Sequence record: MT446387.1
Length of the DNA: 64,000 nt
Direction: 5' to 3' (one strand)
Origin: Escherichia phage TH09
In this document: in pieces, positions 1 to 64,000 of the stretch
Numbering within the stretch: position 1 is the first letter of the stretch
Layout of the letters: each line of letters opens with the position of its first letter
Notes under the pieces: generated by a model
Told to the model about the DNA's origin: nothing
The model's input: the letters and a program-made list of their open reading frames with translations, nothing else
Database searches by the model: none
Position numbers and translations under genes: made by a program

Positions 1-2803
1 TATTATTACTGGTCTTAGTACCATAATCAAAGCTTGAAGTCGTTTTGCTACCGTAATCAAAACTAGAAGTGGTCTTAGTACCCAAATCTGTGCTTGATGC
101 ACTTGCACTATGGCTATGTGACTTAACACCGTCTGCTTCTGTACTTAATACAGCGCGCCCAGATGGTTTACCCTTGATAGTTTGACCACGCATATCAGGC
201 AGAGCGCCAGAAGGATACACCGCAGCTAACTTAGGATACAAGCCAGTATCAAATGTTTGGCCTTCCATTATGGCATAACCTTCAGGAGGTGTATCAGTAG
301 GCCAAGGAATCGGAGCACCAATTGGATAACTCGATACAATATCGGTTTTAAGTGATTCAATTGTACTATTTAAGTTGGCAAAATTACCAGAACCACCAGT
401 AATGTTACCGTCTGTACCTAAATAAACTGAACCCCCAGCAGAAATGCGCTTAGGAGATATAAAATCACCAGAACGTGTAAATTCCCAGCCTAAATCTTTT
501 ATAATTGCGCCTGTTGAACTTCCGTCTCCACCTTCATGATAATGAACTCTGAAGTTACCGCCATTTATTAAAGTACCTAAAGAATAACAGCTATTTCCTT
601 GAACATAACGTTGTTTTAAAATAGGAACGTAAGTACTTGTATCTGTGCGATTAATATTCATATAGAACGGAGCACGAACGTTTTCATTATTTTGTGAAGC
701 AAAAGACCCTGCACCAGCCGGGCGAACGGTGTCAGTACATTCAGCATCAATATAAGCTGCTTGTCCTACCTGCATACGGTAATTAGGAGAAATACGACTA
801 TGACTAGTAACAACAACAAGTTTGGTATCGTTGTCCACAGTAATCATATTACCGCCAGCGCCATCATCGCCTAACGTAACAGAATGGCGCATTTGTACCA
901 TACCATTATTAAGACTAATACTTAGCGGGCGGAGATTACTTATTCCACCACTTTCACCGGCATCTTTGGGAGTCGGGATAATATGTAATGCTGTTTCTGA
1001 GCGACGGAAAATAGCACCGTATTCGGCATTCCAAATTCTTAATGCATCTGCTGTTCCGCCAATTTTAACTTGTCCAGTAATAGAAGAACCACCTTGGACA
1101 AACAAACCATTAGACATGGTAACATTACCGACTAAAGTGCTTAATCCATTAACTTTAAAACTTCCGTCAGTAATAATACTTCCTCTAGCATTAACTTGTC
1201 CATTGAACTGGGTTACAACAGGCCCAGTAGTTTCAGAGCCACTTGGAGCCATACGCTGTGAATAAAAATAATATCCTTGCCCGTCACTAACTTCAAAAAC
1301 TGTTTCACGATTACGATCGCCGGATGCGTTAAATGAATTACCCCATGCTTTAACAGTTACGTAGCTTTTATTCTGACCAGCACGAGTACCGCCTTCCCAC
1401 AAAATTTGCTTAGTGCCATCAATTGTAGTAGTTGGAGCGAATGTTAGCCCAGCAGTAGAATTATTAGCTGCTAAATATATGCCATTATATATTGAAAGCT
1501 GCTTAACAGATGTAATACCGCCATCAGCATAAAACATTACATTATTTGCACCGGTTACTATTTTAAGAATACCCGGGTTAACTTCCATGCCTTCTTGAGT
1601 ATTAATATTAGTTTTGCCTTTACCACGGAAATAGTGGTTCATTTTTCCGCCTGAGTTATAGCCAATATGTGTCTGGCCGTCTCCAGCAGCGTTTTCATCA
1701 GCCTGTGTTTGAACTGATAAAAAGGCAGCGTTCGTTCCAGGCATTGTCCATGTTGTACCTTGGTCTTCTGAGCGTCCAAATATTGCTTTGCGAGTACTAC
1801 GGAAACTATCAGGAGTAATAGATGCCAAAGATAAACCAGAACCAACGAAATCAAATACCCCGGTTTTTCTATAAACTAGACCAGTTCCATTATCACCTAA
1901 AGCAAGAAATATATTTCCTAGTGCCCCAACATTGCCATAATCACTTGACGGAAACCCTTGTGTCACAGTACCAATGGCCAAACTATTGCGGATAATCATT
2001 CTACCGTCGTTACGAATACCGTATAGTTTAAATAATGGTGTATTACCAGTCCACCAAGAAACTTCATCAGCCAGGCCTGTTTGGGCAGTAACAATTTCAT
2101 GATAAATTGTACCACCGGACTTAGCGCGAACTTTACGAAGATAGTTTACACCATTTGTTTCACCGGTTTCAGGATAAACATAGTTAACCAAAGATTGTGA
2201 ATCGTATTGTCCAAATGATTTAGAATCATGATTAATTAAATTAACACTAATAGTTGGTGTACTAATAGAAGTTAAAGCAGTTAACTTACGTGCCTGGAAG
2301 ATACCGCCATCAGTAGAAATGAAATGAAATTCTGAATTTTGAGCTCCCGCAGCGGTTCCTTGACGAACACGCATTGTAATTACGCCTTCATTTTCAGACT
2401 GTGGTTTTGAATATAAAACGCCACGTTCTGATCCATTTGTATTTTCAAACCAAAGATGGGCATTTGCAGTATCATTTATTGCTCTTGTATAAAATGAACC
2501 GGATGTTGATCTGAATACTGTAGCAGAAACAATATTACTTGCCGTAATAGTACCACTTGTAGAAAAATTTCCAAAGTTGTTTATTGGTCCATTGACGCGT
2601 AAAGTTCCATCAATAGTTACATTTCCATCAATTTGACCGCCTTTAGCAATACCTAGATCAATAATATTTCCCGAGTCATCTTTAGTAAAAAGAGTACGGT
2701 CTTTTAAGTTTATAGCCAATTCACCTTCGGCTAATACTGAAGCAGCAGGACGTTGACCTGCAGTTTTGCTTCTTTTAAATTGTATTTGTTTTAAAGTAGC
2801 CAT
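1..2803 (-). CDS. 37: Long tail fibre distal subunit gp37, N-terminal ~934 codons; C-terminal receptor-binding tip lies beyond the window start
   Basis: Open minus-strand frame from ATG at 2803 (rc of cat 2801-2803) with SD gagga just upstream; starts [13 protein letters not shown] as T4 gp37; ends inside the window at ...[24 protein letters not shown]; not in ORF track because it runs off the edge. Confidence 0.9.
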
Positions 2804-2811
2804 AAGTCCTC

Positions 2812-3477
2812 TTAATAATAGCCGAAATCTTGAACAGAATCCTTAATTACGATTTGATCAAATCGCGGAACGTGAGAAGGTTGAGACGCAGGATTCTGTG
2901 AGAAAAAGTTTGGTGCGGTTAAGTTTCCCGTCATAGTGTCACCAGAACGCAACACTCTAGAGTTTGCATTTGCTGTAACAGTATTTATTGCTCCATCAAC
3001 ATAGTCCTTTCTAGTAAGGTCATTCGCTGCTATAGGAGCAGCCGCATTACTTCTTACTTGACCTGCTGCCGACACAACGCCTTTTGTATTAATATCACCA
3101 TTACGTGCATTAATTACAACAGTTCGAGCTGCTGAACCTTGTGATGATTTAAAACCAATACCATTCCACGAAACAATATCGATATTTGCTACAGCAAAAG
3201 TAGCATTATCACCGTTACCTGGATAAACACCGCATGGGTTTGTGTTGTTTACAGCATACGGAACTTGAACTCCACCGTTAAATGTTACCTTTGATGCATA
3301 AGTACCACCATTAGCTTTAGAAACGAAATCGTTATCAGCCGCTTGCGGTTTATTGTATTCTGAATATATTTTAAATGATTTATAGAGTACATCGTCACCG
3401 GCTGGATTCAATGGAAAATTTCCTTGATGCCAAATGACAGAGCCTCCGGTTGTTGAACCTACTTTTAAATCAGCCAT
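2812..3477 (-). CDS. 36: Long tail fibre distal connector gp36 (221 aa)
   Basis: ORF track; length identical to T4 gp36; position between 35 and 37. Confidence 0.9.
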
Positions 3478-3500
3478 TGTATGCCCCTTTATTTTAATAG

Positions 3501-3508
3501 TATTTATA
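3501..3508 (-). promoter_or_regulatory. T4 late promoter TATAAATA upstream of gene 36
   Basis: plus tatttata = TATAAATA on minus strand, about 25 nt upstream of the gene 36 ATG. Confidence 0.7.
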
Positions 3509-3510
3509 AA

Positions 3511-3534
3511 GAAAAAGGGAACCCGAAGGCTCCC
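3511..3534 (-). terminator. Intrinsic terminator after gene 35
   Basis: minus-strand RNA GGGAGCC-UUCG-GGUUCCC (one G-U pair) followed by UUUUU. Confidence 0.65.
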
Positions 3535-3539
3535 TCAAT

Positions 3540-4655
3540 TTATACTTCTCTAAATTCTTGCCCAAACACTTTACCAGTTTTAGACGATGCTTGCGTAGGA
3601 AGTACCATTATATCCGGAGGTGAAGCAGATTCACAGATATAATTAACACGAATGCCATTGACGCCAAATTCAGCAGGTTTCGAAATACCTCCATTTCTTG
3701 ACACTTCAGAAAAGCTTAAATTTCGCATACCGCCTTGTCCCGCTTGAGCAGTTCTCTGTGCATATATCGTAAATCCGACAGCGTTTTCTGGAACAACCAC
3801 ATAATCTTCTTTTAATTCCCAAGAACCAGCTTGCCCGGTAAACTCAGCTTGTGTCGAGGAAATATATCCATTCGATGCGTTATAAAAACGGATAGATATA
3901 TTTGTAGTTCCAAGCGCAAGTAAATCGGCATCAGCATATAACTGTGCTTTGAGATAAAGAACATCGCCAGGAATTAAATTATAGTCAGATAATTTACTTA
4001 TGGCAGCTGAAGTTGGTAGACGTGCAATTTCGTTATTAGTTCCTCCAACCGCCGACATAAATTGCTCAACGCTTTCGTATGTTCTTTTAGGAAATCCTGT
4101 GGCTCCAACGTCCTCTAAACTGTCAAATACAACATCTAAAATAGTTTGATAATCATCTGTGCTTTTTCTATTACTTAGTTTAACATGTTCTAATGCAATA
4201 GCTCTTTTAGAAGAAGTATAAAAGGCAGCATATGATACGTCAAATCTTGACAATAAAGAATCAGATGGAAAAGCAGACGTTCCTGCGGTTCTTAACCAAG
4301 ATACTACTTCAGGAGGAAAATTAACCTTTCCGCTAGTTAATATAGCAACAAGTCTATTATTCGCCAAAGAATTCATGAAACTAACAAAAGCAGCTGATGT
4401 AGTATCATTTGAAGTAGAAAAAGCATATGACTTACTATCAACTAATGCTCCGGTGGAAGGGTCAAAAACTCTTAGATGAAGACCTGCGCTAAATGTTTGA
4501 CTTCCAACAGGATTATCCTGAAATTTAACGTATGGTCCTGCAGTAGAAAGCGGGCAAGAACCCGCTATACTTATTTTGTATCTTACTGAATTACTTTCCG
4601 ATAAAAATGGCGTTTGGACATATCCTTGTCCAAACTCTGCCATAAATTTTTCCAT
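3540..4655 (-). CDS. 35: Long tail fibre hinge protein gp35 (371 aa)
   Basis: ORF track; ATG verified; size as T4 gp35 (372 aa); synteny. Confidence 0.9.
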   Translation of the reverse strand: MEKFMAEFGQGYVQTPFLSESNSVRYKISIAGSCPLSTAGPYVKFQDNPVGSQTFSAGLHLRVFDPSTGALVDSKSYAFSTSNDTTSAAFVSFMNSLANNRLVAILTSGKVNFPPEVVSWLRTAGTSAFPSDSLLSRFDVSYAAFYTSSKRAIALEHVKLSNRKSTDDYQTILDVVFDSLEDVGATGFPKRTYESVEQFMSAVGGTNNEIARLPTSAAISKLSDYNLIPGDVLYLKAQLYADADLLALGTTNISIRFYNASNGYISSTQAEFTGQAGSWELKEDYVVVPENAVGFTIYAQRTAQAGQGGMRNLSFSEVSRNGGISKPAEFGVNGIRVNYICESASPPDIMVLPTQASSKTGKVFGQEFREV

Positions 4656-4663
4656 AATACCTC

Positions 4664-7600
4664 TTATTCAATCCATTCAAATTTAACAGATTTATTCACT
4701 GGGTCAGGAATAATGCGAACATTACCAATTCGTAAGAAATCACGAATAGTAAGATTCCCCATTGTAGCATTATCAGATGGCAAAGCACCGATATCAGACG
4801 GCTGAGGAGGGTTACCTCCATCAAATACCTGAACAAAACTCGACCAAGAATTTTTGGTTTTCTGCCATGTACGTGTCCAGCGAGTGGTACGTGCTTCTGG
4901 AGTCGTTGGATAAGTAATCCAATCTTGGTAAAGCGAATCAAGTGTGTTACCAAACTGAGTCAATGTACCAGGAGATTTAACTTCTTCGCCACGTTCTAAG
5001 TATGGAAGTCCAGTCACTTCATTAGTTTTTTCAACCATTTTAAAATAACCCGGGAATTGGTTATAAGTAGCTGAATCATTAATATCGATTGACCAGAATC
5101 CTACAGTATCAGATGTTGGCGCACGGGTATATAAGTCAGAAGTTTTAGTGCCCTGAGAACGAATTCTCGAGTTAACAGTTAAACCACCTGAATTTATAGT
5201 AGCACCTTTGGCAATGATTAAGCTTTCACCAATTGTGACTTGACCGGATTGATTATTAATTGATAATGGACGTAATCCATTAAATCCACCGGTCTGATCA
5301 CCAGATGCAGTAAGCATAAAATATGTGCTGCCGCCATCATTCCTGATAAAGAATCCATAATCACCGTTTATTGCTCTGAAAGCATTTGCAGACTTGCTAA
5401 TGAATTCACCATTGGCTGTAACTGAACTACCAAATGTTGCTACGCCATTCGCATTCAAAGAACCCGAAGCATTAACATTTATTGGCATTACAGTACCATT
5501 GATACTAAACGTTATATTCCCAGCTTTATTGCGTTGAGAATAAAAGTGATTAGACGTTTCATCACCAACTTCAAATACAGTAGAACGCGTTGTATCTGAT
5601 CCGCCACTAAACTGATTTCCCCAAACTCTGATAGTCATCGTCTGTGCTGGGTTAGTTCCAGTTTGAGGTCCTTTCTCAAAAATCAGACGAGTTGCCGTTC
5701 CAGTATTAGAAATAGTTAATGTACTATTTGCCGAAACTGAACCACCAAACGCAGCAGTACTAGATGATACAAGAGGGGCACTCAGATTCGTTTGTTGGGT
5801 TAAGGTTAGTGAACCATTAACTGTCTGCGCAATGTCCCTACGAATGAACTGAGATGAATCTAGACCATCCAATAAATTACTATCTGCAGCTTTTGCTTTT
5901 AACGGCAAATAATTTGCTAATACACGGTTTAATTCATATGGTGATACTGCATAGCTATTTTTCTCATATAGTTCTAAATCTTGGGTAGAACCGACTGTAT
6001 CATTACCAACGAATGTAATTGAACCAGATGAAGTTTTAACAAAACCTCTTATCGCAGTAGTAGCTGCCCAGGTAGGTTCACTCTGCACAATCCATTTTAA
6101 ATTTTTTGGAGATACAGCAGTATTTGCTGACGTTCCAGCCACAGTTTCAGACTGGGTTGCAACTTTAATAACACCTTCCTGTGCTTCAGTAGATTTAGTA
6201 CCTAAAAGCTTTTTAGGAGTTATTAAAACATTATCTAATGTTCCTGCAGCAGCTTCAACTTGTGTAGCTACACGAAGTGTACCACGTTGCGTCTCATTTG
6301 CTTCAAGAATATTAAGGGTATAATGGTCCCAGAGAGTTCCTGATTCAACTAATCCAGATAGAGCAACAACAGAAGTACGATCAGTACTATTAAATCTAGT
6401 TTTAATTTTTAATGGTGTAGAGATACGAGTATCGTCGACGCCTGCGTCGAATTCAACTTGTGTAGCAATTTCAGCTATACCACTTAAACTTTCAGTTGCT
6501 CTACGGTCATTTAAAGTTTTAGGAGTGACTGCACGAGTATAATCAGTTCCTGTATTAACTTCACTTTGCGTAGCAATTTCAATTAAACCAATTCTTGCAT
6601 CAGTTGATGTCTTTTTATGTAACGTTTCTGGCGTTACAACAGCATTTGCCCATCCTTCCTGACTTTGTCCAGCAATTACTTCACTTTCAACTGCTAAAAT
6701 TACTGCACCTTGCTGTGTTGGAGTAGCTTTATACTGATCCAAGGCTTTAGGTGAAACAACTAAGTTATTAGTGTTTTTATTATAAACATTTGTACCATTT
6801 AATTCACGACTAGAAGCTGGAGTAGCTCCTGCAGTAGATACAAAAGTTACAATACCAGATAATGATTCAGAACCTTGACGAGCTTGAAGCTTTTTAGGAG
6901 TAATGATTGTAGTATCATCAGTACCTGTATTAGTTTCTTGCTGCGTAGCAATTTCTGCGACACCTCTGCGAGTTTCTGTAGCAGTTCTTTCATTCAGCTT
7001 TTTAGGAGTGATGATAAGGTCATCAGCAAAAGAGAATGTGGTGTTCTGATTCACTTGAGCAGTAGTTGCTATTCTTGCGATACCTCTACGAGTTTCAGTA
7101 GCAGTACGGTTAGCTAATGTTTCTGGAGTAATTGCTAATTCTTTTTGTGGAGAATTTTCTAAATCGACATTAGCTTGAGCTTGTGTAGCTAAAGCAATTA
7201 CGCCTAATCTTGCTCTAGTAGAATCATTTAAAGAGTCTACTCTTTCTACGGTTGGAACGTTTTGCTGTACAACCCAATATTTTCCATCAGAATCTTCTAT
7301 GTAAGCAAGTTGCAAAACTGGAACATAATTAGTTTCACCATTAAAAACTAATTCTTGAACTGTAACCCATTCAGCTTCAGGTGGATATTCTGAGCGTTTT
7401 GGGAATTGCAGCAATTGAACTGAAGAAGCAATTTTATCTTCATCAGCAGCTTTGATTTTAACTGTTTGTCCTTTTCTCATGTAATTCATGGAAATTTTAA
7501 CAGTATCACCAACAGAAATATTAGTTGGAAGCTGAAGCTCAATTGTTTGGGTTGTTCCGTTATTCGCACCAAATACCATAACTTCTTCGTTCGGACGAAT

Positions 7601-8533
7601 ATTAGAATTAGTCGTTATAATGCGTAAACGCGCTTTACTATCCCCGTCAAACAATCTCCACAATTTCTCATTATCGTCAAACATCAAGAAACCGTCAATC
7701 GATGTACGGCCTTCAATGGAATGAGTTCCAACTTCTTGTACTGAAGTCGTTTCATCGTATGTAGTAACAATTGTATGATAAAGCGGATTTAGTTTATCTA
7801 AATCGACGAAATTAATAATATCGCCATGATTAGCAAATCTTGGAAGTTTAATATTTATTGGTGCAGCAGAAGTAAATCTACGTACGATAAAATCATTTGA
7901 TTGCGCTTGATAAGTATTCGCTGGTGTTACAATTACAGCTTCTCTACTATAATCAGCAACATACATTTGCCACAGACGATTACTAAAAATTAAAACTAGC
8001 TGTGACTTTGGATGTGTCATTAGTACTGAGCGTACCTGTTCACCTCTAAAGTTTACAATACTTTGCACCGGAGCTACAATTAAAACTTGGTTAACTCCAG
8101 GTTTTCCTCCAATATCTTGGAGAACGATAGTATCACCGTCAATTGGAGTAGATGGTAAAGTAAATGTAATATCATTACCAGCCGCAGTGTTAACCGAAAT
8201 AGCTTCACCAGATTTTAATTGATATGAACCAGATGAGACTGTAATCCAGTTTGCGTCTGTACGTAATGCTCTCCAGCGTCCGCTATTAAAAGCTCCTGCC
8301 GGTTTTGGAATATCATTTATAGCAGCCCAAAAGCGGTTATCATAAATGATTACAAAATCTTTTAAATATCCACGAGTTGGATCATATTGTTGAACTGTGT
8401 TTTCTTGAATTAAGTAATCAACGTTAACACCGTCAGTTCCTACGGTACGATCAGCTAAAGCTACGTTGATTATTTTATCACCACCTGCGTCCAGACCATC
8501 TTCTGCTCTGAACTTTCTTTTAATCTCGGCCAT
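4664..8533 (-). CDS. 34: Long tail fibre proximal subunit gp34 (1289 aa)
   Basis: ORF track; exactly the T4 gp34 length; ATG verified; SD ggag upstream. Confidence 0.95.
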   Translation of the reverse strand: MAEIKRKFRAEDGLDAGGDKIINVALADRTVGTDGVNVDYLIQENTVQQYDPTRGYLKDFVIIYDNRFWAAINDIPKPAGAFNSGRWRALRTDANWITVSSGSYQLKSGEAISVNTAAGNDITFTLPSTPIDGDTIVLQDIGGKPGVNQVLIVAPVQSIVNFRGEQVRSVLMTHPKSQLVLIFSNRLWQMYVADYSREAVIVTPANTYQAQSNDFIVRRFTSAAPINIKLPRFANHGDIINFVDLDKLNPLYHTIVTTYDETTSVQEVGTHSIEGRTSIDGFLMFDDNEKLWRLFDGDSKARLRIITTNSNIRPNEEVMVFGANNGTTQTIELQLPTNISVGDTVKISMNYMRKGQTVKIKAADEDKIASSVQLLQFPKRSEYPPEAEWVTVQELVFNGETNYVPVLQLAYIEDSDGKYWVVQQNVPTVERVDSLNDSTRARLGVIALATQAQANVDLENSPQKELAITPETLANRTATETRRGIARIATTAQVNQNTTFSFADDLIITPKKLNERTATETRRGVAEIATQQETNTGTDDTTIITPKKLQARQGSESLSGIVTFVSTAGATPASSRELNGTNVYNKNTNNLVVSPKALDQYKATPTQQGAVILAVESEVIAGQSQEGWANAVVTPETLHKKTSTDARIGLIEIATQSEVNTGTDYTRAVTPKTLNDRRATESLSGIAEIATQVEFDAGVDDTRISTPLKIKTRFNSTDRTSVVALSGLVESGTLWDHYTLNILEANETQRGTLRVATQVEAAAGTLDNVLITPKKLLGTKSTEAQEGVIKVATQSETVAGTSANTAVSPKNLKWIVQSEPTWAATTAIRGFVKTSSGSITFVGNDTVGSTQDLELYEKNSYAVSPYELNRVLANYLPLKAKAADSNLLDGLDSSQFIRRDIAQTVNGSLTLTQQTNLSAPLVSSSTAAFGGSVSANSTLTISNTGTATRLIFEKGPQTGTNPAQTMTIRVWGNQFSGGSDTTRSTVFEVGDETSNHFYSQRNKAGNITFSINGTVMPINVNASGSLNANGVATFGSSVTANGEFISKSANAFRAINGDYGFFIRNDGGSTYFMLTASGDQTGGFNGLRPLSINNQSGQVTIGESLIIAKGATINSGGLTVNSRIRSQGTKTSDLYTRAPTSDTVGFWSIDINDSATYNQFPGYFKMVEKTNEVTGLPYLERGEEVKSPGTLTQFGNTLDSLYQDWITYPTTPEARTTRWTRTWQKTKNSWSSFVQVFDGGNPPQPSDIGALPSDNATMGNLTIRDFLRIGNVRIIPDPVNKSVKFEWIE

Positions 8534-8567
8534 TCTCCCGGGCTCCTATTGTGTTTTCAATAATAAG

Positions 8568-8575
8568 TATTTATA
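8568..8575 (-). promoter_or_regulatory. T4 late promoter TATAAATA for gene 34
   Basis: plus tatttata about 35 nt upstream of the gene 34 ATG. Confidence 0.7.
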
Positions 8576-8578
8576 CTT

Positions 8579-8608
8579 GTTTACTTTAAGATTTGGATGG
8601 TATATAAT
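8579..8608 (+). promoter_or_regulatory. Early sigma70-type promoter upstream of rnh
   Basis: GTTTAC -35, 18-nt spacer, TATAAT -10. Confidence 0.5.
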
Positions 8609-8637
8609 AGAAATCTCACTAATTGAACGAGGTTCAT

Positions 8638-9555
8638 ATGGATTTAGAAATGATGTTGGATGAAGACTACAAAGAAGGAATTTGCTTTATTGACTTTAGT
8701 CAAATTGCGCTTTCAACTGCTTTAGTAAACTTCCCAGATAAAGAAAAAATTAATTTATCAATGGTTCGTCATTTGATATTGAACTCAATTAAGTTTAATG
8801 TCAAAAAAGCAAAAACGCTTGGATACACTAAAATTGTATTGTGTATTGATAACGCGAAATCTGGATACTGGCGTCGTGATTTTGCTTATTATTATAAGAA
8901 AAACCGTGGAAAAGCACGAGAAGAATCTACTTGGGACTGGGAAGGTTATTTTGAATCCAGTCATAAAGTTATAGATGAATTGAAAGCTTATATGCCATAC
9001 ATCGTTATGGATATTGATAAGTATGAAGCAGATGACCACATTGCTGTTCTTGTTAAAAAGTTCTCTTTAGAAGGACACAAGATTTTAATCATTTCATCGG
9101 ATGGTGACTTTACACAGCTTCACAAATACCCAAATGTTAAGCAATGGTCACCGATGCATAAGAAATGGGTTAAAATTAAAAGCGGTTCTGCTGAAATTGA
9201 CTGTATGACTAAAATCCTTAAAGGCGACAAAAAGGATAACGTTGCTTCAGTTAAAGTACGATCTGACTTTTGGTTTACCAGAGTTGAAGGTGAACGAACT
9301 CCTTCAATGAAAACTTCAATCGTTGAAGCTATTGCTAATGACCGTGAGCAAGCTAAGGTGCTTCTCACAGAATCTGAATATAATCGTTATAAAGAAAATT
9401 TAGTTCTAATTGATTTTGATTATATTCCTGATAATATTGCTTCAAACATTGTGAATTACTATAATTCATATAAATTACCACCGCGTGGCAAAATTTATTC
9501 ATATTTTGTAAAAGCGGGTCTTTCTAAATTAACTAATAGCATTAATGAATTTTGA
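8638..9555 (+). CDS. rnh: RNase H / 5'-3' exonuclease (305 aa)
   Basis: Starts MDLEMMLDEDYKEG as T4 Rnh; track start 8623 is a TTG; ATG at 8638 has SD gagg. Confidence 0.9.
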   Translation: MDLEMMLDEDYKEGICFIDFSQIALSTALVNFPDKEKINLSMVRHLILNSIKFNVKKAKTLGYTKIVLCIDNAKSGYWRRDFAYYYKKNRGKAREESTWDWEGYFESSHKVIDELKAYMPYIVMDIDKYEADDHIAVLVKKFSLEGHKILIISSDGDFTQLHKYPNVKQWSPMHKKWVKIKSGSAEIDCMTKILKGDKKDNVASVKVRSDFWFTRVEGERTPSMKTSIVEAIANDREQAKVLLTESEYNRYKENLVLIDFDYIPDNIASNIVNYYNSYKLPPRGKIYSYFVKAGLSKLTNSINEF

Positions 9556-9563
9556 GGTGAATA

Positions 9564-9833
9564 ATGGCTAAAAAAGAAATGGTTGAATTTGATGAAGCTA
9601 TCCATGGCGAAGACTTGGCTAAATTTATTAAAGAAGCATCTGATCATAAACTGAAAATTTCCGGTTATAATGAACTGATTAAAGATATTCGAATTCGTGC
9701 CAAAGATGAACTTGGCGTTGATGGTAAGATGTTTAATCGTCTATTAGCTTTGTATCATAAAGATAACCGTGATGTGTTTGAAGCTGAAACCGAAGAGGTA
9801 GTTGAACTTTATGACACAGTTTTCTCTAAATGA
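9564..9833 (+). CDS. dsbA: dsDNA-binding protein DsbA (89 aa)
   Basis: ORF track; length and synteny as T4 dsbA. Confidence 0.85.
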   Translation: MAKKEMVEFDEAIHGEDLAKFIKEASDHKLKISGYNELIKDIRIRAKDELGVDGKMFNRLLALYHKDNRDVFEAETEEVVELYDTVFSK

Positions 9834-10149
9834 TATTCGTCCGGTCGATGAGACCGGTCTTTCAGAAAAAGAACTTTCAATTAAGAAAGAAAAGGATGAA
9901 ATAGCAAAGCTTCTTGATCGTCAAGAAAATGGATTTATTATTGAAAAAATGGTAGAAGAGTTTGGAATGAGTTATCTTGAAGCTACGACAGCATTCTTGG
10001 AAGAAAATTCTATTCCTGAAACTCAATTTGCTAAATTTATTCCTTCGGGTATAATTGAAAAAATTCAGTCAGAAGCTATTGACGAAAATCTTTTACGTCC
10101 TTCTGTTGTTCGTTGTGAAAAAACTAATACATTAGATTTTCTACTATGA
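9811..10149 (+). CDS. 33: Late transcription co-activator gp33 (112 aa)
   Basis: Starts MTQFSLNDIRPVDE from ATG 9811 (track start 9802 is TTG); overlaps dsbA end. Confidence 0.85.
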   Translation: MTQFSLNDIRPVDETGLSEKELSIKKEKDEIAKLLDRQENGFIIEKMVEEFGMSYLEATTAFLEENSIPETQFAKFIPSGIIEKIQSEAIDENLLRPSVVRCEKTNTLDFLL

Positions 10150-10799
10150 TTAAACTCCGCATGCCTGCTGGTGGTGAAAGATACATTGATGGTAAATCAG
10201 TTTATAAATTATACTTAATGATAAAACAACATATGAATGGAAAGTATGATGTAATTAAGTATAATTGGTGCATGCGGGTGTCTGATGCCGCTTATCAAAA
10301 GCGAAGGGATAAGTATTTTTTCCAGAAGTTATCAGAAAAATATAAATTAAAGGAACTTGCTTTAATCTTTATAAGTAATTTGGTTGCTAACCAAGATGCT
10401 TGGATTGGTGACATCTCTGACGCTGATGCACTTGTGTTTTATCGTGAATATATCGGACGCTTAAAGCAAATTAAATTTAAGTTTGAAGAAGATATTCGCA
10501 ACATTTATTATTTTAGTAAAAAAGTTGAAGTTTCTGCTTTTAAAGAAATCTTTGAGTATAATCCAAAAGTTCAATCAAGTTATATTTTTAAACTACTTCA
10601 ATCGAATATAATTTCGTTTGAGACGTTTATCTTGCTTGATTCGTTTTTAAATATAATTGATAAACATGATGAACAGACTGATAATTTAGTCTGGAATAAT
10701 TATTCTATAAAGTTAAAGGCTTATAGAAAAATTTTAAATATTGATTCACAGAAAGCTAAAAGTGTTTTTATTGAAACTGTGAAATCTTGCAAGTATTAA
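10146..10799 (+). CDS. 59: Helicase loader gp59 (217 aa)
   Basis: ORF track; length as T4 gp59; ATGA overlap with gene 33. Confidence 0.85.
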   Translation: MIKLRMPAGGERYIDGKSVYKLYLMIKQHMNGKYDVIKYNWCMRVSDAAYQKRRDKYFFQKLSEKYKLKELALIFISNLVANQDAWIGDISDADALVFYREYIGRLKQIKFKFEEDIRNIYYFSKKVEVSAFKEIFEYNPKVQSSYIFKLLQSNIISFETFILLDSFLNIIDKHDEQTDNLVWNNYSIKLKAYRKILNIDSQKAKSVFIETVKSCKY

Positions 10800-10800
10800 T

Positions 10801-10824
10801 TGCTTATTATAAATAAATTATAAT
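10801..10824 (+). promoter_or_regulatory. MotA-dependent middle promoter for gene 32, with an overlapping late promoter TATAAATA at 10808-10815
   Basis: MotA box TGCTTA, 12-nt spacer, TATAAT at 10819-10824; TATAAATA embedded in the spacer. Confidence 0.6.
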
Positions 10825-10832
10825 TATCTCAC

Positions 10833-10898
10833 TGACCAGCTATGAGGTCATACATCGTCATAGCACCAACTGTTAATTAAATTAAAAAGGAAATAAAA
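10833..10898 (+). promoter_or_regulatory. Gene 32 autoregulatory translational operator: 5' pseudoknot plus AU-rich gp32 loading site
   Basis: UGACC(10833-37)/GGUCA(10846-50) and GCUAUGA(10839-45)/UCAUAGC(10858-64) interleave as an H-type pseudoknot, then unstructured A/U-rich leader to the ATG. Confidence 0.8.
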
Positions 10899-11807
10899 AT
10901 GTTTAAACGTAAATCTACTGCTGAACTCGCTGCACAAATGGCTAAATTGGCTGGAAATAAAGGTGGTTTTTCTTCTGAAGATAAAGGCGAGTGGAAACTG
11001 AAACTCGATAATGCGGGTAACGGTCAAGCAGTAATTCGTTTTCTTCCGTCTAAAAATGATGAACAAGCACCATTCGCAATTCTTGTAAATCACGGTTTCA
11101 AGAAAAATGGTAAATGGTATATTGAAAACTGTTCATCTACCCACGGTGATTACGATTCTTGCCCAGTATGTCAATACATTAGTAAAAATGATCTGTACAA
11201 CACTGACAATAAAGAGTACAGTCTTGTTAAACGTAAAACTTCTTACTGGGCTAACATTCTTGTTGTAAAAGACCCAGCTGCTCCAGAAAACGAAGGTAAA
11301 GTATTTAAATATCGTTTCGGTAAGAAAATCTGGGATAAAATCAACGCGATGATTGCGGTTGATGTTGAAATGGGTGAAACTCCAGTTGATGTAACTTGTC
11401 CGTGGGAAGGTGCTAACTTTGTACTGAAAGTTAAACAGGTTTCTGGATTTAGTAACTACGATGAATCTAAATTCCTGAATCAATCTGCGATTCCAAACAT
11501 TGACGATGAATCTTTCCAGAAAGAACTGTTCGAACAAATGGTTGACCTTTCTGAAATGACTTCTAAAGATAAATTCAAATCATTTGAAGAACTGAGCACT
11601 AAATTCGGTCAAGTTATGGGAACTGCTGTGATGGGCGGTGCCGCTGCAACTGCTGCTAAGAAAGCTGATAAAGTTGCTGATGATTTGGATGCATTCAATG
11701 TTGATGACTTCAATACAAAAACTGAAGATGATTTTATGAGCTCAAGCTCTGGTAGTTCATCTAGTGCTGATGACACGGACCTGGATGACCTTTTGAATGA
11801 CCTTTAA
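10899..11807 (+). CDS. 32: ssDNA-binding protein gp32 (302 aa)
   Basis: Sequence recognised as T4 gp32 ([24 protein letters not shown] ... acidic C-terminus [11 protein letters not shown]...DDLLNDL). Confidence 0.97.
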
Positions 11808-11829
11808 TAGATTATATTACTAATTAATT

Positions 11830-11855
11830 GGGGACCCTAGAGGTCCCCTTTTTTT
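11830..11855 (+). terminator. Intrinsic terminator after gene 32
   Basis: GGGGACC-cuaga-GGUCCCC followed by a 7-U run. Confidence 0.85.
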
Positions 11856-11880
11856 ATTTCAAAAATTTTTTCACAAAACG

Positions 11881-11910
11881 GTTTACATCCTTGTCCTTCC
11901 ATGGTACTAT
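11881..11910 (+). promoter_or_regulatory. Early promoter
   Basis: GTTTAC -35, 18 nt, TACTAT -10; followed by SD gagga and ATG 11954. Confidence 0.55.
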
Positions 11911-11953
11911 ACAACTATCGGCAATACTGCTGATGATTAAAGAGGAAAATAAT

Positions 11954-12181
11954 ATGGCTAAAGTTGATATTGACATTGTTGATTTTGAATATATTGAAGA
12001 GATTATTCGTAATCGTTATCCTGAACTTAGTATCACAAGCGTACAAGATTCTAAGTTTTGGAGTATTCAAATCGTTATTGAAGGTCCTCTTGAAGACCTC
12101 ACCCGCTTTATGGCTAATGAATATTGTGATGGCATGGATTCTGAAGACGCAGAATTTTACATGGGATTGATTGAACAATAA
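11954..12181 (+). CDS. Hypothetical protein (75 aa)
   Basis: ATG with SD agagga; acidic small protein; followed by hairpin AGGGGCU-cuauca-AGCCCCU at 12187-12207. Confidence 0.6.
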
Positions 12182-12227
12182 TTATCAAGGGGCTCTATCA
12201 AGCCCCTATCAAAATGAGGAAACCGTA

Positions 12228-12608
12228 ATGTATATCGGCAAAAAGTATGAGCTTGTTCCAAGACTTATTGATACATTTATTAATTATAGCCCACGTTCTA
12301 ATTCATCAATCGTTAAAGCTATTCGAGATAATGGCGGATGGTTTGAAGTTAAAGAAGTTTCCGTCGCTAATGGATATAAAGCAGTAAAACACATTGAATG
12401 CGCAAATGGAAAGCATTTTTACCTTAAAGATAGACTTTTAGAAATTTGCGAAGATGAATTTCATTGTTTTCGTGAGTATAAAGAACCGACTTCTGAAGAA
12501 GATGAAGTCAAAGACAAGGTTTCTGGCGTAACAAAAATTCACTGCATTGTTGACGAAAACAATGTAGATGAAATCATTGAACTTTTGCGAAAAACTTTTA
12601 AGGCCTAA
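12228..12608 (+). CDS. Hypothetical protein (126 aa)
   Basis: ATG at 12228 with SD gagga (track start 12171 is TTG). Confidence 0.55.
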   Translation: MYIGKKYELVPRLIDTFINYSPRSNSSIVKAIRDNGGWFEVKEVSVANGYKAVKHIECANGKHFYLKDRLLEICEDEFHCFREYKEPTSEEDEVKDKVSGVTKIHCIVDENNVDEIIELLRKTFKA

Positions 12609-12609
12609 T

Positions 12610-12870
12610 ATGACTAAAGATGATTTCCTGGATGCGGTAGAAAAAGCTAGTGAGAAATTTGAAGTGATGGGTGTACGGGTCCACAAAGACAGAAATTACG
12701 GGCTCGATATTCAAACGTATTCGTTATGGCTTGTGGGTGAACACAGTCTTGTAACCAGTTTAGTTATGGGTGTCGATACCTATCCTCTATTGGTTAAGTT
12801 CAGAAGTATGGAAAAGGCTACTAAAGAAATGATTAAGCTTGGTAAGTGGCTCGATAAAATTCAAAAATAA
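12610..12870 (+). CDS. Hypothetical protein (86 aa)
   Basis: ATG overlapping upstream stop (taATAtg); track start 12568 lies inside the previous ORF. Confidence 0.5.
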   Translation: MTKDDFLDAVEKASEKFEVMGVRVHKDRNYGLDIQTYSLWLVGEHSLVTSLVMGVDTYPLLVKFRSMEKATKEMIKLGKWLDKIQK

Positions 12871-12872
12871 TT

Positions 12873-12933
12873 GTTTACAACAGGGTAGTAGTGTGATACT
12901 ATTACCCTATCAACTACTGAGGAGAATAAAATG
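12873..12933 (+). promoter_or_regulatory. Early promoter cassette with inverted repeat
   Basis: TTGTTTAC -35; 10-bp inverted repeat 12883-12892/12898-12907 whose right arm carries the -10 TACTAT; leader ends GAGGAGAATAAAATG. Confidence 0.55.
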
Positions 12934-13173
12934 AGATTACAACGCCAAAGCATCAAAGATTCAGAAGTTAGAGGTAAATGGTATTTTAATATCATCGGTA
13001 AAGATTCTGAACTTGTTGAAAAAGCTGAACATCTTTTGCGTGATATGGGATGGGAAGATGAATGTGATAGATGCCCTCTTTATGAGGATGGAGAAAGCGC
13101 AGGATTCTGGATTTACCATTCTGACGTCGAGCAGTTTAAAGCTGATTGGAAAATTGTGAAAAAGTCTATTTGA
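12931..13173 (+). CDS. Hypothetical protein (80 aa)
   Basis: ORF track; ATG with SD gaggag. Confidence 0.6.
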   Translation: MRLQRQSIKDSEVRGKWYFNIIGKDSELVEKAEHLLRDMGWEDECDRCPLYEDGESAGFWIYHSDVEQFKADWKIVKKSI

Positions 13174-13183
13174 GGAAAATATT

Positions 13184-13539
13184 ATGTCTGACATTCATGT
13201 AGCTGGAATTGCTCGAGTAAGTATTCGTTGCCAACTTAAAACTGCGCCTGGGACGGCTTATATTAATTTATCACACGACCTATGTTCTAGTGAAAGACCA
13301 TTAACTGGTGTAATTACGTTTTACGCTGGAGTTGGCGGAAACGAATTTATTGTAGGCGAATTTGTTGGCTGTAAATTAAAAGTTCAGAAAAATGTGTTAG
13401 AACTTTTTAGCGATCTTTATGGTGATAGTGATGAAGTTTTTGATGAAATCGCGCAAGCAGTTAACAGAGGAATGGTAATTTTAGTTAAAATGATTAAAGA
13501 TAGCGGATTTGCTTCTGGCCCCTTTCAGTGGGAGGTAAT

Positions 13540-13543
<4 letters not shown>
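13184..13543 (+). CDS. Hypothetical protein (119 aa)
   Basis: ORF track; ATG with SD gagga. Confidence 0.6.
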
Positions 13544-14366
<823 letters not shown>

Positions 14367-14386
14367 AATAATACGTGGCGGAAAAT

Positions 14387-14734
14387 ATGAATTTTAATTA
14401 TTACCCTATTCTATTAGAAAAAGACGCGAAACAACCAAAATGGCAGGGTCCTCAGTTTATTAAAGGCGTCTATCAATTAATAGTTCCTAAAGACAAAATT
14501 TATAGCAGTTGTTTCACTGAATCCGCTTGCAGTATTTTTGGTAATAGTTCTCCGTATTGGAATTTTGATATAAAGCTTGACAGAAATATCGATATTTGGT
14601 TGAAAGCTATGGATATTGGTAATATCACGTTTGATGAGAATAATTATCATATTATTGGTCGCTTTTCCAAACGCGGTAAAGAATTATATTTCACGCCTGA
14701 AATTGAGAGAAAATTTGATGCTAAACCGTATTGA
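14387..14734 (+). CDS. Hypothetical protein (115 aa) between frd and td
   Basis: ATG at 14387 (track begins at GTG 14375); no recognisable motif. Confidence 0.5.
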   Translation: MNFNYYPILLEKDAKQPKWQGPQFIKGVYQLIVPKDKIYSSCFTESACSIFGNSSPYWNFDIKLDRNIDIWLKAMDIGNITFDENNYHIIGRFSKRGKELYFTPEIERKFDAKPY

Positions 14735-14779
14735 TTATTTAGCTTCATAAAATGTATTATAATTTATATAAGGTACTAA

Positions 14780-15640
14780 ATGAAACAATACCAAGATTTA
14801 ATTAAAGACATTTTTGAAAATGGTTATGAAACCGATGACCGAACAGGCACAGGAACAATTGCTTTGTTCGGTACTAAATTGCGTTGGGATTTAACCAAAG
14901 GTTTTCCTGCAGTAACAACTAAAAAGCTCGCCTGGAATGCATGCATTGCTGAGTTAATATGGTTTTTGTCAGGAAGCACAAATGTCAATGATTTACGATT
15001 AATTCAGCATGATTCATTAATCCAAGGCAAAACAGTTTGGGATGAAAATTACGAAAATCAGGCAAAAGATTTAGGATACCATAGCGGTGAACTTGGTCCA
15101 ATTTATGGAAAACAATGGCGTGATTTTGGCGGTGTAGACCAAATTATAGAAGTTGTTGATCGTATTAAAAAACTGCCAAATGATAGGCGTCAAATTGTTT
15201 CTGCGTGGAATCCAGCTGAACTTAAATATATGGCATTACCGCCTTGTCATATGTTCTATCAGTTTAATGTGCGTAATGGCTATTTAGATTTGCAGTGGTA
15301 TCAACGTTCGGTAGATGTTTTCCTCGGTCTTCCATTTAATATTGCATCATATGCTACGTTAGTTCATATTGTAGCTAAAATGTGTAATCTTATTCCTGGA
15401 GATTTGATATTTTCTGGTGGTAATACTCATATCTATATGAATCACGTAGAACAATGTAAAGAAATTTTACGTCGTGAACCTATGGATTTATGCGAATTAC
15501 AGTTAAAATTTCCAGATGAATTTGATGAATGGGACACAGAATCGCAGGTATTTTGGTTGAGTCAATTTGCAAAGCCTCATAATTTTGTTCTTAACAACTA
15601 TGTATCTCATCTGCCAATTAAAGGAAAAATGGCGGTGTAA
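14780..15640 (+). CDS. td: Thymidylate synthase (286 aa), uninterrupted
   Basis: Full-length contiguous ORF with TS active-site region (PPCH); no intron. Confidence 0.93.
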
Positions 15641-15660
15641 TTTTATTATTGCGAGGATGT

Positions 15661-15924
15661 ATGATTTTACGATTTAAAGATACTTCTGGCGTTGTTCTTT
15701 TTACACTTCCTAACCCAAGCGAGTTAGAAGTTCCAGGACCAGAACAGCCTATTACCATTTATGGTAAAAAATACTACACTCATAAAATGACTCGTGAGTA
15801 TTTTGATAATAAAATTTCCACAGTTAAAACTTCTTCTGACTGTTACTATGATATTACTGTATTAACGGAAAAACAGTATGACGAATTATTCCAGCGTGGG
15901 CCGTCTATGCCGGGTAGTGAATAA
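15661..15924 (+). CDS. Hypothetical protein (87 aa)
   Basis: ATG 15661 with SD gagg (track start 15649 is TTG). Confidence 0.5.
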
Positions 15925-16204
15925 ATACAAATCCGACTTTGATGTTAATATTCACCGTGGTACATTTTGGGGAAATTACGTCGGTAAAGATGCTGGCAGC
16001 CGGGAGGCTGCCATTGAATTATTCAAAAAAGATTTTATACGTCGAATTAAATCCGGAGAAATAACTAAAGCACATTTAGAGCCTTTACGTGGAATGAGGC
16101 TAGGATGCACATGTAAACCAAAGCCGTGTCATGGTGATATAATAGCTCATATAGTTAACCGATTGTTTAAAGACGATTTTCAAGTTGAGGACTTATGCAA
16201 TTAA
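15878..16204 (+). CDS. Hypothetical protein (108 aa) with Cys/His cluster
   Basis: ORF track; ATG verified; motif [12 protein letters not shown]; overlaps the previous ORF by 47 nt so the true start is uncertain. Confidence 0.5.
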
Positions 16205-18459
16205 TTAATGTTATCAAAAGTAGTGGTGTTTCTCAGAGCTTTGACCCGCAAAAAATTATTAAAGTTTTATCTTGGGCAGCTGAAGGAACATCAGTAGATC
16301 CTTATGAATTATATGAAAATATTAAATCATATCTCCGTGATGGAATGACCACTGATGACATTCAGACTATTGTCATTAAGGCTGCTGCGAATTCTATTTC
16401 GGTTGAAGAGCCTGATTATCAATACGTAGCTGCACGCTGTTTAATGTTCGCTCTTCGTAAGCATGTTTATGGTCAGTATGAACCATGCTCATTTATTGAC
16501 CATATTTCTTACTGTGTAAATGAAGGTAAATACGACCCTGAATTGTTGTCAAAATATTCTGCCGAAGAAATTACATTTTTAGAATCAAAAATTAAGCATG
16601 AGCGGGATATGGAATTTACTTATTCCGGGGCGATGCAATTAAAAGAAAAATATCTAGTTAAAGATAAAACCACTGGTCAAATTTATGAAACTCCACAGTT
16701 TGCATTTATGACTATTGGAATGGCATTGCATCAAGATGAACCTGTTGATAGATTAAAACATGTTATTCGTTTTTATGAAGCAGTATCTACTCGACAGATT
16801 TCATTGCCAACTCCTATTATGGCTGGTTGTCGTACTCCGACTCGACAGTTTAGTTCATGCGTTGTTATTGAGGCAGGTGATTCATTAAAGTCTATCAATA
16901 AGGCTTCCGCTTCAATTGTTGAATATATCTCTAAACGCGCTGGAATTGGTATTAACGTTGGTATGATTCGTGCCGAAGGTTCTAAGATTGGCATGGGTGA
17001 AGTACGCCATACTGGTGTTATTCCTTTTTGGAAACATTTTCAGACTGCAGTTAAATCATGTTCACAGGGTGGAATTCGTGGCGGCGCTGCTACTGCTTAT
17101 TATCCTATTTGGCATTTGGAAGTTGAAAATCTTCTCGTTTTGAAAAATAACAAAGGCGTAGAAGAAAACCGCATTCGTCATATGGATTATGGTGTTCAGC
17201 TGAATGATTTGATGATGGAACGATTCGGAAAGAACGATTACATTACTTTGTTCAGTCCGCATGAAATGGGTGGCGAGCTTTATTATTCTTATTTTAAAGA
17301 CCAAGACCGTTTCCGTGAATTATACGAAGCAGCAGAAAAAGACCCTAATATTCGTAAAAAGCGTATTAAAGCCCGTGAACTATTTGAATTGCTCATGACT
17401 GAACGCTCAGGAACAGCAAGGATTTATGTACAGTTCATTGATAATACGAATAACTATACTCCGTTTATTCGTGAAAAGGCACCTATTCGTCAGAGTAACT
17501 TGTGCTGTGAAATTGCTATTCCAACAAATGATGTGAATAGTCCTGATGCTGAAATTGGATTGTGCACGTTATCTGCATTTGTGTTAGATAACTTCGATTG
17601 GCAAGACCAAGATAAAATTAATGAATTAGCAGAAGTCCAAGTTCGTGCTCTTGATAATCTTTTGGATTACCAAGGATATCCAGTTCCTGAAGCAGAAAAA
17701 GCTAAAAAGCGTCGAAACCTCGGTGTAGGTGTTACTAACTATGCAGCTTGGCTGGCAAGTAACTTTGCTTCTTATGAAGATGCTAACGATTTAACACATG
17801 AACTATTTGAGAGATTACAGTATGGACTCATTAAAGCATCCATTAAGCTCGCCAAAGAAAAAGGACCTTGCGAATATTATTCAGACACTCGTTGGTCTCG
17901 AGGCGAATTACCTATCGACTGGTACAATAAAAAGATTGACCAAATCGCAGCTCCAAAATACGTTTGTGACTGGTCGTCGCTGCGGGAAGACCTTAAGCTC
18001 TTTGGCATCCGTAATAGCACATTATCAGCACTTATGCCATGTGAGTCATCTTCCCAAGTTTCTAACAGTACAAACGGTATCGAGCCTCCACGTGGACCAG
18101 TCTCTGTTAAAGAATCAAAAGAGGGCTCCTTTAATCAAGTCGTGCCCAATATTGAGCATAACATAGACCTCTATGATTATACATGGAAATTAGCTAAGAA
18201 AGGTAATAAACCTTATCTTACGCAGGTAGCTATTATGCTGAAATGGGTTTGTCAATCAGCTTCGGCGAATACATATTATGACCCACAGATTTTTCCAAAA
18301 GGAAAGGTTCCAATGTCAATAATGATTGATGACCTTTTGTATTTTTGGTATTTTGGCGGAAAAAATTTCTATTATCATAATACCCGTGATGGTTCTGGTA
18401 CTGATGATTATGAAATAGAAACTCCAAAAGCTGAAGATTGTTCATCCTGTAAATTATGA
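16195..18459 (+). CDS. nrdA: Aerobic ribonucleotide reductase large subunit (754 aa)
   Basis: Length identical to T4 NrdA; synteny. Confidence 0.93.
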   Translation: MQLINVIKSSGVSQSFDPQKIIKVLSWAAEGTSVDPYELYENIKSYLRDGMTTDDIQTIVIKAAANSISVEEPDYQYVAARCLMFALRKHVYGQYEPCSFIDHISYCVNEGKYDPELLSKYSAEEITFLESKIKHERDMEFTYSGAMQLKEKYLVKDKTTGQIYETPQFAFMTIGMALHQDEPVDRLKHVIRFYEAVSTRQISLPTPIMAGCRTPTRQFSSCVVIEAGDSLKSINKASASIVEYISKRAGIGINVGMIRAEGSKIGMGEVRHTGVIPFWKHFQTAVKSCSQGGIRGGAATAYYPIWHLEVENLLVLKNNKGVEENRIRHMDYGVQLNDLMMERFGKNDYITLFSPHEMGGELYYSYFKDQDRFRELYEAAEKDPNIRKKRIKARELFELLMTERSGTARIYVQFIDNTNNYTPFIREKAPIRQSNLCCEIAIPTNDVNSPDAEIGLCTLSAFVLDNFDWQDQDKINELAEVQVRALDNLLDYQGYPVPEAEKAKKRRNLGVGVTNYAAWLASNFASYEDANDLTHELFERLQYGLIKASIKLAKEKGPCEYYSDTRWSRGELPIDWYNKKIDQIAAPKYVCDWSSLREDLKLFGIRNSTLSALMPCESSSQVSNSTNGIEPPRGPVSVKESKEGSFNQVVPNIEHNIDLYDYTWKLAKKGNKPYLTQVAIMLKWVCQSASANTYYDPQIFPKGKVPMSIMIDDLLYFWYFGGKNFYYHNTRDGSGTDDYEIETPKAEDCSSCKL

Positions 18460-18510
18460 TATAATTTGACTCATGGACGAGTCACTATCTATTAACTAAG
18501 TGGAAAATTT

Positions 18511-19689
18511 ATGAGCACAGTTTTTAATACAAATCCAGTTGATGTTTTAAAAGAACCTATGTTTTTTGGTTCAGGTCTTGGTATTGCGCGTTATGATATT
18601 CAACGTCATAAAGTTTTTGAAGATTTAACCGAAAAGCAGTTGTCATTTTTCTGGCGCCCTGAAGAAGTAAACTTAATGATGGATGCTGCGCAATTTAACA
18701 AGCTTCCTCAATATCAGCAAGATATTTTTACTAACAACCTGAAGTATCAATCACTTCTAGATAGCATTCAGGGTCGTGCGCCGTCTGCTGTACTTATGTC
18801 ATTAATTTCAGACCCAAGCCTTGATACATGGGTTGCTACATGGACTTTTAGTGAAACTATTCACAGTCGTTCATACACTCATATTATGCGAAATCTTTAT
18901 ACTGATCCGTCAAAGGTATTTGATGAGATTGTATTAGATAAAGCTATCATGAAACGTGCTGAATCTATTGGTCGTTATTATGATGATGTTCTGATTAAAA
19001 CTCGTTATTGGGAAAACGCTAAAGCTGATATTGAGTACCAAAAAGAAATTAACGCAGACGAAGATGATATTAAAGATGCCATAGAGCATGAAATGTATTG
19101 GAAACGTGAACTAATGCGCTCTCTTTACCTCTGCCTGCACGTAATCAACGCATTGGAAGCTATTCGTTTTTATGTATCTTTTGCATGTACCTTTAACTTC
19201 CACAAGAATATGGAAATCATGGAAGGTAATGCCAAGATTATGAAGTTCATTGCACGTGATGAGCAGCTTCATCTTAAAGGTACACAATATATTATTCGTC
19301 AACTTCAACTTGGCACTGATGGTGATGAATGGGTTAAAATTGCCAAAGAGTGTGAACAAGAAGCAGTTGATATTTTCATGGAAGTTAACCGCCAAGAAAA
19401 AGATTGGGCAGTTCATTTATTTAAAGATGGCGATGTTCCTGGATTAAATACAAATAGCATGTGGAGCTTTATTGATTACTTAACTGTATCTCGTATGAAA
19501 CAGTGCGGTCTTCCATGCCCAATTACCGATGCTCCGGTTAAACATCCATATCCTTGGATTCGTGAATACCTTAATTCTGATAATGTTCAATCCGCGCCGC
19601 AAGAAGTAGAACTGTCATCTTACCTTGTTGCACAGATTGATAATGATGTTGATGATAAAGTTATGATGAGTTTTAAAAAATATTTTTAA
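18511..19689 (+). CDS. nrdB: Ribonucleotide reductase small subunit (392 aa), uninterrupted
   Basis: Contiguous ORF of about T4 NrdB size; no intron; only 51 bp separates it from nrdA. Confidence 0.9.
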   Translation: MSTVFNTNPVDVLKEPMFFGSGLGIARYDIQRHKVFEDLTEKQLSFFWRPEEVNLMMDAAQFNKLPQYQQDIFTNNLKYQSLLDSIQGRAPSAVLMSLISDPSLDTWVATWTFSETIHSRSYTHIMRNLYTDPSKVFDEIVLDKAIMKRAESIGRYYDDVLIKTRYWENAKADIEYQKEINADEDDIKDAIEHEMYWKRELMRSLYLCLHVINALEAIRFYVSFACTFNFHKNMEIMEGNAKIMKFIARDEQLHLKGTQYIIRQLQLGTDGDEWVKIAKECEQEAVDIFMEVNRQEKDWAVHLFKDGDVPGLNTNSMWSFIDYLTVSRMKQCGLPCPITDAPVKHPYPWIREYLNSDNVQSAPQEVELSSYLVAQIDNDVDDKVMMSFKKYF

Positions 19690-19716
19690 GGAGTGGGTCG
19701 CAAGGCCCATTTTATT

Positions 19717-21304
<1,588 letters not shown>

Positions 21305-21307
21305 GCT

Positions 21308-21361
21308 GTTTACAAGTCCCTCGTGTTGTGTTATAGTAATCTTACTGACATAACATGAGGA
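21308..21361 (+). repeat. 54-bp early promoter/leader cassette, copy A (identical to 37055-37108)
   Basis: gtttacaagtccctcgtgttgtgttatagtaatcttactgacataacatgagga; GTTTAC -35, TATAGT -10, 9-bp inverted repeat cctcgtgtt/aacatgagg whose right arm overlaps the SD. Confidence 0.9.
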
Positions 21362-21368
21362 CTTTATG

Positions 21369-21872
21369 ATGGATTTGCAGCTTATTACTACTGAGATGGT
21401 CGTTGAAGCATACGGTGATACTACAGATGGGATTTCTGTATTTAAAGGAAATCGTCGAGTTGGATATATCACCGATCTTAAGAAAGATTTAGCTAAGCAA
21501 GTCAAGCGGAAAACGACCATTAAAGAATATCGAAATCGTCGTCTTGAGCAAGCCCGTGATATGCTTCCTGATGCGGTTGAGGAGATGAAAGTCTTTTTAG
21601 AAAATCAGCTTGCGAAATATGATTGTGATGTGTTCATTAATCAGACTCAACCTAATGTTCATATTAACAACTGTAAATGCTATATCATCGTTAATCCTTT
21701 AACGGGAAAACATCGTCTTGGAATTAGTAATCCAAATCGTAGCGCATCGGATATGGCAGAAGATGTTGAGGCATGCTTTAAAATTTCTAAATCTCCGGCT
21801 GAACATCATATTTTAATTAACGGTCTTTCTCAAGACGATATTATAGAGGTTATTAAAACTTTATGCAATTAA
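21369..21872 (+). CDS. alc: Alc, host transcription shutoff protein (167 aa)
   Basis: Starts MDLQLITTEMVVEAYGD; size as T4 Alc; synteny. Confidence 0.8.
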   Translation: MDLQLITTEMVVEAYGDTTDGISVFKGNRRVGYITDLKKDLAKQVKRKTTIKEYRNRRLEQARDMLPDAVEEMKVFLENQLAKYDCDVFINQTQPNVHINNCKCYIIVNPLTGKHRLGISNPNRSASDMAEDVEACFKISKSPAEHHILINGLSQDDIIEVIKTLCN

Positions 21873-22216
21873 GTAATACGACAGCAGGCTTGCTATTAAT
21901 TGTAATTGCATTAGGCGGAACTTCTTTAATTTTAAAAAATAAAATTGAAAGATTAGAAACGTCTGTTGTAGAAATTACAAAAACGGCCAATGAAAACGCT
22001 TTAGCATTAAATAATTTGCGAATTCAGTATAATTATATTGATGCGATGAATAATAAAAATCGTGAGGCAATTGCTGCTATTGAGCGTGAAAATGAAAAAC
22101 TGCGCAAAGACGCAAAGAAGGCGGATGTGGTGGCTCATAAGCCAGGATTGGTTGAAAAACAAATCAACAACTCCTTCAACAAGTTCACAGAAGACATCCA
22201 GGACCTTTCTAAATGA
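21863..22216 (+). CDS. i-spanin (117 aa)
   Basis: N-terminal TM helix (TAGLLLIVIALGGTSLIL) then coiled-coil; corresponds to T4 pseT.3. Confidence 0.7.
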   Translation: MQLSNTTAGLLLIVIALGGTSLILKNKIERLETSVVEITKTANENALALNNLRIQYNYIDAMNNKNREAIAAIERENEKLRKDAKKADVVAHKPGLVEKQINNSFNKFTEDIQDLSK

Positions 22217-22512
22217 TTAAACTATCAGCAGTAATATTATCTATTGGTCTTCTAGTTGGTTGTTCGACAAAGCCTCTAGAAGTAAAGAAAGAAACAGTTC
22301 ATCCTAATTGGCCTGTGCAAATAAAGTCATATGATGAAGCTAAACTATCTTGGCAGGTTAAAGTTATTGACGGTAAAGCTTGGGTCGGTATGCCATTTGA
22401 AGATTCTCAGGAATTTCGTATTTGGCTTAATGATGTAAAACGATATGTACATGACCAGAAAACTATGATATGTTATTATCGTCAAGAGTTAAAAGAGGAT
22501 AAATGTAAATGA
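22213..22512 (+). CDS. o-spanin lipoprotein (99 aa)
   Basis: Signal peptide with lipobox LLVGC-S; overlaps the i-spanin stop; corresponds to T4 pseT.2. Confidence 0.7.
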   Translation: MIKLSAVILSIGLLVGCSTKPLEVKKETVHPNWPVQIKSYDEAKLSWQVKVIDGKAWVGMPFEDSQEFRIWLNDVKRYVHDQKTMICYYRQELKEDKCK

Positions 22513-22735
22513 TTTCGTGGCATCAATTTGAACATCTCAAAGGATTGATTTATGAATCCGAGATGGCTGCAATGATTTATGGACGCCAGATTCAGCGGTT
22601 AGAATCTTTACCTCCAACTAATGATGTTTTATTAGCTCAATCACGTGCTAATCTTAAAAATGAATACCAAAATAAGTGGGGTAAAGCATCTAAAGACCTA
22701 CATGATTATATTCAATCATTGGTTGAGAAAAATAA

Positions 22736-22739
<4 letters not shown>
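22509..22739 (+). CDS. Hypothetical protein (76 aa)
   Basis: ORF track; ATGA overlap. Confidence 0.55.
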
Positions 22740-23960
<1,221 letters not shown>

Positions 23961-23961
<1 letters not shown>

Positions 23962-24158
23962 TGGCGTGGCATCATGAAACTTGGTCTATTGTTATTGTAA
24001 ATAGTGGTTTAGTTGGTACTAGTAATGGGCAATTTTGTGTATTCACTAGTGAAATCAGAGCTTGGGAGGAATGCCTTAAATTAAGAGAAAAGAATCCTGA
24101 TATTGAACTAACAGTAAAGAAAACTAAACTGCCTTTACCATGGAAAACTTATGAATAA
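23961..24158 (+). CDS. Hypothetical protein (65 aa)
   Basis: ATG overlapping the pseT stop (taATG); track shows a longer 23931 start. Confidence 0.45.
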
Positions 24159-24351
24159 TATAGAAAAGATTTATCGTCTTTGTGATAAAATTGAAAAAGA
24201 AAAGAAATATCTATTTTGTTTATGGCCTATTGTTGATGGAAGAGTAGGCTTAGATGTTCTTGATTATGAAACAGAAGATAAAGTAGATGGTTCAACTTTT
24301 GATAATGCGTTGGATGTTATTGATTGGCTTGAAGAAAATTATGTGAGGTAA
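24151..24351 (+). CDS. Hypothetical protein (66 aa)
   Basis: ORF track. Confidence 0.5.
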   Translation: MNNIEKIYRLCDKIEKEKKYLFCLWPIVDGRVGLDVLDYETEDKVDGSTFDNALDVIDWLEENYVR

Positions 24352-24353
24352 AT

Positions 24354-24629
24354 ATGTTTCCGACTTATTCTAAAATCGTAGAAGTAGTGTTTAGCCAAAT
24401 TATCGCTAATAATATGTTTGAAAAGCTTGATAACGCAGCCGAGCTTCGAATTCATGCTCAAGTGACTCATGTATTGAATACTTTGCTTCCAGACCAGGTT
24501 GATTCTATTGCCATTACGCTGTATCCAGGTTCCGCACATATCATTGTCGTATTCGGTCTTGATGCTGAGCTAGTCATCAAAGGCGATATTCGTTTTGAAT
24601 CACAGACATCAGAATTCAAGGCAATTTAA
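24354..24629 (+). CDS. Hypothetical protein (91 aa)
   Basis: ORF track. Confidence 0.5.
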   Translation: MFPTYSKIVEVVFSQIIANNMFEKLDNAAELRIHAQVTHVLNTLLPDQVDSIAITLYPGSAHIIVVFGLDAELVIKGDIRFESQTSEFKAI

Positions 24630-24631
24630 CA

Positions 24632-24670
24632 GTTTACTTTACGGTAGAGTTGTGATATTATAGCTCTACC
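24632..24670 (+). promoter_or_regulatory. Early promoter cassette with inverted repeat
   Basis: GTTTAC -35; inverted repeat GGTAGAG(24643-49)/CTCTACC(24664-70) with -10 TATTAT in the loop; SD and ATG 24692 follow. Confidence 0.55.
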
Positions 24671-24691
24671 AAAACAAATGAGGAAATTGAA

Positions 24692-25219
24692 ATGAGCAAA
24701 TGGTTTGAAGAAGATAAGGTTTATCGCTTTAAAGCTGGATATAAAGATATTTTTAATGAAACTTGCGGGGCTAATAAACGAATTGCCAAGTTTATTGGGG
24801 AAAATTCATTTAAAGTAAAAATAGATTCTGCGAAAAATGTTATTAGCATTAAACGTGAAATTGATGACTGCTGGTATAAAGCTGTTGATGTAATGGGCGA
24901 ATCTTATAAAGATAGCCCGTTATTTTCAATTACTTATATGTCAGAATATTATTTTTTCGAAGAAGTTCAAAAAGATGACTCTATCAGTAAATTTGAAATT
25001 AAAACTGATAAAGAAATTAAGTGGAAAGTAGTAGGTATTACTGGTTGTATGTTCTATATCTATGCTCAAACTGATACGAAGGAAGAAGCTAAAAAGAAAG
25101 CTCTAGAATATCTTGAAGAGTATGAAGAAGGCCCGGTAATGATTACTCAAGATGCTGAATTAGTTTCTGTCAAATTAGTTAAAAACGTTGAAAGTAAGGA
25201 GCTGGGATCAACATGCTAA
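24692..25219 (+). CDS. Hypothetical protein (175 aa)
   Basis: ORF track; SD gagga. Confidence 0.6.
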   Translation: MSKWFEEDKVYRFKAGYKDIFNETCGANKRIAKFIGENSFKVKIDSAKNVISIKREIDDCWYKAVDVMGESYKDSPLFSITYMSEYYFFEEVQKDDSISKFEIKTDKEIKWKVVGITGCMFYIYAQTDTKEEAKKKALEYLEEYEEGPVMITQDAELVSVKLVKNVESKELGSTC

Positions 25220-25449
25220 GTGAAAAACCGATTACTGTTAAAGAATTCCAAGAAAAAGTTAAACTATTTGCTCAGGAATTGGTAAATAAGGTTTCTGAAC
25301 GATTTCCAGAAACATCGGTTCGTGTTATTACCGAAACTCCTCGTTCAGTATTAGTAATTGTGAATCCAGGTGATGGTGACCAAATAACACATCTCAAATT
25401 GGATTTTGATGGATTAGTTGAAGCACAAAGGGTGTATGGCGTACTATGA
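25213..25449 (+). CDS. Hypothetical protein (78 aa)
   Basis: ORF track. Confidence 0.55.
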   Translation: MLSEKPITVKEFQEKVKLFAQELVNKVSERFPETSVRVITETPRSVLVIVNPGDGDQITHLKLDFDGLVEAQRVYGVL

Positions 25450-25784
25450 TGAATTTAACTGATATAATTGATAATTGTCTTGAAAATGATACTGGCGATC
25501 ATAGAGCGCTTGACTCTGACACAGCACAGTTCATTAGAATAACTTTAATGAATGACACTCTAGTGAATAGTATTCATCCTTCTGTGTATGATGCTATTAT
25601 TGTGACGAAGTATCCAGTTGAGCTTCACAAAAAGATGGTTGGCGCAATTTTTATTGATAAGAAAAACCGCTTTAAAGATGGGCAGAATATAATTAGTTCT
25701 GTTATTAAAAGTATAACTAAACTTCGTCATGAAATTTATCGTGTTGAAACTGCTAAATCTGCTTATCTGGTGATTATGAAATGA
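25446..25784 (+). CDS. Hypothetical protein (112 aa)
   Basis: ORF track. Confidence 0.55.
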   Translation: MMNLTDIIDNCLENDTGDHRALDSDTAQFIRITLMNDTLVNSIHPSVYDAIIVTKYPVELHKKMVGAIFIDKKNRFKDGQNIISSVIKSITKLRHEIYRVETAKSAYLVIMK

Positions 25785-26362
25785 AAGCGAGTACAGTACT
25801 TCAAATTGCATATTTAGTATCACAAGAATCAAAATGTTGCTCCTGGAAGGTAGGAGCAGTAATTGAAAAGAATGGACGTATTATTTCTACCGGATATAAT
25901 GGTTCACCTGCAGGCGGTGTGAATTGCTGCGATTATGCTGCTGAGCAAGGTTGGTTGCTGAATAAGCCTAAACATACTATCATTCAAGGTCATAAGCCTG
26001 AATGCGTATCGTTTGGTTCAACTGATCGTTTTGTTTTGGCGAAAGAACACCGTAGTGCTCACTCTGAATGGTCGTCTAAAAATGAAATTCATGCTGAACT
26101 AAATGCGATTTTGTTTGCTGCACGAAACGGTTCTTCAATTGAAGGTGCTACTATGTATGTAACACTTTCTCCTTGTCCGGATTGTGCAAAAGCCATAGCT
26201 CAATCTGGAATTAAAAAACTGGTTTATTGCGAAACATACGATAAGAATAAACCTGGCTGGGATGATATTCTGCGAAATGCAGGTATTGAAGTGTTTAATG
26301 TTCCTAAGAAAAACTTGAATAAGTTAAATTGGGAAAATATCAACGAATTCTGTGGTGAATAA
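25781..26362 (+). CDS. cd: dCMP deaminase (193 aa)
   Basis: Zinc-binding deaminase motifs HAE ... PCPDC; length as T4 Cd. Confidence 0.9.
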   Translation: MKASTVLQIAYLVSQESKCCSWKVGAVIEKNGRIISTGYNGSPAGGVNCCDYAAEQGWLLNKPKHTIIQGHKPECVSFGSTDRFVLAKEHRSAHSEWSSKNEIHAELNAILFAARNGSSIEGATMYVTLSPCPDCAKAIAQSGIKKLVYCETYDKNKPGWDDILRNAGIEVFNVPKKNLNKLNWENINEFCGE

Positions 26363-26598
26363 TGAAATTTCGTTTGGTACAGCTCACAGCAATTAGTTCT
26401 TATTCTAACGAGAACATTTCATTTGCTGTAGAGTATAAGAAGTATTTTTTCTCTAAATGGAAACAGTATTATAAGTCAGAATGGGTTTGTATTAATAGGC
26501 CGTATAGTTGGAAATCTGATTTAGAAAAATGCCAAAAGTTGCTTTCCACTCTTAAAGAACGTGGAACAACCCATATTAAAACTGTAATAGGTAAATAA
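26362..26598 (+). CDS. Hypothetical protein (78 aa)
   Basis: ORF track; ATGA overlap with cd. Confidence 0.55.
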   Translation: MKFRLVQLTAISSYSNENISFAVEYKKYFFSKWKQYYKSEWVCINRPYSWKSDLEKCQKLLSTLKERGTTHIKTVIGK

Positions 26599-26907
26599 AT
26601 GAAATTGACAACTGAACAGAAAGTAGCAATTCGTGAAATTTTGAAAACTAAATTGTCCATGGGTATTTCAAACGTGGTTTTTGAAAAGTCTGATGGTACT
26701 ATTCGTACCATGAAAGGCACTCGTGATGCAGACTTTATGCCAACCATGCAAACTGGTAAATTGACTGAATCTACTCGGAAAGAATCTACTGATATGATTC
26801 CGGTATTTGATGTTGAGCTCGGTGCATGGCGAGGTTTTTCTATTGACAAATTGATTTCCGTTAATGGCATGAAAGTTGAGCATTTGCTTCAATTTATTGG
26901 TAAATAA
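26599..26907 (+). CDS. Hypothetical protein (102 aa)
   Basis: ORF track. Confidence 0.55.
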   Translation: MKLTTEQKVAIREILKTKLSMGISNVVFEKSDGTIRTMKGTRDADFMPTMQTGKLTESTRKESTDMIPVFDVELGAWRGFSIDKLISVNGMKVEHLLQFIGK

Positions 26908-26908
26908 A

Positions 26909-26933
26909 TGCTTTAAGAATTATTTGTTATTAT
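26909..26933 (+). promoter_or_regulatory. MotA-type middle promoter upstream of gene 31
   Basis: TGCTTTA MotA box, 12-nt spacer, TATTAT -10. Confidence 0.45.
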
Positions 26934-26963
26934 TAATTCATCTGTTAACAAAAAGGAAAAACG

Positions 26964-27299
26964 ATGTCTGAAGTACAACAGCTACCAATTCGTGCTGTCG
27001 GTGAATATGTTATTTTAGTTTCTGAACCTGCACAAGCCGGTGATGAAGAAGTTACAGAATCAGGACTTATTATCGGTAAACGTGTCCAAGGTGAAGTTCC
27101 TGAACTGTGTGTAATTCACTCTGTTGGTCCTGATGTTCCTGAAGGTTTCTGTGAAGTTGGTGATTTGACTTCTCTTCCAGTTGGTCAAATTCGAAACGTT
27201 CCACATCCTTTTGTAGCTCTGGGTCTTAAGCAGCCAAAAGAAATTAAGCAAAAATTCGTTACCTGTCACTATAAAGCTATTCCGTGTCTTTATAAGTGA
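26964..27299 (+). CDS. 31: Co-chaperonin gp31, GroES analogue (111 aa)
   Basis: Length and synteny as T4 gp31. Confidence 0.85.
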
Positions 27300-27307
27300 T
27301 ATAAATA
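27300..27307 (+). promoter_or_regulatory. Late promoter TATAAATA immediately after the gene 31 stop
   Basis: Exact TATAAATA on plus strand; rIII lies about 120 nt downstream. Confidence 0.4.
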
Positions 27308-27425
27308 ATAATATGAATTGAGTTTCAATTCTATGTGGTAGTCTACAACTGAGAGATCTGTCGAAAGAAGATGAAATTCAGAAGAACGTGACTACCGAGT
27401 TTTAATCTCTAACGAGAATTTTTAA

Positions 27426-27674
27426 ATGATTAAACAATTACAACACGCTCTTGAACTGCAACGAAACGCATGGAATAATGGTCACGAAAACTATGGCGCA
27501 TCTATTGATGTTGAAGCCGAAGCTCTTGAAATCCTGCGTTATTTCAAACATCTGAATCCTGCTCAAACTGCATTAGCTGCTGAGCTTCAGGAAAAAGATG
27601 AACTTAAATATGCTAAGCCTCTGGCTTCTGCTGCACGAAAAGCAGTTCGTCACTTTGTGGTAACACTGAAGTAA
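27426..27674 (+). CDS. rIII: rIII lysis-inhibition accessory protein (82 aa)
   Basis: 82 aa as T4 RIII; synteny after gene 31. Confidence 0.8.
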   Translation: MIKQLQHALELQRNAWNNGHENYGASIDVEAEALEILRYFKHLNPAQTALAAELQEKDELKYAKPLASAARKAVRHFVVTLK

Positions 27675-27868
27675 TTTATTGGAGAGTCACTGCCTTAGTG
27701 TGAAGTTAAAACGAGGAGCCGTCGAACTTTGTTTTACGGTGTACCTCTTGAATGTTGACGAGGTTTATGGTTATCCTGTCGGTAAATAATCAAAACCTAA
27801 GTACCCCTTGAGGGCTTTCGCAGGCAATGCCAATAAGTCCTGCATTTTCATTTAAAAGAGAATTTATA

Positions 27869-28045
27869 ATGGCAAAACAAGCTAAAGCAAAGAAAGCAGT
27901 TGAAAAGAAAGTTGGTGATTCTAAACGCGCTGGTTACAAGCGTGGGTCGAACTCTCGTATCAATCAAACTGTTGAGAAGATCATGCGCCGAGCACGTGCG
28001 GTTCTTCGAGATGATGCTTCTCGTTTTGGTAAGCAGAAAGCATAA
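27869..28045 (+). CDS. Small basic protein (58 aa; alternative ATG 27827 gives 72 aa)
   Basis: Lys/Arg-rich MAKQAKAKKAVEKKVGDSKRAGYKRG...; followed by a strong terminator. Confidence 0.5.
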   Translation: MAKQAKAKKAVEKKVGDSKRAGYKRGSNSRINQTVEKIMRRARAVLRDDASRFGKQKA

Positions 28046-28050
28046 GTTGA

Positions 28051-28074
28051 GGACTCCTTCGGGAGTCCTTTTTT
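28051..28074 (+). terminator. Intrinsic terminator
   Basis: GGACUCC-UUCG-GGAGUCC followed by UUUUUU. Confidence 0.85.
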
Positions 28075-28098
28075 ATTTTCCAAAGATTGCACAAAGTT

Positions 28099-28147
28099 GT
28101 TTACAGTATGATTCCTTTGTGATAGTATTATCTTACACAAACAAAGG
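28099..28147 (+). promoter_or_regulatory. Early promoter cassette with inverted repeat
   Basis: GTTTAC -35; inverted repeat CCTTTGT(28114-20)/ACAAAGG(28141-47) with -10 TAGTAT in the loop; right arm overlaps SD AAGGAG; leader ends AGGAGAATAAAATG. Confidence 0.55.
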
Positions 28148-28155
28148 AGAATAAA

Positions 28156-28488
28156 ATGAAAACGATTAATCTGAACGCTGCAGTTAAAACTAAATGCTTC
28201 AATGGTAAATATGATGAAACTATGTGGTTCTTAATGGCAGTTGAAGGTGATATCATTGAAGTAGAAACAGCAGAAGGTATGGGAACAGATTTCACCTTTA
28301 CAATTCAAGTTCATAATTTCTTTACTGGTTGGATTTATGAATTGAATACAGTAATCGTTGGAAAAATTGAACAAAATGAATTGGGTGAATGGTATTATGT
28401 TACAGCTCGCCAACGTGCCGAACGCTTAATTGAGAAGATGAAAAAAGTTGGTAAACTTGACATGCAGCACTGGAAAGTAGTAAAATAA
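28156..28488 (+). CDS. Hypothetical protein (110 aa)
   Basis: ORF track; strong SD. Confidence 0.6.
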   Translation: MKTINLNAAVKTKCFNGKYDETMWFLMAVEGDIIEVETAEGMGTDFTFTIQVHNFFTGWIYELNTVIVGKIEQNELGEWYYVTARQRAERLIEKMKKVGKLDMQHWKVVK

Positions 28489-28490
28489 TT

Positions 28491-28530
28491 GTTTACTTTG
28501 GTACAGGATATGATATTATATACCTGTACC
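28491..28530 (+). promoter_or_regulatory. Early promoter cassette with inverted repeat
   Basis: GTTTAC -35; inverted repeat GGTACAGG(28500-07)/CCTGTACC(28523-30) with -10 TATTAT in the loop; leader ends AGGAGAATAAAAATG. Confidence 0.55.
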
Positions 28531-28556
28531 GCAATTAAACATCTAGGAGAATAAAA

Positions 28557-28922
28557 ATGAACTACATCAACTTTGAACGTAAATATGTTTCTAACGGTAT
28601 TGCAGGTTCTATTGATACTATCTGCCTTTGGAAACATCAAAATGGATCAGTATGCGAAATTGAACAGTATATGACTCCTAACTACGTTTATATACGATTT
28701 GAAAATGGCATTACGGTTTCAATCACGAAAGAAGGTTCTTCTTTTAAAATCGCATTAGATGATGATTTCCGTCAACGTGATTTAGGGACTCATCCTTGCT
28801 GGAATGGCGTTAATCGTAAGCTTCTGGTTAAAACTTGGATTCGTCATATTCTGAGTAATAGAGCTAAACCTGAGCATCTTGAAGCGATCTTTGATGTAGT
28901 TCTTAACGAATTTGATATTTAA
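28557..28922 (+). CDS. Hypothetical protein (121 aa)
   Basis: ORF track; strong SD. Confidence 0.6.
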   Translation: MNYINFERKYVSNGIAGSIDTICLWKHQNGSVCEIEQYMTPNYVYIRFENGITVSITKEGSSFKIALDDDFRQRDLGTHPCWNGVNRKLLVKTWIRHILSNRAKPEHLEAIFDVVLNEFDI

Positions 28923-28962
28923 AATAAAACAGGGGCTTCGGCCCCTTACTGAGGAAAATACT

Positions 28963-29250
28963 ATGTTTATGACTACTTATTTTGATAGCCGCAAAAATTT
29001 CTGTGAAGTGGTTTTCTCTAAGGCGCCTAAAGACCTTCCTGCTCATTTGCAACCTACCAGTGAATCGATTAAAAACTACGTTAATGTAGTCTGCCCTTTA
29101 GAATTCCGTACTGTAAATGGGCGCGATACTTTAGCTATCACTAAACTCAATCGTGAAATTGACATTGACCCTTCAATTGCGCGTGAAATTAACATTTCTG
29201 ATATTGGCGGCGGTAATGTTAAATCGCACGGTTTTCAGATGAGGTTCTAA
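28963..29250 (+). CDS. Hypothetical protein (95 aa)
   Basis: ATG 28963 with SD gagga (track start 28912 is TTG); preceded by hairpin GGGGC-uucg-GCCCC at 28933-28946. Confidence 0.55.
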   Translation: MFMTTYFDSRKNFCEVVFSKAPKDLPAHLQPTSESIKNYVNVVCPLEFRTVNGRDTLAITKLNREIDIDPSIAREINISDIGGGNVKSHGFQMRF

Positions 29251-29447
29251 TGAAATTCTTTTTAGGTCAAACTGTTGAATTAAAGGGAGTTGGTATACCT
29301 GGATTAATTTCTAAGGTTCTACCTCCATTTAAATGGAGTGGTATTCAAATAAAAGAGGCTTATATTGTTTCCTGGGTAGATGGAAATGAAGACCTTCGTA
29401 TGGGTGATGAATTATCTCCTATTTACGGATTAAAGGAATTAGTATGA
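29250..29447 (+). CDS. Hypothetical protein (65 aa)
   Basis: ORF track. Confidence 0.5.
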   Translation: MKFFLGQTVELKGVGIPGLISKVLPPFKWSGIQIKEAYIVSWVDGNEDLRMGDELSPIYGLKELV

Positions 29448-29650
29448 ATATAATTAATAAGATTTTTGGAATTCAGTACATTAAGGTCACATATAAAGTA
29501 ACAGATAAAAATCCATATACTGATGAACATGAAGAACCACAAGTTAAGTCTATTATATTAGAAAAGGACCCTAACTGGCCAGTTGAATTTCGTCTTCCTT
29601 GCTATGGTCATTGGGCTGATGTTGAAATTATAAGCATTGAAAATGTCTGA
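29444..29650 (+). CDS. Hypothetical protein (68 aa)
   Basis: ORF track. Confidence 0.5.
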   Translation: MNIINKIFGIQYIKVTYKVTDKNPYTDEHEEPQVKSIILEKDPNWPVEFRLPCYGHWADVEIISIENV

Positions 29651-30101
29651 GTTAGAGATTAGAAGCAATTTTAGGTGGCCATCATGTGCATTAAGTAATT
29701 TCGCCCAATGGCCTTTCGTCATGGATGGTATTCAATTTGGAGGTCTCGAAGGATTCCTCCAAGGGTGTAAGGTGAAAAATGTTGAACACCAACGTCGTAT
29801 ATTTGGATTATCCGATCTTGCCGCCCAACAAGCTGGAAGGTCTTATGCAAGAGCTCAGGACCGTGGCACGTTGTTCTGGCTTGGAGTTCCGTTTTCAAGA
29901 TATTCACCGGCGTGGAAAGAATTATACACAAATGCATATTTTGAAGCAGCGTTCCAAAACAAGGGCTTTCGCGATGCATTACTAGCCTCGAAAGGAAAAG
30001 TTTTGAAGCACAGCATGGCTAGTGGTCTAACAAAAGATGATACAATACTAACCGAAGCTGAATTTATTGATGTGTTAAACCTATTAAGAGACTCTCTATG
30101 A
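29643..30101 (+). CDS. YbiA/NADAR-like (DUF1768-like) protein (152 aa)
   Basis: ALSNFAQWPF...DG..F...EGFLQGCK, LAAQQAGRS and W...AYFEAAFQNKGFRDALLASKG resemble motifs I recall from E. coli YbiA; ATG 29643 (track start 29637 is TTG). Confidence 0.45.
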   Translation: MSELEIRSNFRWPSCALSNFAQWPFVMDGIQFGGLEGFLQGCKVKNVEHQRRIFGLSDLAAQQAGRSYARAQDRGTLFWLGVPFSRYSPAWKELYTNAYFEAAFQNKGFRDALLASKGKVLKHSMASGLTKDDTILTEAEFIDVLNLLRDSL

Positions 30102-30934
30102 AGCCTACTATTTTAACTGATATTGATGGAGTATGTTTAAGCTGGCAATCAGGACTTCCTTATTTTGCCCAGAAATATAATCTTCCGTTGGAACATATTT
30201 TAAAAATGATCCAAGATGAGAAATTTATTTCTCCAGGTAAACTTTTTAATTGTGATGAAGAACTTGGCGTCAAGTTAATTGAAAAATACAATCGTTCAGA
30301 TTTTATTCGTTACTTGTCTCCATATAAAGATGCCCTGTGTGTAATTAACAAATTAAAAGAAGATTATAATTTTGTAGCTGTTACAGCATTGGGTGATTCT
30401 ATTGACGCTCTGCTGAATCGTCAATTTAATTTGAATGCTCTTTTTCCTGGTGCCTTCTCAGAAGTATTGATGTGTGGTCATGATTCTTCAAAAGAAGAGT
30501 TGTTCAAAAAGGCAAAAGAGAAATATAACGTAATTTGTTATATTGACGATCTCGCTCACCATTGCGATCACGCGAGTGAAATATTAAATGTTCCTGTTTA
30601 TTGGATGGCTCGAGGGGAGCGTGACAGTATTCCAAAAACTGCACAGCGAGTTTATACATGGAATGATGTCGAGAATAAGCTTTTTCCATCGAAGGAAAAT
30701 AAAGAAAGTTTTGATAGTGAAAAAGTTATAAAAGATGTAATTGAGAAGATGATCAAAAACGATTCTTTTCCTTGGAACACTACCTGGAGAACTCCTGGAT
30801 TTAATCCTTATAATCCATATCATCCATATCAGACACATCCGTTTCAGACATGGAACTATATTAAACCTGGTGGCATAGAGTATTTGTATAATAGACCTAC
30901 TAGTGGTGATAATATTTTTCAAGGAGCATTTTAA
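30098..30934 (+). CDS. HAD-superfamily phosphatase-like protein (278 aa)
   Basis: N-terminal HAD motif I LTDIDGV; Pro/Tyr/His-rich C-terminal tail. Confidence 0.55.
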   Translation: MKPTILTDIDGVCLSWQSGLPYFAQKYNLPLEHILKMIQDEKFISPGKLFNCDEELGVKLIEKYNRSDFIRYLSPYKDALCVINKLKEDYNFVAVTALGDSIDALLNRQFNLNALFPGAFSEVLMCGHDSSKEELFKKAKEKYNVICYIDDLAHHCDHASEILNVPVYWMARGERDSIPKTAQRVYTWNDVENKLFPSKENKESFDSEKVIKDVIEKMIKNDSFPWNTTWRTPGFNPYNPYHPYQTHPFQTWNYIKPGGIEYLYNRPTSGDNIFQGAF

Positions 30935-31203
30935 TGTTTGTTGTTCATACTATTTATGAAAATGAAGGTAATACTACACGTGATTACGGTCACGTAAATC
31001 AATTTTTTAGATGCAATCCAGAATTCCGAGCTCAAAAAGACGAACGAATTTTTAAAAAATGTGTAGAGCAAGGTTTCATTTACGTCAAGCACTGGATGCA
31101 AGGAAATAAAGTTAGAACCACGTACCACAGGTCTTTGACTGAGCTTAATGATGAATTGATTTATAATAGAGCTGTAAACCAAACTCTAAAGGATGAACAA
31201 TGA
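30934..31203 (+). CDS. Hypothetical protein (89 aa)
   Basis: ORF track; ATGA overlaps. Confidence 0.5.
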   Translation: MFVVHTIYENEGNTTRDYGHVNQFFRCNPEFRAQKDERIFKKCVEQGFIYVKHWMQGNKVRTTYHRSLTELNDELIYNRAVNQTLKDEQ

Positions 31204-32663
31204 TTCTTAAAATTCTGAACGAAATAGCATCTATTGGTTCAACTAAGCAGAAGCAAGCAATTCTTGAAAAGAACAAAGATAATGAATTGCTTAAACGAGT
31301 ATATCGTCTGACTTATTCTCGTGGGTTACAGTATTATATCAAGAAATGGCCTAAACCGGGTATTGCTACCCAGAGTTTTGGAATGTTGACTCTTACCGAT
31401 ATGCTTGACTTCATTGAATTCACGTTAGCTACTCGGAAATTGACTGGAAATGCGGCAATTGAGGAATTAATTGGATATATCACCGATGGTAAAAAAGATG
31501 ATGTTGAAGTTTTGCGTCGAGTGATGATGCGAGACCTTGAATGCGGTGCTTCAGTATCTATTGCAAACAAAGTTTGGCCAGGTTTAATTCCTGAACAACC
31601 TCAAATGCTTGCAAGTTCTTATGATGAAAAAGGCATTAATAAGAATATCAAATTTCCAGCTTTTGCCCAGTTAAAAGCTGATGGAGCTCGGTGCTTTGCT
31701 GAAGTCAGAGGTGATGAATTAGATGATGTTCGTCTTTTATCACGAGCTGGTAATGAATATCTAGGATTAGATCTTCTTAAGGAAGAGTTAATTAAAATGA
31801 CCGCTGAAGCCCGCCAGATTCATCCAGAAGGTGTGTTAATTGATGGCGAATTGGTATACCATGAGCAAGTTAAAAAGGAGCCAGAAGGCCTAGATTTTCT
31901 TTTTAATGCTTATCCTGAAATTAGTAAAGCTAAAGAATTCGCCGAAGTAGCTGAATCACGTACTGCTTCTAATGGAATCGCTAATAAATCTTTAAAGGGA
32001 ACCATTTCCGAAAAAGAAGCACAATGCATGAAGTTTCAGGTCTGGGATTATGTTCCATTAGTAGAAATATATGGTCTTCCTGCATTTCGTTTAAAGTATG
32101 ATGTACGTTTTTCTAAACTAGAACAAATGACATCAGGCTATGATAAAGTAATTTTAATTGAAAACCAGGTAGTAAATAACCTAGATGAAGCTAAGGTAAT
32201 TTACAAAAAGTATATTGATCAAGGTCTTGAAGGTATTATTCTCAAAAACGTTGATGGGTTATGGGAAAATGCCCGTTCAAAAAATCTCTATAAATTTAAA
32301 GAAGTAATTGATGTTGATTTAAAAATTGTAGGAATTTATCCTCACCGTAAAGACCCTACTAAAGCAGGTGGATTTATTCTTGAGTCAGAGTGTGGAAAAA
32401 TTAAAGTAAATGCTGGTTCAGGCTTAAAAGATAAAGCCGGCGTAAAATCACATGAGCTTGACCGTACTCGCATTATGGAAAACCAAAATTATTATATTGG
32501 AAAAATTCTAGAGTGCGAATGCAACGGTTGGTTAAAATCTGATGGCCGCACTGATTACGTTAAATTATTTCTTCCGATTGCGATTCGTTTACGTGAAGAT
32601 AAAACTAAAGCTAATACATTCGAGGATGTATTTGGTGATTTTCATGAGGTAACTGGTCTATGA
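31200..32663 (+). CDS. 30: ATP-dependent DNA ligase (487 aa)
   Basis: Matches T4 DNA ligase from MILKILNEIASIGSTKQKQAILEKNKDNELLKRVYRL onward; adenylation lysine context QLKADGARC. Confidence 0.97.
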   Translation: MILKILNEIASIGSTKQKQAILEKNKDNELLKRVYRLTYSRGLQYYIKKWPKPGIATQSFGMLTLTDMLDFIEFTLATRKLTGNAAIEELIGYITDGKKDDVEVLRRVMMRDLECGASVSIANKVWPGLIPEQPQMLASSYDEKGINKNIKFPAFAQLKADGARCFAEVRGDELDDVRLLSRAGNEYLGLDLLKEELIKMTAEARQIHPEGVLIDGELVYHEQVKKEPEGLDFLFNAYPEISKAKEFAEVAESRTASNGIANKSLKGTISEKEAQCMKFQVWDYVPLVEIYGLPAFRLKYDVRFSKLEQMTSGYDKVILIENQVVNNLDEAKVIYKKYIDQGLEGIILKNVDGLWENARSKNLYKFKEVIDVDLKIVGIYPHRKDPTKAGGFILESECGKIKVNAGSGLKDKAGVKSHELDRTRIMENQNYYIGKILECECNGWLKSDGRTDYVKLFLPIAIRLREDKTKANTFEDVFGDFHEVTGL

Positions 32664-32848
32664 AAGCTTACTTAGAAACAATTGTCATTGCTCAAAAAGA
32701 AGGTGGAGATGTTTCTACTTCTGTATCACAAGTCATTCTCGAATTTGTAGATGCATACGCTTATAATAAATTTACAGAAACATTTGATGCCTATGAAAAA
32801 GGACCAAAGTTTGAAATATATCGTACTCTCTTACCACTAGATTACTAA
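32660..32848 (+). CDS. Hypothetical protein (62 aa)
   Basis: ORF track; ATGA overlap with the ligase stop. Confidence 0.5.
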   Translation: MKAYLETIVIAQKEGGDVSTSVSQVILEFVDAYAYNKFTETFDAYEKGPKFEIYRTLLPLDY

Positions 32849-32864
32849 AGGCCTTCGGGCCTTT
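32847..32864 (+). terminator. Terminator-like hairpin
   Basis: AAAGGCC-uucg-GGCCUUU followed by AAUUUU. Confidence 0.55.
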
Positions 32865-32869
32865 AATTT

Positions 32870-32877
32870 TATAAATA
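32870..32877 (+). promoter_or_regulatory. Late promoter TATAAATA upstream of the first Alt-like gene
   Basis: Exact TATAAATA about 23 nt upstream of ATG 32901; consistent with late expression of a packaged protein. Confidence 0.6.
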
Positions 32878-32900
32878 GAATAAACACTAGAGAGGCTATG

Positions 32901-34994
32901 ATGGAACTTATTACAGAATTATTTGACGAAGATACTACTCTTCCGATTACAAACTTAAATCCAAAGAAGAAAATACCGCAAATTTTTTCAGTTCACGTTG
33001 ATGATGCAATTGAACAGCCAGGCTTTCGTTTATGCACCTATACATCTGGAGGTGATACTAATCGCGATTTAAAGATGGGCGATAAAATGATGCATATTGT
33101 TCCTTTTACATTAACTGCTAAAGGTTCAATTGCTAAATTAAAAGGTCTTGGTCCAAGCCCAATTAATTATATCAATTCAGTTTTTACTGTTGCAATGCAA
33201 ACTATGCGTCAGTATAAAATTGATGCCTGTATGCTCCGTATTCTTAAGTCTAAAACCGCTGGTCAAGCTCGACAAATTCAAGTTATTGCTGATAGACTTA
33301 TCCGTAGTCGTTCAGGTGGTAGATACGTCCTTCTTAAGGAACTCTGGGATTACGATAAAAAGTATGCATATATTCTTATACATCGCAAAAATGTATCACT
33401 AGAAGACATTCCAGGAGTTCCGGAAATTAGTACCGAGCTCTTTACTAAAGTTGAATCAAAGGTCGGTGATGTTTATATCAATAAAGATACTGGAGCTCAA
33501 GTAACTAAAAATGAGGCAATTGCTGCATCTATTGCGCAAGAAAACGATAAACGTTCTGACCAAGCTGTAATCGTTAAAGTTAAAATTTCCCGTAGAGCAA
33601 TTGCACAAAGTCAATCATTAGAATCTTCTAGATTTGAAAGTGAATTATTCCAAAAGTATGAATCTACCGCAGCTAATTTCAATAAACCTGCTACGGCTCC
33701 TTTAATTCCCGAAGCAGAAGAAATGAAGCTTGGAATTAATTCATTAGCTTCTAAAACTAAAGCAGCAAAAATCATTGCCGAAGGAACTGCAGATGAACTT
33801 CATTATGACTATAAATTCTTTTCAAAAAGTGAGGTTAATGAAGTTTCTGAAAAAATTAAAGATGTAATTCTTAATGCGATTAAAAATGAACCAACTACTT
33901 CAATAAAATGTTTAGAGAAATACGCAGCAGCTGTAAATCAATTCTTTGAAGATTATAAAGATAAATGGCTTGCTAATCATAATAAAAATCGTAAAGGACA
34001 ACCAGATGAAGTCTGGGAAGAAATAACTAAAAATTCCTGGAACGCAGCAAAAACTAAATTCCTCAAACGAATGATTTACAGTTTTTCTGGAATTGGTGCT
34101 GGTCCAATGATTGATATTACTATTGCCCGCGATGGTTCTAAATATACTCCATCACAAAAGCGTGGCATTAGAGAATATTGCGGTTCAGGATATACTGACA
34201 TCAATAATCTTCTTTTAGGTCGTTACAATCCAGAACGATATGATGTAATGAGTGAAAAAGAAATTGAATCTGCTATAAATAACTTAGATTCAGCTTTTGA
34301 AAATGGTGACCGCATACCGGAAGGCATCACAGTTTATCGTGCTCAAAGTATGACTGCTCCTATATACGAAGCACTAGTTAAAAATAAAGTGTTCTATTTC
34401 AGAAATTTTGTATCTACTTCTTTAACTCCTATCATTTTTGGACGTTTTGGAATTACACATGCTGGTATTGGTCTTTTAGAACCAGAAGCTCGTAATGAAT
34501 TGACAGTTGATAAAAATGAAGAAGGAATAACTATTAATCCAAACGAAATAAGAGCGTATAAAGAAAATCCTGAATACGTTAAAGTTCAAATAGGATGGGC
34601 AATTGATGGAGCTCATAAAGTTAATGTTGTATATCCAGGAAGTCTCGGAATAGCAACAGAAGCTGAAGTTATTCTACCGCGCGGATTGATGGTCAAAGTT
34701 AATAAAATAACTGATGCTTCTAATAATGACGGAACCACGTCTAATAATACAAAACTCATTCAAGCTGAAGTTATGACCACGGAAGAGCTCACCGAATCGG
34801 TAATCTATGATGGAGACCATTTAATGGAAACCGGCGAAGTAGTTGCAATGACAGGTGATATTGAAATAGAAGACAGAGTTGACTTTGCATCATTTGTTTC
34901 ATCAAATGTTAAACAAAAAGTAGAATCATCTCTTGGAATTATTGCGTCTTGCATAGATATTACAAACATGCCTTACAAGTTCGTTCAAGGATAA
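32901..34994 (+). CDS. alt: Alt-like mono-ADP-ribosyltransferase, copy 1 (697 aa)
   Basis: N-terminus MELITELFDEDTTLPITNLNPKKKIPQIF; R-S-E type ART motifs VYRAQ, FVSTSL, EAEVIL; conserved C-terminal DGDHLMETGEV; I recognise the family but not which copy is T4 alt. Confidence 0.8.
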   Translation: MELITELFDEDTTLPITNLNPKKKIPQIFSVHVDDAIEQPGFRLCTYTSGGDTNRDLKMGDKMMHIVPFTLTAKGSIAKLKGLGPSPINYINSVFTVAMQTMRQYKIDACMLRILKSKTAGQARQIQVIADRLIRSRSGGRYVLLKELWDYDKKYAYILIHRKNVSLEDIPGVPEISTELFTKVESKVGDVYINKDTGAQVTKNEAIAASIAQENDKRSDQAVIVKVKISRRAIAQSQSLESSRFESELFQKYESTAANFNKPATAPLIPEAEEMKLGINSLASKTKAAKIIAEGTADELHYDYKFFSKSEVNEVSEKIKDVILNAIKNEPTTSIKCLEKYAAAVNQFFEDYKDKWLANHNKNRKGQPDEVWEEITKNSWNAAKTKFLKRMIYSFSGIGAGPMIDITIARDGSKYTPSQKRGIREYCGSGYTDINNLLLGRYNPERYDVMSEKEIESAINNLDSAFENGDRIPEGITVYRAQSMTAPIYEALVKNKVFYFRNFVSTSLTPIIFGRFGITHAGIGLLEPEARNELTVDKNEEGITINPNEIRAYKENPEYVKVQIGWAIDGAHKVNVVYPGSLGIATEAEVILPRGLMVKVNKITDASNNDGTTSNNTKLIQAEVMTTEELTESVIYDGDHLMETGEVVAMTGDIEIEDRVDFASFVSSNVKQKVESSLGIIASCIDITNMPYKFVQG

Positions 34995-34997
34995 ATC

Positions 34998-37055
34998 ATG
35001 GAACTTATTACAGAATTATTTGACGGCGCTTCGGCGCCGGTTGTTAACTTAAATCCTAAGCATAAAATACCGCAAATTTTTGCTATTCAAGCCGGCGAAG
35101 AAAGTGTGCTTCCTGGATTTAGATTTTGTACATACACCTCTGGCGGTGATACAAATAAAAACGTTAAGCCAGGCGATAAAATGATGCATATCGTAATGAT
35201 AGGTGTCAATGAGAAACTATCGCTCGTTAAACTTAAAAACTTGGGTGGAAATCCAATTGGTGTCATTAATGCGGTTTTTGATACTGCTCTTCAAACAATG
35301 AAACAGTATAAAATTGATGCATGCTTATTCCGCGTACTAAAGAGTAAAACAAATGGCGCAGCTCGTCAAATGCAAGTTATTGCTGACCGTTTAGTACGTA
35401 CTAAAGGAGCAGGTCGATATGCTCTTTTAAAGGAAATCTGGGATTACGATAAAAAGTATGCATATATTATGGTTTACCGTAAAAATGCCAATTTAGAAGA
35501 CATTCCAGGTGTACCTCCTATTTCAACTGAGTTATTCACAAAAGTTGAATCAAAGGTTGGTGATGTTTATGTAGACGTTAAAACAGGTAATGCTGTTCCT
35601 AAAGCTGTTGCTGTTGCTGCTTCTATTGCCTTAGAAAATGATAAGCGCACGGATCAAGCTGTTATTCAGAAAACTAAAATTAGTCGTCGATTAGCAGCAC
35701 AAGCTCAATATTCTACTGTTGATGCTTCACTTCAGGGTGATAGCTTCGCTGCTAAGAAATATCAAGAGTTTGAATCTAAAGTTCCGGTATATAAAGCAGA
35801 AGGACCAATGAACTCCGGGGTTATCCAGATTGGTTCAAACTTTAACAAAGGAGCTATCGGTGGTATGAGAAGTGCTTCTCGTTTTAAATCTAATGATTAT
35901 GAACTAGAAAGTTTCCGAAATCATATTGCATTAGCCCATGCGCGTTTACGTGATCCATCTATCAAGTTGCAGAGCGATATAACATATCAAGGTTCTCAAG
36001 AATATTTAAAGAATAAAGAATTCTTTGATTATAAAACTGATAAAATTTTAAGCGATCTTGCTGACATTAATATTTCTAATAGCTTTGATGTTATTAAGAA
36101 AATTATCAATGATTTAGTTAAAGGTTCTAAAGCTACACCAGATGAAAAGACAGCTATTATTCAATTTGTCATGAATGGCATTTATAAATTGATTAATGAA
36201 TCTGCCGCTCAGGCATATGAATACGCGAGCACCGAAGTAACTCCAAAAGGATTAACTCAAGCTGAATCTGATGTAATTGAAGATTATTGTGCAGATTCAT
36301 ATGTTGAAATGAACTCGTTCCTTTTGGGTAAACCAGATTCTACCCGCGAAGAATATATGGAACGAGCTATTAAACATATTGAGACGCTTGATTCTGCATT
36401 CGCTAAAGGTTCAGTTCTTCCTCCAGGAACTACACTTTACCGTGGACAAGAAGTTACATTTAAAACTTTGCGTCATAACATTGAAAACAAAATGTTCTAT
36501 TTCAAGAACTTCGTATCCACATCGCTTAAACCAAATATCTTCGGTGAGCATGGTAAAAACTATATGGCCTTAGATGATTCCGGCGCAGTATTTTCTGGTG
36601 AAGGAGAAGGTTCCGTTGATGCAGAAGATTTGATGCATATGGGTAGTCATTCTACATATGCTAGTGAAGATGCCGAAACTAGCGTGGGTATGGTAATTAA
36701 AGGAGCTGAGCGAATCAAAGTTATCGTTCCAGGTCATTTATCAGGATTTCCATCAGAAGCTGAAGTTATTCTACCACGTGGAATTTTACTGAAGATTAAT
36801 AAAGTAAGTACGTACTTTATGAAAGAAACTGCTTATAACAAGTATCTAATCGAAGGTACAATCGTTCCTCCTTCTGAACAATTAGAGGAATCAGTATATG
36901 ATGGCGACCATTTGATGGAAACTGGTGAAGTTCGTCCAATGACTGGATTTAATCAATTCCTTGTCGAAGAATCAAAAGAAGAGGAAAACGAAGTTTCTCA
37001 AATCTTAGCTTCTTTGGTTAACATTAACGGAATGTCTAAAAAGTTCAAAATGTAG
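34998..37055 (+). CDS. Alt-like mono-ADP-ribosyltransferase, copy 2 (685 aa), tandem paralog
   Basis: Same N-terminal 200 aa architecture as copy 1 (MELITELFDG...), diverged middle, same ART motifs LYRGQ, FVSTSL, EAEVIL and DGDHLMETGEV. Confidence 0.8.
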   Translation: MELITELFDGASAPVVNLNPKHKIPQIFAIQAGEESVLPGFRFCTYTSGGDTNKNVKPGDKMMHIVMIGVNEKLSLVKLKNLGGNPIGVINAVFDTALQTMKQYKIDACLFRVLKSKTNGAARQMQVIADRLVRTKGAGRYALLKEIWDYDKKYAYIMVYRKNANLEDIPGVPPISTELFTKVESKVGDVYVDVKTGNAVPKAVAVAASIALENDKRTDQAVIQKTKISRRLAAQAQYSTVDASLQGDSFAAKKYQEFESKVPVYKAEGPMNSGVIQIGSNFNKGAIGGMRSASRFKSNDYELESFRNHIALAHARLRDPSIKLQSDITYQGSQEYLKNKEFFDYKTDKILSDLADINISNSFDVIKKIINDLVKGSKATPDEKTAIIQFVMNGIYKLINESAAQAYEYASTEVTPKGLTQAESDVIEDYCADSYVEMNSFLLGKPDSTREEYMERAIKHIETLDSAFAKGSVLPPGTTLYRGQEVTFKTLRHNIENKMFYFKNFVSTSLKPNIFGEHGKNYMALDDSGAVFSGEGEGSVDAEDLMHMGSHSTYASEDAETSVGMVIKGAERIKVIVPGHLSGFPSEAEVILPRGILLKINKVSTYFMKETAYNKYLIEGTIVPPSEQLEESVYDGDHLMETGEVRPMTGFNQFLVEESKEEENEVSQILASLVNINGMSKKFKM

Positions 37056-37108
37056 TTTACAAGTCCCTCGTGTTGTGTTATAGTAATCTTACTGACATAA
37101 CATGAGGA
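37055..37108 (+). repeat. 54-bp early promoter/leader cassette, copy B (identical to 21308-21361)
   Basis: Perfect 54/54 identity with copy A; begins at the stop codon of Alt-like copy 2. Confidence 0.9.
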
Positions 37109-37115
37109 ACACAAA

Positions 37116-37406
37116 ATGAAATCTTCTTTGCGCTTTTTAGGTCAAGAACTTGTAGTTGAAGGCGTTATTCCTGCTGATAATGCTTTTAATGAAGCAGTTT
37201 ACGATGAATTTATCAAAATTTTTGGAACAGATAAAAAGTTCGGAATTTTTCCTTCTGAAAATTTTTCAAAGCCAGAACAGACTGAAAGCATTTTCCAAGG
37301 TGTAGTAACAGGTAAATTTGAGTCAGAAGCTCCGGTAAAAATTGAAGTTTATATTGAAGACAGTTTAGTTGCTTCAGTTGCTGCTTTTATTTCATTCCGT
37401 AAATAA
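37116..37406 (+). CDS. Hypothetical protein (96 aa)
   Basis: ORF track; driven by repeat copy B; ends at a bidirectional terminator. Confidence 0.55.
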   Translation: MKSSLRFLGQELVVEGVIPADNAFNEAVYDEFIKIFGTDKKFGIFPSENFSKPEQTESIFQGVVTGKFESEAPVKIEVYIEDSLVASVAAFISFRK

Positions 37407-37412
37407 AAATAT

Positions 37413-37430
37413 GGGGACCTTTCGGTCCCC
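37413..37430. terminator. Bidirectional terminator between convergent genes
   Basis: GGGGACC-uuuc-GGUCCCC flanked by A/T-rich runs on both sides. Confidence 0.75.
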
Positions 37431-37434
37431 ATTG

Positions 37435-38400
37435 TTATATTGCTCCTAATATTTTACTTTGCGAGTTGACAATTCCCGTCATAGTATTAATGTTTGAAAT
37501 GCTTCCAGCAGTTCCTCCTAATCTACTAAGTCGTGAAAGCGAATTAGATAATCCAGTAACACCTCCACTATTTCCGAGAACACTTTGAATGCCATTTATA
37601 GCAGCAGATTCAAGCCACTCAAGCGCAGCTTGTCTATCAACCGACCCAGCCTGCATGACTCTATACGCAAAAGTAACATCAAATGTAGTTATTTGGTTAT
37701 CTCCATCATATGATAACTCAGGAGCGCTCACTGACACTGGAATGCATCCGGTGAACATCACCGCAGTATGAGGTAATCCATTACGAGCATGAAGATTAAC
37801 CTGAATATCTGCCTCGACATCCTGTGGCAAAGCACGCAATCCAGTTACTGGGTCTTGAACAGAGTTAACCCAGTCTTGCATTGCACGATAGTTACAAGCT
37901 TCTGAATCCATTCTAAATGAAATAACCAAAGGGTCTAATTCTCTTCCGGTTATACGAATATTAGGAGAATTATAGTTCCAGTCAGTTTCATAAGATAATC
38001 TATTCTCTGGCATTTTTACAGAGTATATCATCAATCCAGATGAGTTATATGCCATGTTAAAGAAGTCAATTAAATATGTACCAACTGTAAATGAGCCCAA
38101 TAAACTTTGAACTGTACGTTGACTCATGGCACCAATAAGATATTTACTAACCCCTGATTTTCTTATCAGTTTTTGTGTGCCAGCAGTAATTAGCGTGGTA
38201 ATTCCCTGATTAATATCGCCTTGAGACAATCCTAACCAGTCTGAATTTAGACCCAAGTTATTATAAGAAAAGTTGCTAATTGAACTTATCAACGAAGAGC
38301 TTTTAGTTGATGGAGTTGTCGCAAAAACGCAGCTAAACATATTATTACGTTGGAAATCTGCGTTTATTGCTTGATTATTAAATTCCTCTAAAGAATACAT
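37435..38400 (-). CDS. 54: Baseplate tail-tube initiator gp54 (321 aa)
   Basis: Size and synteny as T4 gp54. Confidence 0.85.
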   Translation of the reverse strand: MYSLEEFNNQAINADFQRNNMFSCVFATTPSTKSSSLISSISNFSYNNLGLNSDWLGLSQGDINQGITTLITAGTQKLIRKSGVSKYLIGAMSQRTVQSLLGSFTVGTYLIDFFNMAYNSSGLMIYSVKMPENRLSYETDWNYNSPNIRITGRELDPLVISFRMDSEACNYRAMQDWVNSVQDPVTGLRALPQDVEADIQVNLHARNGLPHTAVMFTGCIPVSVSAPELSYDGDNQITTFDVTFAYRVMQAGSVDRQAALEWLESAAINGIQSVLGNSGGVTGLSNSLSRLSRLGGTAGSISNINTMTGIVNSQSKILGAI

Positions 38401-39494
38401 TAAAAAGTCCCCGCATATAAAGAAGCACGGTTTAACGTGATAATTTCTCTCATAGTAATCTCGAGAGTAAATGTACTAGGGAGGTTTGGAGCAATAGCTA
38501 ATCCGTTAAAGTTACCATTAGGCGTTTTATCAAATCTAATGCTTTGTATTTGGCATGGACCAAATATTTCCGTTTTTCCATCAAACTTAGATGTTGCACC
38601 AAAGTTTTTCACCATCCAAATTGTCGGGTTTGAAACTACTAGAACGTTAGTTAAACTCGATGTCATTTTCTCAAATAGTGTTTTATTTTTAGCTGCGTCT
38701 TCCGGAGATAAAGGTTCAATTAACGTAGAACGATACCAATCATCTAAATACCCCTTTATTTCAGCAGCATATTGAGATTTACCAGTTTCACCATAAGAAA
38801 AATAGTTAAAATATTGATAGATATTAATAATAGCCATTAAATCTTCTGTTGAACGTGGAGTCAAATCCCAAGTAAACACTTTAGTTCTATTTTCAGCACC
38901 ACCATACATACTTCGAGCCGTAGTGTATATTTGTTCATTATTATCAGCCATTATACCTTGTGTTATACTTTCCAGTGCTCCAAATACTGCAGTTGAAGCA
39001 ATATTACTTAGCACACCAGTAGCAGTACCTCCGCCTCTGCTGATAAGACTTTCTTGAACATCATTAAATCTATGTGATGATGTATCAACATCGGATTTAG
39101 ATCTTGGTAAAAGAATATTTGCAACAGGGGCTTTACTTATTGTTCCTGAATTATTATCTGATATTAATCCATTTGACAGTTTTGATACTGTATTACTGAT
39201 AGTGTTTCTGGCTGTACGTAAAATACTCGAAGATGAAGAAGAGTAGTTAGATCTCATCGATCTAAGACTTCCAGAATCCCTAGATGACATATTGTATGCA
39301 GTAAATAATAATCCATTCTTATATAGATCTGTTACCTGGAAGTCCCCTGTAGTGTCATTACCACTAGCACGCCCAGTTGGAAACTGGGCTGTGTATGTTT
39401 TAGTTCCTACTTCTGATTTAGTACTCTGTCCGGCTGAAATTTTCTCACCGGACTTTTTAATTAAATCAGCAGTTATTTCTTTAACAATTGCCAT
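38400..39494 (-). CDS. 48: Baseplate tail-tube cap gp48 (364 aa)
   Basis: Size and synteny as T4 gp48. Confidence 0.85.
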   Translation of the reverse strand: MAIVKEITADLIKKSGEKISAGQSTKSEVGTKTYTAQFPTGRASGNDTTGDFQVTDLYKNGLLFTAYNMSSRDSGSLRSMRSNYSSSSSSILRTARNTISNTVSKLSNGLISDNNSGTISKAPVANILLPRSKSDVDTSSHRFNDVQESLISRGGGTATGVLSNIASTAVFGALESITQGIMADNNEQIYTTARSMYGGAENRTKVFTWDLTPRSTEDLMAIINIYQYFNYFSYGETGKSQYAAEIKGYLDDWYRSTLIEPLSPEDAAKNKTLFEKMTSSLTNVLVVSNPTIWMVKNFGATSKFDGKTEIFGPCQIQSIRFDKTPNGNFNGLAIAPNLPSTFTLEITMREIITLNRASLYAGTF

Positions 39495-39502
39495 ATTATT
39501 CC

Positions 39503-41275
39503 TTAATTAACCCCAGTCGCATCAAATACACCAGGAGCAGTTGTGCTTGTGACAGGTGTCATATTATGAACGACAGTATTTTTCTTAATAACATTATTAG
39601 TATTGTTGATTGAAGGAGATGCTTGTTGAACAGGAGCTTGCTGTGCTTTGTTCTTTTCTATTACCTGGACTTGTTTTGCTTCTGGCGATTTAGCAGAAGT
39701 TTCAGGTTTGGCATTAGGCTGATTTTTCTTGAGCTCTTGATAAGTAGCATCAATTTTAGAAAATCTAGCAGCAAGTTCTTTTTTAACTGCCGGTGAATTA
39801 TTTAAATCCGGGTCATCCATCCGTTTTTTAAGGTCTTCATAGGCAGATTCAACAGATTTAACCGTTGAGTCTTTACTCATATCAGCTGAATCAGCATATT
39901 TTTCAAAGCGAATCATTGCGGCACGGGCTTCATTAGCCTTCATTAAAGCATTTTTTCTTTCTTCAGGTGAAAGTTGCTTTAATTTTTCTTCTTCTGCTGC
40001 ACGTTCTTCGTCGGTAGTCAGTGCTTCTTTATTATCTACACCACGAATCCAATTAGATGCACGAGTTTTCCAATTAGCAATTTTATCTAATCCTTTTGCT
40101 ATCGGACCAAGGTCTCCGTTCATTCGTTTATCTTGATAATTTGCAACTTTTTCCTGGTCTTCTTTATTGAGAGATGCTCCAGTAGAATTTTGGAAATTTT
40201 CTAATGCTCTTCCTTCTACTTCATCAGCAGTATCCTTCATACCAGGAATGACTCGAAGAATTGCTGCAGATAATTTAGCCATACCTAATTGAATAAGTTC
40301 ACCTAAATTAAAAAGAACACTTCCGAGTCCTTCAACAATAGCTGCTGTCAATCCACCCCAATCTCCCGCTTCCCAAAGTTGTTTAATTTTATCAATAGAA
40401 TCAAAGATGCTCTGTAATAAAGGACCCCATGTTCCGGTTTCGCTAGAGAATTTAGTAAAGTCAGTATTAAATAAATCCCAGGCTTTTGAAAATTTATCTG
40501 ACCAGTATTTAAAATGAACCATCAACAGGTCTATTCCAACAACAACAGCCAATATCATTGCAGTCATTTTAGCAGCTTCAATAGCAGCACTGATGGTGTA
40601 CTTAAATAACATGCTTGATATTTTATCAGTAATTGAAATGGATTTTTTAAATCCGAAATCAACAGTCTTCGTTAATTTATCTAAAGCTTGAGATAATTTT
40701 AAGTTAAATGCTTCTTTTTTCTGTTTTTCTTCTGGCGATTCTTGTTTGGGTTCAACTGGCTGAGGGGTAGGGAAAAAATCAGCGTCAGGATCATTATTAA
40801 CTGCTTCAGGGGCCGGTAATAAAGGACCCACAGATTCAGCTGTATCATCCTCAACAACTTTAACAGGAATAGCGCTTTCAACCGTGGCTAAACTGGTTCC
40901 TGTTTGTTGAATTCCAGCTGTCTGAATTTTTTGTTCTAATAAACTCGTTAATTTATCTAATTTGCTTCCGAGTGATTCACCAATTTCTTTATTAATATTG
41001 TTGCCAATTTCGACAGTTTCAGCAATTAACTCAGAACCGGCAGTAGTATCACTCACTGCGCTTTCTACGTTATCAATTGCTCCAATTATTTCATTCGATT
41101 TTTCTTCGACAGTTTGAGCTATTAATTCAGAGGCAGCTTGAGCATCATCCAATTTCGTAGATATATCGTTAAGTCCAGATAAAGTGTTGGAAGCGGATTT
41201 AGCCGCTTCCTGTGTTGGTTTATTATCTGAAATAACTTTTCTACGCATCGTTTGCATTTCTTGTGGCTTTTTCAT
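39503..41275 (-). CDS. 29: Tail tube tape-measure/hub protein gp29 (590 aa)
   Basis: 590 aa as T4 gp29; synteny. Confidence 0.85.
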   Translation of the reverse strand: MKKPQEMQTMRRKVISDNKPTQEAAKSASNTLSGLNDISTKLDDAQAASELIAQTVEEKSNEIIGAIDNVESAVSDTTAGSELIAETVEIGNNINKEIGESLGSKLDKLTSLLEQKIQTAGIQQTGTSLATVESAIPVKVVEDDTAESVGPLLPAPEAVNNDPDADFFPTPQPVEPKQESPEEKQKKEAFNLKLSQALDKLTKTVDFGFKKSISITDKISSMLFKYTISAAIEAAKMTAMILAVVVGIDLLMVHFKYWSDKFSKAWDLFNTDFTKFSSETGTWGPLLQSIFDSIDKIKQLWEAGDWGGLTAAIVEGLGSVLFNLGELIQLGMAKLSAAILRVIPGMKDTADEVEGRALENFQNSTGASLNKEDQEKVANYQDKRMNGDLGPIAKGLDKIANWKTRASNWIRGVDNKEALTTDEERAAEEEKLKQLSPEERKNALMKANEARAAMIRFEKYADSADMSKDSTVKSVESAYEDLKKRMDDPDLNNSPAVKKELAARFSKIDATYQELKKNQPNAKPETSAKSPEAKQVQVIEKNKAQQAPVQQASPSINNTNNVIKKNTVVHNMTPVTSTTAPGVFDATGVN

Positions 41276-41805
41276 TCAAATAATCCAATAATATTGCCAA
41301 TTCCGGTTATTGGACCATTAGGGCCAGGAATTGCTAAAGTTGTAAAAATATCATTTGCCCATTTTAAAACGAATGCTGGCATCTCAAGAAAATTAATTTC
41401 TTTAACTTCATCATTGACCTTAAGCAAGCATTTAGATAACATATCGCTCACCGTTAAAAATTGTTCAAATTTTCCAGGAGGTCTAAAATAAAATGTATTT
41501 CCTTGGTATTGAAATTCCAATCTTTGGCATACATAAACATCATTAATGTCATAAGTATAACCATCTATTTCTTTACGAGATTTAATCTTTCCATTAAATT
41601 CCAATAGATGAATAGAAACGAAATCAACTTCTGCCGGTGATAAATTCGGACAAATAGAATCAATAAGAAGTTTTAAATTTTCATCAGGACCTTTAACATC
41701 TTTTAAAATGTTATAGTGTTTAAGACCCATTTTAGGAATAGAAACTTCTTTATTGCTTATTGGAAGAACTACTTTCTTCAGTGGTAGTATCAGATTTAAA
41801 TTCAT
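41272..41805 (-). CDS. 28: Baseplate hub distal subunit gp28 (177 aa)
   Basis: 177 aa as T4 gp28. Confidence 0.8.
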
Positions 41806-42925
41806 TTTTAACCTTAACTGGGTCTATTGTTTCCAGTTTCGTTGCATTAGTGAACATATATAGATGAGTTACTGAATTATTATTGGATAATTCATGGATG
41901 ACTTCATCAACGTAAAATTCTGTTTTAAATTGGTTTTTACTATCATTAAAAATAATTTTAACGCCAGGAGTCAAGTTAAAATTACCGACAGTAGAACATT
42001 TAGCATAGCCATCGTATTGCGCCATAGTTTGAAGACGAATAGCTTCTTCATAGCCATTCCTATAAGTCATTTCAGAATAAGCACCTGACCTTGACACTAC
42101 AATAGAGTTTTCGCCCTTTCCCGTAGTAATCATTGGCAATGAAGAATCTAAAAATGAATGCGCATAGATAGTAGCATTTTTCATTGGGTCACGTTTGTGA
42201 GGATTCGATTTAGTCAACCAAACGAAATCATATGCTAATGGATATTTTAATTCTTGGATGAATTGACCTATTAAAGATGGCTCGCCGACAATCATTGGAT
42301 ATGGTTCTTGATTTATCATCATATCATAGTCCATCATGTTAACTCCCATGATGTCTTGCCATACAAATACAAATTTGTCGCTTCCTACAGCTAGAGCAAC
42401 TTCTCTTACATATGACAAATAGTTTTCAAATGTGCTAGTCCATGGAATATCAGGAACATAAGCATTTATAGCATTTATTGCTGGAGTTAATAATGTGCGA
42501 TCCTGATAAATGACACCAAGCATTTCTTTTATAGATTCACCTGCATCAGGGAAAAATGGTCTACCAAATTTAAGATTTTCTATAGAATGAATAGTTCCCA
42601 ATTCAATAGCAATGATGTTATCACCTTTTGAATCTACTGACACGGAAAAATGCTTGCATCCATAAATTCGTGTTTTAACATTATTAATATCGTTTGCATT
42701 AGCTACAGAAATTTGAATTATTTCATTTCCATCCATTTTTGTGTGGATATTTTTAGAATCATAAAACTGCAGCATTCCTTCATTTCGTCCATAAAGAGAA
42801 TCCCGCATAGTTAATGTGGTAATAGTAGCAGCTAATTCAACAAATCTATTATTACTCCAAGCGTCGTAGCTATCAAATAATTTAACGCTGAGATTTGGAT
42901 ATCCTGGGCGTTGCAACATACTCAT
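41750..42925 (-). CDS. 27: Baseplate hub subunit gp27 (391 aa)
   Basis: 391 aa as T4 gp27; overlaps gene 28 start by 56 nt. Confidence 0.85.
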
Positions 42926-43674
42926 TATTGTTTATCCTTCTCAATCAGTTTTAATACGAATCCGCGCTCAGCAGGAATCATTTTCATTATTGAATTTAAG
43001 CTATAATTACTTTTTACGAGCGTGTGATTGATTTGATAAAAAGTAAATATTTCATCTGGGTTAACTAATAGCTTAAACACATCTACTATATCAGTGTATT
43101 TTTTTACATACTTATTACAGCATGACATATGCAATGTTAAATTAATAGGATTCATTGCATCGAGAATTTTTTCTAATGTTTCTATCTCGATGGCATCAAC
43201 AAGTTCTATTTGACTTGATTCGCTAATTTCATTCCAATCATACCACATTTCATCTACTTGAACAGAATGAATATTTTCAGTAATCATCTTTGCTTTATTT
43301 TCATAAAACTCAGAAGGAAACTTTAATTTAATTTTAACATTAGCTACATCAAAAACAGGTTCCTTTAATTCTTTTTGATATATTTCAAATGGAACTGTCT
43401 TTTCTTTTTTACATTTTGGACATACAAATGTGACCGGTACTTTAGTTTTACCTATTGACCCTACAAATACCTGCAAAAATATAAATGGTTGCCAAGTCTT
43501 CGGATAGTCTCCAAAATAATCAGCAATTAAATCAGCAATTATTTCTTTTTGTTCTTGTGGTGACCGATGTTCTATATCGTTTCGAACTAACAAAAAATCT
43601 CGATAATCTTCTACCGTAAATGGTTTAAAACGATGAACACCATCTGGTAATTTACAACGAATAATGTTTGCCAT
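42925..43674 (-). CDS. 51: Baseplate hub assembly catalyst gp51 (249 aa)
   Basis: 249 aa as T4 gp51. Confidence 0.85.
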
Positions 43675-43691
43675 AGATGCTCCTTTTATTC

Positions 43692-43703
43692 TATTTATAA
43701 ATA
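43692..43703. promoter_or_regulatory. Overlapping divergent late promoters for gene 51 (minus) and gene 26 (plus)
   Basis: 12-mer tatttataaata: minus TATAAATA at 43692-43699, plus TATAAATA at 43696-43703. Confidence 0.7.
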
Positions 43704-43724
43704 TGATAAATAAAGGAGCTAAAT

Positions 43725-44351
43725 ATGTATGAATACAAATTTGATGTGAGAGTTGGTTCTAAAATAATCAACTGTCGCGCATTTACTCTTAAAGAATATC
43801 TAGAACTTATTACTGCTAAAAAGAACGGTTCAGTAGAAGAGATCGTTAAAAAGCTAATCAAAGAATGCACAAATGCAAAAGATTTAAACCGCCAAGAATC
43901 AGAACTACTATTGATTCATTTATGGGCACATTCTCTTGGAGAAGTTAATCACGAAAACTCCTGGAAGTGCACCTGTGGAACTGAAATACCAACCCATATA
44001 AATCTATTACATACACAAATAGATGCACCAGAAGACCTCTGGTATACACTGGGTGACATTAAAATTAAATTCCATTACCCTAAAATTTTTGATGATAAAA
44101 ATATAGCCCACATGATAGTATCATGTATAGAAACGATTCATGCTAACGGGGAAAGCATTCCAGTTGAAGACTTAAATGAAAAAGAACTGGAAGATTTATA
44201 TTCTATCATCACAGAGTCAGATATTGTAGCTATAAAAGATATGCTTTTAAAGCCTACCGTTTATTTGGCTGTTCCAATTAAGTGTCCAGAGTGTGGAAAA
44301 ACTCACGCTCATGTAATAAGAGGACTCAAAGAATTCTTTGAGCTATTGTAA
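43725..44351 (+). CDS. 26: Baseplate hub subunit gp26 (208 aa)
   Basis: 208 aa as T4 gp26; SD aaggag. Confidence 0.85.
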
Positions 44352-44749
44352 TGGCAAATATTAATAAGCTTTATTCTGATATTGACCCAGAGATGAAAAT
44401 GGATTGGAACAAAGACGTTTCAAGATCACTTGGATTAAGGTCAATTAAAAATAGTCTTTTAGGAATTATTACAACAAGAAAAGGTTCAAGACCGTTTGAC
44501 CCTGAATTTGGATGTGATTTATCTGACCAACTTTTTGAGAATATGACTCCTCTTACTGCTGACACGGTTGAGCGTAATATCGAAAGCGCAGTAAGAAACT
44601 ATGAGCCACGTATTGATAAATTAGCAGTTAATGTAATACCGGTTTATGATGATTATACTTTGATAGTAGAAATACGCTTTTCAGTCATCGATAACCCTGA
44701 TGATATCGAGCAGATAAAACTACAACTGGCTTCCAGTAATAGAGTATAA
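44351..44749 (+). CDS. 25: Baseplate wedge subunit gp25 (132 aa)
   Basis: 132 aa as T4 gp25. Confidence 0.85.
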   Translation: MANINKLYSDIDPEMKMDWNKDVSRSLGLRSIKNSLLGIITTRKGSRPFDPEFGCDLSDQLFENMTPLTADTVERNIESAVRNYEPRIDKLAVNVIPVYDDYTLIVEIRFSVIDNPDDIEQIKLQLASSNRV

Positions 44750-44775
44750 TGCTTCACGTATAAACGTGGTATAAT
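44750..44775 (+). promoter_or_regulatory. MotA-dependent middle promoter for uvsY
   Basis: MotA box TGCTTCA, 13 nt, TATAAT; about 40 nt upstream of the uvsY ATG. Confidence 0.7.
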
Positions 44776-44815
44776 GAATCTAAGTCCATCCAATAACAAT
44801 TGAATAGAGAACAAT

Positions 44816-45229
44816 ATGAGATTAGAAGATCTTCAAGAAGAATTGAAGAAAGATGTGTTTATAGATTCGACTAAATTACAGTATGAAGCAGCTAATAATG
44901 TGATGTTATATAGTAAATGGCTTAATAAGCATTCAAGTATTAAAAAGGAAATGCTTAGAATTGATGCACAGAAAAAAGTTGCTCTTAAAGCTAAATTAGA
45001 CTACTACTCGGGACGAGGAGATGGTGATGAATTTAGTATGGATCGTTACGAGAAATCAGAAATGAAGACAGTTCTATCAGCTGATAAGGATGTTTTAAAG
45101 GTTGATACTTCATTACAATATTGGGGAATTTTATTAGATTTCTGTAGCGGAGCTCTTGATGCTATCAAATCACGTGGATTTGCTATTAAGCATATTCAAG
45201 ACATGCGGGCATTTGAGGCTGGAAAATAA
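44816..45229 (+). CDS. uvsY: Recombination mediator UvsY (137 aa)
   Basis: 137 aa as T4 UvsY; synteny. Confidence 0.88.
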   Translation: MRLEDLQEELKKDVFIDSTKLQYEAANNVMLYSKWLNKHSSIKKEMLRIDAQKKVALKAKLDYYSGRGDGDEFSMDRYEKSEMKTVLSADKDVLKVDTSLQYWGILLDFCSGALDAIKSRGFAIKHIQDMRAFEAGK

Positions 45230-45453
45230 TGAGATATAGCATTGATGATGCTTTTAATTATGAAGAAGAATTTGAAACGGAAATTCAATTCTTAATGAAA
45301 AAGCATAATCTTAAGCGTCAGGATATTCGTATCCTGGCCGACCACCCGTGCGGTGAAGATGTCCTTTATATTAAAGGAAAATTTGCCGGATATCTTGATG
45401 AATATTTTTATTCTAAAGATATGGGCATTGATATGCATATGAGAGTTGTATAA
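45229..45453 (+). CDS. Hypothetical protein (74 aa)
   Basis: ORF track; ATGA overlap with uvsY. Confidence 0.55.
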   Translation: MRYSIDDAFNYEEEFETEIQFLMKKHNLKRQDIRILADHPCGEDVLYIKGKFAGYLDEYFYSKDMGIDMHMRVV

Positions 45454-45481
45454 ATAGATATATAATTCAGAGGAGACAATC

Positions 45482-45649
45482 ATGTCAGATAAGATTTGTG
45501 TTGTCTGTAAAACTCCAATCGATTCTGCATTGGTTGTTGAAACAGACAAAGGTCCTGTACATCCTGGGCCTTGCTATAATTACATTAAAGAACTACCAGT
45601 TTCAGAAAGTTCGGAAGAACAATTAAATGAAACACAACTTTTGCTATAG
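45482..45649 (+). CDS. Small Cys-containing protein (55 aa)
   Basis: Not in ORF track (<60 aa); ATG with SD gaggag; MSDKICVVCKTPIDS...HPGPCYNYIKELP; CxxC plus one distal Cys. Confidence 0.45.
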   Translation: MSDKICVVCKTPIDSALVVETDKGPVHPGPCYNYIKELPVSESSEEQLNETQLLL

Positions 45650-45704
45650 TGTGACCTTTAGTCTATAGTTTTGGCCCTTCCTTTTTGGTTGGGCCTTTTT
45701 TAAT

Positions 45705-45935
45705 TTAAAAGCTTTCTTCTACTTCATCGTCTGAATCTTCTAATTCAGCTCTTTTTCCTGCCAAAGCATCTCTCACAGAGATGTCATCAGTATCTTTTAA
45801 TTCAGTTTCTTTAACTCTTTTCTTGTAATAAGCTTCAAGTTCTTCTAAACCTTCTAATGTTTGACAAGAGGCAATTTTACCCATAAATTCATCAATAGAA
45901 GCTTCATAAAGAAATTGTTTAAATCCTAGTAACAT
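45705..45935 (-). CDS. uvsW.1: UvsW.1 acidic small protein (76 aa)
   Basis: ATG at 45935 with SD ggag (track start 45947 is TTG); 76 aa as T4 UvsW.1. Confidence 0.75.
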   Translation of the reverse strand: MLLGFKQFLYEASIDEFMGKIASCQTLEGLEELEAYYKKRVKETELKDTDDISVRDALAGKRAELEDSDDEVEESF

Positions 45936-45960
45936 CTTTTTCTCCAAAGGGCCGAAGCCC

Positions 45961-47472
45961 TTATAAATTAACTGTTTTCATTACGTAATTAAATTTTTCA
46001 TCTGCGTAGCGCTGAATACGATCAATGCCGTGTTTTAAAAGATAGTTCAAATGAACGTATTTCTTTTTCGTATTAGCAGATTTTGGCTTAACACCACAAT
46101 CATCGATGAGGTCCCAGACTGTTGCTATTGTCTTAGAACCATGCTTACGTAATACACGACCGATTGTTTGTAATACAATGATTTTTGATTTAACGCCGTG
46201 CGCTAAAACAACATGATGCAGATTTTTAACTGAAATACCAGTAGAAAATACACCATAACTCGCTACTATAATTATTCCTTTACCATTTTCAGCTAAGGTT
46301 TTCATTATATTGCGGGTTTCAGTATCAACTTCCCCTGATACGTAATAAACTTTATCGTATTCATTTTTAATTAAATCGAAAATAGCTTTACCGTGCGATA
46401 CGTGTTTAAACATGACAAAAGCGTTTTCATCTTTTTGTGCAAGCTTAATAGCTAATTTAGCGATCCATTTATTTCTTTTACTGAGCCCAGTAATAATTTT
46501 TATTTCTTCTTGGTAAGTTTTTCCCTTTAATTTAGTAGTGAACTCATCGGGATAGCGAAGAAAAATACTATTAATTTTTAACTCAGTTACTTGTCCATCT
46601 TCCATTAATTTAGAGGTCGTTACTGGCTTAAATATTTCACCAAACATTCCAACATACTGCATGATATTGGCTTTGCCGTCACGTAATGAACCTGATAGAC
46701 CAAATTTAAACATGCAGTTATTTAAACCTGATATGATAGATGAAATACTTTTTCCTGTAGCAAGATGGCATTCATCATTCATCATCATTCCAAACTGTGA
46801 GAACCATTCTTTCGGCTGTTTTACTACAGTTTGCCATGTACCAACAACGACTGGTGCATCATTTTTATATTTATCATCTTTTGATGCTCCACCGCCGATT
46901 TTCTTTATCATTGCATGACTGAATAAACGATAGTCAACAAAGTCATCAGCCATCTGAGTTGTCAGAGCAGTTGTTGGAACAATGATAAGAATTTTACCTT
47001 CATAATTTTCCAAATAATACCGAGCAAGCAAAGCTTGAATTAAAGATTTACCTGCAGATGTTGGAAGATTAAGAATTCTACGACGATTAACTAATCCTTC
47101 GAACACTGCATCTTTTTGATACCAGTGCGGTTCAATTCTTTTATTTCCTGAATAGATTTCTAATTTAGAAAGCCATTCATCAAAATCTTTTCTTGATAAT
47201 TCTTCTTTTTCGTTAATTTGCGGGTCAATCCAGGCTTTATAGCCAAAGTTATCACAGAACTTTTTAATTTGCCCGACCAAGCCGAATGGAAGAAGGCGAT
47301 TATAATCTAAAAGACGGATTCGTCCATCCCAGTGGCCATATCTGTACTTCGGATTAAAACGATACCCATCAGCTTCAAAGCTAAAGAAATCACGGAGTTC
47401 ATGAAATGTACTTTCTTCACAATCAATTCTCACGTGACTAAAATCATAAAAATGTACTTTAATGTCAGTCAT
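45961..47472 (-). CDS. uvsW: UvsW DNA/RNA helicase (503 aa)
   Basis: Walker A SAGKS and DECH helicase motifs; size as originally annotated T4 UvsW. Confidence 0.9.
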   Translation of the reverse strand: MTDIKVHFYDFSHVRIDCEESTFHELRDFFSFEADGYRFNPKYRYGHWDGRIRLLDYNRLLPFGLVGQIKKFCDNFGYKAWIDPQINEKEELSRKDFDEWLSKLEIYSGNKRIEPHWYQKDAVFEGLVNRRRILNLPTSAGKSLIQALLARYYLENYEGKILIIVPTTALTTQMADDFVDYRLFSHAMIKKIGGGASKDDKYKNDAPVVVGTWQTVVKQPKEWFSQFGMMMNDECHLATGKSISSIISGLNNCMFKFGLSGSLRDGKANIMQYVGMFGEIFKPVTTSKLMEDGQVTELKINSIFLRYPDEFTTKLKGKTYQEEIKIITGLSKRNKWIAKLAIKLAQKDENAFVMFKHVSHGKAIFDLIKNEYDKVYYVSGEVDTETRNIMKTLAENGKGIIIVASYGVFSTGISVKNLHHVVLAHGVKSKIIVLQTIGRVLRKHGSKTIATVWDLIDDCGVKPKSANTKKKYVHLNYLLKHGIDRIQRYADEKFNYVMKTVNL

Positions 47473-47501
47473 GTCTAAATACCATGTAATAAATATATCT
47501 A

Positions 47502-47509
47502 TATTTATA
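47502..47509 (-). promoter_or_regulatory. Late promoter TATAAATA for uvsW
   Basis: plus tatttata about 30 nt upstream of the uvsW ATG. Confidence 0.65.
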
Positions 47510-47522
47510 CTGAGGAAATATT

Positions 47523-48203
47523 ATGATAGATAAAGATTATATTGCAGAGCTGAAGGCTCTTGATGATAACAAAGAAGCTAAAGCTAAATTAGCTGAATAT
47601 GCTGAGCAGTTTGGTATAAAGGTCAAAAAGAATAAATCTTTTGATAATATCGTTGTTGATATTGAAGAAGCCCTCCAGAAGCTCGCTAGTGAACCTATGC
47701 CAGAGACTGATGGGTTATCTATTAAAGACTTAATTGATGCTGCTGATGCTGCAGAGGGGTTAAAATATGACGATGAAGAAGTCAATCCAGAGGCAGCACT
47801 TCTGATTGATTCTCCGGTTAAATCTGACATTAAAATTGAAGTAGTAGAAACGGATAAAATTCCTGAAAATACCGATGTTTTGATTGAAGATACTCCTTTT
47901 GTTGAAGAAAAATTCGAGCAGGCTGTAGCTGAGATTATTGAATCTGAAAAGCTGTCTGTATTTACTCTTCCGGAAAACTTTAGTCCGAATCTTCAGCTGA
48001 TTGGAAAAAATCCAGGATTCTGCACCGTTCCTTGGTGGATTTACCAGTGGATTGCTGAAACTCCGGATTGGAAATCTCACCCAACTAGTTTTGAGCATGC
48101 GTCAGCACACCAAACTTTATTTAGCTTAATTTATTACATTAACCGTGACGGATCAGTTTTAATTCGTGAAACACGCAATTCTTCTTTCGTAACATTAAAA
48201 TAA
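47523..48203 (+). CDS. inh: Inh, inhibitor of prohead protease (226 aa)
   Basis: 226 aa as T4 Inh; synteny next to hoc. Confidence 0.8.
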   Translation: MIDKDYIAELKALDDNKEAKAKLAEYAEQFGIKVKKNKSFDNIVVDIEEALQKLASEPMPETDGLSIKDLIDAADAAEGLKYDDEEVNPEAALLIDSPVKSDIKIEVVETDKIPENTDVLIEDTPFVEEKFEQAVAEIIESEKLSVFTLPENFSPNLQLIGKNPGFCTVPWWIYQWIAETPDWKSHPTSFEHASAHQTLFSLIYYINRDGSVLIRETRNSSFVTLK

Positions 48204-48212
48204 GGATAACTT

Positions 48213-49631
48213 ATGACTTTTACAGTTGATATAACTCCTAAAACACCTACTGGAGTTATAGATCAGACTCAGCAGTTTACTGCTACACCCAGTGGTCAAA
48301 CTGGAGATGGACCTATTACCTATGCTTGGACTGTTGATGATGCACCGCAGGAAGAAACGTCTGCAACTTTTAGTTATGTACTAAAAGGTCCTGCTGGACA
48401 AAAGACTATTAAGGTAGTTGCAACAAATCCAGTTCCTGATTCTGAAGCTGAAACAGCTGAAATTAGTACAACTATCACAGTTCAAAATAAGACACAGACA
48501 ACTACCTTGGCAGTAACTCCTGATAGTCCTGCTGCTGGAGTGATTGGAACAGCTGTTGAATTTACCGCTGCCTTAGCTTCACAGCCATCAGGTGCAAACG
48601 CTACGTATCAATGGCACGTTGACGGTTCTCCTGTAGACGAAGCAACTGACGCTACATTCAATTACACTCCTGACACAAGCGGAGTTAAAACAATTAAGTG
48701 TGTAGCTCAAGTAACCGCGACAGATTATGATACAAAGGAAGTTACTTCCAATGAAGTGTCACTGACTGTTAATAAAAAGACGCAGACAACTACCTTAGCA
48801 GTAACTCCTGATAGTCCTTCAGCTGGAGTAATTGGAACCCCAGTTCAATTTACTGCTGCCTTGGTTTCTCAACCTGTTGGAGCGTCTGCTACATATAAAT
48901 GGTATGTAGATGATTCACAAGTTGGTGGAGAAACTAACTCTACATTTAACTATACTCCAACTACAAGTGGAGTAAAAAGAATTAAATGCGTAGCCCAAGT
49001 AACTGCTGAAAATTACAATGAAAAGGAAGTTACTTCGAATGAAGTATCATTAACAGTTAATAAGAAGACAATGAATCCACAGGTTACATTGACTCCTCCT
49101 TCTATTAACGTTCAACAAGATGCTTCGGCTACATTTACTGCTAATGTCACTGATGCTCCAGAAGAAGCGCAAATTGCGTATTCATGGAAGAAAGATTCTT
49201 CTCCTGTAGAAGGGTCAACTAATGTATATACCGTTGATACCTCATCTATTGGAAGTCAAACTATTGAAGTTACTGCAACTGTTACTGCTGCTGATTATGA
49301 TAGCAAAACTATTACGGCGGAAGGTCAAGTTCAGGTAACTGATAAAGTTGCTCCAGAGCCAGAAGGTGAATTACCTTATGTTCATCCTCTTCCACATCGT
49401 ACTTCAGCTTACATCTGGTGTGGTTGGTGGGTTATGGATGAAATCCAAAAAATGACCGAAGAAGGTAAAGATTGGAAAACTGAAGATCCAGATAGTAAAT
49501 ACTACCTGCATCGTTACACTCTTCAGAAGATGATGAAAGACTATCCAGAAGTTGATGTCCAAGAATCACGTAATGGATACATCATTCACAAAACTGCTTT
49601 AGAAACTGGTATAATCTATACCTATCCATAA
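48213..49631 (+). CDS. hoc: Highly immunogenic outer capsid protein Hoc with an extra Ig-like domain (472 aa)
   Basis: N-terminus MTFTVDITPKTPTGVIDQT; C-terminal capsid-binding region; 96 aa longer than the T4 Hoc I recall. Confidence 0.9.
   Translation: MTFTVDITPKTPTGVIDQTQQFTATPSGQTGDGPITYAWTVDDAPQEETSATFSYVLKGPAGQKTIKVVATNPVPDSEAETAEISTTITVQNKTQTTTLAVTPDSPAAGVIGTAVEFTAALASQPSGANATYQWHVDGSPVDEATDATFNYTPDTSGVKTIKCVAQVTATDYDTKEVTSNEVSLTVNKKTQTTTLAVTPDSPSAGVIGTPVQFTAALVSQPVGASATYKWYVDDSQVGGETNSTFNYTPTTSGVKRIKCVAQVTAENYNEKEVTSNEVSLTVNKKTMNPQVTLTPPSINVQQDASATFTANVTDAPEEAQIAYSWKKDSSPVEGSTNVYTVDTSSIGSQTIEVTATVTAADYDSKTITAEGQVQVTDKVAPEPEGELPYVHPLPHRTSAYIWCGWWVMDEIQKMTEEGKDWKTEDPDSKYYLHRYTLQKMMKDYPEVDVQESRNGYIIHKTALETGIIYTYP
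48489..49064 (+). repeat. Tandem in-frame duplication of a 288-bp (96-aa) domain module inside hoc
   Basis: Unit 1 48489-48776 and unit 2 48777-49064 both encode KTQTTTLAVTPDSP...KEVTSNEVSLTVNK; about 78% amino-acid identity. Confidence 0.9.
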
Positions 49632-49636
49632 TCATA

Positions 49637-49652
49637 AGGGGCTTCGGCCCCT
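49637..49652 (+). terminator. Terminator after hoc
   Basis: AGGGGC-uucg-GCCCCU followed by a U-rich tract. Confidence 0.75.
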
Positions 49653-49720
49653 TTCTTCATTTTGAAAGCACACAAAACACACTCAGAAAATGATGTATAT
49701 AATGGCACCAACTCGATAAC

Positions 49721-49936
49721 ATGAGATTGATTATGAGAACTGAAGTTGTGGTGTTTACTCTTCATGAGTCTGGAAAGTCATTCATTGAAATTGCTCGTGA
49801 ATTGAACTTACAGGCAAAAGAAGTGGCTGTATTATGGGCTCGAGCTATGACTGCTAAGAATAAATTTGAAACTCGAGAAAAAGTTGTCTATAGAAAAAGA
49901 CATATTAATAAAAAGGTGAAAAATGGAACAGTATGA
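49721..49936 (+). CDS. Hypothetical small protein with possible helix-turn-helix (71 aa)
   Basis: ORF track; segment HESGKSFIEIARELNLQAKEVAVLW looks HTH-like; alternative ATG at 49733. Confidence 0.5.
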   Translation: MRLIMRTEVVVFTLHESGKSFIEIARELNLQAKEVAVLWARAMTAKNKFETREKVVYRKRHINKKVKNGTV

Positions 49937-50201
49937 TCTTTATGAAAATGAATCTTTTGCTAATCAATTACGCGAAAAAGCACTTAAAAGTAAACAGTTT
50001 AAGCTAGAGTGTTTTATTAAAGATTTTTCGGAACTTGCTAATAAAGCAGCTGAACAAGGTAAAACATATTTTAGTTATTATTGTACTGCTCGCGATAAAT
50101 TGATTACTGAAGAAATTGGTGATTGGCTGAGAAAAGAAGGATTTAGCTTTAAAGTCAATAGTGATCAACGTGATGGTGATTGGTTAGAAATTACATTTTG
50201 A
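49923..50201 (+). CDS. Hypothetical protein (92 aa)
   Basis: ORF track. Confidence 0.5.
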   Translation: MEQYDLYENESFANQLREKALKSKQFKLECFIKDFSELANKAAEQGKTYFSYYCTARDKLITEEIGDWLRKEGFSFKVNSDQRDGDWLEITF

Positions 50202-50210
50202 GGATTAATT

Positions 50211-51215
50211 ATGTTTAAAAAGTATAGCAGTCTTGAAAATCATTACAATTCTAAATTCATTGAAAAACTTTACAGTTTAGGATTGACTGGCGGCGAATGG
50301 GTAGCTCGTGAAAAGATTCATGGCACAAATTTCTCACTGATTATTGAACGCGATAAAGCAACTTGTGCTAAACGTACTGGACCGATTCTTCCTGCTGAAG
50401 ATTTCTTTGGGTATGAAATTATTCTAAAGAATTACGCTGATTCCATTAAAGCAGTACAAGATATTATGGAAACTTCGGCAGTTGTATCTTATCAAGTCTT
50501 CGGCGAATTCGCTGGACCTGGCATTCAGAAGAATGTCGATTATGGTGATAAAGATTTTTATGTATTTGACATTATTGTTACTACAGAAAGTGGTGATGTG
50601 ACTTATGTCGATGATTATATGATGGAATCATTCTGTAATACATTCAAATTTAAAATGGCTCCACTTTTGGGTCGTGGTAAATTTGAAGAACTTATTAAAT
50701 TGCCAAATGATTTAGATTCTGTCGTCCAGGATTATAATTTTACGGTAGACCACGCTGGATTAGTTGATGCAAATAAATGCGTTTGGAATGCTGAAGCAAA
50801 AGGCGAAGTATTTACTGCTGAAGGATATGTATTGAAACCTTGTTATCCTTCTTGGATGCCTAATGGTAATCGCGTAGCTATCAAATGCAAGAACTCTAAA
50901 TTTAGCGAAAAGAAAAAGTCTGATAAGCCTATTAAAGTTAAAGTTGAACTGTCAGAAGCTGATAACAAATTGCTGGGAATTTTAGCTTGCTACGTTACAC
51001 TGAATCGGGTAAATAACGTTATTTCTAAAATTGGCGAAATTGGTCCAAAAGATTTTGGAAAGGTGATGGGACTAACTGTTCAAGATATTTTGGAAGAAAC
51101 TTCTCGTGAAGGTATTACTTTAACTCAAGCGGATAATCCTTCCTTGATTAAGAAGGAATTAGTTAAAATGGTACAAGATGTACTTCGTCCGGCTTGGATT
51201 GAATTGGTAAGTTAA
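50211..51215 (+). CDS. rnlB: RNA ligase 2 (334 aa)
   Basis: Nucleotidyltransferase motif I KIHGTN; 334 aa as T4 Rnl2. Confidence 0.9.
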
Positions 51216-51219
51216 ATAA

Positions 51220-51239
51220 AAGGGACCTTTCGGTCCCTT
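51220..51239. terminator. Bidirectional terminator between rnlB and gene 24
   Basis: AAGGGACC-uuuc-GGUCCCUU with U-rich flanks. Confidence 0.75.
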
Positions 51240-51243
51240 TGTT

Positions 51244-52527
51244 TTATTCATCAACGATAATTTTTGGTAGCTTAACACCTAATAAAACAGACAAATCTGA
51301 ACGACCCGCCATTTTATCCATGTCTCCACCATCAATTATTCTTGCTTCTTTTTCATCTTTTGCTACAGTATAAGGATTTGCAGATAAAGCATATCTAACC
51401 AATAAACCGATAGATGGCTGCAAACTTTCTGGATCAACTACAACTTTAAATGCACCTACATGTTCAGGGTCATCTAAGTCAAGACCTTCTGTATATGGAG
51501 CATAGAAAATTGATCCAACAATTTCTTTTTCACCGATATTTTCTACTACGCCAACGATTACATAATCTAATGGGCTGTTGGTATCGCAATAAAGCGGTAA
51601 ACCATTAGCTAAGAACCCGTAGGCATTTTGTGAAAGATATTTGTCATCTTCTGGTTTATGTTTTAACCAACCTGATGCAGCAAGAATCGCAGCGGCACGA
51701 GCTGAAGCAACACAGAACGTTGCAGTATAAGTTGATTCTTTTTGGATATGCGAAACCATTTCACACACCATTCGGTATAATGAACGACCAGCTTCAGGTG
51801 CAGATGCATAACTCAAATCAATGAATCCAGTATCAGTAATTCCTGTGACTTTATAGCGTTTTGATACTGTAATCAAAGACTGCAGAATATCTTTATTGAT
51901 TTCATCTGCCATTTCGGTTGCAAGCAAATCTTCCAAGAAATTAGGAGCATCGAATCCATTTGCTTCTAAATCTTGTGCTAATTCAACTGTAATGCCAGTT
52001 TTAAGTTTACGAGATTTAACTGCGGTTTGCCATTTATTAATCTGGAATCTAGCATCCGCAATTTCACTATCAGAGCTTTCAAATTTGCTTGTTACTGCAG
52101 CATCAGAAAATAGACGAACCTTTAAAAGAACAATTGCAATCTGAAGAGCTAATTCTAAATCACTTTCTTCAATATCAGCAAATGGTGTATTTTCTAATAC
52201 TTTATAAACGATATTATTATATTTGAATAAATCGCCTTTATTGAGAGTTAATTTAGACTCTTCTGTTAATTCTGTGATTTGTTCTCGGTCTACGTATCCA
52301 GCTTCGCCGGCGTAAGTAGCACCAGTTTTAAATGTAAATTCGTTATCAGGGTTAAGGTATTTGATACCATAAAAAGCAGCAACAGGTTGATTAGTTCTTT
52401 GCGTTGCTACAATGTCAGAATATATTAATTTAGTGGTAGCGCGAGTCAAAGCAACGAGATTTGGGCGACCGATTGAGTTGCTATTCGTTGTGGTTGATTC
52501 GCGCAGAAGTTCGTTGATTTTAGCCAT
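51244..52527 (-). CDS. 24: Head vertex protein gp24 (427 aa)
   Basis: 427 aa as T4 gp24; paralog of gp23. Confidence 0.9.
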   Translation of the reverse strand: MAKINELLRESTTTNSNSIGRPNLVALTRATTKLIYSDIVATQRTNQPVAAFYGIKYLNPDNEFTFKTGATYAGEAGYVDREQITELTEESKLTLNKGDLFKYNNIVYKVLENTPFADIEESDLELALQIAIVLLKVRLFSDAAVTSKFESSDSEIADARFQINKWQTAVKSRKLKTGITVELAQDLEANGFDAPNFLEDLLATEMADEINKDILQSLITVSKRYKVTGITDTGFIDLSYASAPEAGRSLYRMVCEMVSHIQKESTYTATFCVASARAAAILAASGWLKHKPEDDKYLSQNAYGFLANGLPLYCDTNSPLDYVIVGVVENIGEKEIVGSIFYAPYTEGLDLDDPEHVGAFKVVVDPESLQPSIGLLVRYALSANPYTVAKDEKEARIIDGGDMDKMAGRSDLSVLLGVKLPKIIVDE

Positions 52528-52554
52528 TGCGCTTTCCTTTTGGTTTATATGATT

Positions 52555-52562
52555 TATTTATA
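52555..52562 (-). promoter_or_regulatory. Late promoter TATAAATA for gene 24
   Basis: plus tatttata about 28 nt upstream of the gene 24 ATG. Confidence 0.65.
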
Positions 52563-52578
52563 CCATAAAAACAACTAA

Positions 52579-52596
52579 AGGGACCCGAAGGTCCCT
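52579..52596 (-). terminator. Terminator after gene 23
   Basis: minus RNA AGGGACC-uucg-GGUCCCU followed by a U-rich tract. Confidence 0.75.
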
Positions 52597-52610
52597 TAAA
52601 TCGTCAAAGA

Positions 52611-54176
52611 TTAGATACCTTTAACATATACACGGCGGAAGTAAGCGTTTTTACCAAGGCTATTCAGAATAGAAGGCATACCGCTCTGGATGCGAGAAGC
52701 CGGAGCCTGAGCAGCGGATTCTGCAAATGGGTTGATACCGATACCGTAACGAGTTTTGAATCCCATTACTGGTTGGAAGTTCTTCGGATCGGAACCACGC
52801 AGCGGAGTTAGAGCTACATATGGAGCGTAGTAAATACCAGCATCCATTTCGTTCGGACCTTTATAACCTACAGTGAAATAATCCTGTTTAGCATACTGGT
52901 CGATATATACACGGTATTTACCACCCAGAACACCAGCAAATACTGACTTGGTAGTATCAGTGTTAAAGCCGGTAGCCAGACCTTGCGCAGCATAAGAAAT
53001 GCCAGTATCAACTGAAGCCAGAACGTTAACTACGTTACGGGAAGCGATAATGAAGTTACCTTCACCACGACCGGTCTGACGAGCAATTTCAACTGCTTCT
53101 TTGTCAATCTGGAACAACAGAGCTTTAAAGGATTCACCCGCCCAGCGAGCACCACGAATATCGATTGGGTCCTGGAAGTCAAATACACCAGCTTTAGAAC
53201 CCGGAGTCAGGGTCATACCAGATTTACCAACCTGAGCTGAGTAGTTAATCCAATCAACAACTTCACGGTTGATTTCCAGCATAATTTCTGTAGCCAGAAT
53301 GCCAGACAGTTCAGCATCAGCATCCATACCGTGAACAGCACGGAGGTCTTGTGCTAATTCGATAGAGTAAGCAGCTTTCAGCTGACGAGATTTAGCTTCG
53401 ATAACTTGTTTATCGATACGGAAGCCCATTTCATTCCATGGGTTATCGGTAGAACCATTGAAACCTTCCTGGAGTTCAGCGATAGAAGTAGCCATACCTT
53501 CAGCGATTTCTACCAGTGCACCAGCTTCCATTTGTTTCTTAATTTCAGCATCTAATTTAGCAGCATCAGTCGCGCCAGCATCGATTGTTACTTGAACAGA
53601 AGCTTGCAGATATACAGTACCAGTTTCCTGGAAGAAGTGAGTATAGATATCACCTACTGTAGTTTGTGTGCTAGCAGCCAGAGCTGGGAATTTCTTAGCA
53701 GCACCCTGACCAGAGAACATTGCATCTGGACCATACATTGGGTGGAATGCTTCTTTAGCATCGGAAGCGATTGGGTCTTTACCGTATACTGCGCGCAGTG
53801 CGAATACCTGGCCAGTCGGGCTGTTCATCGGCTGAACACCACAAATATCGAAAGCAATCAGGTTAGGAATAGCACGACGTACCATACCCATAACAGCTGG
53901 GCCAATCTGAGTTACCGCGCCAGAAGTCTGACCTGCAGCAATGTTAGTAGCATTATAACCGTGGTCACCACCGATTTCAGCTTCTGTTAAGAAAGAACCG
54001 AATGCCTGAGCAATTTTTTCGTCTTTATATTCCGGAGCTGTCTGGAAATCTTTTTCCTGGTTTTCAAAGATTTTAGCGATAATCGCTTGTTTGCTATTAG
54101 CAATTTCCGGTAAACCTTCACCTTCCAGTAATGGCTTCCATTTGTTCAAAAGTTCAGCTTTAGTTTTGATAGTCAT
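52611..54176 (-). CDS. 23: Major capsid protein gp23 (521 aa)
   Basis: 521 aa; N-terminus MTIKTKAELLNKWKPLLEGEGLPEIANSKQAIIAKIFENQ as T4 gp23. Confidence 0.97.
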   Translation of the reverse strand: MTIKTKAELLNKWKPLLEGEGLPEIANSKQAIIAKIFENQEKDFQTAPEYKDEKIAQAFGSFLTEAEIGGDHGYNATNIAAGQTSGAVTQIGPAVMGMVRRAIPNLIAFDICGVQPMNSPTGQVFALRAVYGKDPIASDAKEAFHPMYGPDAMFSGQGAAKKFPALAASTQTTVGDIYTHFFQETGTVYLQASVQVTIDAGATDAAKLDAEIKKQMEAGALVEIAEGMATSIAELQEGFNGSTDNPWNEMGFRIDKQVIEAKSRQLKAAYSIELAQDLRAVHGMDADAELSGILATEIMLEINREVVDWINYSAQVGKSGMTLTPGSKAGVFDFQDPIDIRGARWAGESFKALLFQIDKEAVEIARQTGRGEGNFIIASRNVVNVLASVDTGISYAAQGLATGFNTDTTKSVFAGVLGGKYRVYIDQYAKQDYFTVGYKGPNEMDAGIYYAPYVALTPLRGSDPKNFQPVMGFKTRYGIGINPFAESAAQAPASRIQSGMPSILNSLGKNAYFRRVYVKGI

Positions 54177-54194
54177 TTGTGTTAACCTTTAAAA

Positions 54195-55004
54195 TTAGAA
54201 ACGAGATGCGACTTTCGCATATACACTTACAATATCTTCTGCACCTTGTGCAGATTTATCTTCTACAGCTTCAGTGACGAAATTCAGTCCGGCTGCTTCA
54301 GTATCAGGAGTATTTATACTCTCAGTAATAGTGCTTTCATCTTTATTAGATTTCTTCACCATTTCTACGATTGCACTCAATTTACTTGAGAATGCATCTG
54401 AATAATCCATACCTTCGACCAGAGCAGAGACTTTTTCTTTTTGAGACTCAGTCAGATCTTTAGTACTTTCGCTCAATGCCACTTCACGCTGCACATAATT
54501 GATATATGCGTCACGCTTATTGAGTTCTTCGAACAGACGAGCTGATTCTTCTTTATGTTCTTGCAGTTCTTCTTCCATTTCAGCTACAACATCAACTGAT
54601 TCTTCTGGAACAACAACGTTGTGTTCAACGAAGAGCTCTTTCAATCCACCAAGCATGGATTCAAACAGTTCGGCTTTGATGCCTTTATCTACTGCTAATT
54701 TATTTTCAGTGAGCCATTCTTTTGCAAGATGGTCAAGGAATTTAGAAGCTTGCTCAGCGATTTTCTTCTCAGCTTTTTCTTCTGCTTCTTCTTTATTTTT
54801 TTCTACTTCTTCTTCTGCTTTTTCAGCAATTTTAGCGATATGAGATTCAGCTAATTTAACGGCGTGCTGCTTGACGGTAGCTTCGAATACAGTGCCGAAA
54901 GTTTCTTTTGCTTCCGGAGAAATATTAACTGATTCGAAAATACTATCAAGAGCAACGGAAGCATCAATTTTCTGCGCTTCGGCAATCAGTTGTTCTTTAA
55001 GCAT
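54195..55004 (-). CDS. 22: Prohead core scaffold protein gp22 (269 aa)
   Basis: 269 aa; highly charged coiled-coil composition; synteny. Confidence 0.9.
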   Translation of the reverse strand: MLKEQLIAEAQKIDASVALDSIFESVNISPEAKETFGTVFEATVKQHAVKLAESHIAKIAEKAEEEVEKNKEEAEEKAEKKIAEQASKFLDHLAKEWLTENKLAVDKGIKAELFESMLGGLKELFVEHNVVVPEESVDVVAEMEEELQEHKEESARLFEELNKRDAYINYVQREVALSESTKDLTESQKEKVSALVEGMDYSDAFSSKLSAIVEMVKKSNKDESTITESINTPDTEAAGLNFVTEAVEDKSAQGAEDIVSVYAKVASRF

Positions 55005-55034
55005 TTTGTAGTCCTGTTGTTTAGATAATAATAT

Positions 55035-55673
55035 TTATAACGCTTTTTTCATGGCCTCTGCGAGAGCCATATAGGCGTCATCGGCACTTGTATCGGCTTC
55101 CGCCGTCTGTGATTCGGTAATTTCCTTAGGAGTTACCCATGCATCTGGAGCACTTGGACCCCATACTGCATCAACACCTACAGTTAATTTGAATCCTTCG
55201 TTTACGATACGATAACCTTTATTTGTGTCAGTCAATGAACCTAATCCACGAGAAGAAACTCCTGGAATCCATCCGGCACGAATATTAGCTGCTAATTTAT
55301 CTCCAGGACCATGGTCACCTTCAATAACACGAGCTCGTCCGTATACGTCATTTCCTTTCCACCACATATCTTCTATAATGATAGCGGCTTGCATCGGGTC
55401 AACATTAGCGCGTGGAGGATGATTTAATTCTCCGAGAGCTTGTTTAGTTAAAACTTGCTCATTAATATAGTCTTTTACCGCTTTTTCTAATATACGTTTT
55501 GGATAAAGACGTTTATTTCTATTGACGACTTCCGCTTGCATGAATATTCCTTCGATGTATAAACCAGGTTTTAAACCTAAGTCTTTTCCATCATGAGATT
55601 CAAGCATTGGTACGCCATCAATAATTTCGCCAGGTTGACCCCAAGTTTCAATTAGTAATTGGGGTTCATTCAT
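55035..55673 (-). CDS. 21: Prohead protease gp21 (212 aa)
   Basis: 212 aa as T4 gp21; synteny. Confidence 0.9.
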   Translation of the reverse strand: MNEPQLLIETWGQPGEIIDGVPMLESHDGKDLGLKPGLYIEGIFMQAEVVNRNKRLYPKRILEKAVKDYINEQVLTKQALGELNHPPRANVDPMQAAIIIEDMWWKGNDVYGRARVIEGDHGPGDKLAANIRAGWIPGVSSRGLGSLTDTNKGYRIVNEGFKLTVGVDAVWGPSAPDAWVTPKEITESQTAEADTSADDAYMALAEAMKKAL

Positions 55674-56098
55674 TAGCTTAATCCTAATGCTTTACGGCGT
55701 TTAAGAGCTTTTTTACGCTTACGCTGAGCACGAGATTGACCTGCTGGATTGGCAATCTTCGTTTTGGTAGCTTTACGAGCAATTTGTCTACGTTTTGCTT
55801 TAGACAACCCGGTAGTTTGAAATGCATTACGTTCGCGGGTTTTGCGATCTTTAGTGCGAGTAATTTCACCACGGGCAGAAACATGTTTAACGATAAATTC
55901 ATTTAACGGCATATTTTCATTAATAGAAGCTAATGCAACCGCTAAATCAGTTTCATCATCAAGCATATTCTCGACAATTGTATTTATATCGTCTTTATTT
56001 AAAGCAGAAGACAATTCGTCAAAGCGACCCTGTGCTTCAGGAATAAGTGCTTCGACATTCTCGAGAACTAATTCATGAGTTTCAGGGATCAGAAGCAT
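55673..56098 (-). CDS. 68: Prohead core protein gp68 (141 aa)
   Basis: 141 aa; basic C-terminus; synteny. Confidence 0.8.
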
Positions 56099-56336
56099 TA
56101 TTCATCATCCTCGTCTTCGTCAGAGTCTTTGTCTTTTTTGTCGTCTTTATCATCACTATCTTCGTCTTCGTCATCATCCTCGTCATCAGGTTCTTCACCT
56201 TCGATTAAGAAATTACGAGCGATAGCGATTTTTTCTTCTTTAATTAAATCAGTCGTTCTTGCAGCCATGGCTTCAACAAATAATTTACGAGCGGCTACGA
56301 GGTCGTTTGATTTAATAGCTTCAATTAAACCTTCCA

Positions 56337-56337
<1 letters not shown>
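56098..56337 (-). CDS. 67: Prohead core protein gp67 (79 aa)
   Basis: Small protein with poly-acidic tail [29 protein letters not shown]. Confidence 0.8.
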
Positions 56338-57962
<1,625 letters not shown>

Positions 57963-57994
57963 TTAAGCAGGATGGGGATTTCTCCCCATTCATT

Positions 57995-58486
57995 TTATTC
58001 CCAATAATCGAGAGCAAGAGTTACTTCAAAGGTTTGGATTTCATTGTTTGAATCCCAATCTAATTGAAGTTCACCCACGTTAGTAGGCCACAGACCTTTA
58101 ATTTCAATTTCTTTTGTTACTGTTTTAGCGTCACGAGCATATTGACGAACGATAGCGCTCTTTTTATACTCTGCAGGTTTTCCACCAGTAATTTCGTTTC
58201 CTTGCCCCGCAGCAATGCTTTGCCAATCAACGAACTTCTGGCGAGCATCATGAGCTTCATCGTTCATTACTGTAACAGTCCAGTCATCGAATGTACGATC
58301 GCCTGCTACGTTAATTTTACGGTTCATAAATCCGACTGGAATTTTTTCTACAATACCAGCTGGTAAAGCAGTGGCTTTACATTGAAACGTAAAATTTTGT
58401 CCAAGATAAGAAATTTCTACTTGGAATAAGTTAGGTCGAGCAAAATCACCAGATTCAAACGCTCGTGTTACATCATCTACAAACAT
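57995..58486 (-). CDS. 19: Tail tube protein gp19 (163 aa)
   Basis: 163 aa as T4 gp19. Confidence 0.9.
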   Translation of the reverse strand: MFVDDVTRAFESGDFARPNLFQVEISYLGQNFTFQCKATALPAGIVEKIPVGFMNRKINVAGDRTFDDWTVTVMNDEAHDARQKFVDWQSIAAGQGNEITGGKPAEYKKSAIVRQYARDAKTVTKEIEIKGLWPTNVGELQLDWDSNNEIQTFEVTLALDYWE

Positions 58487-58500
58487 ATTAGCCTCTGTAG

Positions 58501-58508
58501 TATTTATA
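58501..58508 (-). promoter_or_regulatory. Late promoter TATAAATA for gene 19 (second copy at 58560-58567)
   Basis: Two plus tatttata motifs in the 18-19 intergenic region; hairpin GGCCUG-n6-CAGGCC at 58569-58586 follows the gene 18 stop. Confidence 0.6.
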
Positions 58509-58602
58509 TCCCTATGTTTAACCTAGGGCATATAGAATTAAAGAATTAAGGATATAGTGTATTTATATGGCCTGCCGAAACAGGCCTTTAGAATGCACCG
58601 TA

Positions 58603-60582
58603 TTAACCTGCAAGACCAGTTAACTCATCGAAATCTGCACCAGTAGCAGTTGCGACGAAATTCAAAGTAATATAATTTATACTGCGCGCCGGTTGAATGT
58701 AGAATGTTGCAACAAACTCATTTCTATCAATTACTGACGGAGTGTTATTTGTTGTATCGCAAACTACACGATATTCATAAATTCCACCGAGAGCTTTAAT
58801 TCCCTGTAAGTACTGGGAAGTTTCTGTGCGGAACGATGAACGAGTAAACGCGTTGTTTAATTCGAACAAACGATATTTTGAACTACGTCCGATATTCGTT
58901 TTTAACATATTAAACAGACGACGAACGTTAATACGATCAAATGGAGAAGGAACAGAAGTAGCTGTTTTATCACCATACAATACGTAACCATCACCACCTG
59001 TACCAGTTACTGGGTTGATAGCTTCTTGGTATAAACGGTCGCGCTGCGCCTGGCGAGTTTCAATAGCAAGTTTAATAACGTTAAGAATCTGACCACGATT
59101 ATAACCAGCTGGAGACATCCAAGTCTGAGAAACGTTATCTGTTCTCGCGCATAAACCAGCAATATCAGCTGCTAATGGAACCCAACGATTCACATCATTA
59201 TATTTGTCATACTGATACTTGTAGTTACCATCGATTGCTGCATAGGTTGAACTGATATTAAAGTTGTTATCAGTGTATGAACCTGCCGCAGTTCTCCAGT
59301 TAACTAAATTATCTACTGCGCGAGTTACAGGAATTCCAACTACAGTTTCACGTGGTGGTGAGCACAATACTAAGCAATCTTGACGAGCATCCCCAATTGA
59401 AACGACGTGTTTTTGGACAGTAGATGCTGTTTCTAAAGATTCACCGGCACAAGAACCCGCAATAAACAGTTGAACATCTACAGATTCACGGTCAGCAAAG
59501 AAGTCCCAAGCTTCCATCAAATCTCCTGCTGTTACTTCAGCATTTGATGATAATCCACCAGAAAGAGTTAAAATTCCAGAGAAGCCTTCTGGCCAGTTTT
59601 GTGCAGTTGCAAAAATATATTCTGAACCACCTTTTGCGAAAAAGTCATCGATATAGATGTTACTATCGTAAATATCTTTTTCACCACGCTTCGTTGAAAG
59701 AACAACGCTTTGAACAATAGCATCATTGCGACGAACTATAATAGCGTATTGTGAATCAGTTTGTGGTCCATATCCAAACACTGCTTTGGCAGTAGATGCG
59801 CGTGTTCCGCCACCTGGATAAATTGGGAGTAATGCAGAAGCACCTTTTGCGTAGTCAGCTTTAGATACGATTTCAATTTCGATTTTATCGCCCAACTCGC
59901 CTGGATAAAGAGCTACTACTCCTGGAATTCCATATTTTTCGAGATTTGCTTGAAAGTCAACAGCTGTCATAGCAGCTTCGGCATTTTCAATTTCAGCTAA
60001 TAAAATACCAGAATCAGTAATAATTTTTCCAAGAGTTATTACTGCAGCTAAACCAGAGGAAGACGAAGAAATTTCCGCAGTCCAGTTAGAACCTAATGCT
60101 GGGTATTCACCGACTTCTTTCGCTTTAGCGATAATTTTTGCGGTAGGAATATTAATTTTCTTAATTTTTCCATCAGCATCTACTTCAGTAATTTTACCTT
60201 CTGTTTCAACATCTTCTGAAACATACTTAACAGTGATTTTATCTCCAACCGCGTAGTTACTACCTGGGGTAGAAATAGTGTATTCAATATTACCGGCAAT
60301 CGGAGATGAGTTTTTAGCGGTATCTCTATCGACAGCACGCACAACTCGCAAATCATTTCCGTATTGTAAGAAATTCATTGCAGACATAAAATAGTCAGCA
60401 GTTTCAGCTGTAGGTTGACCAAAAGTATTAACTAAATCTACTTCATTTGTAACCTGTTTAATTTGAAAAGCAGGACCCCACTGGAATTTACCGGCCAAAG
60501 CTGCTGTACCAGTAGAGTTATTAACCACGGTGCTTTGAACCGTAGTTTCTTTGAGCTCAATGCCCGGAGATAATAAAGTCAT
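58603..60582 (-). CDS. 18: Tail sheath protein gp18 (659 aa)
   Basis: 659 aa as T4 gp18. Confidence 0.93.
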   Translation of the reverse strand: MTLLSPGIELKETTVQSTVVNNSTGTAALAGKFQWGPAFQIKQVTNEVDLVNTFGQPTAETADYFMSAMNFLQYGNDLRVVRAVDRDTAKNSSPIAGNIEYTISTPGSNYAVGDKITVKYVSEDVETEGKITEVDADGKIKKINIPTAKIIAKAKEVGEYPALGSNWTAEISSSSSGLAAVITLGKIITDSGILLAEIENAEAAMTAVDFQANLEKYGIPGVVALYPGELGDKIEIEIVSKADYAKGASALLPIYPGGGTRASTAKAVFGYGPQTDSQYAIIVRRNDAIVQSVVLSTKRGEKDIYDSNIYIDDFFAKGGSEYIFATAQNWPEGFSGILTLSGGLSSNAEVTAGDLMEAWDFFADRESVDVQLFIAGSCAGESLETASTVQKHVVSIGDARQDCLVLCSPPRETVVGIPVTRAVDNLVNWRTAAGSYTDNNFNISSTYAAIDGNYKYQYDKYNDVNRWVPLAADIAGLCARTDNVSQTWMSPAGYNRGQILNVIKLAIETRQAQRDRLYQEAINPVTGTGGDGYVLYGDKTATSVPSPFDRINVRRLFNMLKTNIGRSSKYRLFELNNAFTRSSFRTETSQYLQGIKALGGIYEYRVVCDTTNNTPSVIDRNEFVATFYIQPARSINYITLNFVATATGADFDELTGLAG

Positions 60583-60610
60583 TTTTAATCCTCTTTAATA
60601 TGCTTTAATA

Positions 60611-63751
<3,141 letters not shown>

Positions 63752-63792
63752 GATTTCTCCTAATCTGGGCTTTAATTAGTTTATAATATTTA

Positions 63793-64000
<208 letters not shown>

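Follow-up and report, generated by a model that had tools for sequence, protein, structure and literature searches.

In the textbook arrangement of phage T4, frd, encoding dihydrofolate reductase (DHFR), and td, encoding thymidylate synthase (TS), abut, with stop and start codons overlapping as ATGA. The T4 record (NC_000866) places frd at 145109–145690 and the end of td at 145112, on the minus strand, a 4-nt overlap that agrees with the T4 junction as described in the sequence-only reading of the DNA analyzed here. The frd and td genes of RB69 (Mosigvirus) overlap too, forming an abutting junction. A second layout, frd-td.1-td-nrdA.2-nrdA.1-nrdA, is found in the partial records of phages T2H and T6 (AY262132 and AY262134), in which the td.1 product (protein ABI48932) is labeled a hypothetical protein. 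The paper behind the T2/T6 records (PMC2790892) cites the accession for the nrd region only and does not discuss td.1. Our literature search on td.1, phrog_1928, and the accessory and anti-defence genes of T-even phages found nothing on td.1. The free-standing homing endonuclease genes of T-even phages, such as segG and mobE, are likewise patchy in occurrence and lie between conserved genes.

The DNA analyzed here, hereafter the window, is a 64,000-nt stretch of Escherichia phage TH09 (MT446387.1), in which an ORF separates frd from td. The sequence-only reading had presented this ORF as an extra one. The ORF is td.1, a gene that is already catalogued, and the frd-td.1-td order is the majority state in Tequatrovirus.

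The frd–td locus of the window and the identity of td.1

The interval from the frd stop to the td start of the window, 14367–14779, is 413 bp, which bears out the earlier description of an ORF lying in a gap of about 410 bp. The features of the locus, and those of related loci discussed below, are collected in Table 1.

Table 1. Coordinates of features in the window and of the B-type and C genes in other loci.
Feature	Locus	Coordinates	Strand	Source
frd.1 (DUF5417)	Window	12931–13173		
DUF7247/phrog_3566 protein, 119 aa	Window	13184–13543		
phrog_3183 protein, about 81–85 aa	Window	13528–13785		
frd (dihydrofolate reductase), 193 aa	Window	13785–14366	+	ORF list; DHFR label in near-identical records
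Direct repeat copy 1, TAAATGAAATAATAC, across frd stop codon	Window	14360–14374	+	Repeat search
frd–td.1 spacer, 20 nt, weak Shine-Dalgarno-like GGCGGA	Window	14367–14386	+	Raw sequence
td.1 ORF, 115 aa, ATG start, protein MNFNYYPILLEKDAKQPKWQGPQF...	Window	14387–14734	+	ORF list and raw sequence
td.1–td spacer, 45 nt, td Shine-Dalgarno AAGG and promoter-like TTAGCTTCA ... TATAAT/TAATTT	Window	14735–14779	+	Raw sequence
Direct repeat copy 2, TAAATGAAACAATAC, across td start codon	Window	14777–14791	+	Repeat search
td (thymidylate synthase), 286 aa, uninterrupted	Window	14780–15640	+	ORF list; label in near-identical records
nrdB, uninterrupted	Window	18511–19689		
Alt-like ADP-ribosyltransferase, 698 aa	Window	32898–34994		
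Alt-like ADP-ribosyltransferase, 685 aa	Window	34998–37055		
B-type copy	L004	2317–2676		
B-type copy	L005	2308–2655		
B-type copy	L007	2290–2643		
B-type copy	L008	2309–2659		
B-type copy	L009	2287–2634		
B-type copy	L010	2314–2688		
C gene	L014 (ACG-C40)	508–714		
C gene	L024 (JS98)	4214–4420	–	
C gene	L007 (Potts1)	2651–2854		
C gene	L011	4670–4879		

The window ORF is 99–100% identical to td.1, or RB32ORF229c, of T2, T6, and the RB phages. The td.1 of T2H and T6, for which Shfl2p237 is a further alias, occupies the same slot between frd and td; identity is 99.1% over 115 aa, so that the proteins differ from that of the window by only one to a few substitutions. A translated search of 50,697 phage records found the td.1 protein at 92–100% identity in about 362 records, including T2, T6, RB14, RB27, RB32, RB51, and many Tequatroviruses of Shigella, Yersinia, and Salmonella. 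Homologues of less than 60% identity are present in about 220 further records, mostly of phages of Klebsiella, Enterobacter, Citrobacter, Salmonella, Serratia, and Erwinia.

The td.1 protein matches the phrog_1928 HMM with an E-value of 3.8e-35, residues 4–111 aligning with positions 2–125 of the 126-position profile. No Pfam family matches it at E-values up to 10, there is no NCBIfam match, and no family of PADLOC-DB, which covers defence rather than anti-defence proteins, matches at E-values up to 10. Scans of 45 aligned family members against Pfam, NCBIfam, and PADLOC gave no consistent match. The earlier statement that the ORF has no recognizable motif is thus upheld. Identical td.1 proteins are labeled hypothetical in hundreds of genomes, and the protein has been in GenBank since the T2/T6 nrd-region deposits. 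Conflicting product names are found in MZ501106 (Bas43), OK272484 and OK272476 (JLBYU22 and JLBYU24), PP526941 (ECO78), and MN580668 (pSe_SNUABM_01), as follows: putative homing endonuclease (Bas43), putative dihydrofolate reductase, reductase, and putative glucose-1-phosphate adenylyltransferase. None of the four names is backed by domain or fold searches, and these labels should not be propagated in annotation.

The ATG at 14387 is identified by alignment as the conserved td.1 start, the MNFNYY starts of the divergent Tequatroviruses NHEP36 and F2 both overlapping frd; an alternative GTG start is at 14375. In NHEP36, which lacks the 20-nt spacer, the frd TGA and the ATG of td.1 overlap. A comparable spacer is present in F2, where frd extends across it into the first 11 nt of td.1. 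The window-type td.1 is preceded by a separate 20-nt leader, in which the Shine-Dalgarno sequence is weak, and is not coupled to frd by overlapping codons. At the other end of the gene, alignment shows that about 30 nt of the td.1–td spacer are missing in F2 and NHEP36. These nucleotides hold TTAGCTTCA and the TATAAT/TAATTT sequence, which lies 10–12 nt downstream of it. The promoter-like TTAGCTTCA element, just upstream of td, resembles by eye the MotA box of a T4 middle promoter, and we take it to be a putative element of that kind. A generic sigma-70 promoter scan gave one site, at 14731–14760; generic promoter and terminator scans of the region showed no enrichment over shuffled sequences. 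The one match in an Rfam scan of 13500–15800, to an lncRNA model from Drosophila, fell below threshold and is discounted as noise.

The td.1 ORF is a genuine coding gene under purifying selection. Among six Tequatrovirus alleles, dN/dS is 0.01–0.10 with dS up to 0.97. Homologues with 27–62% identity are found at the equivalent position in other genera, and the divergent proteins keep the motifs D-x-x-Q-x-K-W, (H/K)-G-I-Y, and G-R-F-x-K-x-G-x-x-x-x-F-x-P. The weak Shine-Dalgarno sequence of the window allele and its uncoupled start might suggest a chance or decaying open frame without a product. The dN/dS values, the retention of motifs at such divergence, and a confident fold prediction argue against this, and because of the selection analysis that reading is effectively refuted, with a probability close to nil.

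The frd–td junction had been expected to vary among T-even phages, and comparison of the Tequatrovirus records reveals three alleles: frd-td.1-td in about 362 records, frd-C-td in about 137, and the empty, T4-type junction in 32. About half of these 32 are T4 isolates or partial T4 sequences, and the T4-type junction makes up about 6% of the records. Against such numbers td.1, a named gene with a phrog_1928 profile, is hardly an extra.

The C gene is an intact 68-aa ORF (phrog_9550, MSNKLKVKDVP...YSWMN) of a family distinct from that of td.1, and neither Pfam nor NCBIfam gives a match for it. In both ACG-C40 and JS98 it is joined to its neighbors by ATGA overlaps, one of its start codon with the frd stop and one of its stop codon with the td ATG. 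The C protein is 79% identical between genera whose Frd proteins are about 48% identical, and it is thus far better conserved than its neighbors. We had considered the 206-nt ACG-C40-type allele as a frameshifted remnant of an AP2-like homing endonuclease; the intact ORF and its 79% identity across genera led us to reject that candidate. The gene is under-called as a 42-aa product in ACG-C40 and Potts1 and is unannotated in the RefSeq record of JS98 (Dhakavirus).

Distribution and tandem paralogues of the phrog_1928 family

When 1.84 billion representative proteins were searched exhaustively with the family HMM, 43 representatives matched at E-values up to 0.001. Forty-one of these are small, 37–139 aa, two of them being fragments. 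The two long matches, P0038 and P0042, are proteins with Ig-like repeats, many of which each add a little to the total score, and they were set aside as spurious. The phrog_1928 family is therefore a small one, and within the sampled sequences it is restricted to T4-like phages.

The td.1 homologue lies directly 3′ of frd in seven genera besides Tequatrovirus: Kanagawavirus (ZX14), Mosugukvirus (PM2), Jiaodavirus (KP17), Marfavirus (Potts1), Gelderlandvirus, Moonvirus (CF1), and Winklervirus (Kc304). The stop and start codons usually overlap. A family member also follows frd in all the metagenomic contigs examined (L011–L013 and L019–L022), one of which has the minimal order gp32-DHFR-X-TS-NrdA. 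In all, a family member is located between DHFR and TS in 20 of the 20 loci examined that hold one. The sequence-only reading had taken the operon for a landing site of accessory genes. That proposal fits poorly with a family whose members, usually coupled to frd, keep to one slot in eight or more named genera and in all the metagenomic contigs examined.

In most of these phages the td.1 homologue is followed by a second ORF of about 115–135 aa. This ORF, which we call B-type, is a paralogue of td.1, the A-type (hhalign probability 99.4%, E = 5e-21), and both types match phrog_1928. In Kanagawavirus, Mosugukvirus, Marfavirus, Gelderlandvirus, Moonvirus, and Winklervirus, the B-type gene sits between the td.1 homologue and td. 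The B-type protein shares with td.1 the Q-x-K-W, HG-x-Y, and GRF-x-K-x-G motifs, but it is only 20–26% identical and has, after the conserved Trp, an insert of about 15–20 residues (PTIxxYKRNP...) that td.1 lacks. The B-type gene is missing from the window, and an HMM search found no paralogue of td.1 elsewhere in the window. In the metagenomic loci L019 and L022, the sole copy between DHFR and TS is of the B-type. Where the C gene is third in the array, it is located just before td; A, B, and C occur together in Marfavirus and in L011.

Searching the entire T4 genome in six frames with the profile yielded no family member, the best E-value being 0.65. A T4 homologue at the same position, which the sequence-only reading had named as the observation that would count against it, is likewise absent, since the alignment shows a 417-nt gap there.

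The td.1 homologue of L011, a metagenomic T4-like contig (Logan SRR23814683), at 4001–4348, is 62% identical to td.1 of the window, while identity is only 48% for Frd and 77% for Td. For Kanagawavirus, the closest named genus, the corresponding values against the window are 45% for td.1, 49% for Frd, and 76% for Td. The mismatch in the identities with L011 suggests either lateral exchange of a cassette or uneven rates of change.

Origin of the T4 junction

The T4 junction has the same flanking genes as the window, with Frd proteins 94% identical and td collinear. T4 td carries the I-TevI intron; td of the window has no intron. In the alignment, T4 shows a clean gap of 417 nt, the segment that contains td.1. 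A 15-nt direct repeat, TAAATGAAA[T/C]AATAC, is found at 14360–14374 and 14777–14791, the copies being identical at 14 of 15 positions. Their spacing of 417 nt matches the length of the T4 gap exactly. The T4 junction corresponds to a single copy of the repeat, namely the td-side one. Since the repeat brackets exactly the 417 bp missing in T4, it follows that T4 is most likely a deletion derivative. Its abutting junction is very probably secondary, formed by recombination between short repeats that hold the gene starts (TAAATGAAAYAATAC). In NHEP36, an 8-nt repeat, TAAATGAA, marks both gene starts.

The repeat could also be read the other way, as the target-site duplication left by a recent insertion of td.1 into a T4-like abutting junction, with T4 as the ancestral form. 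A direct repeat flanking precisely the additional 417 nt is what such an insertion would leave, repeat copy 1 resembles a mutated td start (ATGAAATAA vs. ATGAAACAA), and RB69, of a sister genus, also has an abutting junction. Nevertheless, we regard a recent insertion as quite improbable. Many genera that have diverged well beyond Tequatrovirus (Frd identity 40–53%) carry homologues in this slot, and the T4-type junction is rare, T4 itself accounting for about half of its records. Moreover, the divergent Tequatroviruses NHEP36 and F2 resemble the other genera in that td.1 overlaps frd and no long repeat is present, and the C-only allele is likewise a subset of the A-B-C array.

We propose, for the deletion, the following course. 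The ancestral locus would have been an array, frd-A-B-(C)-td, in which stop and start codons mostly overlapped. The array would then have been shortened differently in each lineage by recombination between the similar start regions. The reduced forms in Tequatrovirus would be A only (T2, T6, and the window; the majority), C only (the ACG-C40 type), and none (T4 and a few relatives), with T4 representing the fully collapsed form of the ancestral array.

The window differs from T4 in several other respects. Between frd.1 and frd there are two more ORFs, encoding the DUF7247/phrog_3566 and phrog_3183 proteins (Table 1), at a position where T4 has only a 71-nt gap. With this short gap upstream of frd and td.1 missing downstream, T4 is the collapsed form on either flank of frd when compared with the window phage. 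The td and nrdB genes of the window are uninterrupted, without the I-TevI or I-TevIII introns. The gap between nrdA and nrdB is only 51 nt (18459–18511), with no mobE and no nrdB.1. The gp59-like and gp32-like ORFs, identified by length and order only, are about 100 nt apart (10799–10899), with no segG. The window also has two full-length Alt-like ADP-ribosyltransferase genes in tandem; their products share 42% identity, and each matches PF03496. In T4 a single alt gene is accompanied by alt.-1 and alt.-2, short remnants that the annotation ascribes to an old partial duplication.

Predicted structure and candidate roles of td.1

AlphaFold modeling of td.1 with 11 sequences gave a pLDDT of 74, and with the 45-sequence family alignment a pLDDT of 91.5 and a pTM of 0.84. 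The predicted domain is compact and resembles a beta-barrel, with strands at residues 6–12, 27–34, 62–64, 80–82, 86–96, and 99–104 and a helix at 68–76. Conserved residues D13, Q16, and W19 are in the loop between strands 1 and 2, G27 and Y29 are in strand 2, and G91, R92, F93, K95, and G97 are in the C-terminal hairpin. Family members tend to be mildly basic (median pI, 8.8). The model can be likened to OB-fold domains, namely the RecO N-terminal domain, the OB domains of RPA/Teb1, SSB, the S1 and cold-shock domains, and HIN domains. We infer that the conserved residues would map to the L12 and L45 ligand-binding regions of an OB-fold, a mapping made from the alignment and the secondary-structure string rather than from coordinates. 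A Foldseek search of viral predicted structures returned only uncharacterized proteins of T4-like phages. Sequence-profile searches of the PDB, with 10- and 45-sequence profiles, gave noise, the best matches being TagH and dynein at E-values of 0.017–0.37. Neither a nuclease nor a solved anti-defence protein is among the structural matches of the model.

These results bear on the proposal that td.1 is a free-standing homing endonuclease. The label “putative homing endonuclease” is attached to the protein in three records of BASEL phages (Bas43, Bas-FriedrichZschokke, and Bas-AugustSocin), and td.1 shows presence/absence polymorphism among T-even phages beside td, a known homing target. However, no GIY-YIG, HNH, LAGLIDADG, or PD-(D/E)xK motif is detected in td.1 at E-values up to 10 or in the 45 family members at E-values up to 1. 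At 115 aa, the protein is much smaller than the products of segG, mobE, and the like, its prediction is a single small beta-barrel that resembles no nuclease, and its gene has a position that is constant across genera, with tandem paralogues coupled to frd. Nor is the distribution the sporadic one of a mobile gene: for all the polymorphism within Tequatrovirus, the family keeps to a single slot in eight or more genera, its divergence looks vertical, and its paralogues lie in tandem. We consider a homing endonuclease very improbable.

The gene arrangement points to expression with the surrounding operon. We propose, with good confidence, that td.1 would be co-expressed with the pre-replicative nucleotide-metabolism genes. 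Given the overlap of stop and start codons in most genera, the family is probably co-transcribed with its neighbors and translationally coupled to them there. The absence of td.1 from T4 and RB69 indicates that it is not needed for growth, and the absence of any family member from the T4 genome that the family is dispensable for a T-even phage on laboratory hosts.

The td.1 protein might act as a dispensable auxiliary beside DHFR and TS in deoxynucleotide supply. Residues D13, Q16, W19, Y29, R92, F93, K95, and G97 would make up the surface that binds the ligand, be it nucleic acid, nucleotide, or partner protein, and the role might be, for example, that of an adaptor or regulator of the assembly of dNTP-synthesizing enzymes. 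It is tempting to propose, though only tentatively, that td.1 is a non-enzymatic, OB-like binder of such a ligand that aids or regulates the dNTP supply linked to DHFR and TS.

A closer tie to the pathway can be imagined, in which phrog_1928 proteins would be dedicated partners of DHFR and TS. They would have a new small beta-barrel fold that binds nucleotide, folate, or nucleic acid, and they would tether or regulate thymidylate synthesis within the T4-type dNTP-synthesizing complex or protect the pathway from a host countermeasure. We rate this proposal as doubtful. As for the auxiliary role itself, the adjacency to frd and td is weak evidence of a shared function because gene order in the packed early regions of T4-like phages can persist by inheritance alone. 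Furthermore, td.1 has been lost repeatedly, in T4, RB69, and the C-type phages, with frd and td being kept; it is therefore not an obligate partner of either. The L011 A gene, at 62% identity next to a Frd at 48%, hints at some lateral exchange, as would suit an accessory cassette.

Alternatively, td.1 could be an accessory protein for host takeover or counter-defence, a small early product that neutralizes a host factor or immune system, the frd–td slot merely tolerating cassettes. The gene would then be kept or lost according to the hosts met by each lineage. Several observations fit: the locus is polymorphic, with three alleles within one genus; td.1 is dispensable in T4 and RB69 and its family is phage-confined; the product is a small early-region protein without an enzymatic motif; and the mismatch between td.1 and Frd identities with L011 suggests exchange. 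On the other hand, a fixed position in at least eight named genera and all the sampled metagenomic contigs, with overlapping codons, is unlike the fast turnover of anti-defence islands. Purifying selection acts strongly on td.1, whose product varies little in amino-acid sequence within Tequatrovirus. The model matches no solved anti-defence protein, and we found no paper linking td.1 to defence. We judge a takeover or counter-defence role to be rather unlikely, about as probable as the tentative binder role.

Taken as a whole, the explanation in which td.1 of the window, the sole remaining A-type copy, encodes a candidate accessory binder acting beside DHFR and TS, and in which the T4 junction is a deletion, is one that we consider reasonably likely.

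The apparent anomaly of the window stems from the use of T4 as the reference. The common state is frd-td.1-td, and T4 is a poor reference for the frd–td locus, its overlapping junction being a rare allele that most likely derives from a deletion. The td.1 family is among the few orphan genes that have a fixed position between two enzymes of the same pathway across much of the Tevenvirinae. As the family frequently occurs in duplicate and its fold, predicted with confidence, has no relative of solved structure, td.1 is a modestly attractive target for experiments. If phrog_1928 proteins were indeed dedicated partners of DHFR and TS, the loss of the family from T4 would explain how they came to be overlooked, for it was in T4 that the dNTP-synthesizing complex was defined.

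Follow-up and report, generated by a model that had tools for sequence, protein, structure and literature searches.

How does a phage genome come to hold the same 54 nucleotides twice, base for base, in front of two genes almost 16 kb apart, and what do these nucleotides do there? The sequence in question, GTTTACAAGTCCCTCGTGTTGTGTTATAGTAATCTTACTGACATAACATGAGGA, lies at 21308-21361 and 37055-37108 of the window (the whole 64-kb stretch of DNA analysed here, from a Tequatrovirus, i.e. a T4-like phage). Both copies are on the + strand, in direct orientation, with 0 mismatches between them and a spacing of 15,747 bp. The 54-mer is the longest perfect repeat of the window (repeat family D7) and has no third site in these 64 kb at up to 3 mismatches. 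Matches to it appeared in 0/100 dinucleotide-preserving shuffles, and none is expected by chance. Its flanks (taagct and ctttatgatgg around copy 1; aatgta and acacaaaatg around copy 2) differ from the first base on each side. The original prediction of two identical copies whose flanks part at once is confirmed.

Copy 1 sits between rnlA (RNA ligase 1, gene 63; 20144-21304, +), which adjoins it upstream and is identified by annotated homologues, and alc (inhibitor of host transcription; 21366-21872, +; PF17527, E 4e-91). Copy 2 sits between the second full-length alt paralogue (685 aa; 34998-37055, +), which adjoins it upstream, and a 96-aa DUF5498 ORF (37116-37406, +; PF17602, E 1e-64) named alt.-3 in T4. 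The opening G of copy 2 doubles as the G of the TAG codon that ends alt. The 96-aa ORF comes after two Alt ADP-ribosyltransferase genes, both full-length; its unit consists of alt.-3 alone, faces gene 54 and is closed by a bidirectional terminator hairpin (37411-37432). The Pfam matches bear out the downstream genes first named for the two copies, alc and the 96-aa ORF after the Alt genes.

Each copy opens with a sigma-70 early promoter. In copy 1 (21309-21337, +; 10/12 matches), the -35 element TTTACA (21309-21314), preceded by the T4-typical G at 21308, is followed by a 17-bp spacer, a TG at 21329-21330, and the -10 element TATAGT (21332-21337). Copy 2 (37056-37084, +; 10/12 matches) has the same TTTACA, 17-bp spacer, TG and TATAGT. 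The T4 early (Pe) promoter class (PMC2988021) shares with the cassette the -35 GTTTAC, the TGn extension, the TAnnnT -10 and the early class of the downstream genes, and the spacer falls within its 16-18 bp. By eye, a possible A/T-rich UP element, aaaaagttcaaaatgta, lies immediately 5' of copy 2; the A-tracts of copy 1 (gaaaaattataaaaaattt) are more distant, about 20-40 nt 5' of the -35 hexamer. In T4, alc and alt.-3 are early class in RNA and protein alike, and the RNAs of alt, alt.-1 and alt.-2 are middle class (PMC9697503 supplement). The identification as a promoter plus leader holds, as does the remark that promoters are otherwise diverged: the other GTTTAC-type early promoters of the window are 53-66% identical to the 54-mer, and the true repeat is the 54-bp pair only.

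With the -10 at cassette positions 25-30, transcription must start at about positions 35-39, probably near 37. Promoter geometry places the predicted start at 21344 (+) in copy 1, 7 nt past the -10, and at 37091 in copy 2; the literature search found no published T4 5'-end or TSS data set. From the predicted start, a leader of about 13 nt runs to the Shine-Dalgarno sequence (SD) GAGGA at cassette positions 50-54 (21357-21361, +, for alc, as read from the sequence). The ATG follows 4-7 nt on at alc, where there are ATG codons at 21366 and 21369, and 7 nt on at alt.-3.

The sense RNA of the cassette is predicted to fold into a hairpin that pairs the promoter spacer with the SD, a feature absent from the original prediction. 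In copy 1 (21319-21360, +), positions 12-31 pair with 36-53 around a loop at 21339-21342, and the SD GAGG (21357-21360) is bound by an anti-SD CCUC (21319-21322) that lies in the promoter spacer. The same hairpin in copy 2 (37066-37107, +) joins CCUC (37066-37069) to GAGG (37104-37107). The predicted structure has 18 bp and a stability of -22 kcal/mol (z -5.81; 0/200 shuffles equally stable), and it is still predicted for copy 2 in a 94-nt context (z -3.6). The antisense fold is weaker (-12.8, z -2.3), and the sense strand has three G-U pairs. Within Tequatrovirus, covariation for the helix is not significant (one compensatory pair; 88/500 shuffles reach the observed score), and support is drawn from thermodynamics and from the divergence of the arms between genera. 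Rfam at gathering thresholds gives 0 matches over the whole window, and the literature search found no paper on an alc leader hairpin.

The predicted starts fall inside the hairpin, and own-promoter transcripts would therefore lack the anti-SD arm. Opening the SD-to-AUG region is predicted to cost 9.8 kcal/mol at alc on read-through RNA vs 1.8 kcal/mol on own-promoter RNA, and 12.2 vs 2.4 kcal/mol at alt.-3. This predicted switch appears specific, since only 3/8 GTTTAC promoters of the window show it.

The reading preferred here, with a probability of about 0.6, is that the repeat is an early cassette of the PeSL (promoter-early stem-loop) type that masks the SD on read-through RNA, that the alc type overwrote the alt.-3 promoter, and that occasional exchange between the two has taken place since. 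Sense RNA entering from rnlA or alt would fold over positions 12-53 and bury the SD; RNA begun at the cassette's own promoter would start within the hairpin, without the 5' arm, and leave the SD free. Translation of Alc and Alt.-3 would then be confined to the immediate-early transcripts of their own promoters, with none from middle or late read-through RNA. In the ancestral Tequatrovirus, an alc-type interior (about positions 9-45) would have replaced a differing alt.-3 promoter, the exchange ending in motifs already common to both promoters, GTTTACAA and ACATGAGGA. Since then, promoter, hairpin and SD would together have constrained both copies and so preserved them, and now and then the copies would have exchanged sequence.

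Two known systems come close to this arrangement. In the T4 genes e, soc, 49 and I-TevI, the promoter lies within an SD-sequestering hairpin (reviewed in PMC3014915). The geometry is that of the cassette: proximal RNA lacks the 5' arm and is translated, and longer upstream RNA folds and masks the SD. The cassette shares with them the predicted SD pairing and a probable start between the arms; it differs in the class of its promoter. Their late promoters silence early and middle read-through, giving late-only translation, whereas an immediate-early sigma-70 promoter within the hairpin predicts early-only translation. On the predicted fold, the cassette is a variant of the e/soc/49/I-TevI type that falls outside the late-promoter group described so far.

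PeSLs (Arbiol et al. 2010, PMC2839356; Comeau et al. 2014, PMC4122927) have a stem-loop that covers the -10 or sits between it and the -35, a 3'-terminal SD and ATG, and, in T4/PST, the promoter consensus TTTACW-N17-TAYWAT. The cassette has the same elements: a sigma-70 early promoter preceded by what looks like an A/T-rich region, a stable predicted hairpin spanning the -10, SD and ATG at the 3' end, repetition in the genome, and a proposed role as a recombination substrate. Its inner stem AGTA-loop-TACT resembles the PST/T4 PeSL 'AGNA-loop-TCNT'. Published PeSLs are loosely conserved motif families that lie 1-4 kb apart around ORFans in hyperplastic regions; unlike them, the cassette pair is 89-100% identical, lies 13-16 kb apart and brackets essential genes. 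The cassette stem-loop also differs from a PeSL in its predicted pairing with the SD and in having no U tract, which suggests that the insulation it may provide is translational rather than transcriptional.

The repeat is shared far beyond this genome. A search of related phages for further copies had been proposed; run with blastn, it places the 54-mer at 997 sites in 499 phage records (about two per genome), with identities of 92.6% or more. IMG/VR, scanned for the same sequence, yielded 5 loci, too few for population analysis, and GenBank phage records were used instead. Two copies are found in essentially all of the ~499 Tequatrovirus records; in T4 itself they match at 53/54 positions. 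The two copies of a genome are 89-100% identical, with no difference fixed between the loci, and the cassette boundaries are constant in every genome read. The 54-bp repeat is an old feature common to T4 and ~500 relatives, and it is no sign of genome instability or of anything recent in this phage.

The perfect identity seen in the window is one allele combination among several. Its allele A32 is present at both loci in 10 records, the only ones with the window's allele pair, and at one locus in about 92; these megablast counts resolve 'one copy' from 'both copies', not which locus. The commoner G32 gives an identical 40-nt core at both loci in 138 records, and zero divergence turns out not to be special to this phage.

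The hairpin is predicted in 12/12 haplotypes (-17.2 to -23.7). Variants 32, 33 and 34 map to its loop, 27C and 11T gain pairs, 16A and 40A turn G-U into A-U, and 15T with 50A is a compensatory change; three variants (12A, 29A and 40T) weaken it.

The direction of copying has to be sought in the outgroups, and it rests mainly on structure: against Dhakavirus, the 54-mer shows 75% identity with the alc promoter and 73% with the alt.-3 promoter (background 53-66%), and sequence identity alone leaves the direction unsettled. At alc, the SD is predicted to be paired by arms of quite different sequence: UCUCCUCAU/AUGAGGAGA in Dhakavirus (z -3.8), UCUCCGUUUUUG/CAAAAACGGAGA in Karamvirus (z -5.0), and a weak UCCUUG/CAAGGA in Marfavirus (z -1.6). 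Gaprivervirus has a differing SD hairpin (z -3.0), a less reliable comparison as the locus is annotated as two alc-like CDSs; in Kanagawavirus the alc hairpin ends 8 nt short of the SD, and the Mosigvirus alc promoter has no hairpin. At alt.-3, none of the six outgroup genera has such a hairpin (z -0.1 to -1.6), and five of the six carry a CAC..GGA.GTG spacer that Kanagawavirus lacks. In these genera, then, the promoter at alt.-3 is a different one, and an anti-SD hairpin is usually retained at alc. Copying therefore probably went from alc to alt.-3, whose earlier promoter was replaced by the alc cassette in the genus ancestor; Mosigvirus may represent the reverse replacement. The proposal that a regulatory cassette was copied between loci is in this form probably right. 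The interior of the alt.-3 promoter appears replaced between shared end motifs, which fits a PeSL exchange. A more specific version, that alc in T4-type phages has a conserved self-insulating cassette of reversed e/soc/49/I-TevI polarity and that this logic moved to alt.-3 by a ~37-nt patch between GTTTACAA and ACATGAGGA, is given slightly less than even odds.

Whether the copies have exchanged sequence since then is less clear. At 5/6 variable positions of alc the same alternative base occurs at alt.-3, two of them transversions (12 C>A and 33 T>A), and in L007 the two-site combination 16A+27C is common to both loci. These shared polymorphisms hint at occasional gene conversion. Within genomes, however, the allele states of the two loci are near independent: A32 at both loci is observed in 10 genomes vs at most 6.3 expected. 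The 'ongoing gene conversion' of the original prediction is weakly supported, the shared bases speaking for it and this near-independence against it. Ectopic gene conversion can make dispersed paralogous segments evolve in concert, as with bacterial tufA/tufB. The cassette resembles that type in that dispersed copies share polymorphisms with no fixed locus difference, and departs from it in having about the minimum length for efficient recombination and weak within-genome homogenisation.

The strongest rival, judged possible at rather worse than even odds, is a single ancient copying with no later exchange. Purifying selection alone would then hold the copies together, and the shared polymorphisms would be parallel mutations at free positions. 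The variable sites are indeed the structurally free ones (loop 32-34, bulge 27, G-U to A-U changes), and the weak allele association within genomes suits this account. It sits less easily with the matching of five of six alc positions, two transversions included, with the L007 combination at both loci, and with the highly recombinogenic nature of T4-type phages. Recombination between PeSLs has been shown experimentally, with crossovers mapped between the -10 and the SD/ATG.

A recombination substrate able to delete or invert the intervening block had also been envisaged. Inversion is impossible because the copies are direct, and a 15.7-kb deletion would cost the phage essential genes, including DNA ligase (gene 30) and gene 31. 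In 13/13 genomes read base by base, direct copies lie 13.2-15.8 kb apart, and none of these 13 shows a gene-content change bounded by the two copies, which fits less well with the place of PeSLs at the edges of insertions, deletions and replacements.

Another account, regarded as unlikely, makes the stem-loop a transcription terminator or attenuator for upstream transcripts, insulating transcription as in the RB49 PeSLs. When an RB49 PeSL stem-loop was inserted upstream of lacZ, expression fell to roughly the same extent as with the T1 rrnB terminator (PMC2839356), the cassette hairpin is strong, and CUUUAU follows the alc copy. Yet the terminator scan found no terminator-like site at either copy, nor between rnlA and copy 1 or between alt and copy 2, and AACACAAAAUG, which comes after the alt.-3 copy, offers no U tract; the terminator/attenuator property of PeSLs has no counterpart in the cassette sequence. 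Masking of the ribosome-binding site fits better because the SD itself forms the end of the 3' arm and because pairing of the SD arm is what alc keeps across genera. The two roles are compatible, and for an RB49 stem-loop the PeSL authors demonstrated attenuator or terminator activity rather than a masking of translation, a point against the preferred reading.

It is very improbable that the dyad works as DNA, with alc and alt.-3 under the joint control of a cruciform or of a dimeric regulator bound to an operator, and that the RNA fold is incidental. The dyad does span the -10 and the start, where repressor sites are frequent, and other early promoters of the window also have dyads over the -10. 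The three G-U pairs of the sense strand and the far worse antisense folds nevertheless point to sense RNA, the arms are wholly different between genera although complementarity to the SD is retained, and there is no known candidate protein.

Least probable of all is the recent copying favoured by the original prediction, a duplication or gene conversion in this phage that made the copies identical: the 0 differences over 54 bp and the same two-identical-copies state in its closest relatives JLBYU31 and JLBYU24 would suit it, but a recent founding event is refuted by the two copies genus-wide, T4 included, with constant boundaries, and the near-random assortment of A32 and the 138 G32-identical genomes also count against it.

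The preferred reading of an SD-masking early cassette makes concrete predictions. Two T4 early start sites are expected near NC_000866 136300(-) and 123057(-), together with early-only control of translation both for Alc, which has a key part in host shut-off, and for Alt.-3, an uncharacterised protein. The pair would also be a clear case, found in nature, of a promoter-leader cassette that took the place of another one far away in the genome, in support of the PeSL view of regulatory cassettes as the recombination units of T4-type phages. If a self-insulating cassette did move, regulation in these phages would evolve with promoter-leader cassettes as a mobile unit.

Two minor points concern the neighbouring genes. 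Repeat D14 hinted that Alt.-3 and the 65-aa ORF at 29250-29447 might be paralogues, which is rejected (BLASTP E 0.048 over 15 residues). For rnlA, the true start probably lies at about 20180, because the annotated homologues are 1125 nt long.

The sequence GTTTACAAGTCCCTCGTGTTGTGTTATAGTAATCTTACTGACATAACATGAGGA lies at 21308-21361 and 37055-37108, both times on the plus strand, with 0 mismatches between the copies and with flanks that diverge from the first base on either side. It is the longest perfect repeat of the window (repeat family D7), direct, with a spacing of 15,747 bp; no third site is present in the window even with up to 3 mismatches allowed, and 0 of 100 shuffled sequences contain a match. 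The window belongs to a Tequatrovirus (T4-like phage), oriented opposite to the T4 map, and its best matches (100%) are phages JLBYU31, JLBYU24 and JLBYU22. Copy 1 lies 3 nt past the stop of rnlA (gene 63) and 4-7 nt ahead of the start of alc, whose identity is confirmed by PF17527. Copy 2 follows two full-length alt genes (PF03496), its first base being the last base of the second gene's stop codon, and precedes a 96-aa ORF, T4 alt.-3 (PF17602, DUF5498), after which comes a bidirectional terminator hairpin (37411-37432).

A GGGACC-loop-GGTCCC stem is common to three terminator hairpins (37399-37429, 51207-51237 and 52565-52595; repeat family D9), the first being the bidirectional terminator behind alt.-3. 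The alt genes, encoding ADP-ribosyltransferases, are tandem full-length paralogues at 32898-34994 (698 aa) and 34998-37055 (685 aa); over the first 31 nt the two agree at 97% (32898-32928 vs 34995-35025), over other stretches at about 70%. The second copy survives only as short remnants in T4 (alt.-1/alt.-2) and ELT1 (a 204-nt CDS) and as an annotated Alt.-2 fragment in PD112, and has thus been lost repeatedly.

A blastn search with the 54-mer finds 997 places in 499 phage records; no place falls below 92.6% identity, and every record is T4-like. Each genome holds two copies, a partial 113-kb record being the sole exception; those of T4 (136283-136336 and 123040-123093) match at 53 of 54 bases. 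Base-by-base reading of 13 genomes shows direct orientation every time, a spacing of 13,243-15,821 bp and unchanging boundaries. Two copies per genome with the same boundaries make the duplication older than the sampled Tequatrovirus diversity. The original prediction of a perfect 54-bp duplication with immediately differing flanks is therefore borne out, and it was right, in the light of the outgroup comparison, that a regulatory cassette passed from one locus to the other; the copying was suggested to be recent, however, and the event is ancient.

The promoter of both copies, TTTACA-17-TATAGT (10/12, with TG ahead of the -10), belongs by sequence to the T4 early class of very strong UP/-35/TGn/-10 promoters (PMC2988021). 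The -10 occupies cassette positions 25-30 (numbered 1-54) and the SD, GAGGA, positions 50-54; transcription is therefore predicted to start near position 37. Sense-strand RNA is predicted to fold into an 18-bp hairpin in which positions 12-31 pair with 36-53 (-22 kcal/mol, z -5.81), a stability reached by 0 of 200 dinucleotide shuffles; the antisense fold is weaker (-12.8 kcal/mol, z -2.3) because three hairpin pairs are G-U. In the predicted fold, CCUC at the start of the 5' arm, within the promoter spacer, pairs with GAGG of the SD. Because this anti-SD arm sits in the spacer, any transcript from upstream contains both arms; the cassette's own transcript is predicted to start within the hairpin just past the loop, without the 5' arm. 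Opening SD..AUG is predicted to cost 9.8 kcal/mol for alc and 12.2 kcal/mol for alt.-3 when the RNA reads through from upstream, vs 1.8 and 2.4 kcal/mol when it comes from the cassette's own promoter, and a terminator scan finds no terminator-like site between rnlA and copy 1 or between alt and copy 2. A large difference occurs in only three of eight GTTTAC-type promoters of the window (the two copies and the 28099 promoter), so SD masking is not generic to its early promoters. What is newly recognised here is the predicted anti-SD hairpin, which would explain why the repeat extends exactly from -35 to SD.

This kind of element is already known. The cassette matches the anatomy of the promoter-early stem-loop (PeSL), whose T4/PST consensus is TTTACW-N17-TAYWAT, whose stem-loops its authors view as terminators or attenuators, and for which recombination between elements has been shown, with crossovers between -10 and SD/ATG (Arbiol et al. 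2010, PMC2839356; Comeau et al. 2014, PMC4122927). It also shares its promoter-in-hairpin geometry with T4 e, soc, 49 and I-TevI, where a promoter within an SD-sequestering hairpin limits translation to the proximal transcript (PMC3014915). The promoters of those genes are late; that of the cassette is early, which predicts translation in the early phase only. Read-through RNA from rnlA or alt would fold both arms and bury the SD; own-promoter RNA, without the 5' arm, would leave the SD free, giving early-only translation of alc and alt.-3. T4 omics data fit this outcome: alc and alt.-3 are early at both the RNA and the protein level, the RNAs of alt, alt.-1 and alt.-2 are classed as middle, and the proteins Alt and RnlA as late (PMC9697503 supplement). 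As a hypothesis, it is plausible that the cassette insulates translation so that it is early-only, and that this control was transplanted to alt.-3.

As to the direction of the founding copy, we place about 70% confidence in the alc cassette having overwritten the promoter of alt.-3 in the ancestor of Tequatrovirus. Separate GTTTAC promoters precede alc and alt.-3 in Gaprivervirus, Mosigvirus, Dhakavirus, Karamvirus, Kanagawavirus and Marfavirus, with 65-80% identity between the two in four of these six outgroup genera (background 53-66%). The alt.-3 promoters lack an SD hairpin in all six (z -0.1 to -1.6), and five, all except that of Kanagawavirus, have a CAC..GGA.GTG spacer. At alc, spacer-SD pairing is found in Dhakavirus (-17.6 kcal/mol, z -3.8) and Karamvirus (-20, z -5.0) and weakly in Marfavirus (z -1.6), the arms being quite unlike in sequence; in Gaprivervirus the SD hairpin is another one (z -3.0), a less reliable comparison as the annotation there shows two alc-like CDSs, and Kanagawavirus has a large hairpin over the -10 that ends before the SD. 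The Mosigvirus alc promoter has no SD hairpin, looks like the alt.-3 type and is 80% identical to the Mosigvirus alt.-3 promoter; it may represent replacement in the reverse direction. TTCAAAATGTAGTTTACAA precedes the alt.-3 copy in Tequatrovirus and recurs unchanged upstream of alt.-3 in Dhakavirus; the 3' motif ACATGAGGA is shared too. Because these end motifs are shared, the replaced patch would be interior, about 37 nt between motifs pre-existing at both loci.

Two outgroup annotations deserve mention. In Mosigvirus AV112 (L017), the annotated start ATGGTTTACAAACAC of the alc CDS ending at locus coordinate 14271 sits on the alc promoter -35; it is probably placed about 60 nt too early, and translation likely begins at ATGAATATGCAATTG. 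In Gaprivervirus VR20 (L016, 14106-14856), alc is annotated as two adjacent alc-like CDSs of 504 and 234 nt with a degenerate remnant, GGTTACAA...CTACTAATGAGGA, between them, which suggests that the alc 5' region was locally duplicated or rearranged.

Allele states bear on later exchange. Megablast with 40-mers, every 28-nt word covering the variable site, counts the A32 core (the window's type) in 112 copies from 102 records (both copies in 10), the most common G32 core in 476 from 338 (138), the 33A core in 57 from 55 (2) and the 27C core in 143 from 138 (5). By these both-copy counts, the two 40-nt cores are identical in about 155 of 499 genomes. The A/A state of the window is a 2% minority, seen in 10 genomes vs at most 6.3 expected under independence, so the allele at one locus is nearly independent of that at the other. 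Base-level reads place A32 at alc only in PinkRuby and PhiZZ30, at alt.-3 only in Kha5h and ZN18, and at both in the window. The genomes read base by base yield 12 cassette haplotypes, among which no fixed difference separates the loci; of six variable positions in the alc copy, five have the same alternative base at alt.-3 (12A, 16A, 27C, 32A/G, 33A). These patterns suggest that the copies repeatedly exchanged sequence. Parallel mutation would also give shared alleles and stays a serious alternative, because the variable sites coincide with those the structure leaves free: loop 32-34, bulge 27, G-U to A-U at 16 and 40, and the compensatory pair 15T + 50A.

Through unequal exchange between the copies, a 13-16 kb block would be lost or duplicated; it holds pseT, cd, gene 31, rIII, gene 30 (DNA ligase) and alt. 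T4 cannot do without genes 30 and 31, and about 15 kb of duplicated DNA is more than the terminal redundancy, so viable products are not expected; none of either kind occurs among database genomes. The repeat had been proposed as a substrate for deletion or inversion of this block: inversion is impossible between direct copies, and deletion would lose genes 30 and 31.

The promoter at 28099-28158, ahead of the 110-aa ORF 28156-28488 (T4 30.8), is a different cassette with the same predicted SD-masking trick: UUCCUUUGUG in its spacer pairs with CACAAA..AAGGAG at the SD, and SD..AUG opening is predicted to cost 10.0 kcal/mol in read-through vs 0.3 in own-promoter RNA. Each of the three further GTTTAC promoters starting at 12873, 24632 and 28491 has its -10 at the centre of a strong dyad (-15 to -16 kcal/mol; by simple shuffles, z -3.8 to -5.9); opening-cost comparison finds no SD masking by these dyads, which resemble stem-loops of the PeSL type that serve another purpose.

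Elsewhere in the window, a 472-aa protein with Ig/PKD-like domains (Pfam; 48213-49631) follows a 226-aa ORF; by gene order these are probably Hoc and inh. Its gene contains a 288-nt tandem duplication (48477-48764 / 48765-49052, 76% identical; repeat family D2), one Ig-like domain more than the 1131-nt 'large head outer capsid protein' gene of PD112. At the window start (10-97), three 30-nt tandem units, 75-82% identical (repeat family D11), probably lie within a coding repeat.

Follow-up and report, generated by a model that had tools for sequence, protein, structure and literature searches.

Genes 30.3 and 30.2 of the T4-like phage genome analysed here very probably sit side by side through synteny, the former encoding AdfN, a NADAR enzyme that would erase DarT1 marks, and the latter a separate HAD phosphatase. 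The original prediction had combined the two proteins into one candidate counter-defence module. Its reading of each protein largely held up, whereas the module did not, since gene 30.2 is not depleted under DarTG1 selection and the pair is not consistently adjacent beyond close T-even relatives.

The window, by which we mean the entire 64,000-nt stretch of DNA, is a Tequatrovirus (T4-like) genome, and comparison with T4 and with the protein families identifies the two ORFs as genes 30.3 and 30.2. Both were recovered on the + strand, ORF1 at 29643-30101 and ORF2 at 30098-30934. ORF1 encodes 152 aa from an ATG, or 154 aa from an in-frame TTG two codons upstream, and ORF2 encodes 278 aa; they share 4 nt (ATGA). 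The pair had been described as lying just upstream of DNA ligase, and both ORFs do precede it, with the nuance that gene 30.1 stands between ORF2 and the ligase gene and overlaps its neighbours at both junctions (TAATG and ATGA). The other neighbours that had been named, RnlA, PseT/Pnkp, two Alt-like ADP-ribosyltransferases and RnlB, were all located in the window. On the + strand no terminator-like site was found from 28070 to 32846, and genes 30.3 and 30.2 belong to a dense run of early genes, DNA ligase being the last, in which stop codons overlap the starts that follow.

28457..28486, + strand: best candidate for a sigma-70-like (early) promoter of the unit 30.7 through alt.1, a consensus match only (11/12)
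29444..29650, + strand: gene 30.4, 68 aa (phrog_2042), directly upstream of adfN, whose start its stop overlaps by 8 nt
29643..30101, + strand: gene 30.3 (adfN, for anti-DarT factor NADAR), full-length allele of a minimal DNA ADP-ribosylglycohydrolase of 152 aa with the NADAR fold, 97% identical to T4 gp30.3
30098..30934, + strand: gene 30.2, 278-aa protein predicted to be a hydrolase of the HAD superfamily, with its core at residues 1-200, a helical C1 cap and a disordered tail at the C-terminus
30934..31203, + strand: gene 30.1, DUF3045, 89 aa (Pfam PF11243, E 2.9e-64), between gene 30.2 and the ligase gene
31200..32663, + strand: gene 30, ATP-dependent DNA ligase (from the ORF and T4 annotation), a conserved neighbour of gene 30.2
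32846..32865, + strand: intrinsic-terminator-like hairpin closing the unit after alt.1
20144-21304: RnlA
23053-23961: PseT/Pnkp
32898-34994 and 34998-37055: the two Alt-like ADP-ribosyltransferases
50211-51215: RnlB

ORF1 and ORF2 are not chance ORFs. Phage records contain about 1,450-1,500 homologues of each, and across the 1,292-nt segment 58 nucleotide differences from T4 yield just 12 amino-acid changes, indicating purifying selection on the ORF pair; gp30.2, like gp30.3, is 97% identical to its T4 counterpart. An internal out-of-frame ORF, 30.3′, is shortened in the window relative to T4, and was rejected as a real overlapping gene since it has a premature stop and 12 of 68 residues changed, whereas the adfN frame of the same DNA shows 4 changes. 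Among 79 gp30.2 loci, adfN lies within 6 kb in 31, and in these adfN still precedes 30.2, invariably on one strand and in many cases with codons that overlap, which is more than nothing.

ORF1 matches Pfam PF08010 (Phage_30_3) with an E of 4.8e-68 and 227.7 bits against a cutoff of 36. The window protein has no match at E<=1 to PF08719 (NADAR/DUF1768), because gp30.3 proteins form the separate family PF08010. The absence of a NADAR/YbiA profile hit, which the original prediction had counted as evidence against itself, therefore holds formally for PF08719, yet the protein has a Pfam family of its own, and one 41%-identical homologue (P0085) matches both PF08010 and PF08719 in precomputed annotation. 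None of 30.2, 30.3 and 30.4 is represented by an NCBIfam model. Matches to PDB sequences are likewise weak for both AdfN and gp30.2, which is why the analysis turned to structure prediction and fold search. The AF2 model of AdfN (pLDDT 92.4, pTM 0.88) has the alpha+beta YbiA/NADAR fold, in which small beta-hairpins flank the core helices, and retrieved three NADAR structures from the PDB as Foldseek ranks 1-3, namely YbiA 2b3w, PnNADAR 8bau and G. lovleyi NADAR 8bat, the latter two with probabilities of 0.98-1.00; the best was YbiA (E 4.8e-5, TM 0.69), and the fourth PDB match had a probability of 0.04. Consistently, the AdfN family profile found YbiA as its sole PDB sequence match (E 0.008), across the SNF...E..Q..K motif, while a single-sequence search placed YbiA at E 0.69, too weak to decide. 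The proposed NADAR/YbiA identity of the 152-aa ORF thus stands on its fold, its catalytic residues and the YbiA profile match.

The sequence segments on which that identity had been proposed are all present in ORF1, with SNFAQWP at residues 18-24, the spaced motif as D28-G29..F32...E36.F38.Q40..K43 and AAFQNKGFRDALLASKG at residues 102-118. Alignment also recovers the conserved catalytic residues E36, K43 and H123, of which E36 and K43 belong to the E-x-F/Y-x-Q-x-x-K motif that touches ADP-ribose in NADARs; the three are encoded as follows.

29748..29750, + strand: AdfN E36 codon, catalytic glutamate, invariant in 100 homologues and aligned with the Glu of YbiA SEHYFQ
29769..29771, + strand: AdfN K43 codon, catalytic or ADP-ribose-contacting lysine, kept in at least 90% of 100 homologues
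30009..30011, + strand: AdfN H123 codon, last-strand histidine typical of phage (gp30.3-type) NADARs, invariant in the family alignment

In the AdfN model H123 comes right after strand E120-122. The residue at this last-strand position is Glu in YbiA, Asp in DarG1-type enzymes and His in phage NADARs (PMC11125620, PMC12945103), and the combination of PF08010 with the last-strand His places the window protein in the phage NADAR (gp30.3) subfamily. Its C-terminal helix is intact, residues 138-152 being the same as in T4 and containing the predicted helix H138-151. The RB69 allele, which is truncated 15 residues early and lacks this helix, has reduced activity (PMC11825919).

The predicted reversal of DarT-type guanine ADP-ribosylation is experimentally established for T4 gp30.3/AdfN, to which the window protein is 97% identical over all 152 residues, with start and stop unchanged (PMC11825919, PMC11125620). 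T4 AdfN removes guanine-ADP-ribose from DNA in vitro and in vivo and neutralises DarTG1 (PMC11825919, PMC11125620). It de-ADP-ribosylates DarT1-modified DNA (PMC11825919), and in vitro it acts on guanine-ADPr and is inactive on thymine-ADPr (PMC11125620). Substitution E36A abolishes the activity of T4 AdfN in vitro and gives weaker rescue in vivo, K43A weakens the enzyme, and a T4 adfN deletion mutant loses DarTG1 resistance, which complementation restores (PMC11825919). The public T4 Tn-seq comparison of control and DarTG1 (Data S6) agrees, with 30.3 lost under DarTG1 (log2FC -7.25, q 0) and adfN neutral without it in LB and M9. The window allele also shares with T4 the overlapping junctions with 30.4 and 30.2, E36, K43 and H123, and the full-length C-terminal helix. 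It differs by five substitutions, Q49H, G58D, I104F, Q114L and I125M (T4 residue first), M125 being two residues from H123. From the 97% identity, the modelled fold and the intact E36/K43/H123, we infer that the window AdfN is a guanine-ADP-ribose glycohydrolase. It would cut the N-glycosidic bond between ADP-ribose and guanine N2 in DNA, and in this way would wipe host DarT1 marks off phage DNA and allow replication to proceed.

AdfN resembles both cellular and toxin-associated NADARs. With the DarG1/DarT1-associated NADAR antitoxins (Geobacter lovleyi NADAR, 8bat) and PnNADAR (8bau) it shares the fold and the Glu/Lys pair, and with DarG1-type NADARs guanine-N2-ADP-ribose hydrolysis, established on the phage side for T4 AdfN (PMC11825919, PMC11125620). 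Unlike DarG1, the phage protein is reduced to its catalytic core and lacks the additional N-terminal elements (PMC12945103), has a last-strand His in place of Asp (PMC11125620) and is an orphan with no partner toxin; T4 AdfN is also no substitute for DarG1 in uninfected cells (PMC11825919, PMC11125620). E. coli YbiA (2b3w, PF08719), with a described role in riboflavin-intermediate N-glycoside hydrolysis (PMC11125620, PMC9503650), is the best structural match and shares the SNFA.WP...E..Q..K motif, but is 18% identical and has Glu at the H123 position.

For gene 30.2, the predicted HAD identity of the 278-aa ORF holds at the level of fold and motif. The LTDIDGV segment lies at residues 6-12, the predicted structure has the Rossmannoid HAD core fold, and the second motif I Asp is a mark of phosphotransferases rather than dehalogenases. 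The motifs and the tail lie as follows.

30119..30133, + strand: HAD motif I, D8-I-D10-G-V12, nucleophile Asp and Asp+2 general acid/base, after strand E4-7; D8 and D10 invariant in 98 homologues
30383..30385, + strand: HAD motif II, Thr96, closing strand E91-96, present in 90% or more of 98 homologues and aligned with the corresponding Thr in motif II of mouse cdN
30491..30493, + strand: HAD motif III, Lys132, at the N-terminus of helix H133-142, invariant in 98 homologues
30545..30550, + strand: HAD motif IV, D150-D151, Mg2+-binding acidic pair where strand E145-150 ends, present in 90% or more of 98 homologues
30761..30931, + strand: aromatic/Pro/Asn-rich disordered tail (pLDDT 37-57), residues about 222-278, with GIEYLYNRPT at 259-268

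The tail is hypervariable among homologues, and GIEYLxxQPT recurs in 19 of 57 long ones. The protein falls below all Pfam HAD thresholds (best HAD_PNKP, E 0.18, with 12.4 bits where the cutoff is 27.6) and gave no NCBIfam match, and its HAD membership therefore rests on structure prediction and motif conservation. Within the family (n=98), 23 members match Pfam NT5C (PF06941) weakly and 23 match Hydrolase (PF00702) weakly; a remote member exceeds the NT5C gathering score, which the window protein does not reach. Against PDB sequences gp30.2 found cdN at E 0.99 as a single sequence and at E 0.09 as a family profile. Taken together, gene 30.2 is predicted to encode a separate enzyme, a HAD phosphatase that depends on Mg2+ and bears a helical C1 cap.

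Two groups of HAD enzymes offer the closest comparisons. Like cdN/mdN and their bacterial relatives (PF06941; 2jao, 2i7d, 4yih, 3bwv), gp30.2 has a HAD core with a helical C1 cap and DxDGVL.D(W/F).SGL around motif I. Three of its aromatics (W16 and Y64, invariant, and F43, in at least 90% of 98 homologues) align with F20, F46 and Y67 of mouse cdN, which we take to line the nucleoside pocket in cdN/mdN structures. In contrast to these enzymes, gp30.2 lies under the NT5C gathering score and carries about 80 additional residues as a disordered tail; identity is 17-20%, and other HAD-IA enzymes score almost equally. The second comparison is the 3′-phosphatase domain of T4 PseT (Pnkp; HAD_PNKP, 1ltq, 5uj0), an enzyme encoded 6 kb upstream in the same genome, to which gp30.2 has weak profile matches (E 0.18 for Pfam HAD_PNKP, E 0.0038 for phrog_415). 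The Pnkp phosphatase domain is capless and acts on polynucleotide 3′ ends, whereas gp30.2 lacks a kinase domain and carries a cap some 75 residues long. The protein is closest to the 5′(3′)-deoxyribonucleotidases and on that ground most likely dephosphorylates a nucleotide-like small molecule, although the substrate is uncertain.

What such an activity would serve can be framed in two ways. As an independent anti-defence or nucleotide-pool enzyme, gp30.2 would be a nucleotidase directed against an immune signal, a toxic analogue or an unwanted (deoxy)nucleotide pool, a role we see as possible though rather unlikely. The NT5C/cdN likeness, including W16, F43 and Y64, points this way, as do the large size of the family (1,259 clusters at 50% identity, E<=1e-3), the early position of the gene among many host-takeover functions and its dispensability in the laboratory host, which is typical of anti-defence genes (insertions at 72/72 TA sites in the T4 Tn-seq in LB, and neutral in M9). 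Against it, gene 30.2 has no phenotype in K-12 in LB, M9 or under DarTG1, "30.2" is absent from the main text of the Tn-seq paper, including its clinical-isolate hits, and the substrate is entirely inferred. Our literature search found no mention of gp30.2, and a query for T4-like HAD/deoxyribonucleotidase proteins gave genome announcements only. The partner domains of gp30.2-like fusion proteins (P0267, P0314, P0217, P0257) were uninformative, and the neighbours of the most distant homologues had no common theme (RNase H-like exonuclease, PD-(D/E)XK nuclease, patatin, fatty-acid synthesis genes). Alternatively, gp30.2 could work with DNA ligase, as an end-conditioning phosphatase (e.g. for 3′-phosphates) or by clearing by-product nucleotides for nick sealing. 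Across T4-like phages gene 30.2 appears to travel with the ligase gene rather than with adfN, a T4-type ATP-dependent ligase lying about 0-700 nt (one case 1.2 kb) from the gp30.2 homologue in 68 of 79 loci, and a functional partnership would explain why it stays there. The pairing also outlasts rearrangement, with ligase upstream rather than downstream in three loci (L074, L076, L077), upstream amid a different surrounding gene set in L168 and directly adjacent in L169, in a region that is otherwise plastic (30.1 in 24/79 loci, 30.4 in 13/79). However, T4-like genomes are strongly syntenic, making adjacency weak evidence, no ligase lies near the most distant gp30.2 homologues (L070-072, L079-086), and ligase is essential while 30.2 is fully dispensable in LB and M9. 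T4 already has the 3′-phosphatase PseT, and in the HAD superfamily a large C1 cap favours small-molecule over polymer substrates, all of which makes a role with ligase unlikely in our judgement.

The remaining alternatives concern AdfN and its partners. If NADAR and HAD formed one counter-defence module, gp30.2 would process the product of AdfN or enable AdfN, and would be the missing "additional T-even protein", which we regard as highly improbable. The ATGA overlap and predicted co-transcription would suit a module, as would the constant order and strand in the 31 of 79 gp30.2 loci, which include distant T4-like phages at about 45% identity. The two families also have a near-identical spread over phage host genera, although this is expected anyway of two ancestral Straboviridae genes. 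AdfN(T4) is moreover fully effective only during T-even infection, for which a missing phage factor has been proposed (PMC11825919). On the other side stands the Tn-seq, which covers a saturated T4 library on a single E. coli K-12 host carrying a single DarTG1 system on a plasmid. There, insertions in 30.3 were lost under DarTG1 and those in 30.2 were not depleted (log2FC -0.12, p 0.61, q 1.0, 71 TA sites), and on these data gp30.2 was rejected as the missing AdfN cofactor; a redundant or condition-specific part for 30.2 in DarTG1 resistance may exist. Gene order argues in the same direction. Only 22 of 80 adfN-family loci have gp30.2 within 6 kb and 58 do not, some 57 kb separate the two genes in at least nine T4-like genomes, among them that of Klebsiella phage UTI-K1, where adfN lies inside a tRNA cluster, and two distant phage lineages that have adfN homologues show none of gp30.2 within 5 kb. 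For DarTG1 the module model is largely refuted, and 30.3 and 30.2 would adjoin through shared T-even synteny rather than joint function.

The T-even dependence of AdfN could instead reflect the gene upstream. Only two T4 genes are significant in the DarTG1 Tn-seq, 30.3 and 30.4 (the latter with log2FC -1.79, q 0.014), and 30.4 lies directly upstream of T-even-type adfN in 27/27 metagenomic loci as well as in T4. If gp30.4, not the downstream HAD, were the true partner of AdfN and the missing "additional T-even protein", this would explain why AdfN(T4) works in T-even infection and not in uninfected cells or in T5/Bas25 infections. We hold this idea to be distinctly unlikely, and an ordinary alternative source of the 30.4 signal would be polarity, with transposon insertions there disturbing the translation of adfN. 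Very unlikely, too, is a different main substrate for AdfN, such as RNA guanine-ADPr, a soluble ADPr-derived signal or an Alt/Mod product. The two Alt-like ADP-ribosyltransferases lie 2.8 kb downstream of adfN, but Alt, ModA and ModB are generally described as modifying proteins rather than guanine, which counts against an Alt/Mod product. NADARs do also strip G-ADPr from RNA (PMC12945103), comparative genomics has argued that phage NADARs act on soluble ADPr derivatives and are expressed early with ADP-ribosyltransferases (PMC9503650), and AdfN(T4) fails to detoxify DarT1 in uninfected cells (PMC11825919, PMC11125620). Nevertheless, the genetics are specific to DarTG1, deletion sensitising the phage and complementation rescuing it (PMC11825919), and adfN is one of two DarTG1-conditional genes genome-wide and is otherwise neutral. 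These data favour AdfN as an eraser of DarT1 marks on DNA.

The adfN half of this finding is already known, its function having been published in 2023-2025, and the original prediction arrived at it from raw sequence. T4 gp30.3/AdfN is an orphan antitoxin-like NADAR by which phages erase DarT1 ADP-ribosylation of their own DNA. The phage of the window carries a full-length AdfN allele that, judged from its sequence, is presumably active, and it should resist DarTG1. The two points that remain are modest. gp30.2 is a conserved, dispensable and predicted HAD phosphatase, present in about 1,400 T4-like phage records, whose gene tends to stay beside that of the ligase. For the T-even dependence of AdfN, attention shifts from the downstream HAD to gene 30.4, upstream, as a candidate.

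The window is from a T4-like myovirus. At the DNA level, Yersinia phage phiD1 and Escherichia phage JLBYU31 are 98.3% identical to a 2.1-kb segment around ORF1 and ORF2; in all, 685 phage records match this segment, and almost all of them come from Tequatrovirus-type phages of Escherichia, Shigella or Yersinia. By comparison with the T4 reference annotation, the + strand gene order is 31, rIII, 30.9 to 30.1, 30 (DNA ligase), alt.1 and alt. The coordinates originally predicted for both ORFs are exact, and all of the quoted sequence motifs are found in them. The features discussed here are as follows.

28007-28023, 28049-28070 and 32846-32865, + strand, terminator-like hairpins, the sole ones on this strand here
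28457-28486, best promoter-like site
29444-29650, + strand, gene 30.4, 68 aa, ending 8 nt into adfN
29643-30101, + strand, gene 30.3 (ORF1, adfN), 152 aa, from the T4 annotation
29779-29985, + strand, ORF 30.3′, out of frame inside adfN
30098-30934, + strand, gene 30.2 (ORF2), 278 aa, from the T4 annotation
30761-30931, + strand, aromatic/Pro/Asn-rich disordered tail of gp30.2

Genes 30.3 and 30.2 overlap by four bases (ATGA), and the adjoining junctions overlap too (8 nt for 30.4/30.3, 1 nt for 30.2/30.1 and 4 nt for 30.1/30). Because no terminator-like site was found on the + strand from 28070 to 32846, genes 30.7 to alt.1 look like a single early transcription unit. Further out, RnlA, PseT, two Alt-like ADP-ribosyltransferases and RnlB are present as predicted. 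The two Alt-like genes are full length and in tandem (32898-34994 and 34998-37055, + strand; 698 and 685 aa), and both proteins match Pfam ADPrib_exo_Tox. In T4 a single alt gene is accompanied by short remnants, alt.-1 and alt.-2, an old partial duplication according to its annotation; TH09 seems to keep an intact duplicate.

Along its full length the ORF1 protein shares 97% identity with T4 gp30.3, and it matches Pfam PF08010 (Phage_30_3; E 4.8e-68). It does not match the Pfam NADAR/DUF1768 model, the outcome that the original prediction had named as refuting a NADAR assignment, because Pfam gives the phage proteins a family of their own. The assignment nevertheless stands on other evidence. 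E. coli YbiA is the sole PDB sequence found by a profile of 100 homologues (E 0.008), with an alignment spanning SNF...E..Q..K, and the only meaningful PDB fold matches of the AlphaFold model (pLDDT 92.4) are three NADAR structures, 2b3w, 8bau and 8bat. In the 100-homologue alignment, E36 and H123 never vary and K43 almost never does. The window allele is full length, keeps the C-terminal helix absent from the defective RB69 allele, and carries five substitutions relative to T4, none at catalytic residues. Judged by sequence and model, ORF1 is AdfN, the anti-DarT factor NADAR.

The bacterial defence DarTG1 acts through the DarT1 toxin, which puts ADP-ribose on guanine of phage DNA. The resistance determinant was mapped to T4 gene 30.3, renamed adfN; purified T4 AdfN strips ADP-ribose from DarT1-modified DNA, an activity abolished by E36A, and rescue is weakened by E36A, K43A and an RB69-type C-terminal truncation (PMC11825919). 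In a separate study the T4 protein was active on guanine-ADPr and not on thymine-ADPr (PMC11125620), and in a T4 transposon screen all adfN insertions were lost under DarTG1 (bioRxiv 10.1101/2025.11.20.689424). The anti-DarT half of the prediction is thus correct and already published. The methods of PMC11125620 give the T4 construct as "gp30.3; residues 1-208", whereas T4 gp30.3 has 152 aa; the discrepancy could come from a tag, from another accession or from an alternative start.

That ORF1 and ORF2 form a counter-defence module is not borne out. In the public T4 Tn-seq data (sheet "resampling_Control_vs_DarTG1"), significance is reached by just two genes, 30.3 (log2FC -7.25, q 0) and 30.4, and 30.2 is unchanged (log2FC -0.12, p 0.61, q 1.0; 71 TA sites). 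Gene 30.2 is also fully dispensable for T4 on E. coli K-12, with insertions at 72/72 sites, and its insertions are neutral in minimal medium. Linkage is weak: of 79 viral loci built around a gp30.2 homologue, 31 have an adfN homologue within 6 kb, in each case on the same strand and upstream, at distances from overlapping to 1 kb; of 80 loci built around an adfN homologue, just 22 have gp30.2 nearby. At least nine T4-like genomes carry both genes ~57 kb apart, and no gp30.2 neighbour accompanies the distant adfN homologues of large phages. Each family occurs in ~1,450-1,500 phage records with closely similar host-genus distributions, as expected of two ancestral Straboviridae genes, and this pattern therefore lends the module no support.

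AdfN(T4) is fully functional only in T-even infection, and an additional phage protein has been proposed as needed (PMC11825919). Given its Tn-seq profile under DarTG1, gp30.2 is effectively excluded from this role. Gene 30.4 is the sole significantly depleted gene besides adfN (log2FC -1.79, q 0.014), which the main text of the Tn-seq paper does not mention. A helper role for gp30.4 would fit this DarTG1-conditional depletion, its overlap with the adfN start, and its position immediately upstream of T-even-type adfN in 27/27 metagenomic loci and T4. A polar effect of the insertions on adfN translation explains the depletion more simply, and we regard the helper role as improbable.

The HAD call for ORF2 holds at the fold level. 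Its product shares 97% identity with T4 gp30.2 and belongs to phrog_420, of unknown function; no Pfam or NCBIfam model matches it above threshold. Aligning 98 homologues reveals the complete HAD catalytic set, with D8 and D10 (motif I) and K132 (motif III) invariant and T96 (motif II) and D150-D151 (motif IV) nearly so. In the AlphaFold model, which has high confidence over residues 1-200, every motif takes its canonical position; a helical C1 cap spans residues 14-88, and the last ~55 residues are disordered. Foldseek returned 128 PDB matches at E<=1e-3, the best 50 of which are all HAD-fold proteins, and the best target TM-scores among the matches listed belong to 5′(3′)-deoxyribonucleotidases. 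Pfam NT5C matches weakly in 23 of the 98 family members, and a remote relative, from the 1,259 clusters that an exhaustive profile search recovered at E<=1e-3, passes the NT5C cutoff. Residues W16 and Y64 (invariant) and F43 (>=90%) align with mouse cdN aromatic residues that presumably line the nucleoside pocket. We predict with high confidence a Mg2+-dependent phosphatase of HAD fold and chemistry; a nucleotide-like small molecule as its substrate is a low-confidence suggestion. The C-terminal tail is hypervariable, and ~40% of homologues lack it. Among 57 long homologues, 19 carry GIEYLxxQPT near the C-terminus (GIEYLYNRPT in the window, residues 259-268) and another 12 carry LRAYY; these motifs could be docking peptides for some partner.

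A T4-type ATP-dependent DNA ligase lies ~0-700 nt (1.2 kb in one case) from the gp30.2 homologue in 68/79 loci, and the adjacency, considered over window 30098-32663 and viral loci L008-L069, L073-L078 and L168-L170, survives inverted order or different surrounding genes. This hints at a functional link between gp30.2 and ligase, against which stand strong T4-like synteny, the dispensability of 30.2 and its capped architecture. One GenBank record names a gp30.2 homologue (P0190) "DNA ligase", probably an annotation slip due to this adjacency.

ORF 30.3′ has 68 aa in the window, ending at a premature stop, versus 75 aa annotated in T4, and 12/68 of its residues differ from T4, compared with only 4 changes in the adfN frame over the same DNA; the ORF appears free of constraint and probably does not represent a genuine gene. 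Five short proteins (P0014, P0015, P0016, P0063 and P0105) join a partial gp30.3 domain to another Pfam family (PF06919, PF11097, PF06019 or PF26911), and their sequences suggest natural deletions or fusions disrupting adfN in some T-even relatives. In Mosigvirus-type records the match covers gp30.3 residues 1-144 only, consistent with the published RB69 truncation. In Klebsiella phage UTI-K1 (L167, Jiaodavirus), an adfN homologue of 40% identity lies at 4001-4450 inside the tRNA gene cluster, where it overlaps the stop of a hypothetical gene of 185 aa, far from the ligase/30.2 region, indicating that adfN has moved from one plastic region to another in T4-like genomes.

Follow-up and report, generated by a model that had tools for sequence, protein, structure and literature searches.

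Two tandem genes of Escherichia phage TH09 (MT446387.1) encode Alt-family ADP-ribosyltransferases, and the second of them, here copy 2, corresponds to a gene that is broken into the stump alt.-1/alt.-2 in phage T4. We consider it likely that both proteins are made late, packaged in the head and injected, and that they act on different host substrates. The window denotes the whole 64,000-nucleotide stretch analyzed; all features below lie on its + strand unless otherwise indicated.

Domain layout and active sites

Copy 1 (32901..34994, 697 aa) was assigned from the ORF list, alignment and a Pfam match as the alt orthologue, in a T2/T6-type allele; an in-frame ATG at 32898 would lengthen it by one Met. 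Copy 2 (34998..37055, 685 aa) was identified from the same sources, together with dN/dS and an AF2 model, as the full-length form of T4 alt.-1/alt.-2; its counterpart is labelled 'alt.-2' in the T6 record. Both proteins match PF03496, ADPrib_exo_Tox (129 bits for copy 1 and 72 bits for copy 2, with a Pfam cut-off of 23.4), and PF26846 is a second Pfam family, precomputed on homologues. An NCBIfam scan assigned neither copy to a family, and tRNA and Rfam scans of the entire window gave no matches. Over their full length the two copies are 42% identical (E = 5e-161); identity is highest in the N-terminal part (residues 1-238, 68%), lowest in the middle (239-410, 14%) and intermediate in the ART region (411-625, 36%) and the C-terminal tail (45%). 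A sequence-only reading of this DNA had described two tandem Alt-family genes with complete catalytic triads, a shared N-terminal third and C-terminal ART domain, and a differing middle; the positions of the ORFs, the PF03496 matches and the regional identities all agree with that description.

Alignment places the catalytic Arg480 of copy 1 (VYRAQ; Y479-R480) at 34338..34340, S505-T-S507 at 34413..34421 and E587-A-E589, comprising ARTT turn 2 and the catalytic Glu, at 34659..34667. The corresponding positions in copy 2 are Arg482 (LYRGQ; Y481-R482) at 36441..36443, S507-T-S509 at 36516..36524 and the ARTT loop G-F-P-S-E587-A-E589 at 36744..36764. These R/S/S/E/E residues are invariant in a 21-sequence alignment of diverse homologues, and E-x-E is found in both copies, so that neither lacks the catalytic Glu, the defect that the sequence-only reading had named as fatal to its proposal. 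The E-x-E motif predicts arginine specificity for copy 1 and copy 2 alike. In the C3/VIP2-like ARTT motif an aromatic residue stands three positions ahead of [Q/E]-x-E, as in C3bot (F209/Q212/E214) and iota Ia (Y375/E378/E380). Copy 2 conforms, with an aromatic at -3 from the first Glu (F584-P-S-E587-A-E589), whereas copy 1, with Ile, and T4 Alt, with Pro, do not; the Dhakavirus counterpart of copy 2 has Tyr at this position. ARTT turn 1 thus carries Phe in copy 2 where T4 Alt carries Pro.

The AF2 model of copy 2 has a mean pLDDT of 76, and a Foldseek search with its ART core matched Vis, CDTa, C3bot, VIP2 and iota toxin (E 4e-9 to 1e-5, probability 1.0); a sequence search against PDB chains returned nothing at E <= 0.01 and hence no related solved structure. 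The R-S-E toxins C3, VIP2, iota, CDTa and Vis share with copy 2 the ART fold and the R / S-T-S / [EQ]-x-E active site, and the C3/VIP2 family has the aromatic at -3 in common with it, but sequence identity to copy 2 is just 15-20%. Unlike these toxins, which are secreted, the Alt proteins are delivered from the phage head and have a phage-specific N-domain, a long helical region and propeptides removed by a protease. T4 ModA and ModB, likened here from the literature, belong to the same R-S-E clade of phage ARTs and act on host transcription and translation proteins; they are, however, early proteins of ~200 aa that lack the N-domain and propeptides and are unpackaged.

The alpha/beta N-domain of ~235 residues is closer to that of the partner copy in its own genome than to its counterparts in other genera. 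In copy 2 an Alt-type N-domain (~240 aa) precedes the ART, and residues 1-238 are 67-68% identical to those of Alt and of copy 1. When 1.84 billion proteins were searched, this domain was recovered in 69 clusters, N-terminal in all, and PF03496 accompanied it in eight of the ten clusters scanned; fusion of the N-domain to non-ART effectors was accordingly rejected at the sequence level. A similar N-domain fold in proteins with other domains was suggested only by Foldseek, in predicted viral structures. At least four effector types were seen at Alt loci among the sequences compared, and one ART core is 88-92% identical in nucleotides between genera, as against about 60% for flanking genes. On these comparisons the proteins are modular, combining a genome-grouped N-domain with a swappable effector composed of the helical region and ART core. 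Positioning of the protein within the prohead core is probably the task of the N-domain.

Loss of copy 2 in T4 and its retention elsewhere

T4 Alt (NP_049811) is a packaged NAD+:arginine mono-ADP-ribosyltransferase, and copy 1, located between alt.1 and copy 2, is its positional orthologue. The two are alike in the R-S-E triad, late promoter and gp21 motifs and nearly identical at residues 1-245 and over the C-terminal ~100 residues, but their effectors share only 66% identity in the ART region and 32% in the middle; with 71% identity overall, copy 1 is a different allele. Copy 2 resembles T4 Alt in architecture, N-domain (67-68% identity), triad and both propeptide motifs, and differs from it in sequence, with identities of 41% overall, 12% in the middle and 39% in the ART region.

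The T4 proteins Alt.-1 and Alt.-2 (NP_049810 and NP_049809, 'hypothetical proteins') derive from the same gene as copy 2, being 95% and 98% identical to its residues 1-56 and 62-116, respectively, versus ~60% to Alt itself. Comparison with T4 locates two lesions: a run of five A in copy 2 (35157..35161) is four in T4, a -1 frameshift that divides alt.-1 from alt.-2, and a 1,699-bp deletion lies between 9-bp repeats, with CTAAAGAGT as the left microhomology arm (35337..35345) and CTAAAAAGT as the right (37036..37044). The deletion takes out residues ~117 to 680 and with them the entire ART domain; its junction is common to ~91 GenBank records. The sequence-only reading had left undecided whether T4 has both copies, and would have yielded had both been present and already characterized there; the T4 copy 2 is this stump. 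In the T4 RefSeq record alt.-1/alt.-2 is put down as a duplication restricted to the beginning of alt, the full-length version is annotated for T6 as an 'insertion in alt.-2', and the alt duplication was already remarked on by Nolan et al. 2006. Our sequence comparisons indicate that full-length copy 2 is the ancestral state, and that T4 lost it by frameshift and deletion.

As annotation, the pair is already known from JLBYU22, T2 and T6, as well as from hundreds of further records in Tequatrovirus. Escherichia phage JLBYU22, to which the window is 100% identical, has both genes annotated as ADP-ribosyltransferases, and T2 and T6 have the identical layout of 697 and 685 aa. Copy-2-specific DNA occurs in 401 phage records in GenBank, 772 proteins make up the cluster of 685-aa sequences at 90% identity, and roughly four in five sequenced Tequatroviruses, T2 and T6 included, encode a second conserved Alt-type enzyme. 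The two-gene state is the commonest in Tequatrovirus, and ancestral.

Pairwise comparisons among JLBYU22, T2, T6, HY01 and Sfk20 gave dN/dS values for copy 2 of 0.034-0.063 at dS 0.10-0.25, with 42-96 synonymous versus 8-22 non-synonymous differences per pair, and the equivalent test on copy 1 gave an equal range (0.03-0.06). Strong purifying selection thus maintains copy 2, and on its dN/dS of about 0.04 the reading of copy 2 as a pseudogene was rejected. Its ORF is unbroken in six of the seven sampled genomes; in one sampled phage, Elenatom, it is split by a frameshift. In Yersinia phage PST the sole alt gene is a clean chimera, with nt 1-297 of copy 1 joined to copy 2 from nt 303 to the end, and the copy 2 effector can therefore serve as a phage's only Alt. 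Such chimeras are rare, the exact junction being found in PST only, with a few possible relatives at 95-99%.

At the equivalent locus, Dhakavirus QL01 has three tandem Alt copies (genes 201/200/199), compared with two here, followed by alt.-3 and gene 54. QL01_a resembles copy 1 (ART 95% aa, 88-92% nt), QL01_c and the JS10 Alt resemble copy 2 (48-58%), and the middle copy, QL01_b, has a third effector type with no counterpart within the window. The third QL01 copy is 58% identical to copy 2 in the ART and 45% in the middle, and the neighboring gp48 and gp54 are 60-64% identical. Given that these divergences are near one another, the duplication is older than the split between Tequatrovirus and Dhakavirus.

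Predicted expression and processing signals

The locus between gene 30/alt.1 and gene 54 is syntenic with T4, T2 and T6. A terminator-like hairpin (32846..32865; 8-bp stem, 4 G-C pairs, T-rich tail) lies 3' of alt.1 and just 5' of the alt late promoter, a motif match to the T4-type TATAAATA at 32870..32877, 23 nt 5' of the copy 1 ATG; TATAAATA occupies the equivalent position in T4, T2, T6, HY01, Sfk20, PST and Elenatom. From synteny and this motif we infer late expression of the pair. A late promoter had been reported upstream of copy 1 only, which holds for the immediate upstream regions but overlooks a second motif match to TATAAATA within copy 1 (34274..34281, codons A-I-N-N), 724 nt before the copy 2 ATG. 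This internal motif is present in T2/T6-type alleles and missing from T4-type alleles, and may serve copy 2 as an internal late promoter or be a coding coincidence. The copy 2 ribosome-binding site, AAGGA, lies inside the end of copy 1 (34986..34990), and no terminator was found between the genes. Because the copy 1 stop and copy 2 start are just 3 nt apart (TAA atc ATG), the two are probably co-transcribed and translationally coupled.

Directly past the copy 2 stop, an early-promoter-like site, (G)TTTACA-17-TATAGT (37056..37084), identified by consensus match only (10/12, with TG ahead of the -10), probably drives alt.-3 (37116..37406; 96 aa, DUF5498, 100% identical to T4 Alt.-3), a neighbor outside the ART pair. 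A hairpin scan located a bidirectional terminator, with no strand assigned, between alt.-3 and gene 54 (37411..37432).

In T4 Alt, gp21 cleavage has been mapped at ITE-6 and LTE-619 (PMC5694885). Copy 1 begins with the predicted N-terminal propeptide MELITE (32901..32918), the T4 Alt site being taken from that work and the GenBank X15811 note, and copy 2 aligns with an identical MELITE and gp21 motif ITE-6 (34998..35015). By homology to the LTE-619 site, the C-terminal propeptide of copy 1 follows LTE-632, is acidic and includes YDGDHLMETGEV (34797..34991). In copy 2, alignment and pLDDT point to a putative C-terminal propeptide after LEE-631 that also includes YDGDHLMETGEV (36891..37052) and is predicted to be disordered (pLDDT < 50 at residues 629-685 of the AF2 model). 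Copy 2 retains both T4 Alt gp21 motifs by motif match, ITE-6 and the LxE preceding S-V-(I)-Y-D-G-D; searched for ITE-6 plus an L-x-E ~55-65 residues from the C-terminus, both copies carry the motifs. The segment DGDHLMETGEV, previously listed beside the catalytic motifs, is indeed found in both copies, but it sits past the gp21 site and, on this homology, is part of the cleaved-off C-terminal propeptide, outside the catalytic domain and absent from the mature enzyme.

Proposed roles of the two enzymes

The pair would constitute a late operon of two paralogous Alt-family mono-ADP-ribosyltransferase genes. Each protein would comprise the 6-residue N-terminal propeptide MELITE, the ~235-residue alpha/beta N-domain, a swappable effector made up of the helical region and an R-S-E (C3/VIP2-like) ART core, and an acidic, disordered C-terminal propeptide with YDGDHLMETGE. 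Both copies would be produced late off the TATAAATA promoter at 32870, translation of copy 2 being coupled to that of copy 1, and would be assembled into the prohead, where the gp21 protease would trim both ends. Ejected together with the DNA, the two enzymes would carry out NAD+-dependent ADP-ribosylation of host-protein arginines in the next host cell. Copy 1 is the counterpart of T4 Alt, which is known to modify RNA polymerase alpha R265 along with many other targets. T4 Alt is present at about 40 copies in the mature head and ejected into the host (PMC9026906). For copy 2, we infer late co-expression, packaging, processing, injection and substrate differences. Its substrates most likely differ from, or only partly overlap, those of copy 1, since the effector module and ARTT loop are very different. 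The suggestion that one copy serves host takeover and the other anti-defence is speculation, as both roles are already reported for T4 Alt alone, through RNA polymerase alpha R265 and MazF (PMC8120803). Copy 2 might neutralize a protein of host defence or of the stress response or, like ModB with its RNA substrate, modify something other than a protein.

Copy 2 could instead be a redundant duplicate, a second dose of Alt activity in a pair kept for dosage or robustness with either gene enough, although we regard this as unlikely. Every loss state occurs: 91 records show the T4-type deletion of copy 2, and PST has lost the copy 1 effector. Each gene can therefore be done without in certain settings, and the pair could overlap in part; moreover, T4 Alt itself is non-essential (PMC9026906), and arginine specificity is predicted for both enzymes from E-x-E. 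Yet identity between the effectors is as low as 14% in the middle and 36% in the ART, their ARTT loops differ, purifying selection is equally strong on both copies, and the distinct types are conserved across genera, copy 1 with QL01_a and copy 2 with QL01_c. That two diverged types have been kept for so long speaks against simple redundancy.

Less probable still is that copy 2 is a non-virion protein, acting late inside the producing cell or regulating or chaperoning copy 1 instead of being injected. The precedent would be ModA and ModB, which act intracellularly and are unpackaged (PMC5512222), and the literature searched, in which subscription journals were thinly covered, yielded no experimental work on the second copy, whether virion proteomics with evidence of packaging, an activity assay or a mutant phenotype. 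Copy 2, however, has kept the Alt N-domain (68%), both gp21 motifs, a MELITE identical to that of Alt and the conserved YDGDHLMETGE; it shares a predicted late operon with copy 1, and in the only Alt of PST a copy 1 N-terminus precedes the copy 2 effector. That copy 2 is a decaying or inactive paralogue heading for the T4 state, as the 91 deletion records and the Elenatom frameshift might suggest, is scarcely credible given its dN/dS of 0.03-0.06, the excess of synonymous differences, the invariant catalytic residues, the ORF intact in six of seven genomes and the 772-member cluster.

Beyond a packaged pair with different substrates, a more specific proposal seems to us possible but somewhat doubtful: copy 2 ('Alt2') reaches the host in the virion as a second effector, acts on a substrate spectrum of its own and was overlooked because T4 deleted it. 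If so, the Alt locus would be a cassette system, in which a genome-specific head-targeting N-domain is joined to ART effectors exchangeable among T-even phages. This modularity and cassette exchange is relevant to engineered protein delivery from T4 heads. Copy 2 is annotated yet apparently never studied, and nearly all knowledge of injected phage ADP-ribosyltransferases rests on T4, an atypical, reduced representative. The value of the finding is as a pointer to an easy experiment, rather than as a new kind of system. If the targets of copy 2 differ from those of Alt, it would represent a new immediate-early host-manipulation activity in a classic model system, and could explain some of the differences between T2/T6 and T4 in host-defence sensitivity.

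Organization and expression signals of the tandem alt genes

Escherichia phage JLBYU22 (OK272484, Tequatrovirus sf22) is 100% identical to the TH09 sequence across 31200-39494. In this stretch, gene 30 for DNA ligase (31200-32663), alt.1 (32660-32848), the 697-aa ORF that is orthologous to T4 alt (copy 1, 32901-34994), a second ORF of 685 aa (copy 2, 34998-37055) and alt.-3 (37116-37406) follow one another on the plus strand, and genes 54, 48 and 29 come next on the minus strand. The JLBYU22 record names copy 1 a 'putative ADP-ribosyltransferase' and copy 2 a 'putative RNA polymerase-ADP-ribosyltransferase Alt'. T2 (AP018813) and T6 (MH550421) both carry the same 697 and 685 aa pair, so that the gene pair is already annotated publicly, and the duplication is already in print: Nolan et al. 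2006 (PMC1524935) describe alt.-1 and alt.-2 as paralogous to alt and report a full-length alt duplicate in phage 44RR. The 64-kb window yielded neither tRNA genes nor Rfam families at the gathering threshold.

Two small neighbors deserve mention. The alt.1 ORF overlaps gene 30 at the ligase stop codon, and Pfam places its 62-aa product in PF24647 'Phage_blade' (E = 2e-29). This product shares 90% identity with T4 Alt.1 and is labeled 'putative GnsA/GnsB toxin' in JLBYU22. The alt.-3 product is 100% identical to T4 Alt.-3 (DUF5498), C-terminal read-through extensions of which allow T4 to escape the CmdTAC defence (PMC11618068).

A sequence-only reading had recognized two Alt-like ADP-ribosyltransferase (ART) genes here, and did so correctly. 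The two proteins are 42% identical end to end (E = 5e-161), each passes the PF03496 (ADPrib_exo_Tox) cut-off of Pfam, and all motifs quoted in that reading are present: Y479-R480, S505-T-S507 and E587-A-E589 in copy 1, and Y481-R482, S507-T-S509 and E587-A-E589 in copy 2. These residues are without variation in an alignment of 21 homologues with identities down to 42%. Beside PF03496, almost all Alt homologues (P0001-P0120) carry a precomputed PF26846 assignment, which was not among the local Pfam scan results for the window proteins.

The AlphaFold model of copy 2 (mean pLDDT 76, pTM 0.68) comprises an alpha/beta N-domain (residues 12-240), a long helical region (250-470) and a beta-rich ART core (480-625), with disordered ends (1-11 and 629-685). 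By sequence search, no solved structure was found to be related to copy 2. By Foldseek, the ART core matched Vis, CDTa, CPILE-a, C3bot, VIP2 and iota toxin (E 4e-9 to 1e-5). The ARTT loop reads G-F-P-S-E-A-E in copy 2 and E-Y-A-E-E-A-E in the third tandem alt gene of Dhakavirus QL01 (QL01_c), so that an aromatic residue precedes E-x-E by three positions, a feature of C3 and iota toxins; at this position copy 1 carries Ile and T4 Alt Pro. Because the aromatic residue helps to recognize substrate in the C3/iota family, the loop difference may be taken as a lead, not proof, that copy 2 has different targets.

A hairpin terminator 3' of alt.1 (32846-32865) is directly followed by the late promoter motif TATAAATA (32870-32877), 23 nt before the copy 1 ATG and in the same place in T4, T2, T6, HY01, Sfk20, PST and Elenatom. 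Only 3 nt separate the copy 1 stop from the copy 2 start, an AAGGA site lies within the end of copy 1, and there is no terminator between the two genes; the simplest reading of this arrangement would be co-transcription with translational coupling. A second TATAAATA within copy 1 (34274-34281, coding for A-I-N-N) is common to T2/T6-type alleles and absent from T4-type alleles, and could either serve as a late promoter within the gene or be a coincidence of the coding sequence. The motif occurs 19 times across the 64-kb window versus 9.1 expected, a count that none of 100 shuffles reached, as expected of a region rich in T4 late promoters. An early-promoter-like (G)TTTACA-17-TATAGT (37056-37084) abuts the copy 2 stop on its 3' side, ahead of alt.-3, and a bidirectional terminator follows alt.-3 (37411-37432).

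A deletion remnant in T4 and the distribution of copy 2

T4 (NC_000866) has a single intact alt (682 aa), followed by alt.-1 (61 aa), alt.-2 (67 aa) and alt.-3. T4 Alt is the orthologue of copy 1 but a different allele, 71% identical overall, with residues 1-245 and the last ~100 near-identical and the central part diverged. Its alt.-1 product is 95% identical to copy 2 residues 1-56 and its alt.-2 product 98% identical to residues 62-116, as against only about 56-62% identity to Alt itself. Relative to the window, T4 DNA has one A fewer in a run of five (35157-35161) and lacks 1,699 bp between CTAAAGAGT (35337-35345) and CTAAAAAGT (37036-37044); the early-promoter-like site before alt.-3 is kept across this junction. 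From these matches, the frameshift and the deletion, T4 alt.-1/alt.-2 is a deletion remnant of copy 2 specifically, which this analysis adds to the T4 record's wording, 'an old duplication of the first part of gene alt'. The T6 record describes full-length copy 2 as an 'apparent insertion in alt.-2'. The microhomology at the junction, together with cross-genus conservation, indicates that full-length copy 2 is ancestral and the T4 state derived.

Within the GenBank phage collection, 546 records have any match to the locus; 401 contain at least 80% of a 1.6-kb copy-2-specific probe and 91 the exact T4 deletion junction. The T2/T6-type copy 1 effector region (the helical middle plus the ART core) occurs in 332 records and the T4-type in 175. 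Copy 1 allele and copy 2 presence assort independently; each allele type is seen with and without copy 2: the T2/T6-type accompanies copy 2 in JLBYU22, T2 and T6 and the deletion in Lv5cm and FL44, and the T4-type accompanies copy 2 in vB_EcoM_G29 and the deletion in T4. Copy 2 proteins of 685 aa form a 90%-identity cluster with 772 members.

Two further forms of the locus were found. The only alt gene of Yersinia phage PST (2796-4856 of its locus sequence, L005) is a clean chimera: the first 297 nt match copy 1, and the sequence from nt 303 onward matches copy 2. It arose by unequal recombination between tandem paralogues, and chimeras of this type are rare. In one sampled phage, Escherichia phage Elenatom, copy 2 is annotated as ORFs of 544 and 140 aa (L008 2799-4842), implying a frameshift that is either a genuine second route of loss or a sequencing error.

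Probable exchange of effector modules between genera

At the same locus, Dhakavirus QL01 carries alt three times in tandem (694, 681 and 707 aa; QL01_a, QL01_b and QL01_c). Compared region by region, identities in the N-domain (the first ~240 residues) group by genome, at 68% between JLBYU22 copy 1 and copy 2, 67-89% among the three QL01 proteins and 42-47% between genera. Effector identities group by type: copy 1 and QL01_a share 95% in the ART domain and 64% in the middle region, copy 2 and QL01_c 58% and 45%, and copy 1 and T4 Alt 66% and 32%. The QL01_b effector is a third type, and that of T4 Alt a further variant. Given that the neighbors 54, 48 and alt.-3 have 59-64% protein identity between JLBYU22 and QL01, the likeness of copy 2 to QL01_c fits an old paralogue inherited vertically. 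The copy 1 ART core (34100-34830) is 88-92% identical in nucleotide sequence, and 96% in protein sequence, to QL01_a (about 1350-2080 of the QL01 locus sequence, L009) inside a gene that is otherwise 43-66% identical (43-62% in the N-terminal half), which points to a probable, fairly recent inter-genus exchange of the catalytic cassette. The Alt locus thus appears to behave as a system of N-domain plus exchangeable effector, a view added by this analysis.

At the sequence level the N-domain was found in Alt-like proteins only, with an ART domain also present in eight of ten scanned. In a Foldseek search of predicted viral structures, copy 2 residues 1-245 (34998-35732) resembled in fold (E 1e-4 to 6e-8, TM about 0.4-0.55) several large proteins from phages that are not related: phiEa2809, Dickeya RC-2014, Vibrio VP-1 and Agrobacterium Atu_ph07. 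Some of these proteins carry annotated zeta-toxin, deaminase or ParB domains. The N-domain may have a general role as an adaptor for head delivery.

Processing, selection and proposed role

In T4 heads, mass spectrometry showed that the gp21 prohead protease cuts Alt at ITE-6 and LTE-619, removing six N-terminal and 63 C-terminal residues to leave a mature protein of 68.2 kDa (PMC5694885; PMC9026906). Copy 1 and copy 2 both begin with MELITE, and in both an L-x-E (LTE-632 and LEE-631, respectively) directly precedes S-V-(I)-Y-D-G-D-H-L-M-E-T-G-E. Our analysis thereby adds that copy 2 keeps the predicted packaging and processing motifs; its predicted mature form (residues 7-631) is about 69 kDa. 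The DGDHLMETGEV segment, which had been listed with the catalytic motifs, is indeed in both copies but is not catalytic, as the position of L-x-E places it in the C-terminal propeptide predicted to be cleaved off. Conserved as it is between paralogues and across genera, the segment may serve in targeting, tethering or quieting the enzyme before maturation.

The best-supported reading is that both putative enzymes would be made late, packaged into the head, trimmed by the protease and injected, to act as arginine-specific mono-ADP-ribosyltransferases through different effector modules. In pairwise Nei-Gojobori comparisons among five phages, copy 2 dN/dS is 0.034-0.063 at dS 0.10-0.25, which does not set it apart from copy 1 within its allele class (0.032-0.066). 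Copy 2 is not only ancestral and widespread but also under purifying selection, which this analysis adds. The main rival is partial redundancy of the two copies, with which the natural loss of either effector agrees; that two very different types have been maintained long-term under strong constraint speaks against it. A decaying duplicate is ruled out by the copy 2 dN/dS values.

The sequence-only reading had further suggested, as a possibility, one copy for host takeover and one for anti-defence. T4 Alt modifies R265 of one RNA polymerase alpha subunit as well as MazF and about 27 further proteins (PMC8120803; PMC5512222), and therefore spans both roles alone. We found no study of copy 2 packaging, activity or phenotype in the searchable literature, which covers older subscription journals only in part.

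Follow-up and report, generated by a model that had tools for sequence, protein, structure and literature searches.

The uvsW and uvsW.1 gene pair of phage T4 is the closest described counterpart of the locus analysed here. An engineered UvsW-UvsW.1 fusion is reportedly an active helicase. The separate T4 proteins are reported by Nelson & Benkovic (2007) and by Kerr and colleagues (2007) to associate, with UvsW.1 damping the strand annealing of UvsW.

T4 UvsW, first deposited as a single 587-aa protein, was initially taken to be one long polypeptide until resequencing split uvsW into two ORFs (PMC1524935). A late promoter drives uvsW (PMC3016281), and the gene is late both in RNA and in protein (PMC9697503 supplement). 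T4 mRNA was also the first source of CUUCGG hairpins (Tuerk et al. 1988, recounted in PMC4371310), and Nolan et al. described a bidirectional terminator downstream of uvsW.1 that is conserved in six genomes (PMC1524935).

With these systems we compared the uvsW-uvsW.1 junction of Escherichia phage TH09 (MT446387.1), contained in a 64,000-nt stretch of DNA referred to below as the window. The data as a whole are best explained by two separate cistrons, uvsW and uvsW.1, carried on what would be one late transcript, a reading that rests on the sequence and on comparison with other phages and to which we assign a probability of roughly 0.93. The split between the two genes is genuine and universal, and in this phage the junction is neither a frameshift site nor an error.

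The uvsW and uvsW.1 reading frames

The pair is encoded on the minus strand, where the following features were placed.

47502..47509, minus strand: T4-type late promoter box TATAAATA, an exact match ~30 nt 5' of the uvsW ATG
45961..47472, minus strand: uvsW, SF2 RNA-DNA/DNA-DNA helicase (ORF reading, PDB 2OCA, Pfam, identity with JLBYU22)
45947..45962, minus strand: C(UUCG)G-tetraloop hairpin AAGGGC-UUCG-GCCCUU (sequence, fold prediction)
45942..45945, minus strand: Shine-Dalgarno (SD) sequence GGAG of uvsW.1, read in the sequence 6 nt 5' of the ATG
45705..45935, minus strand: uvsW.1, acidic protein of 76 aa (ORF reading, 2JPN, Pfam PF11637, PHROG 1143)

The uvsW frame runs for 503 aa from an ATG at 47472 to a TAA at 45963-45961. 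Its product matches T4 UvsW (PDB 2OCA) end to end, aligning over residues 3-503 with the same C-terminus, ...KTVNL. The Pfam matches (UvsW_N, ResIII/DEAD, and Helicase_C) describe a UvsW N-terminal domain with two RecA-like SF2 motor domains. The protein differs from T4 UvsW by a handful of residues and by one extra N-terminal residue (MTD... vs MD...), and the region of the window with uvsW is 100% identical to Tequatrovirus phage JLBYU22. T4 additionally has the homing-endonuclease gene segE between inh and uvsW, which the window phage lacks.

After a 25-nt spacer (45960-45936), uvsW.1 begins at ATG 45935 and ends at a TAA (45707-45705); since (45963-45935) mod 3 = 1, its frame is +1 relative to uvsW. 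The original prediction had uvsW ending at 45961 and a 76-aa acidic ORF starting 25 nt downstream in the +1 frame, and these coordinates are confirmed on the minus strand. It had also described the genes as separated by an in-frame stop, which is a misnomer: the codon is the ordinary uvsW stop, and uvsW.1 is out of frame with uvsW. The encoded protein (8.73 kDa, pI 4.27, 21 D/E vs 10 K/R) is identical to the T4 NMR structure 2JPN at 75 of 76 residues (E = 3.8e-43), the one difference being G4 for E4. It also matches the Pfam PF11637 'UvsW.1 domain' (E = 1.5e-30; 105.5 bits, cut-off 25) and PHROG 1143. As is characteristic of the UvsW.1 family, the gene is a separate small ORF right after uvsW with its own start signals, GGAG-N6-ATG. 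An alternative start for the small ORF, TTG 45947 (80 aa), is used by the mechanical ORF list and by the JLBYU22 record; ATG 45935, with GGAG 6 nt upstream, is the start in T4T and in the 2JPN construct. The GGAG has a predicted pairing probability of 0.5-0.7, through weak pairs with the final uvsW codons. Because the minus strand contains no second TATAAATA between the box at 47502..47509 and uvsW.1, the small gene has no late promoter of its own.

Alignment to corrected T4, a check that the original prediction had proposed, gave a junction in T4T (HM137666) identical base-for-base to that of the window. Gene order, 25-nt spacer, hairpin, SD, and start are all the same in corrected T4 (T4T; 2OCA, 2JPN).

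A fused CDS in the T4 reference record

The T4 records NC_000866.4 and AF158101.6 (UniProt P20703) represent this locus too (98% mean identity across a 382-column junction alignment) and annotate a single 1764-nt uvsW CDS; in T4T, uvsW and uvsW.1 are annotated separately. At this one site NC_000866.4 reads TTA-ATAAGC (TTA-ATAAGCTTCGGCCC), where the window, T4T (HM137666), and T4 'wild' (KJ477684) have TTATAAGGGC (TTATAAGGGCTTCGGCCC). Both reference records are a base short in the hairpin's 5' arm, which also carries misreads; the uvsW stop is thereby lost and the frames are fused. The resulting 587-aa RefSeq CDS reads ...KTVNL-ISFGPLEKK-MLLEFK..., in which a 9-residue linker, ISFGPLEKK, joins the two proteins.

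An error in a compression-prone GC hairpin was among the explanations originally offered for the junction, and this part of the prediction fits the 5' arm in NC_000866.4 and AF158101.6. Applied to the window, it would mean that the hairpin was misread here and that uvsW is really a single 587-aa ORF, as the T4 reference has it. The single CDS of the two reference records is in line with such an error, as is its retention in a 2022 omics study (PMC9697503), and the hairpin is predicted to form in ssDNA as well (-5.9 kcal/mol, z = -2.4), which makes gel compression plausible. The record counts nonetheless point the other way. Among 498 phage records with the junction, the 100-nt version of the window is present at ≥99% identity in 380, whereas for the fused version the only records to reach that threshold are AF158101.6 and NC_000866.4, both of them copies of the old T4 composite. 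Exact junction matches in IMG/VR number four for the window version and zero for the fused one. Both resequenced T4 strains, T4T and 'wild', have the window version, and two ORFs were confirmed by resequencing (PMC1524935). Moreover, the crystal structure 2OCA stops at ...KTVNL, UvsW.1 was solved on its own (2JPN), and the hairpin is abolished in the fused version (-2.7 vs -9.5 kcal/mol). Together, the 498-record counts and the resequenced T4 strains rule out a sequence error in the window, the probability of which we regard as negligible.

The 587-aa 'UvsW' is thus fictitious, an old misread of a stable GC hairpin in the T4 sequence. The original prediction suggested, with some hesitation, that T4 UvsW had later been reported as a single longer polypeptide that includes UvsW.1; the history runs in the opposite direction, with 587 aa first and two ORFs afterwards (PMC1524935, T4T, 2OCA/2JPN). 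As publications of 2004-2007 already reported both the two genes and the corrected sequence, the arrangement is nothing new to biology. It does call for practical caution, as T4 NC_000866.4 and UniProt P20703 still have the fused 587-aa CDS. Because the T4 reference keeps this CDS, annotation pipelines call the 76-aa ORF 'DNA helicase'. The 2022 T4 transcriptome/proteome study (PMC9697503) counts uvsW and uvsW.1 as one, and comparison against T4 RefSeq will bring up the same apparent discrepancy again.

Comparative evidence and the frameshift question

We analysed 54 IMG/VR loci, with UvsW.1 identities of 49-100%. In all 54, uvsW.1 forms an ORF of its own that has its own start, and in 51 a helicase ORF of ~500 aa ends at or just before it. 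The remaining cases are two loci (L006 and L007) in which the ORF adjoining uvsW.1 is an inserted homing-endonuclease gene, and one (L058) in which the upstream ORF was not identified. Some junctions are ATGA or TAATG overlaps, others have spacers of 6-10 nt, and others again have longer ones in which unrelated hairpins occur; the frame of uvsW.1 relative to uvsW is 0, +1, or +2. In phages G8, W143, and PYPS2T, a 230-aa homing-endonuclease ORF, recognised by a NUMOD3 match and, by eye, an HNH-like motif, separates the uvsW stop from the hairpin. Coupled junctions elsewhere among T4-like phages (ATGA, TAATG, TGAGGAAnnATG) preserve the gene pair and its order and, as here, hold the downstream start within the terminating ribosome's reach. 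They differ in having stop and start either overlapping or separated by 6-10 nt, with no hairpin, while the Tequatrovirus junction has a 25-nt spacer filled by one.

The original prediction allowed for a genuine split in this phage. Genuine it is, but it is not special to this phage, being present in every T4-like locus examined. For the same reason, a recent gene fission peculiar to the window phage and its close relatives, from an ancestor with a single fused helicase, is scarcely credible. UvsW.1 always adjoins uvsW on the downstream side, as a former C-terminal domain would, and in many records the small ORF is called 'DNA helicase'. That name, however, goes back to the erroneous T4 entry P20703, and two ORFs are present at all of the loci, from those of Tequatrovirus to those of Aeromonas-phage-like genomes (~230 kb, 49-56% UvsW.1 identity). 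The fused form was found nowhere: the 75 close homologues of UvsW.1 are all 52-96 aa long, and an exhaustive profile search of 1.84 billion representative proteins found no UvsW.1 domain at the C-terminus of a helicase-length protein.

A frameshift site, another possibility raised in the original prediction, fares no better. Were the junction a programmed +1 ribosomal frameshift site stimulated by the hairpin, a fused UvsW-UvsW.1 would be made besides or instead of the two proteins. uvsW.1 does lie in the +1 frame, which is open for 13 codons 5' of its ATG, and a +1 shift in the last five uvsW codons (AAA ACA GUU AAU UUA) or at the stop would produce the fusion. We also read AUG-AAA-A as allowing weak +1 re-pairing of tRNA-Lys, and the engineered fusion is, as noted above, reportedly active. 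Several features argue against this proposal. An RF2-type motif is absent, with neither CUU-UGA-C nor an SD-like sequence 3 nt 5' of the shift site; the uvsW end, ...AAA ACA GUU AAU UUA UAA G, has no re-pairing codon at the stop and so lacks the slippery codon and SD-like stimulator of the prfB/RF2 type. The hairpin begins in the stop codon, 22 nt past the only candidate slip site, and is misplaced for a downstream stimulator. uvsW.1 has a canonical GGAG-N6-AUG. The conserved frame of prfB/RF2-type sites is also missing: relatives show relative frames 0, +1, and +2, each uvsW.1 has its own start, and their stop-start overlaps are typical of coupled separate cistrons. In G8-type phages the pair is split by the 690-nt endonuclease gene, so that no fusion is possible there, and natural fusions number zero among the 1.84 billion representative proteins. 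We therefore consider programmed frameshifting highly improbable; frameshift and read-through were rejected on the lack of slippery motifs, of a conserved frame relation, and of natural fusions.

There is likewise only a very small chance that a minor +1 shift in the last uvsW codons (e.g. AUG-AAA-A), by ribosomes slowed at the CUUCGG hairpin, yields a low-abundance fusion of 68 kDa. If it did, this UvsW-UvsW.1 fusion would have an altered helicase/annealing balance and would exist beside both separate proteins. Such low-level fusion could apply solely to Tequatrovirus phages without the endonuclease insertion. A UvsW-UvsW.1 fusion is neither conserved nor required.

The junction hairpin and transcription signals

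The core of the hairpin, GGGC-UUCG-GCCC, spans 45960-45949, extending to 45962-45947 (16 nt) once the flanking A-U pairs are added. The original prediction gave these outer coordinates exactly; the loop it quoted, cgaa, is that of the plus strand, and the mRNA loop is UUCG. Its placement of the hairpin between the genes holds insofar as the structure directly follows uvsW, but the hairpin is not strictly intergenic because its base includes both A's of the uvsW TAA. The 16-mer has a predicted dG of -8.8 kcal/mol, and within 161 nt of context its core pairs have predicted pairing probabilities of 0.97-1.0. The local hairpin alone stands out; the 71-nt region as a whole folds no better than shuffles (z = -0.54).

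The junction hairpin is beyond chance. CTTCGG occurs 36 times in the window as compared with 13.9 +/- 3.7 in shuffles, none of 100 shuffles reaching 36, and at eight of the sites the stem is perfect and ≥6 bp long, where 0.34 are expected from the window's own background. Seven of these eight stems start -3 to +13 nt past a same-strand stop. With its UUCG loop, closing C-G pair, and G+C-rich stem on the coding (minus) strand, its intercistronic position, and its over-represented set in the window, the junction hairpin is a member of the T4 class of CUUCGG hairpins at cistron ends; like the T4 C(UUCG)G hairpins, it sits on the sense strand just past a cistron. An Rfam scan of 45600-46100 gave only chance-level matches, far under gathering scores. 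The hairpin sequence is invariant across Tequatrovirus loci and so shows no covariation. Other lineages carry no homologous hairpin, and most other T4-like lineages have no hairpin at this junction at all.

A further stem-loop lies beyond uvsW.1.

45673..45695, strand not assigned: stem-loop GGCCC..CC.....GG..GGGCC, bidirectional terminator (fold z = -3.3; M77695 annotation; PMC1524935)

This structure separates uvsW.1 from the convergent gene uvsY.-2, a T-run is present at 45696-45701 (plus strand), and T4 record M77695 labels the stem-loop after uvsW.1 'terminator'. A consensus terminator scan flagged neither the junction hairpin nor this stem-loop, the apparent loop of which exceeds the length that the scan allows.

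The junction hairpin might itself be an intrinsic terminator that ends the uvsW message, with uvsW.1 expressed from elsewhere or hardly at all. Its stem is GC-rich and immediately 3' of the stop codon, U-runs come after sister CUUCGG hairpins in the window (e.g. 28049-28070 and 3536-3515), and some other lineages (L032, L033, L045, L048) have a hairpin with a U-rich tail at the same junction. We nevertheless judge termination here unlikely. Just three U's follow the junction stem, leading straight into the SD; the tail, UUUGGAGA, falls short of the ≥5 U of 8 that follow the G+C-rich stem of a rho-independent terminator, and this missing U-run is the ground on which the terminator reading is rejected. 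The scan result is in agreement, and a proper terminator is present after uvsW.1. No late-promoter box lies between the genes, so that uvsW.1 relies on read-through, and the strong conservation of UvsW.1 (29 invariant columns) indicates that it must be expressed.

With two separate cistrons as the preferred reading, ribosomes would end the 503-aa helicase at UAA, and UvsW.1 (76 aa) would be initiated independently at its own GGAG/AUG, 25 nt further on and in the other frame. The hairpin most likely protects the 3' end of the uvsW message, or weakly pauses or attenuates transcription. It may also gate how frequently uvsW.1 is translated, because a terminating ribosome must melt the hairpin, the base of which touches the SD; gating of this kind would replace the direct ATGA/TAATG stop-start coupling of most other T4-like phages. 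Several sister CUUCGG hairpins in the window have 7-9-bp stems and terminator-like U-rich tails, unlike the junction hairpin with its 6-bp stem, UUU tail, and position 1 nt from the SD. The hairpin at 28931-28946 resembles the junction hairpin in this respect.

Gene organization at the uvsW-uvsW.1 junction

In phage TH09 the UvsW helicase and UvsW.1 are encoded by two adjacent genes, arranged as follows.

Features of the uvsW-uvsW.1 region
47509-47502, minus strand: T4 late-promoter box TATAAATA
47472 (ATG) to 45963-45961 (TAA), minus strand: uvsW helicase ORF, 503 aa, read from sequence
45962-45947, minus strand: predicted stem-loop AAGGGC-UUCG-GCCCUU, flanking A-U pairs included
45935 (ATG) to 45705 (end), minus strand: uvsW.1 ORF, 76 aa, read from sequence
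45695-45673: strong predicted stem-loop at the boundary of uvsW.1 and convergent uvsY.-2

After the uvsW stop codon the minus strand reads GGGCTTCGGCCC-TTT-GGAG-AAAAAG-ATG, a 25-nt spacer that ends in canonical initiation signals (GGAG-N6-AUG). The original prediction described this junction accurately, hairpin coordinates (45947-45962) included, except that its 'in-frame stop' was a loose phrase, as uvsW.1 is shifted by +1 from the helicase frame. No second late-promoter box was found from the 47509-47502 box down to uvsW.1. T4 uvsW is a late gene (PMC3016281), with both RNA and protein late in T4 omics data (PMC9697503), and its helicase unwinds replication-origin R-loops and branched DNA (PMC3016281).

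Escherichia phage JLBYU22, a Tequatrovirus, matches this region at 100% identity. In that record (L001 3154-3396) the small ORF is labeled 'RNA-DNA and DNA-DNA helicase ATPase' and begins at a TTG in or beside the hairpin (window 45936-45947), giving 80 aa. The ATG 12 nt downstream is the better start, having GGAG-N6 spacing and agreeing with the resequenced T4 strain T4T and the T4 UvsW.1 NMR structure (2JPN).

The 503-aa protein and the T4 UvsW crystal structure (2OCA) align end to end, both stopping at ...KTVNL. The 76-aa protein (computed mass 8.73 kDa, pI 4.27) differs from 2JPN at 1 of 76 residues and matches the dedicated Pfam 'UvsW.1 domain' (PF11637) at E = 1.5e-30. As reportedly found by Nelson & Benkovic in 2007 and Kerr et al. 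in 2007, UvsW.1 is a binding partner of UvsW that inhibits strand annealing by the helicase, and an engineered fusion keeps helicase activity and loses annealing; UvsW.1 itself is said to be a small helical bundle similar to a RecQ-helicase module that binds nucleic acids.

The C-terminus of UvsW.1 is an acidic run capped by a hydrophobic residue (...DSDDEVEESF, window 45705-45740). The last F and E74 are invariant across 19 aligned homologues (alignment A3), and most of the distant standalone homologues listed (P0076-P0092) likewise finish with an acidic stretch and then F, I, L or V. Bacterial SSB has a similar C-terminal tip (DDDIPF) and T4 gp32 a similar acidic tail, an analogy suggesting that the UvsW.1 tail may dock in a pocket of the SSB-tail type, which might lie on UvsW and be contested by gp32. 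One 96-aa homologue, from Enterobacteria phage vB_EcoM_IME339 (P0001), carries a 20-residue internal tandem duplication in which CQTLEGLEELEAYYKKRVK is repeated; the repeat may be genuine or may have arisen in assembly.

The T4 reference record

The original prediction took a single longer T4 UvsW, without certainty, to be a later correction. The history is the opposite: as of Nolan et al. 2006 (PMC1524935), uvsW.1 had 'only recently' been recognised, two ORFs were present in all five other T4-like genomes, and crystallography showed the UvsW.1 region to be absent from UvsW. The fused reading is that of NC_000866.4, which annotates a single 1764-nt uvsW CDS (L002 1178-2941; junction ~2684-2700) with the note 'sequence discrepancies were found for this section'. 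Its 587-aa translation links UvsW and UvsW.1 by ISFGPLEKK. Aligned to the window, NC_000866.4 reads TTA-ATAAGCTTCGGCCC against TTATAAGGGCTTCGGCCC, a discrepancy of one base fewer plus misreads in the 5' GGGC arm of the hairpin. Alignment to corrected T4 bears out the window, which is matched exactly by the independently resequenced strains T4T (HM137666) and 'wild' (KJ477684); in T4T, uvsW (502 aa) and uvsW.1 (76 aa) are two annotated genes.

Searching with 100 nt that span the junction gave 498 phage records, 380 of them at least 99% identical to the window. The fused-version query was at least 99% identical solely to AF158101.6 and NC_000866.4, which are one composite sequence; all other records fell below 99%, and the 23 others listed, three further T4 records among them, were at 97% over a 100-nt span. 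Among IMG/VR contigs, the junction 25-mer occurred in four in its window version and in none in its reference version. These counts rule out a sequencing error in the window.

The misread version is predicted to lose the hairpin (-2.7 vs -9.5 kcal/mol), which is also predicted to fold as single-stranded DNA, and we therefore infer that the T4 error was a gel-compression artefact of the original sequencing. The suspected error in a compression-prone GC hairpin thus fails for the window and holds for the T4 reference record, with its misreads in the GGGC arm. The anomaly is the T4 record's, not TH09's, and the practical value is a warning on NC_000866.4 and P20703. T4 transcriptome and proteome work published in 2022 takes the fused CDS (112677-114440, P20703), so UvsW.1 is invisible there as a separate gene (PMC9697503). 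The same uncorrected reference accounts for the 76-aa ORF being called 'DNA helicase' or 'ATP-dependent DNA helicase UvsW' in many records.

Separate genes across T4-like phages

We fetched 55 UvsW.1-encoding loci (49-100% identity) and analysed 54, omitting L010, whose upstream flank is cut off. Each of the 54 has a distinct uvsW.1 ORF that begins at a start codon of its own. A helicase ORF of ~500 aa ends immediately before or overlaps that start in 51; in L006 and L007 an inserted homing-endonuclease gene adjoins uvsW.1, with uvsW upstream of it, and in L058 the upstream ORF is 315 aa and not assigned as uvsW.

Junction types in the 54 loci (some start codons re-read by eye)
4-nt stop-start overlap (ATGA; TTGA/GTGA in L053, L059): 15 loci
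TAATG overlap: 8 loci
6-10-nt spacer, SD abutting the stop codon (incl. L020, L025): 16 loci
T4-type 25-nt spacer with CUUCGG hairpin: 5 loci
Longer spacer with unrelated hairpin (L032, L033, L043, L045, L047, L048, L060): 7 loci
Other: 3 loci (L052, extra ~117-aa ORF; L036, GTG start over stop; L058)

In L052, a distant T4-like genome, the ~117-aa ORF lies in a 352-nt gap (2148-2500) and looks hydrophobic and membrane-protein-like.

Protein searches agree. All 75 close UvsW.1 homologues among 5.8 billion proteins are 52-96 aa, and a profile search run exhaustively over 1.84 billion representatives gave 36 matches, mostly small proteins, none of them helicase-length with a C-terminal UvsW.1 domain. 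A 260-301-aa group (P0094, P0095, P0097, P0099, P0101) has an N-terminal UvsW.1 domain, a charged linker and a ~180-aa C-terminal domain, so the domain is naturally fused, yet to another partner and at the other end. In P0094, one of three scanned, the C-terminal domain weakly resembles cytidylyltransferase-like nucleotidyltransferases (E = 0.0017, short of the Pfam cut-off).

The original prediction also considered a frameshift site. The +1 frame is open for just 13 codons upstream of the uvsW.1 ATG, and the window junction holds no RF2-like slippery motif. Among relatives the frame relation varies by lineage (0, +1 or +2) and is not conserved. Without slippery motif, conserved frame or helicase-UvsW.1 fusion among the proteins searched, programmed frameshifting is not supported.

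In the Tequatroviruses vB_EcoM_G8 (L006 1783-2475), W143 (L066) and PYPS2T (L067), a 230-aa homing-endonuclease ORF, with NUMOD3 repeats (Pfam) and an HNH-like motif (by eye), is inserted exactly at the boundary of uvsW stop and CUUCGG hairpin, making a fused product impossible in these phages. The separate ORFs, lack of helicase-UvsW.1 fusions in the searches, endonuclease insertions, missing slippery motif and uvsW.1's own GGAG/AUG together indicate, at the level of sequence, that the split is genuine, ancient and universal. The predicted genuine split is thus upheld by the 54 loci and the protein searches, though not as peculiar to 'this phage', since uvsW.1 is separate in all 54; the junction is the ordinary published arrangement.

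The endonuclease ORF reuses the final ~19 nt of uvsW (AAAACAGTyAATTTATAA) as its 3' end. The ~150 nt of uvsW before the reused end are recoded, with far lower identity than the remaining gene, as would be expected for a cleavage-resistant target site. The GIY-YIG homing-endonuclease gene segE, between inh and uvsW in T4 (L002 558-1175), is absent here (window 47473-47522); relatives carry segE, the uvsW/hairpin-boundary endonuclease, both or neither.

The CUUCGG hairpin

The base of the junction hairpin includes the final two A's of the uvsW stop codon. Its predicted energy is -8.8 kcal/mol (16-mer) and its core pairing probability 0.97-1.0 (161-nt context); GGAG is predicted to pair weakly, about half the time, with the last uvsW codons. 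The hairpin belongs to the known C(UUCG)G class, first noticed in T4 mRNA (PMC4371310), for which Rfam holds no family. The 64-kb window contains 36 copies of CTTCGG (13.9 +/- 3.7 in shuffles), eight of them within perfect stems of 6 bp or more (0.34 expected), and CTTCGG is the commonest loop of the window's 470 four-loop hairpins with such stems.

Sister CUUCGG hairpins in the window
3536-3515, minus strand: perfect stem
28049-28070, plus strand: perfect stem
28931-28946, plus strand: an ATG with GAGGA lies 16 nt further on, as for uvsW.1
32846-32865, plus strand: perfect stem
35024-35039, plus strand: inside a long ORF (34998-37055), close to its start
49636-49653, plus strand: perfect stem
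52597-52578, minus strand: perfect stem

All seven sisters have perfect 6-9-bp stems, and six start no more than 13 nt from the stop codon of an ORF on the same strand; over all eight stems, seven start -3 to +13 nt after such a stop, one of them coming after a 521-aa ORF (54176-52611). Several sisters look terminator-like with U-rich tails, whereas the uvsW hairpin has a tail of only UUU, then the SD, and was not flagged in a terminator scan. It could act as a 3' barrier or weak pause ending the uvsW cistron. Because the stop codon lies within the stem, the terminating ribosome would have to unwind it, and the extended base would touch the SD; together these may allow the hairpin to gate uvsW.1 initiation, perhaps standing in for the direct stop-start coupling of most other T4-like phages.
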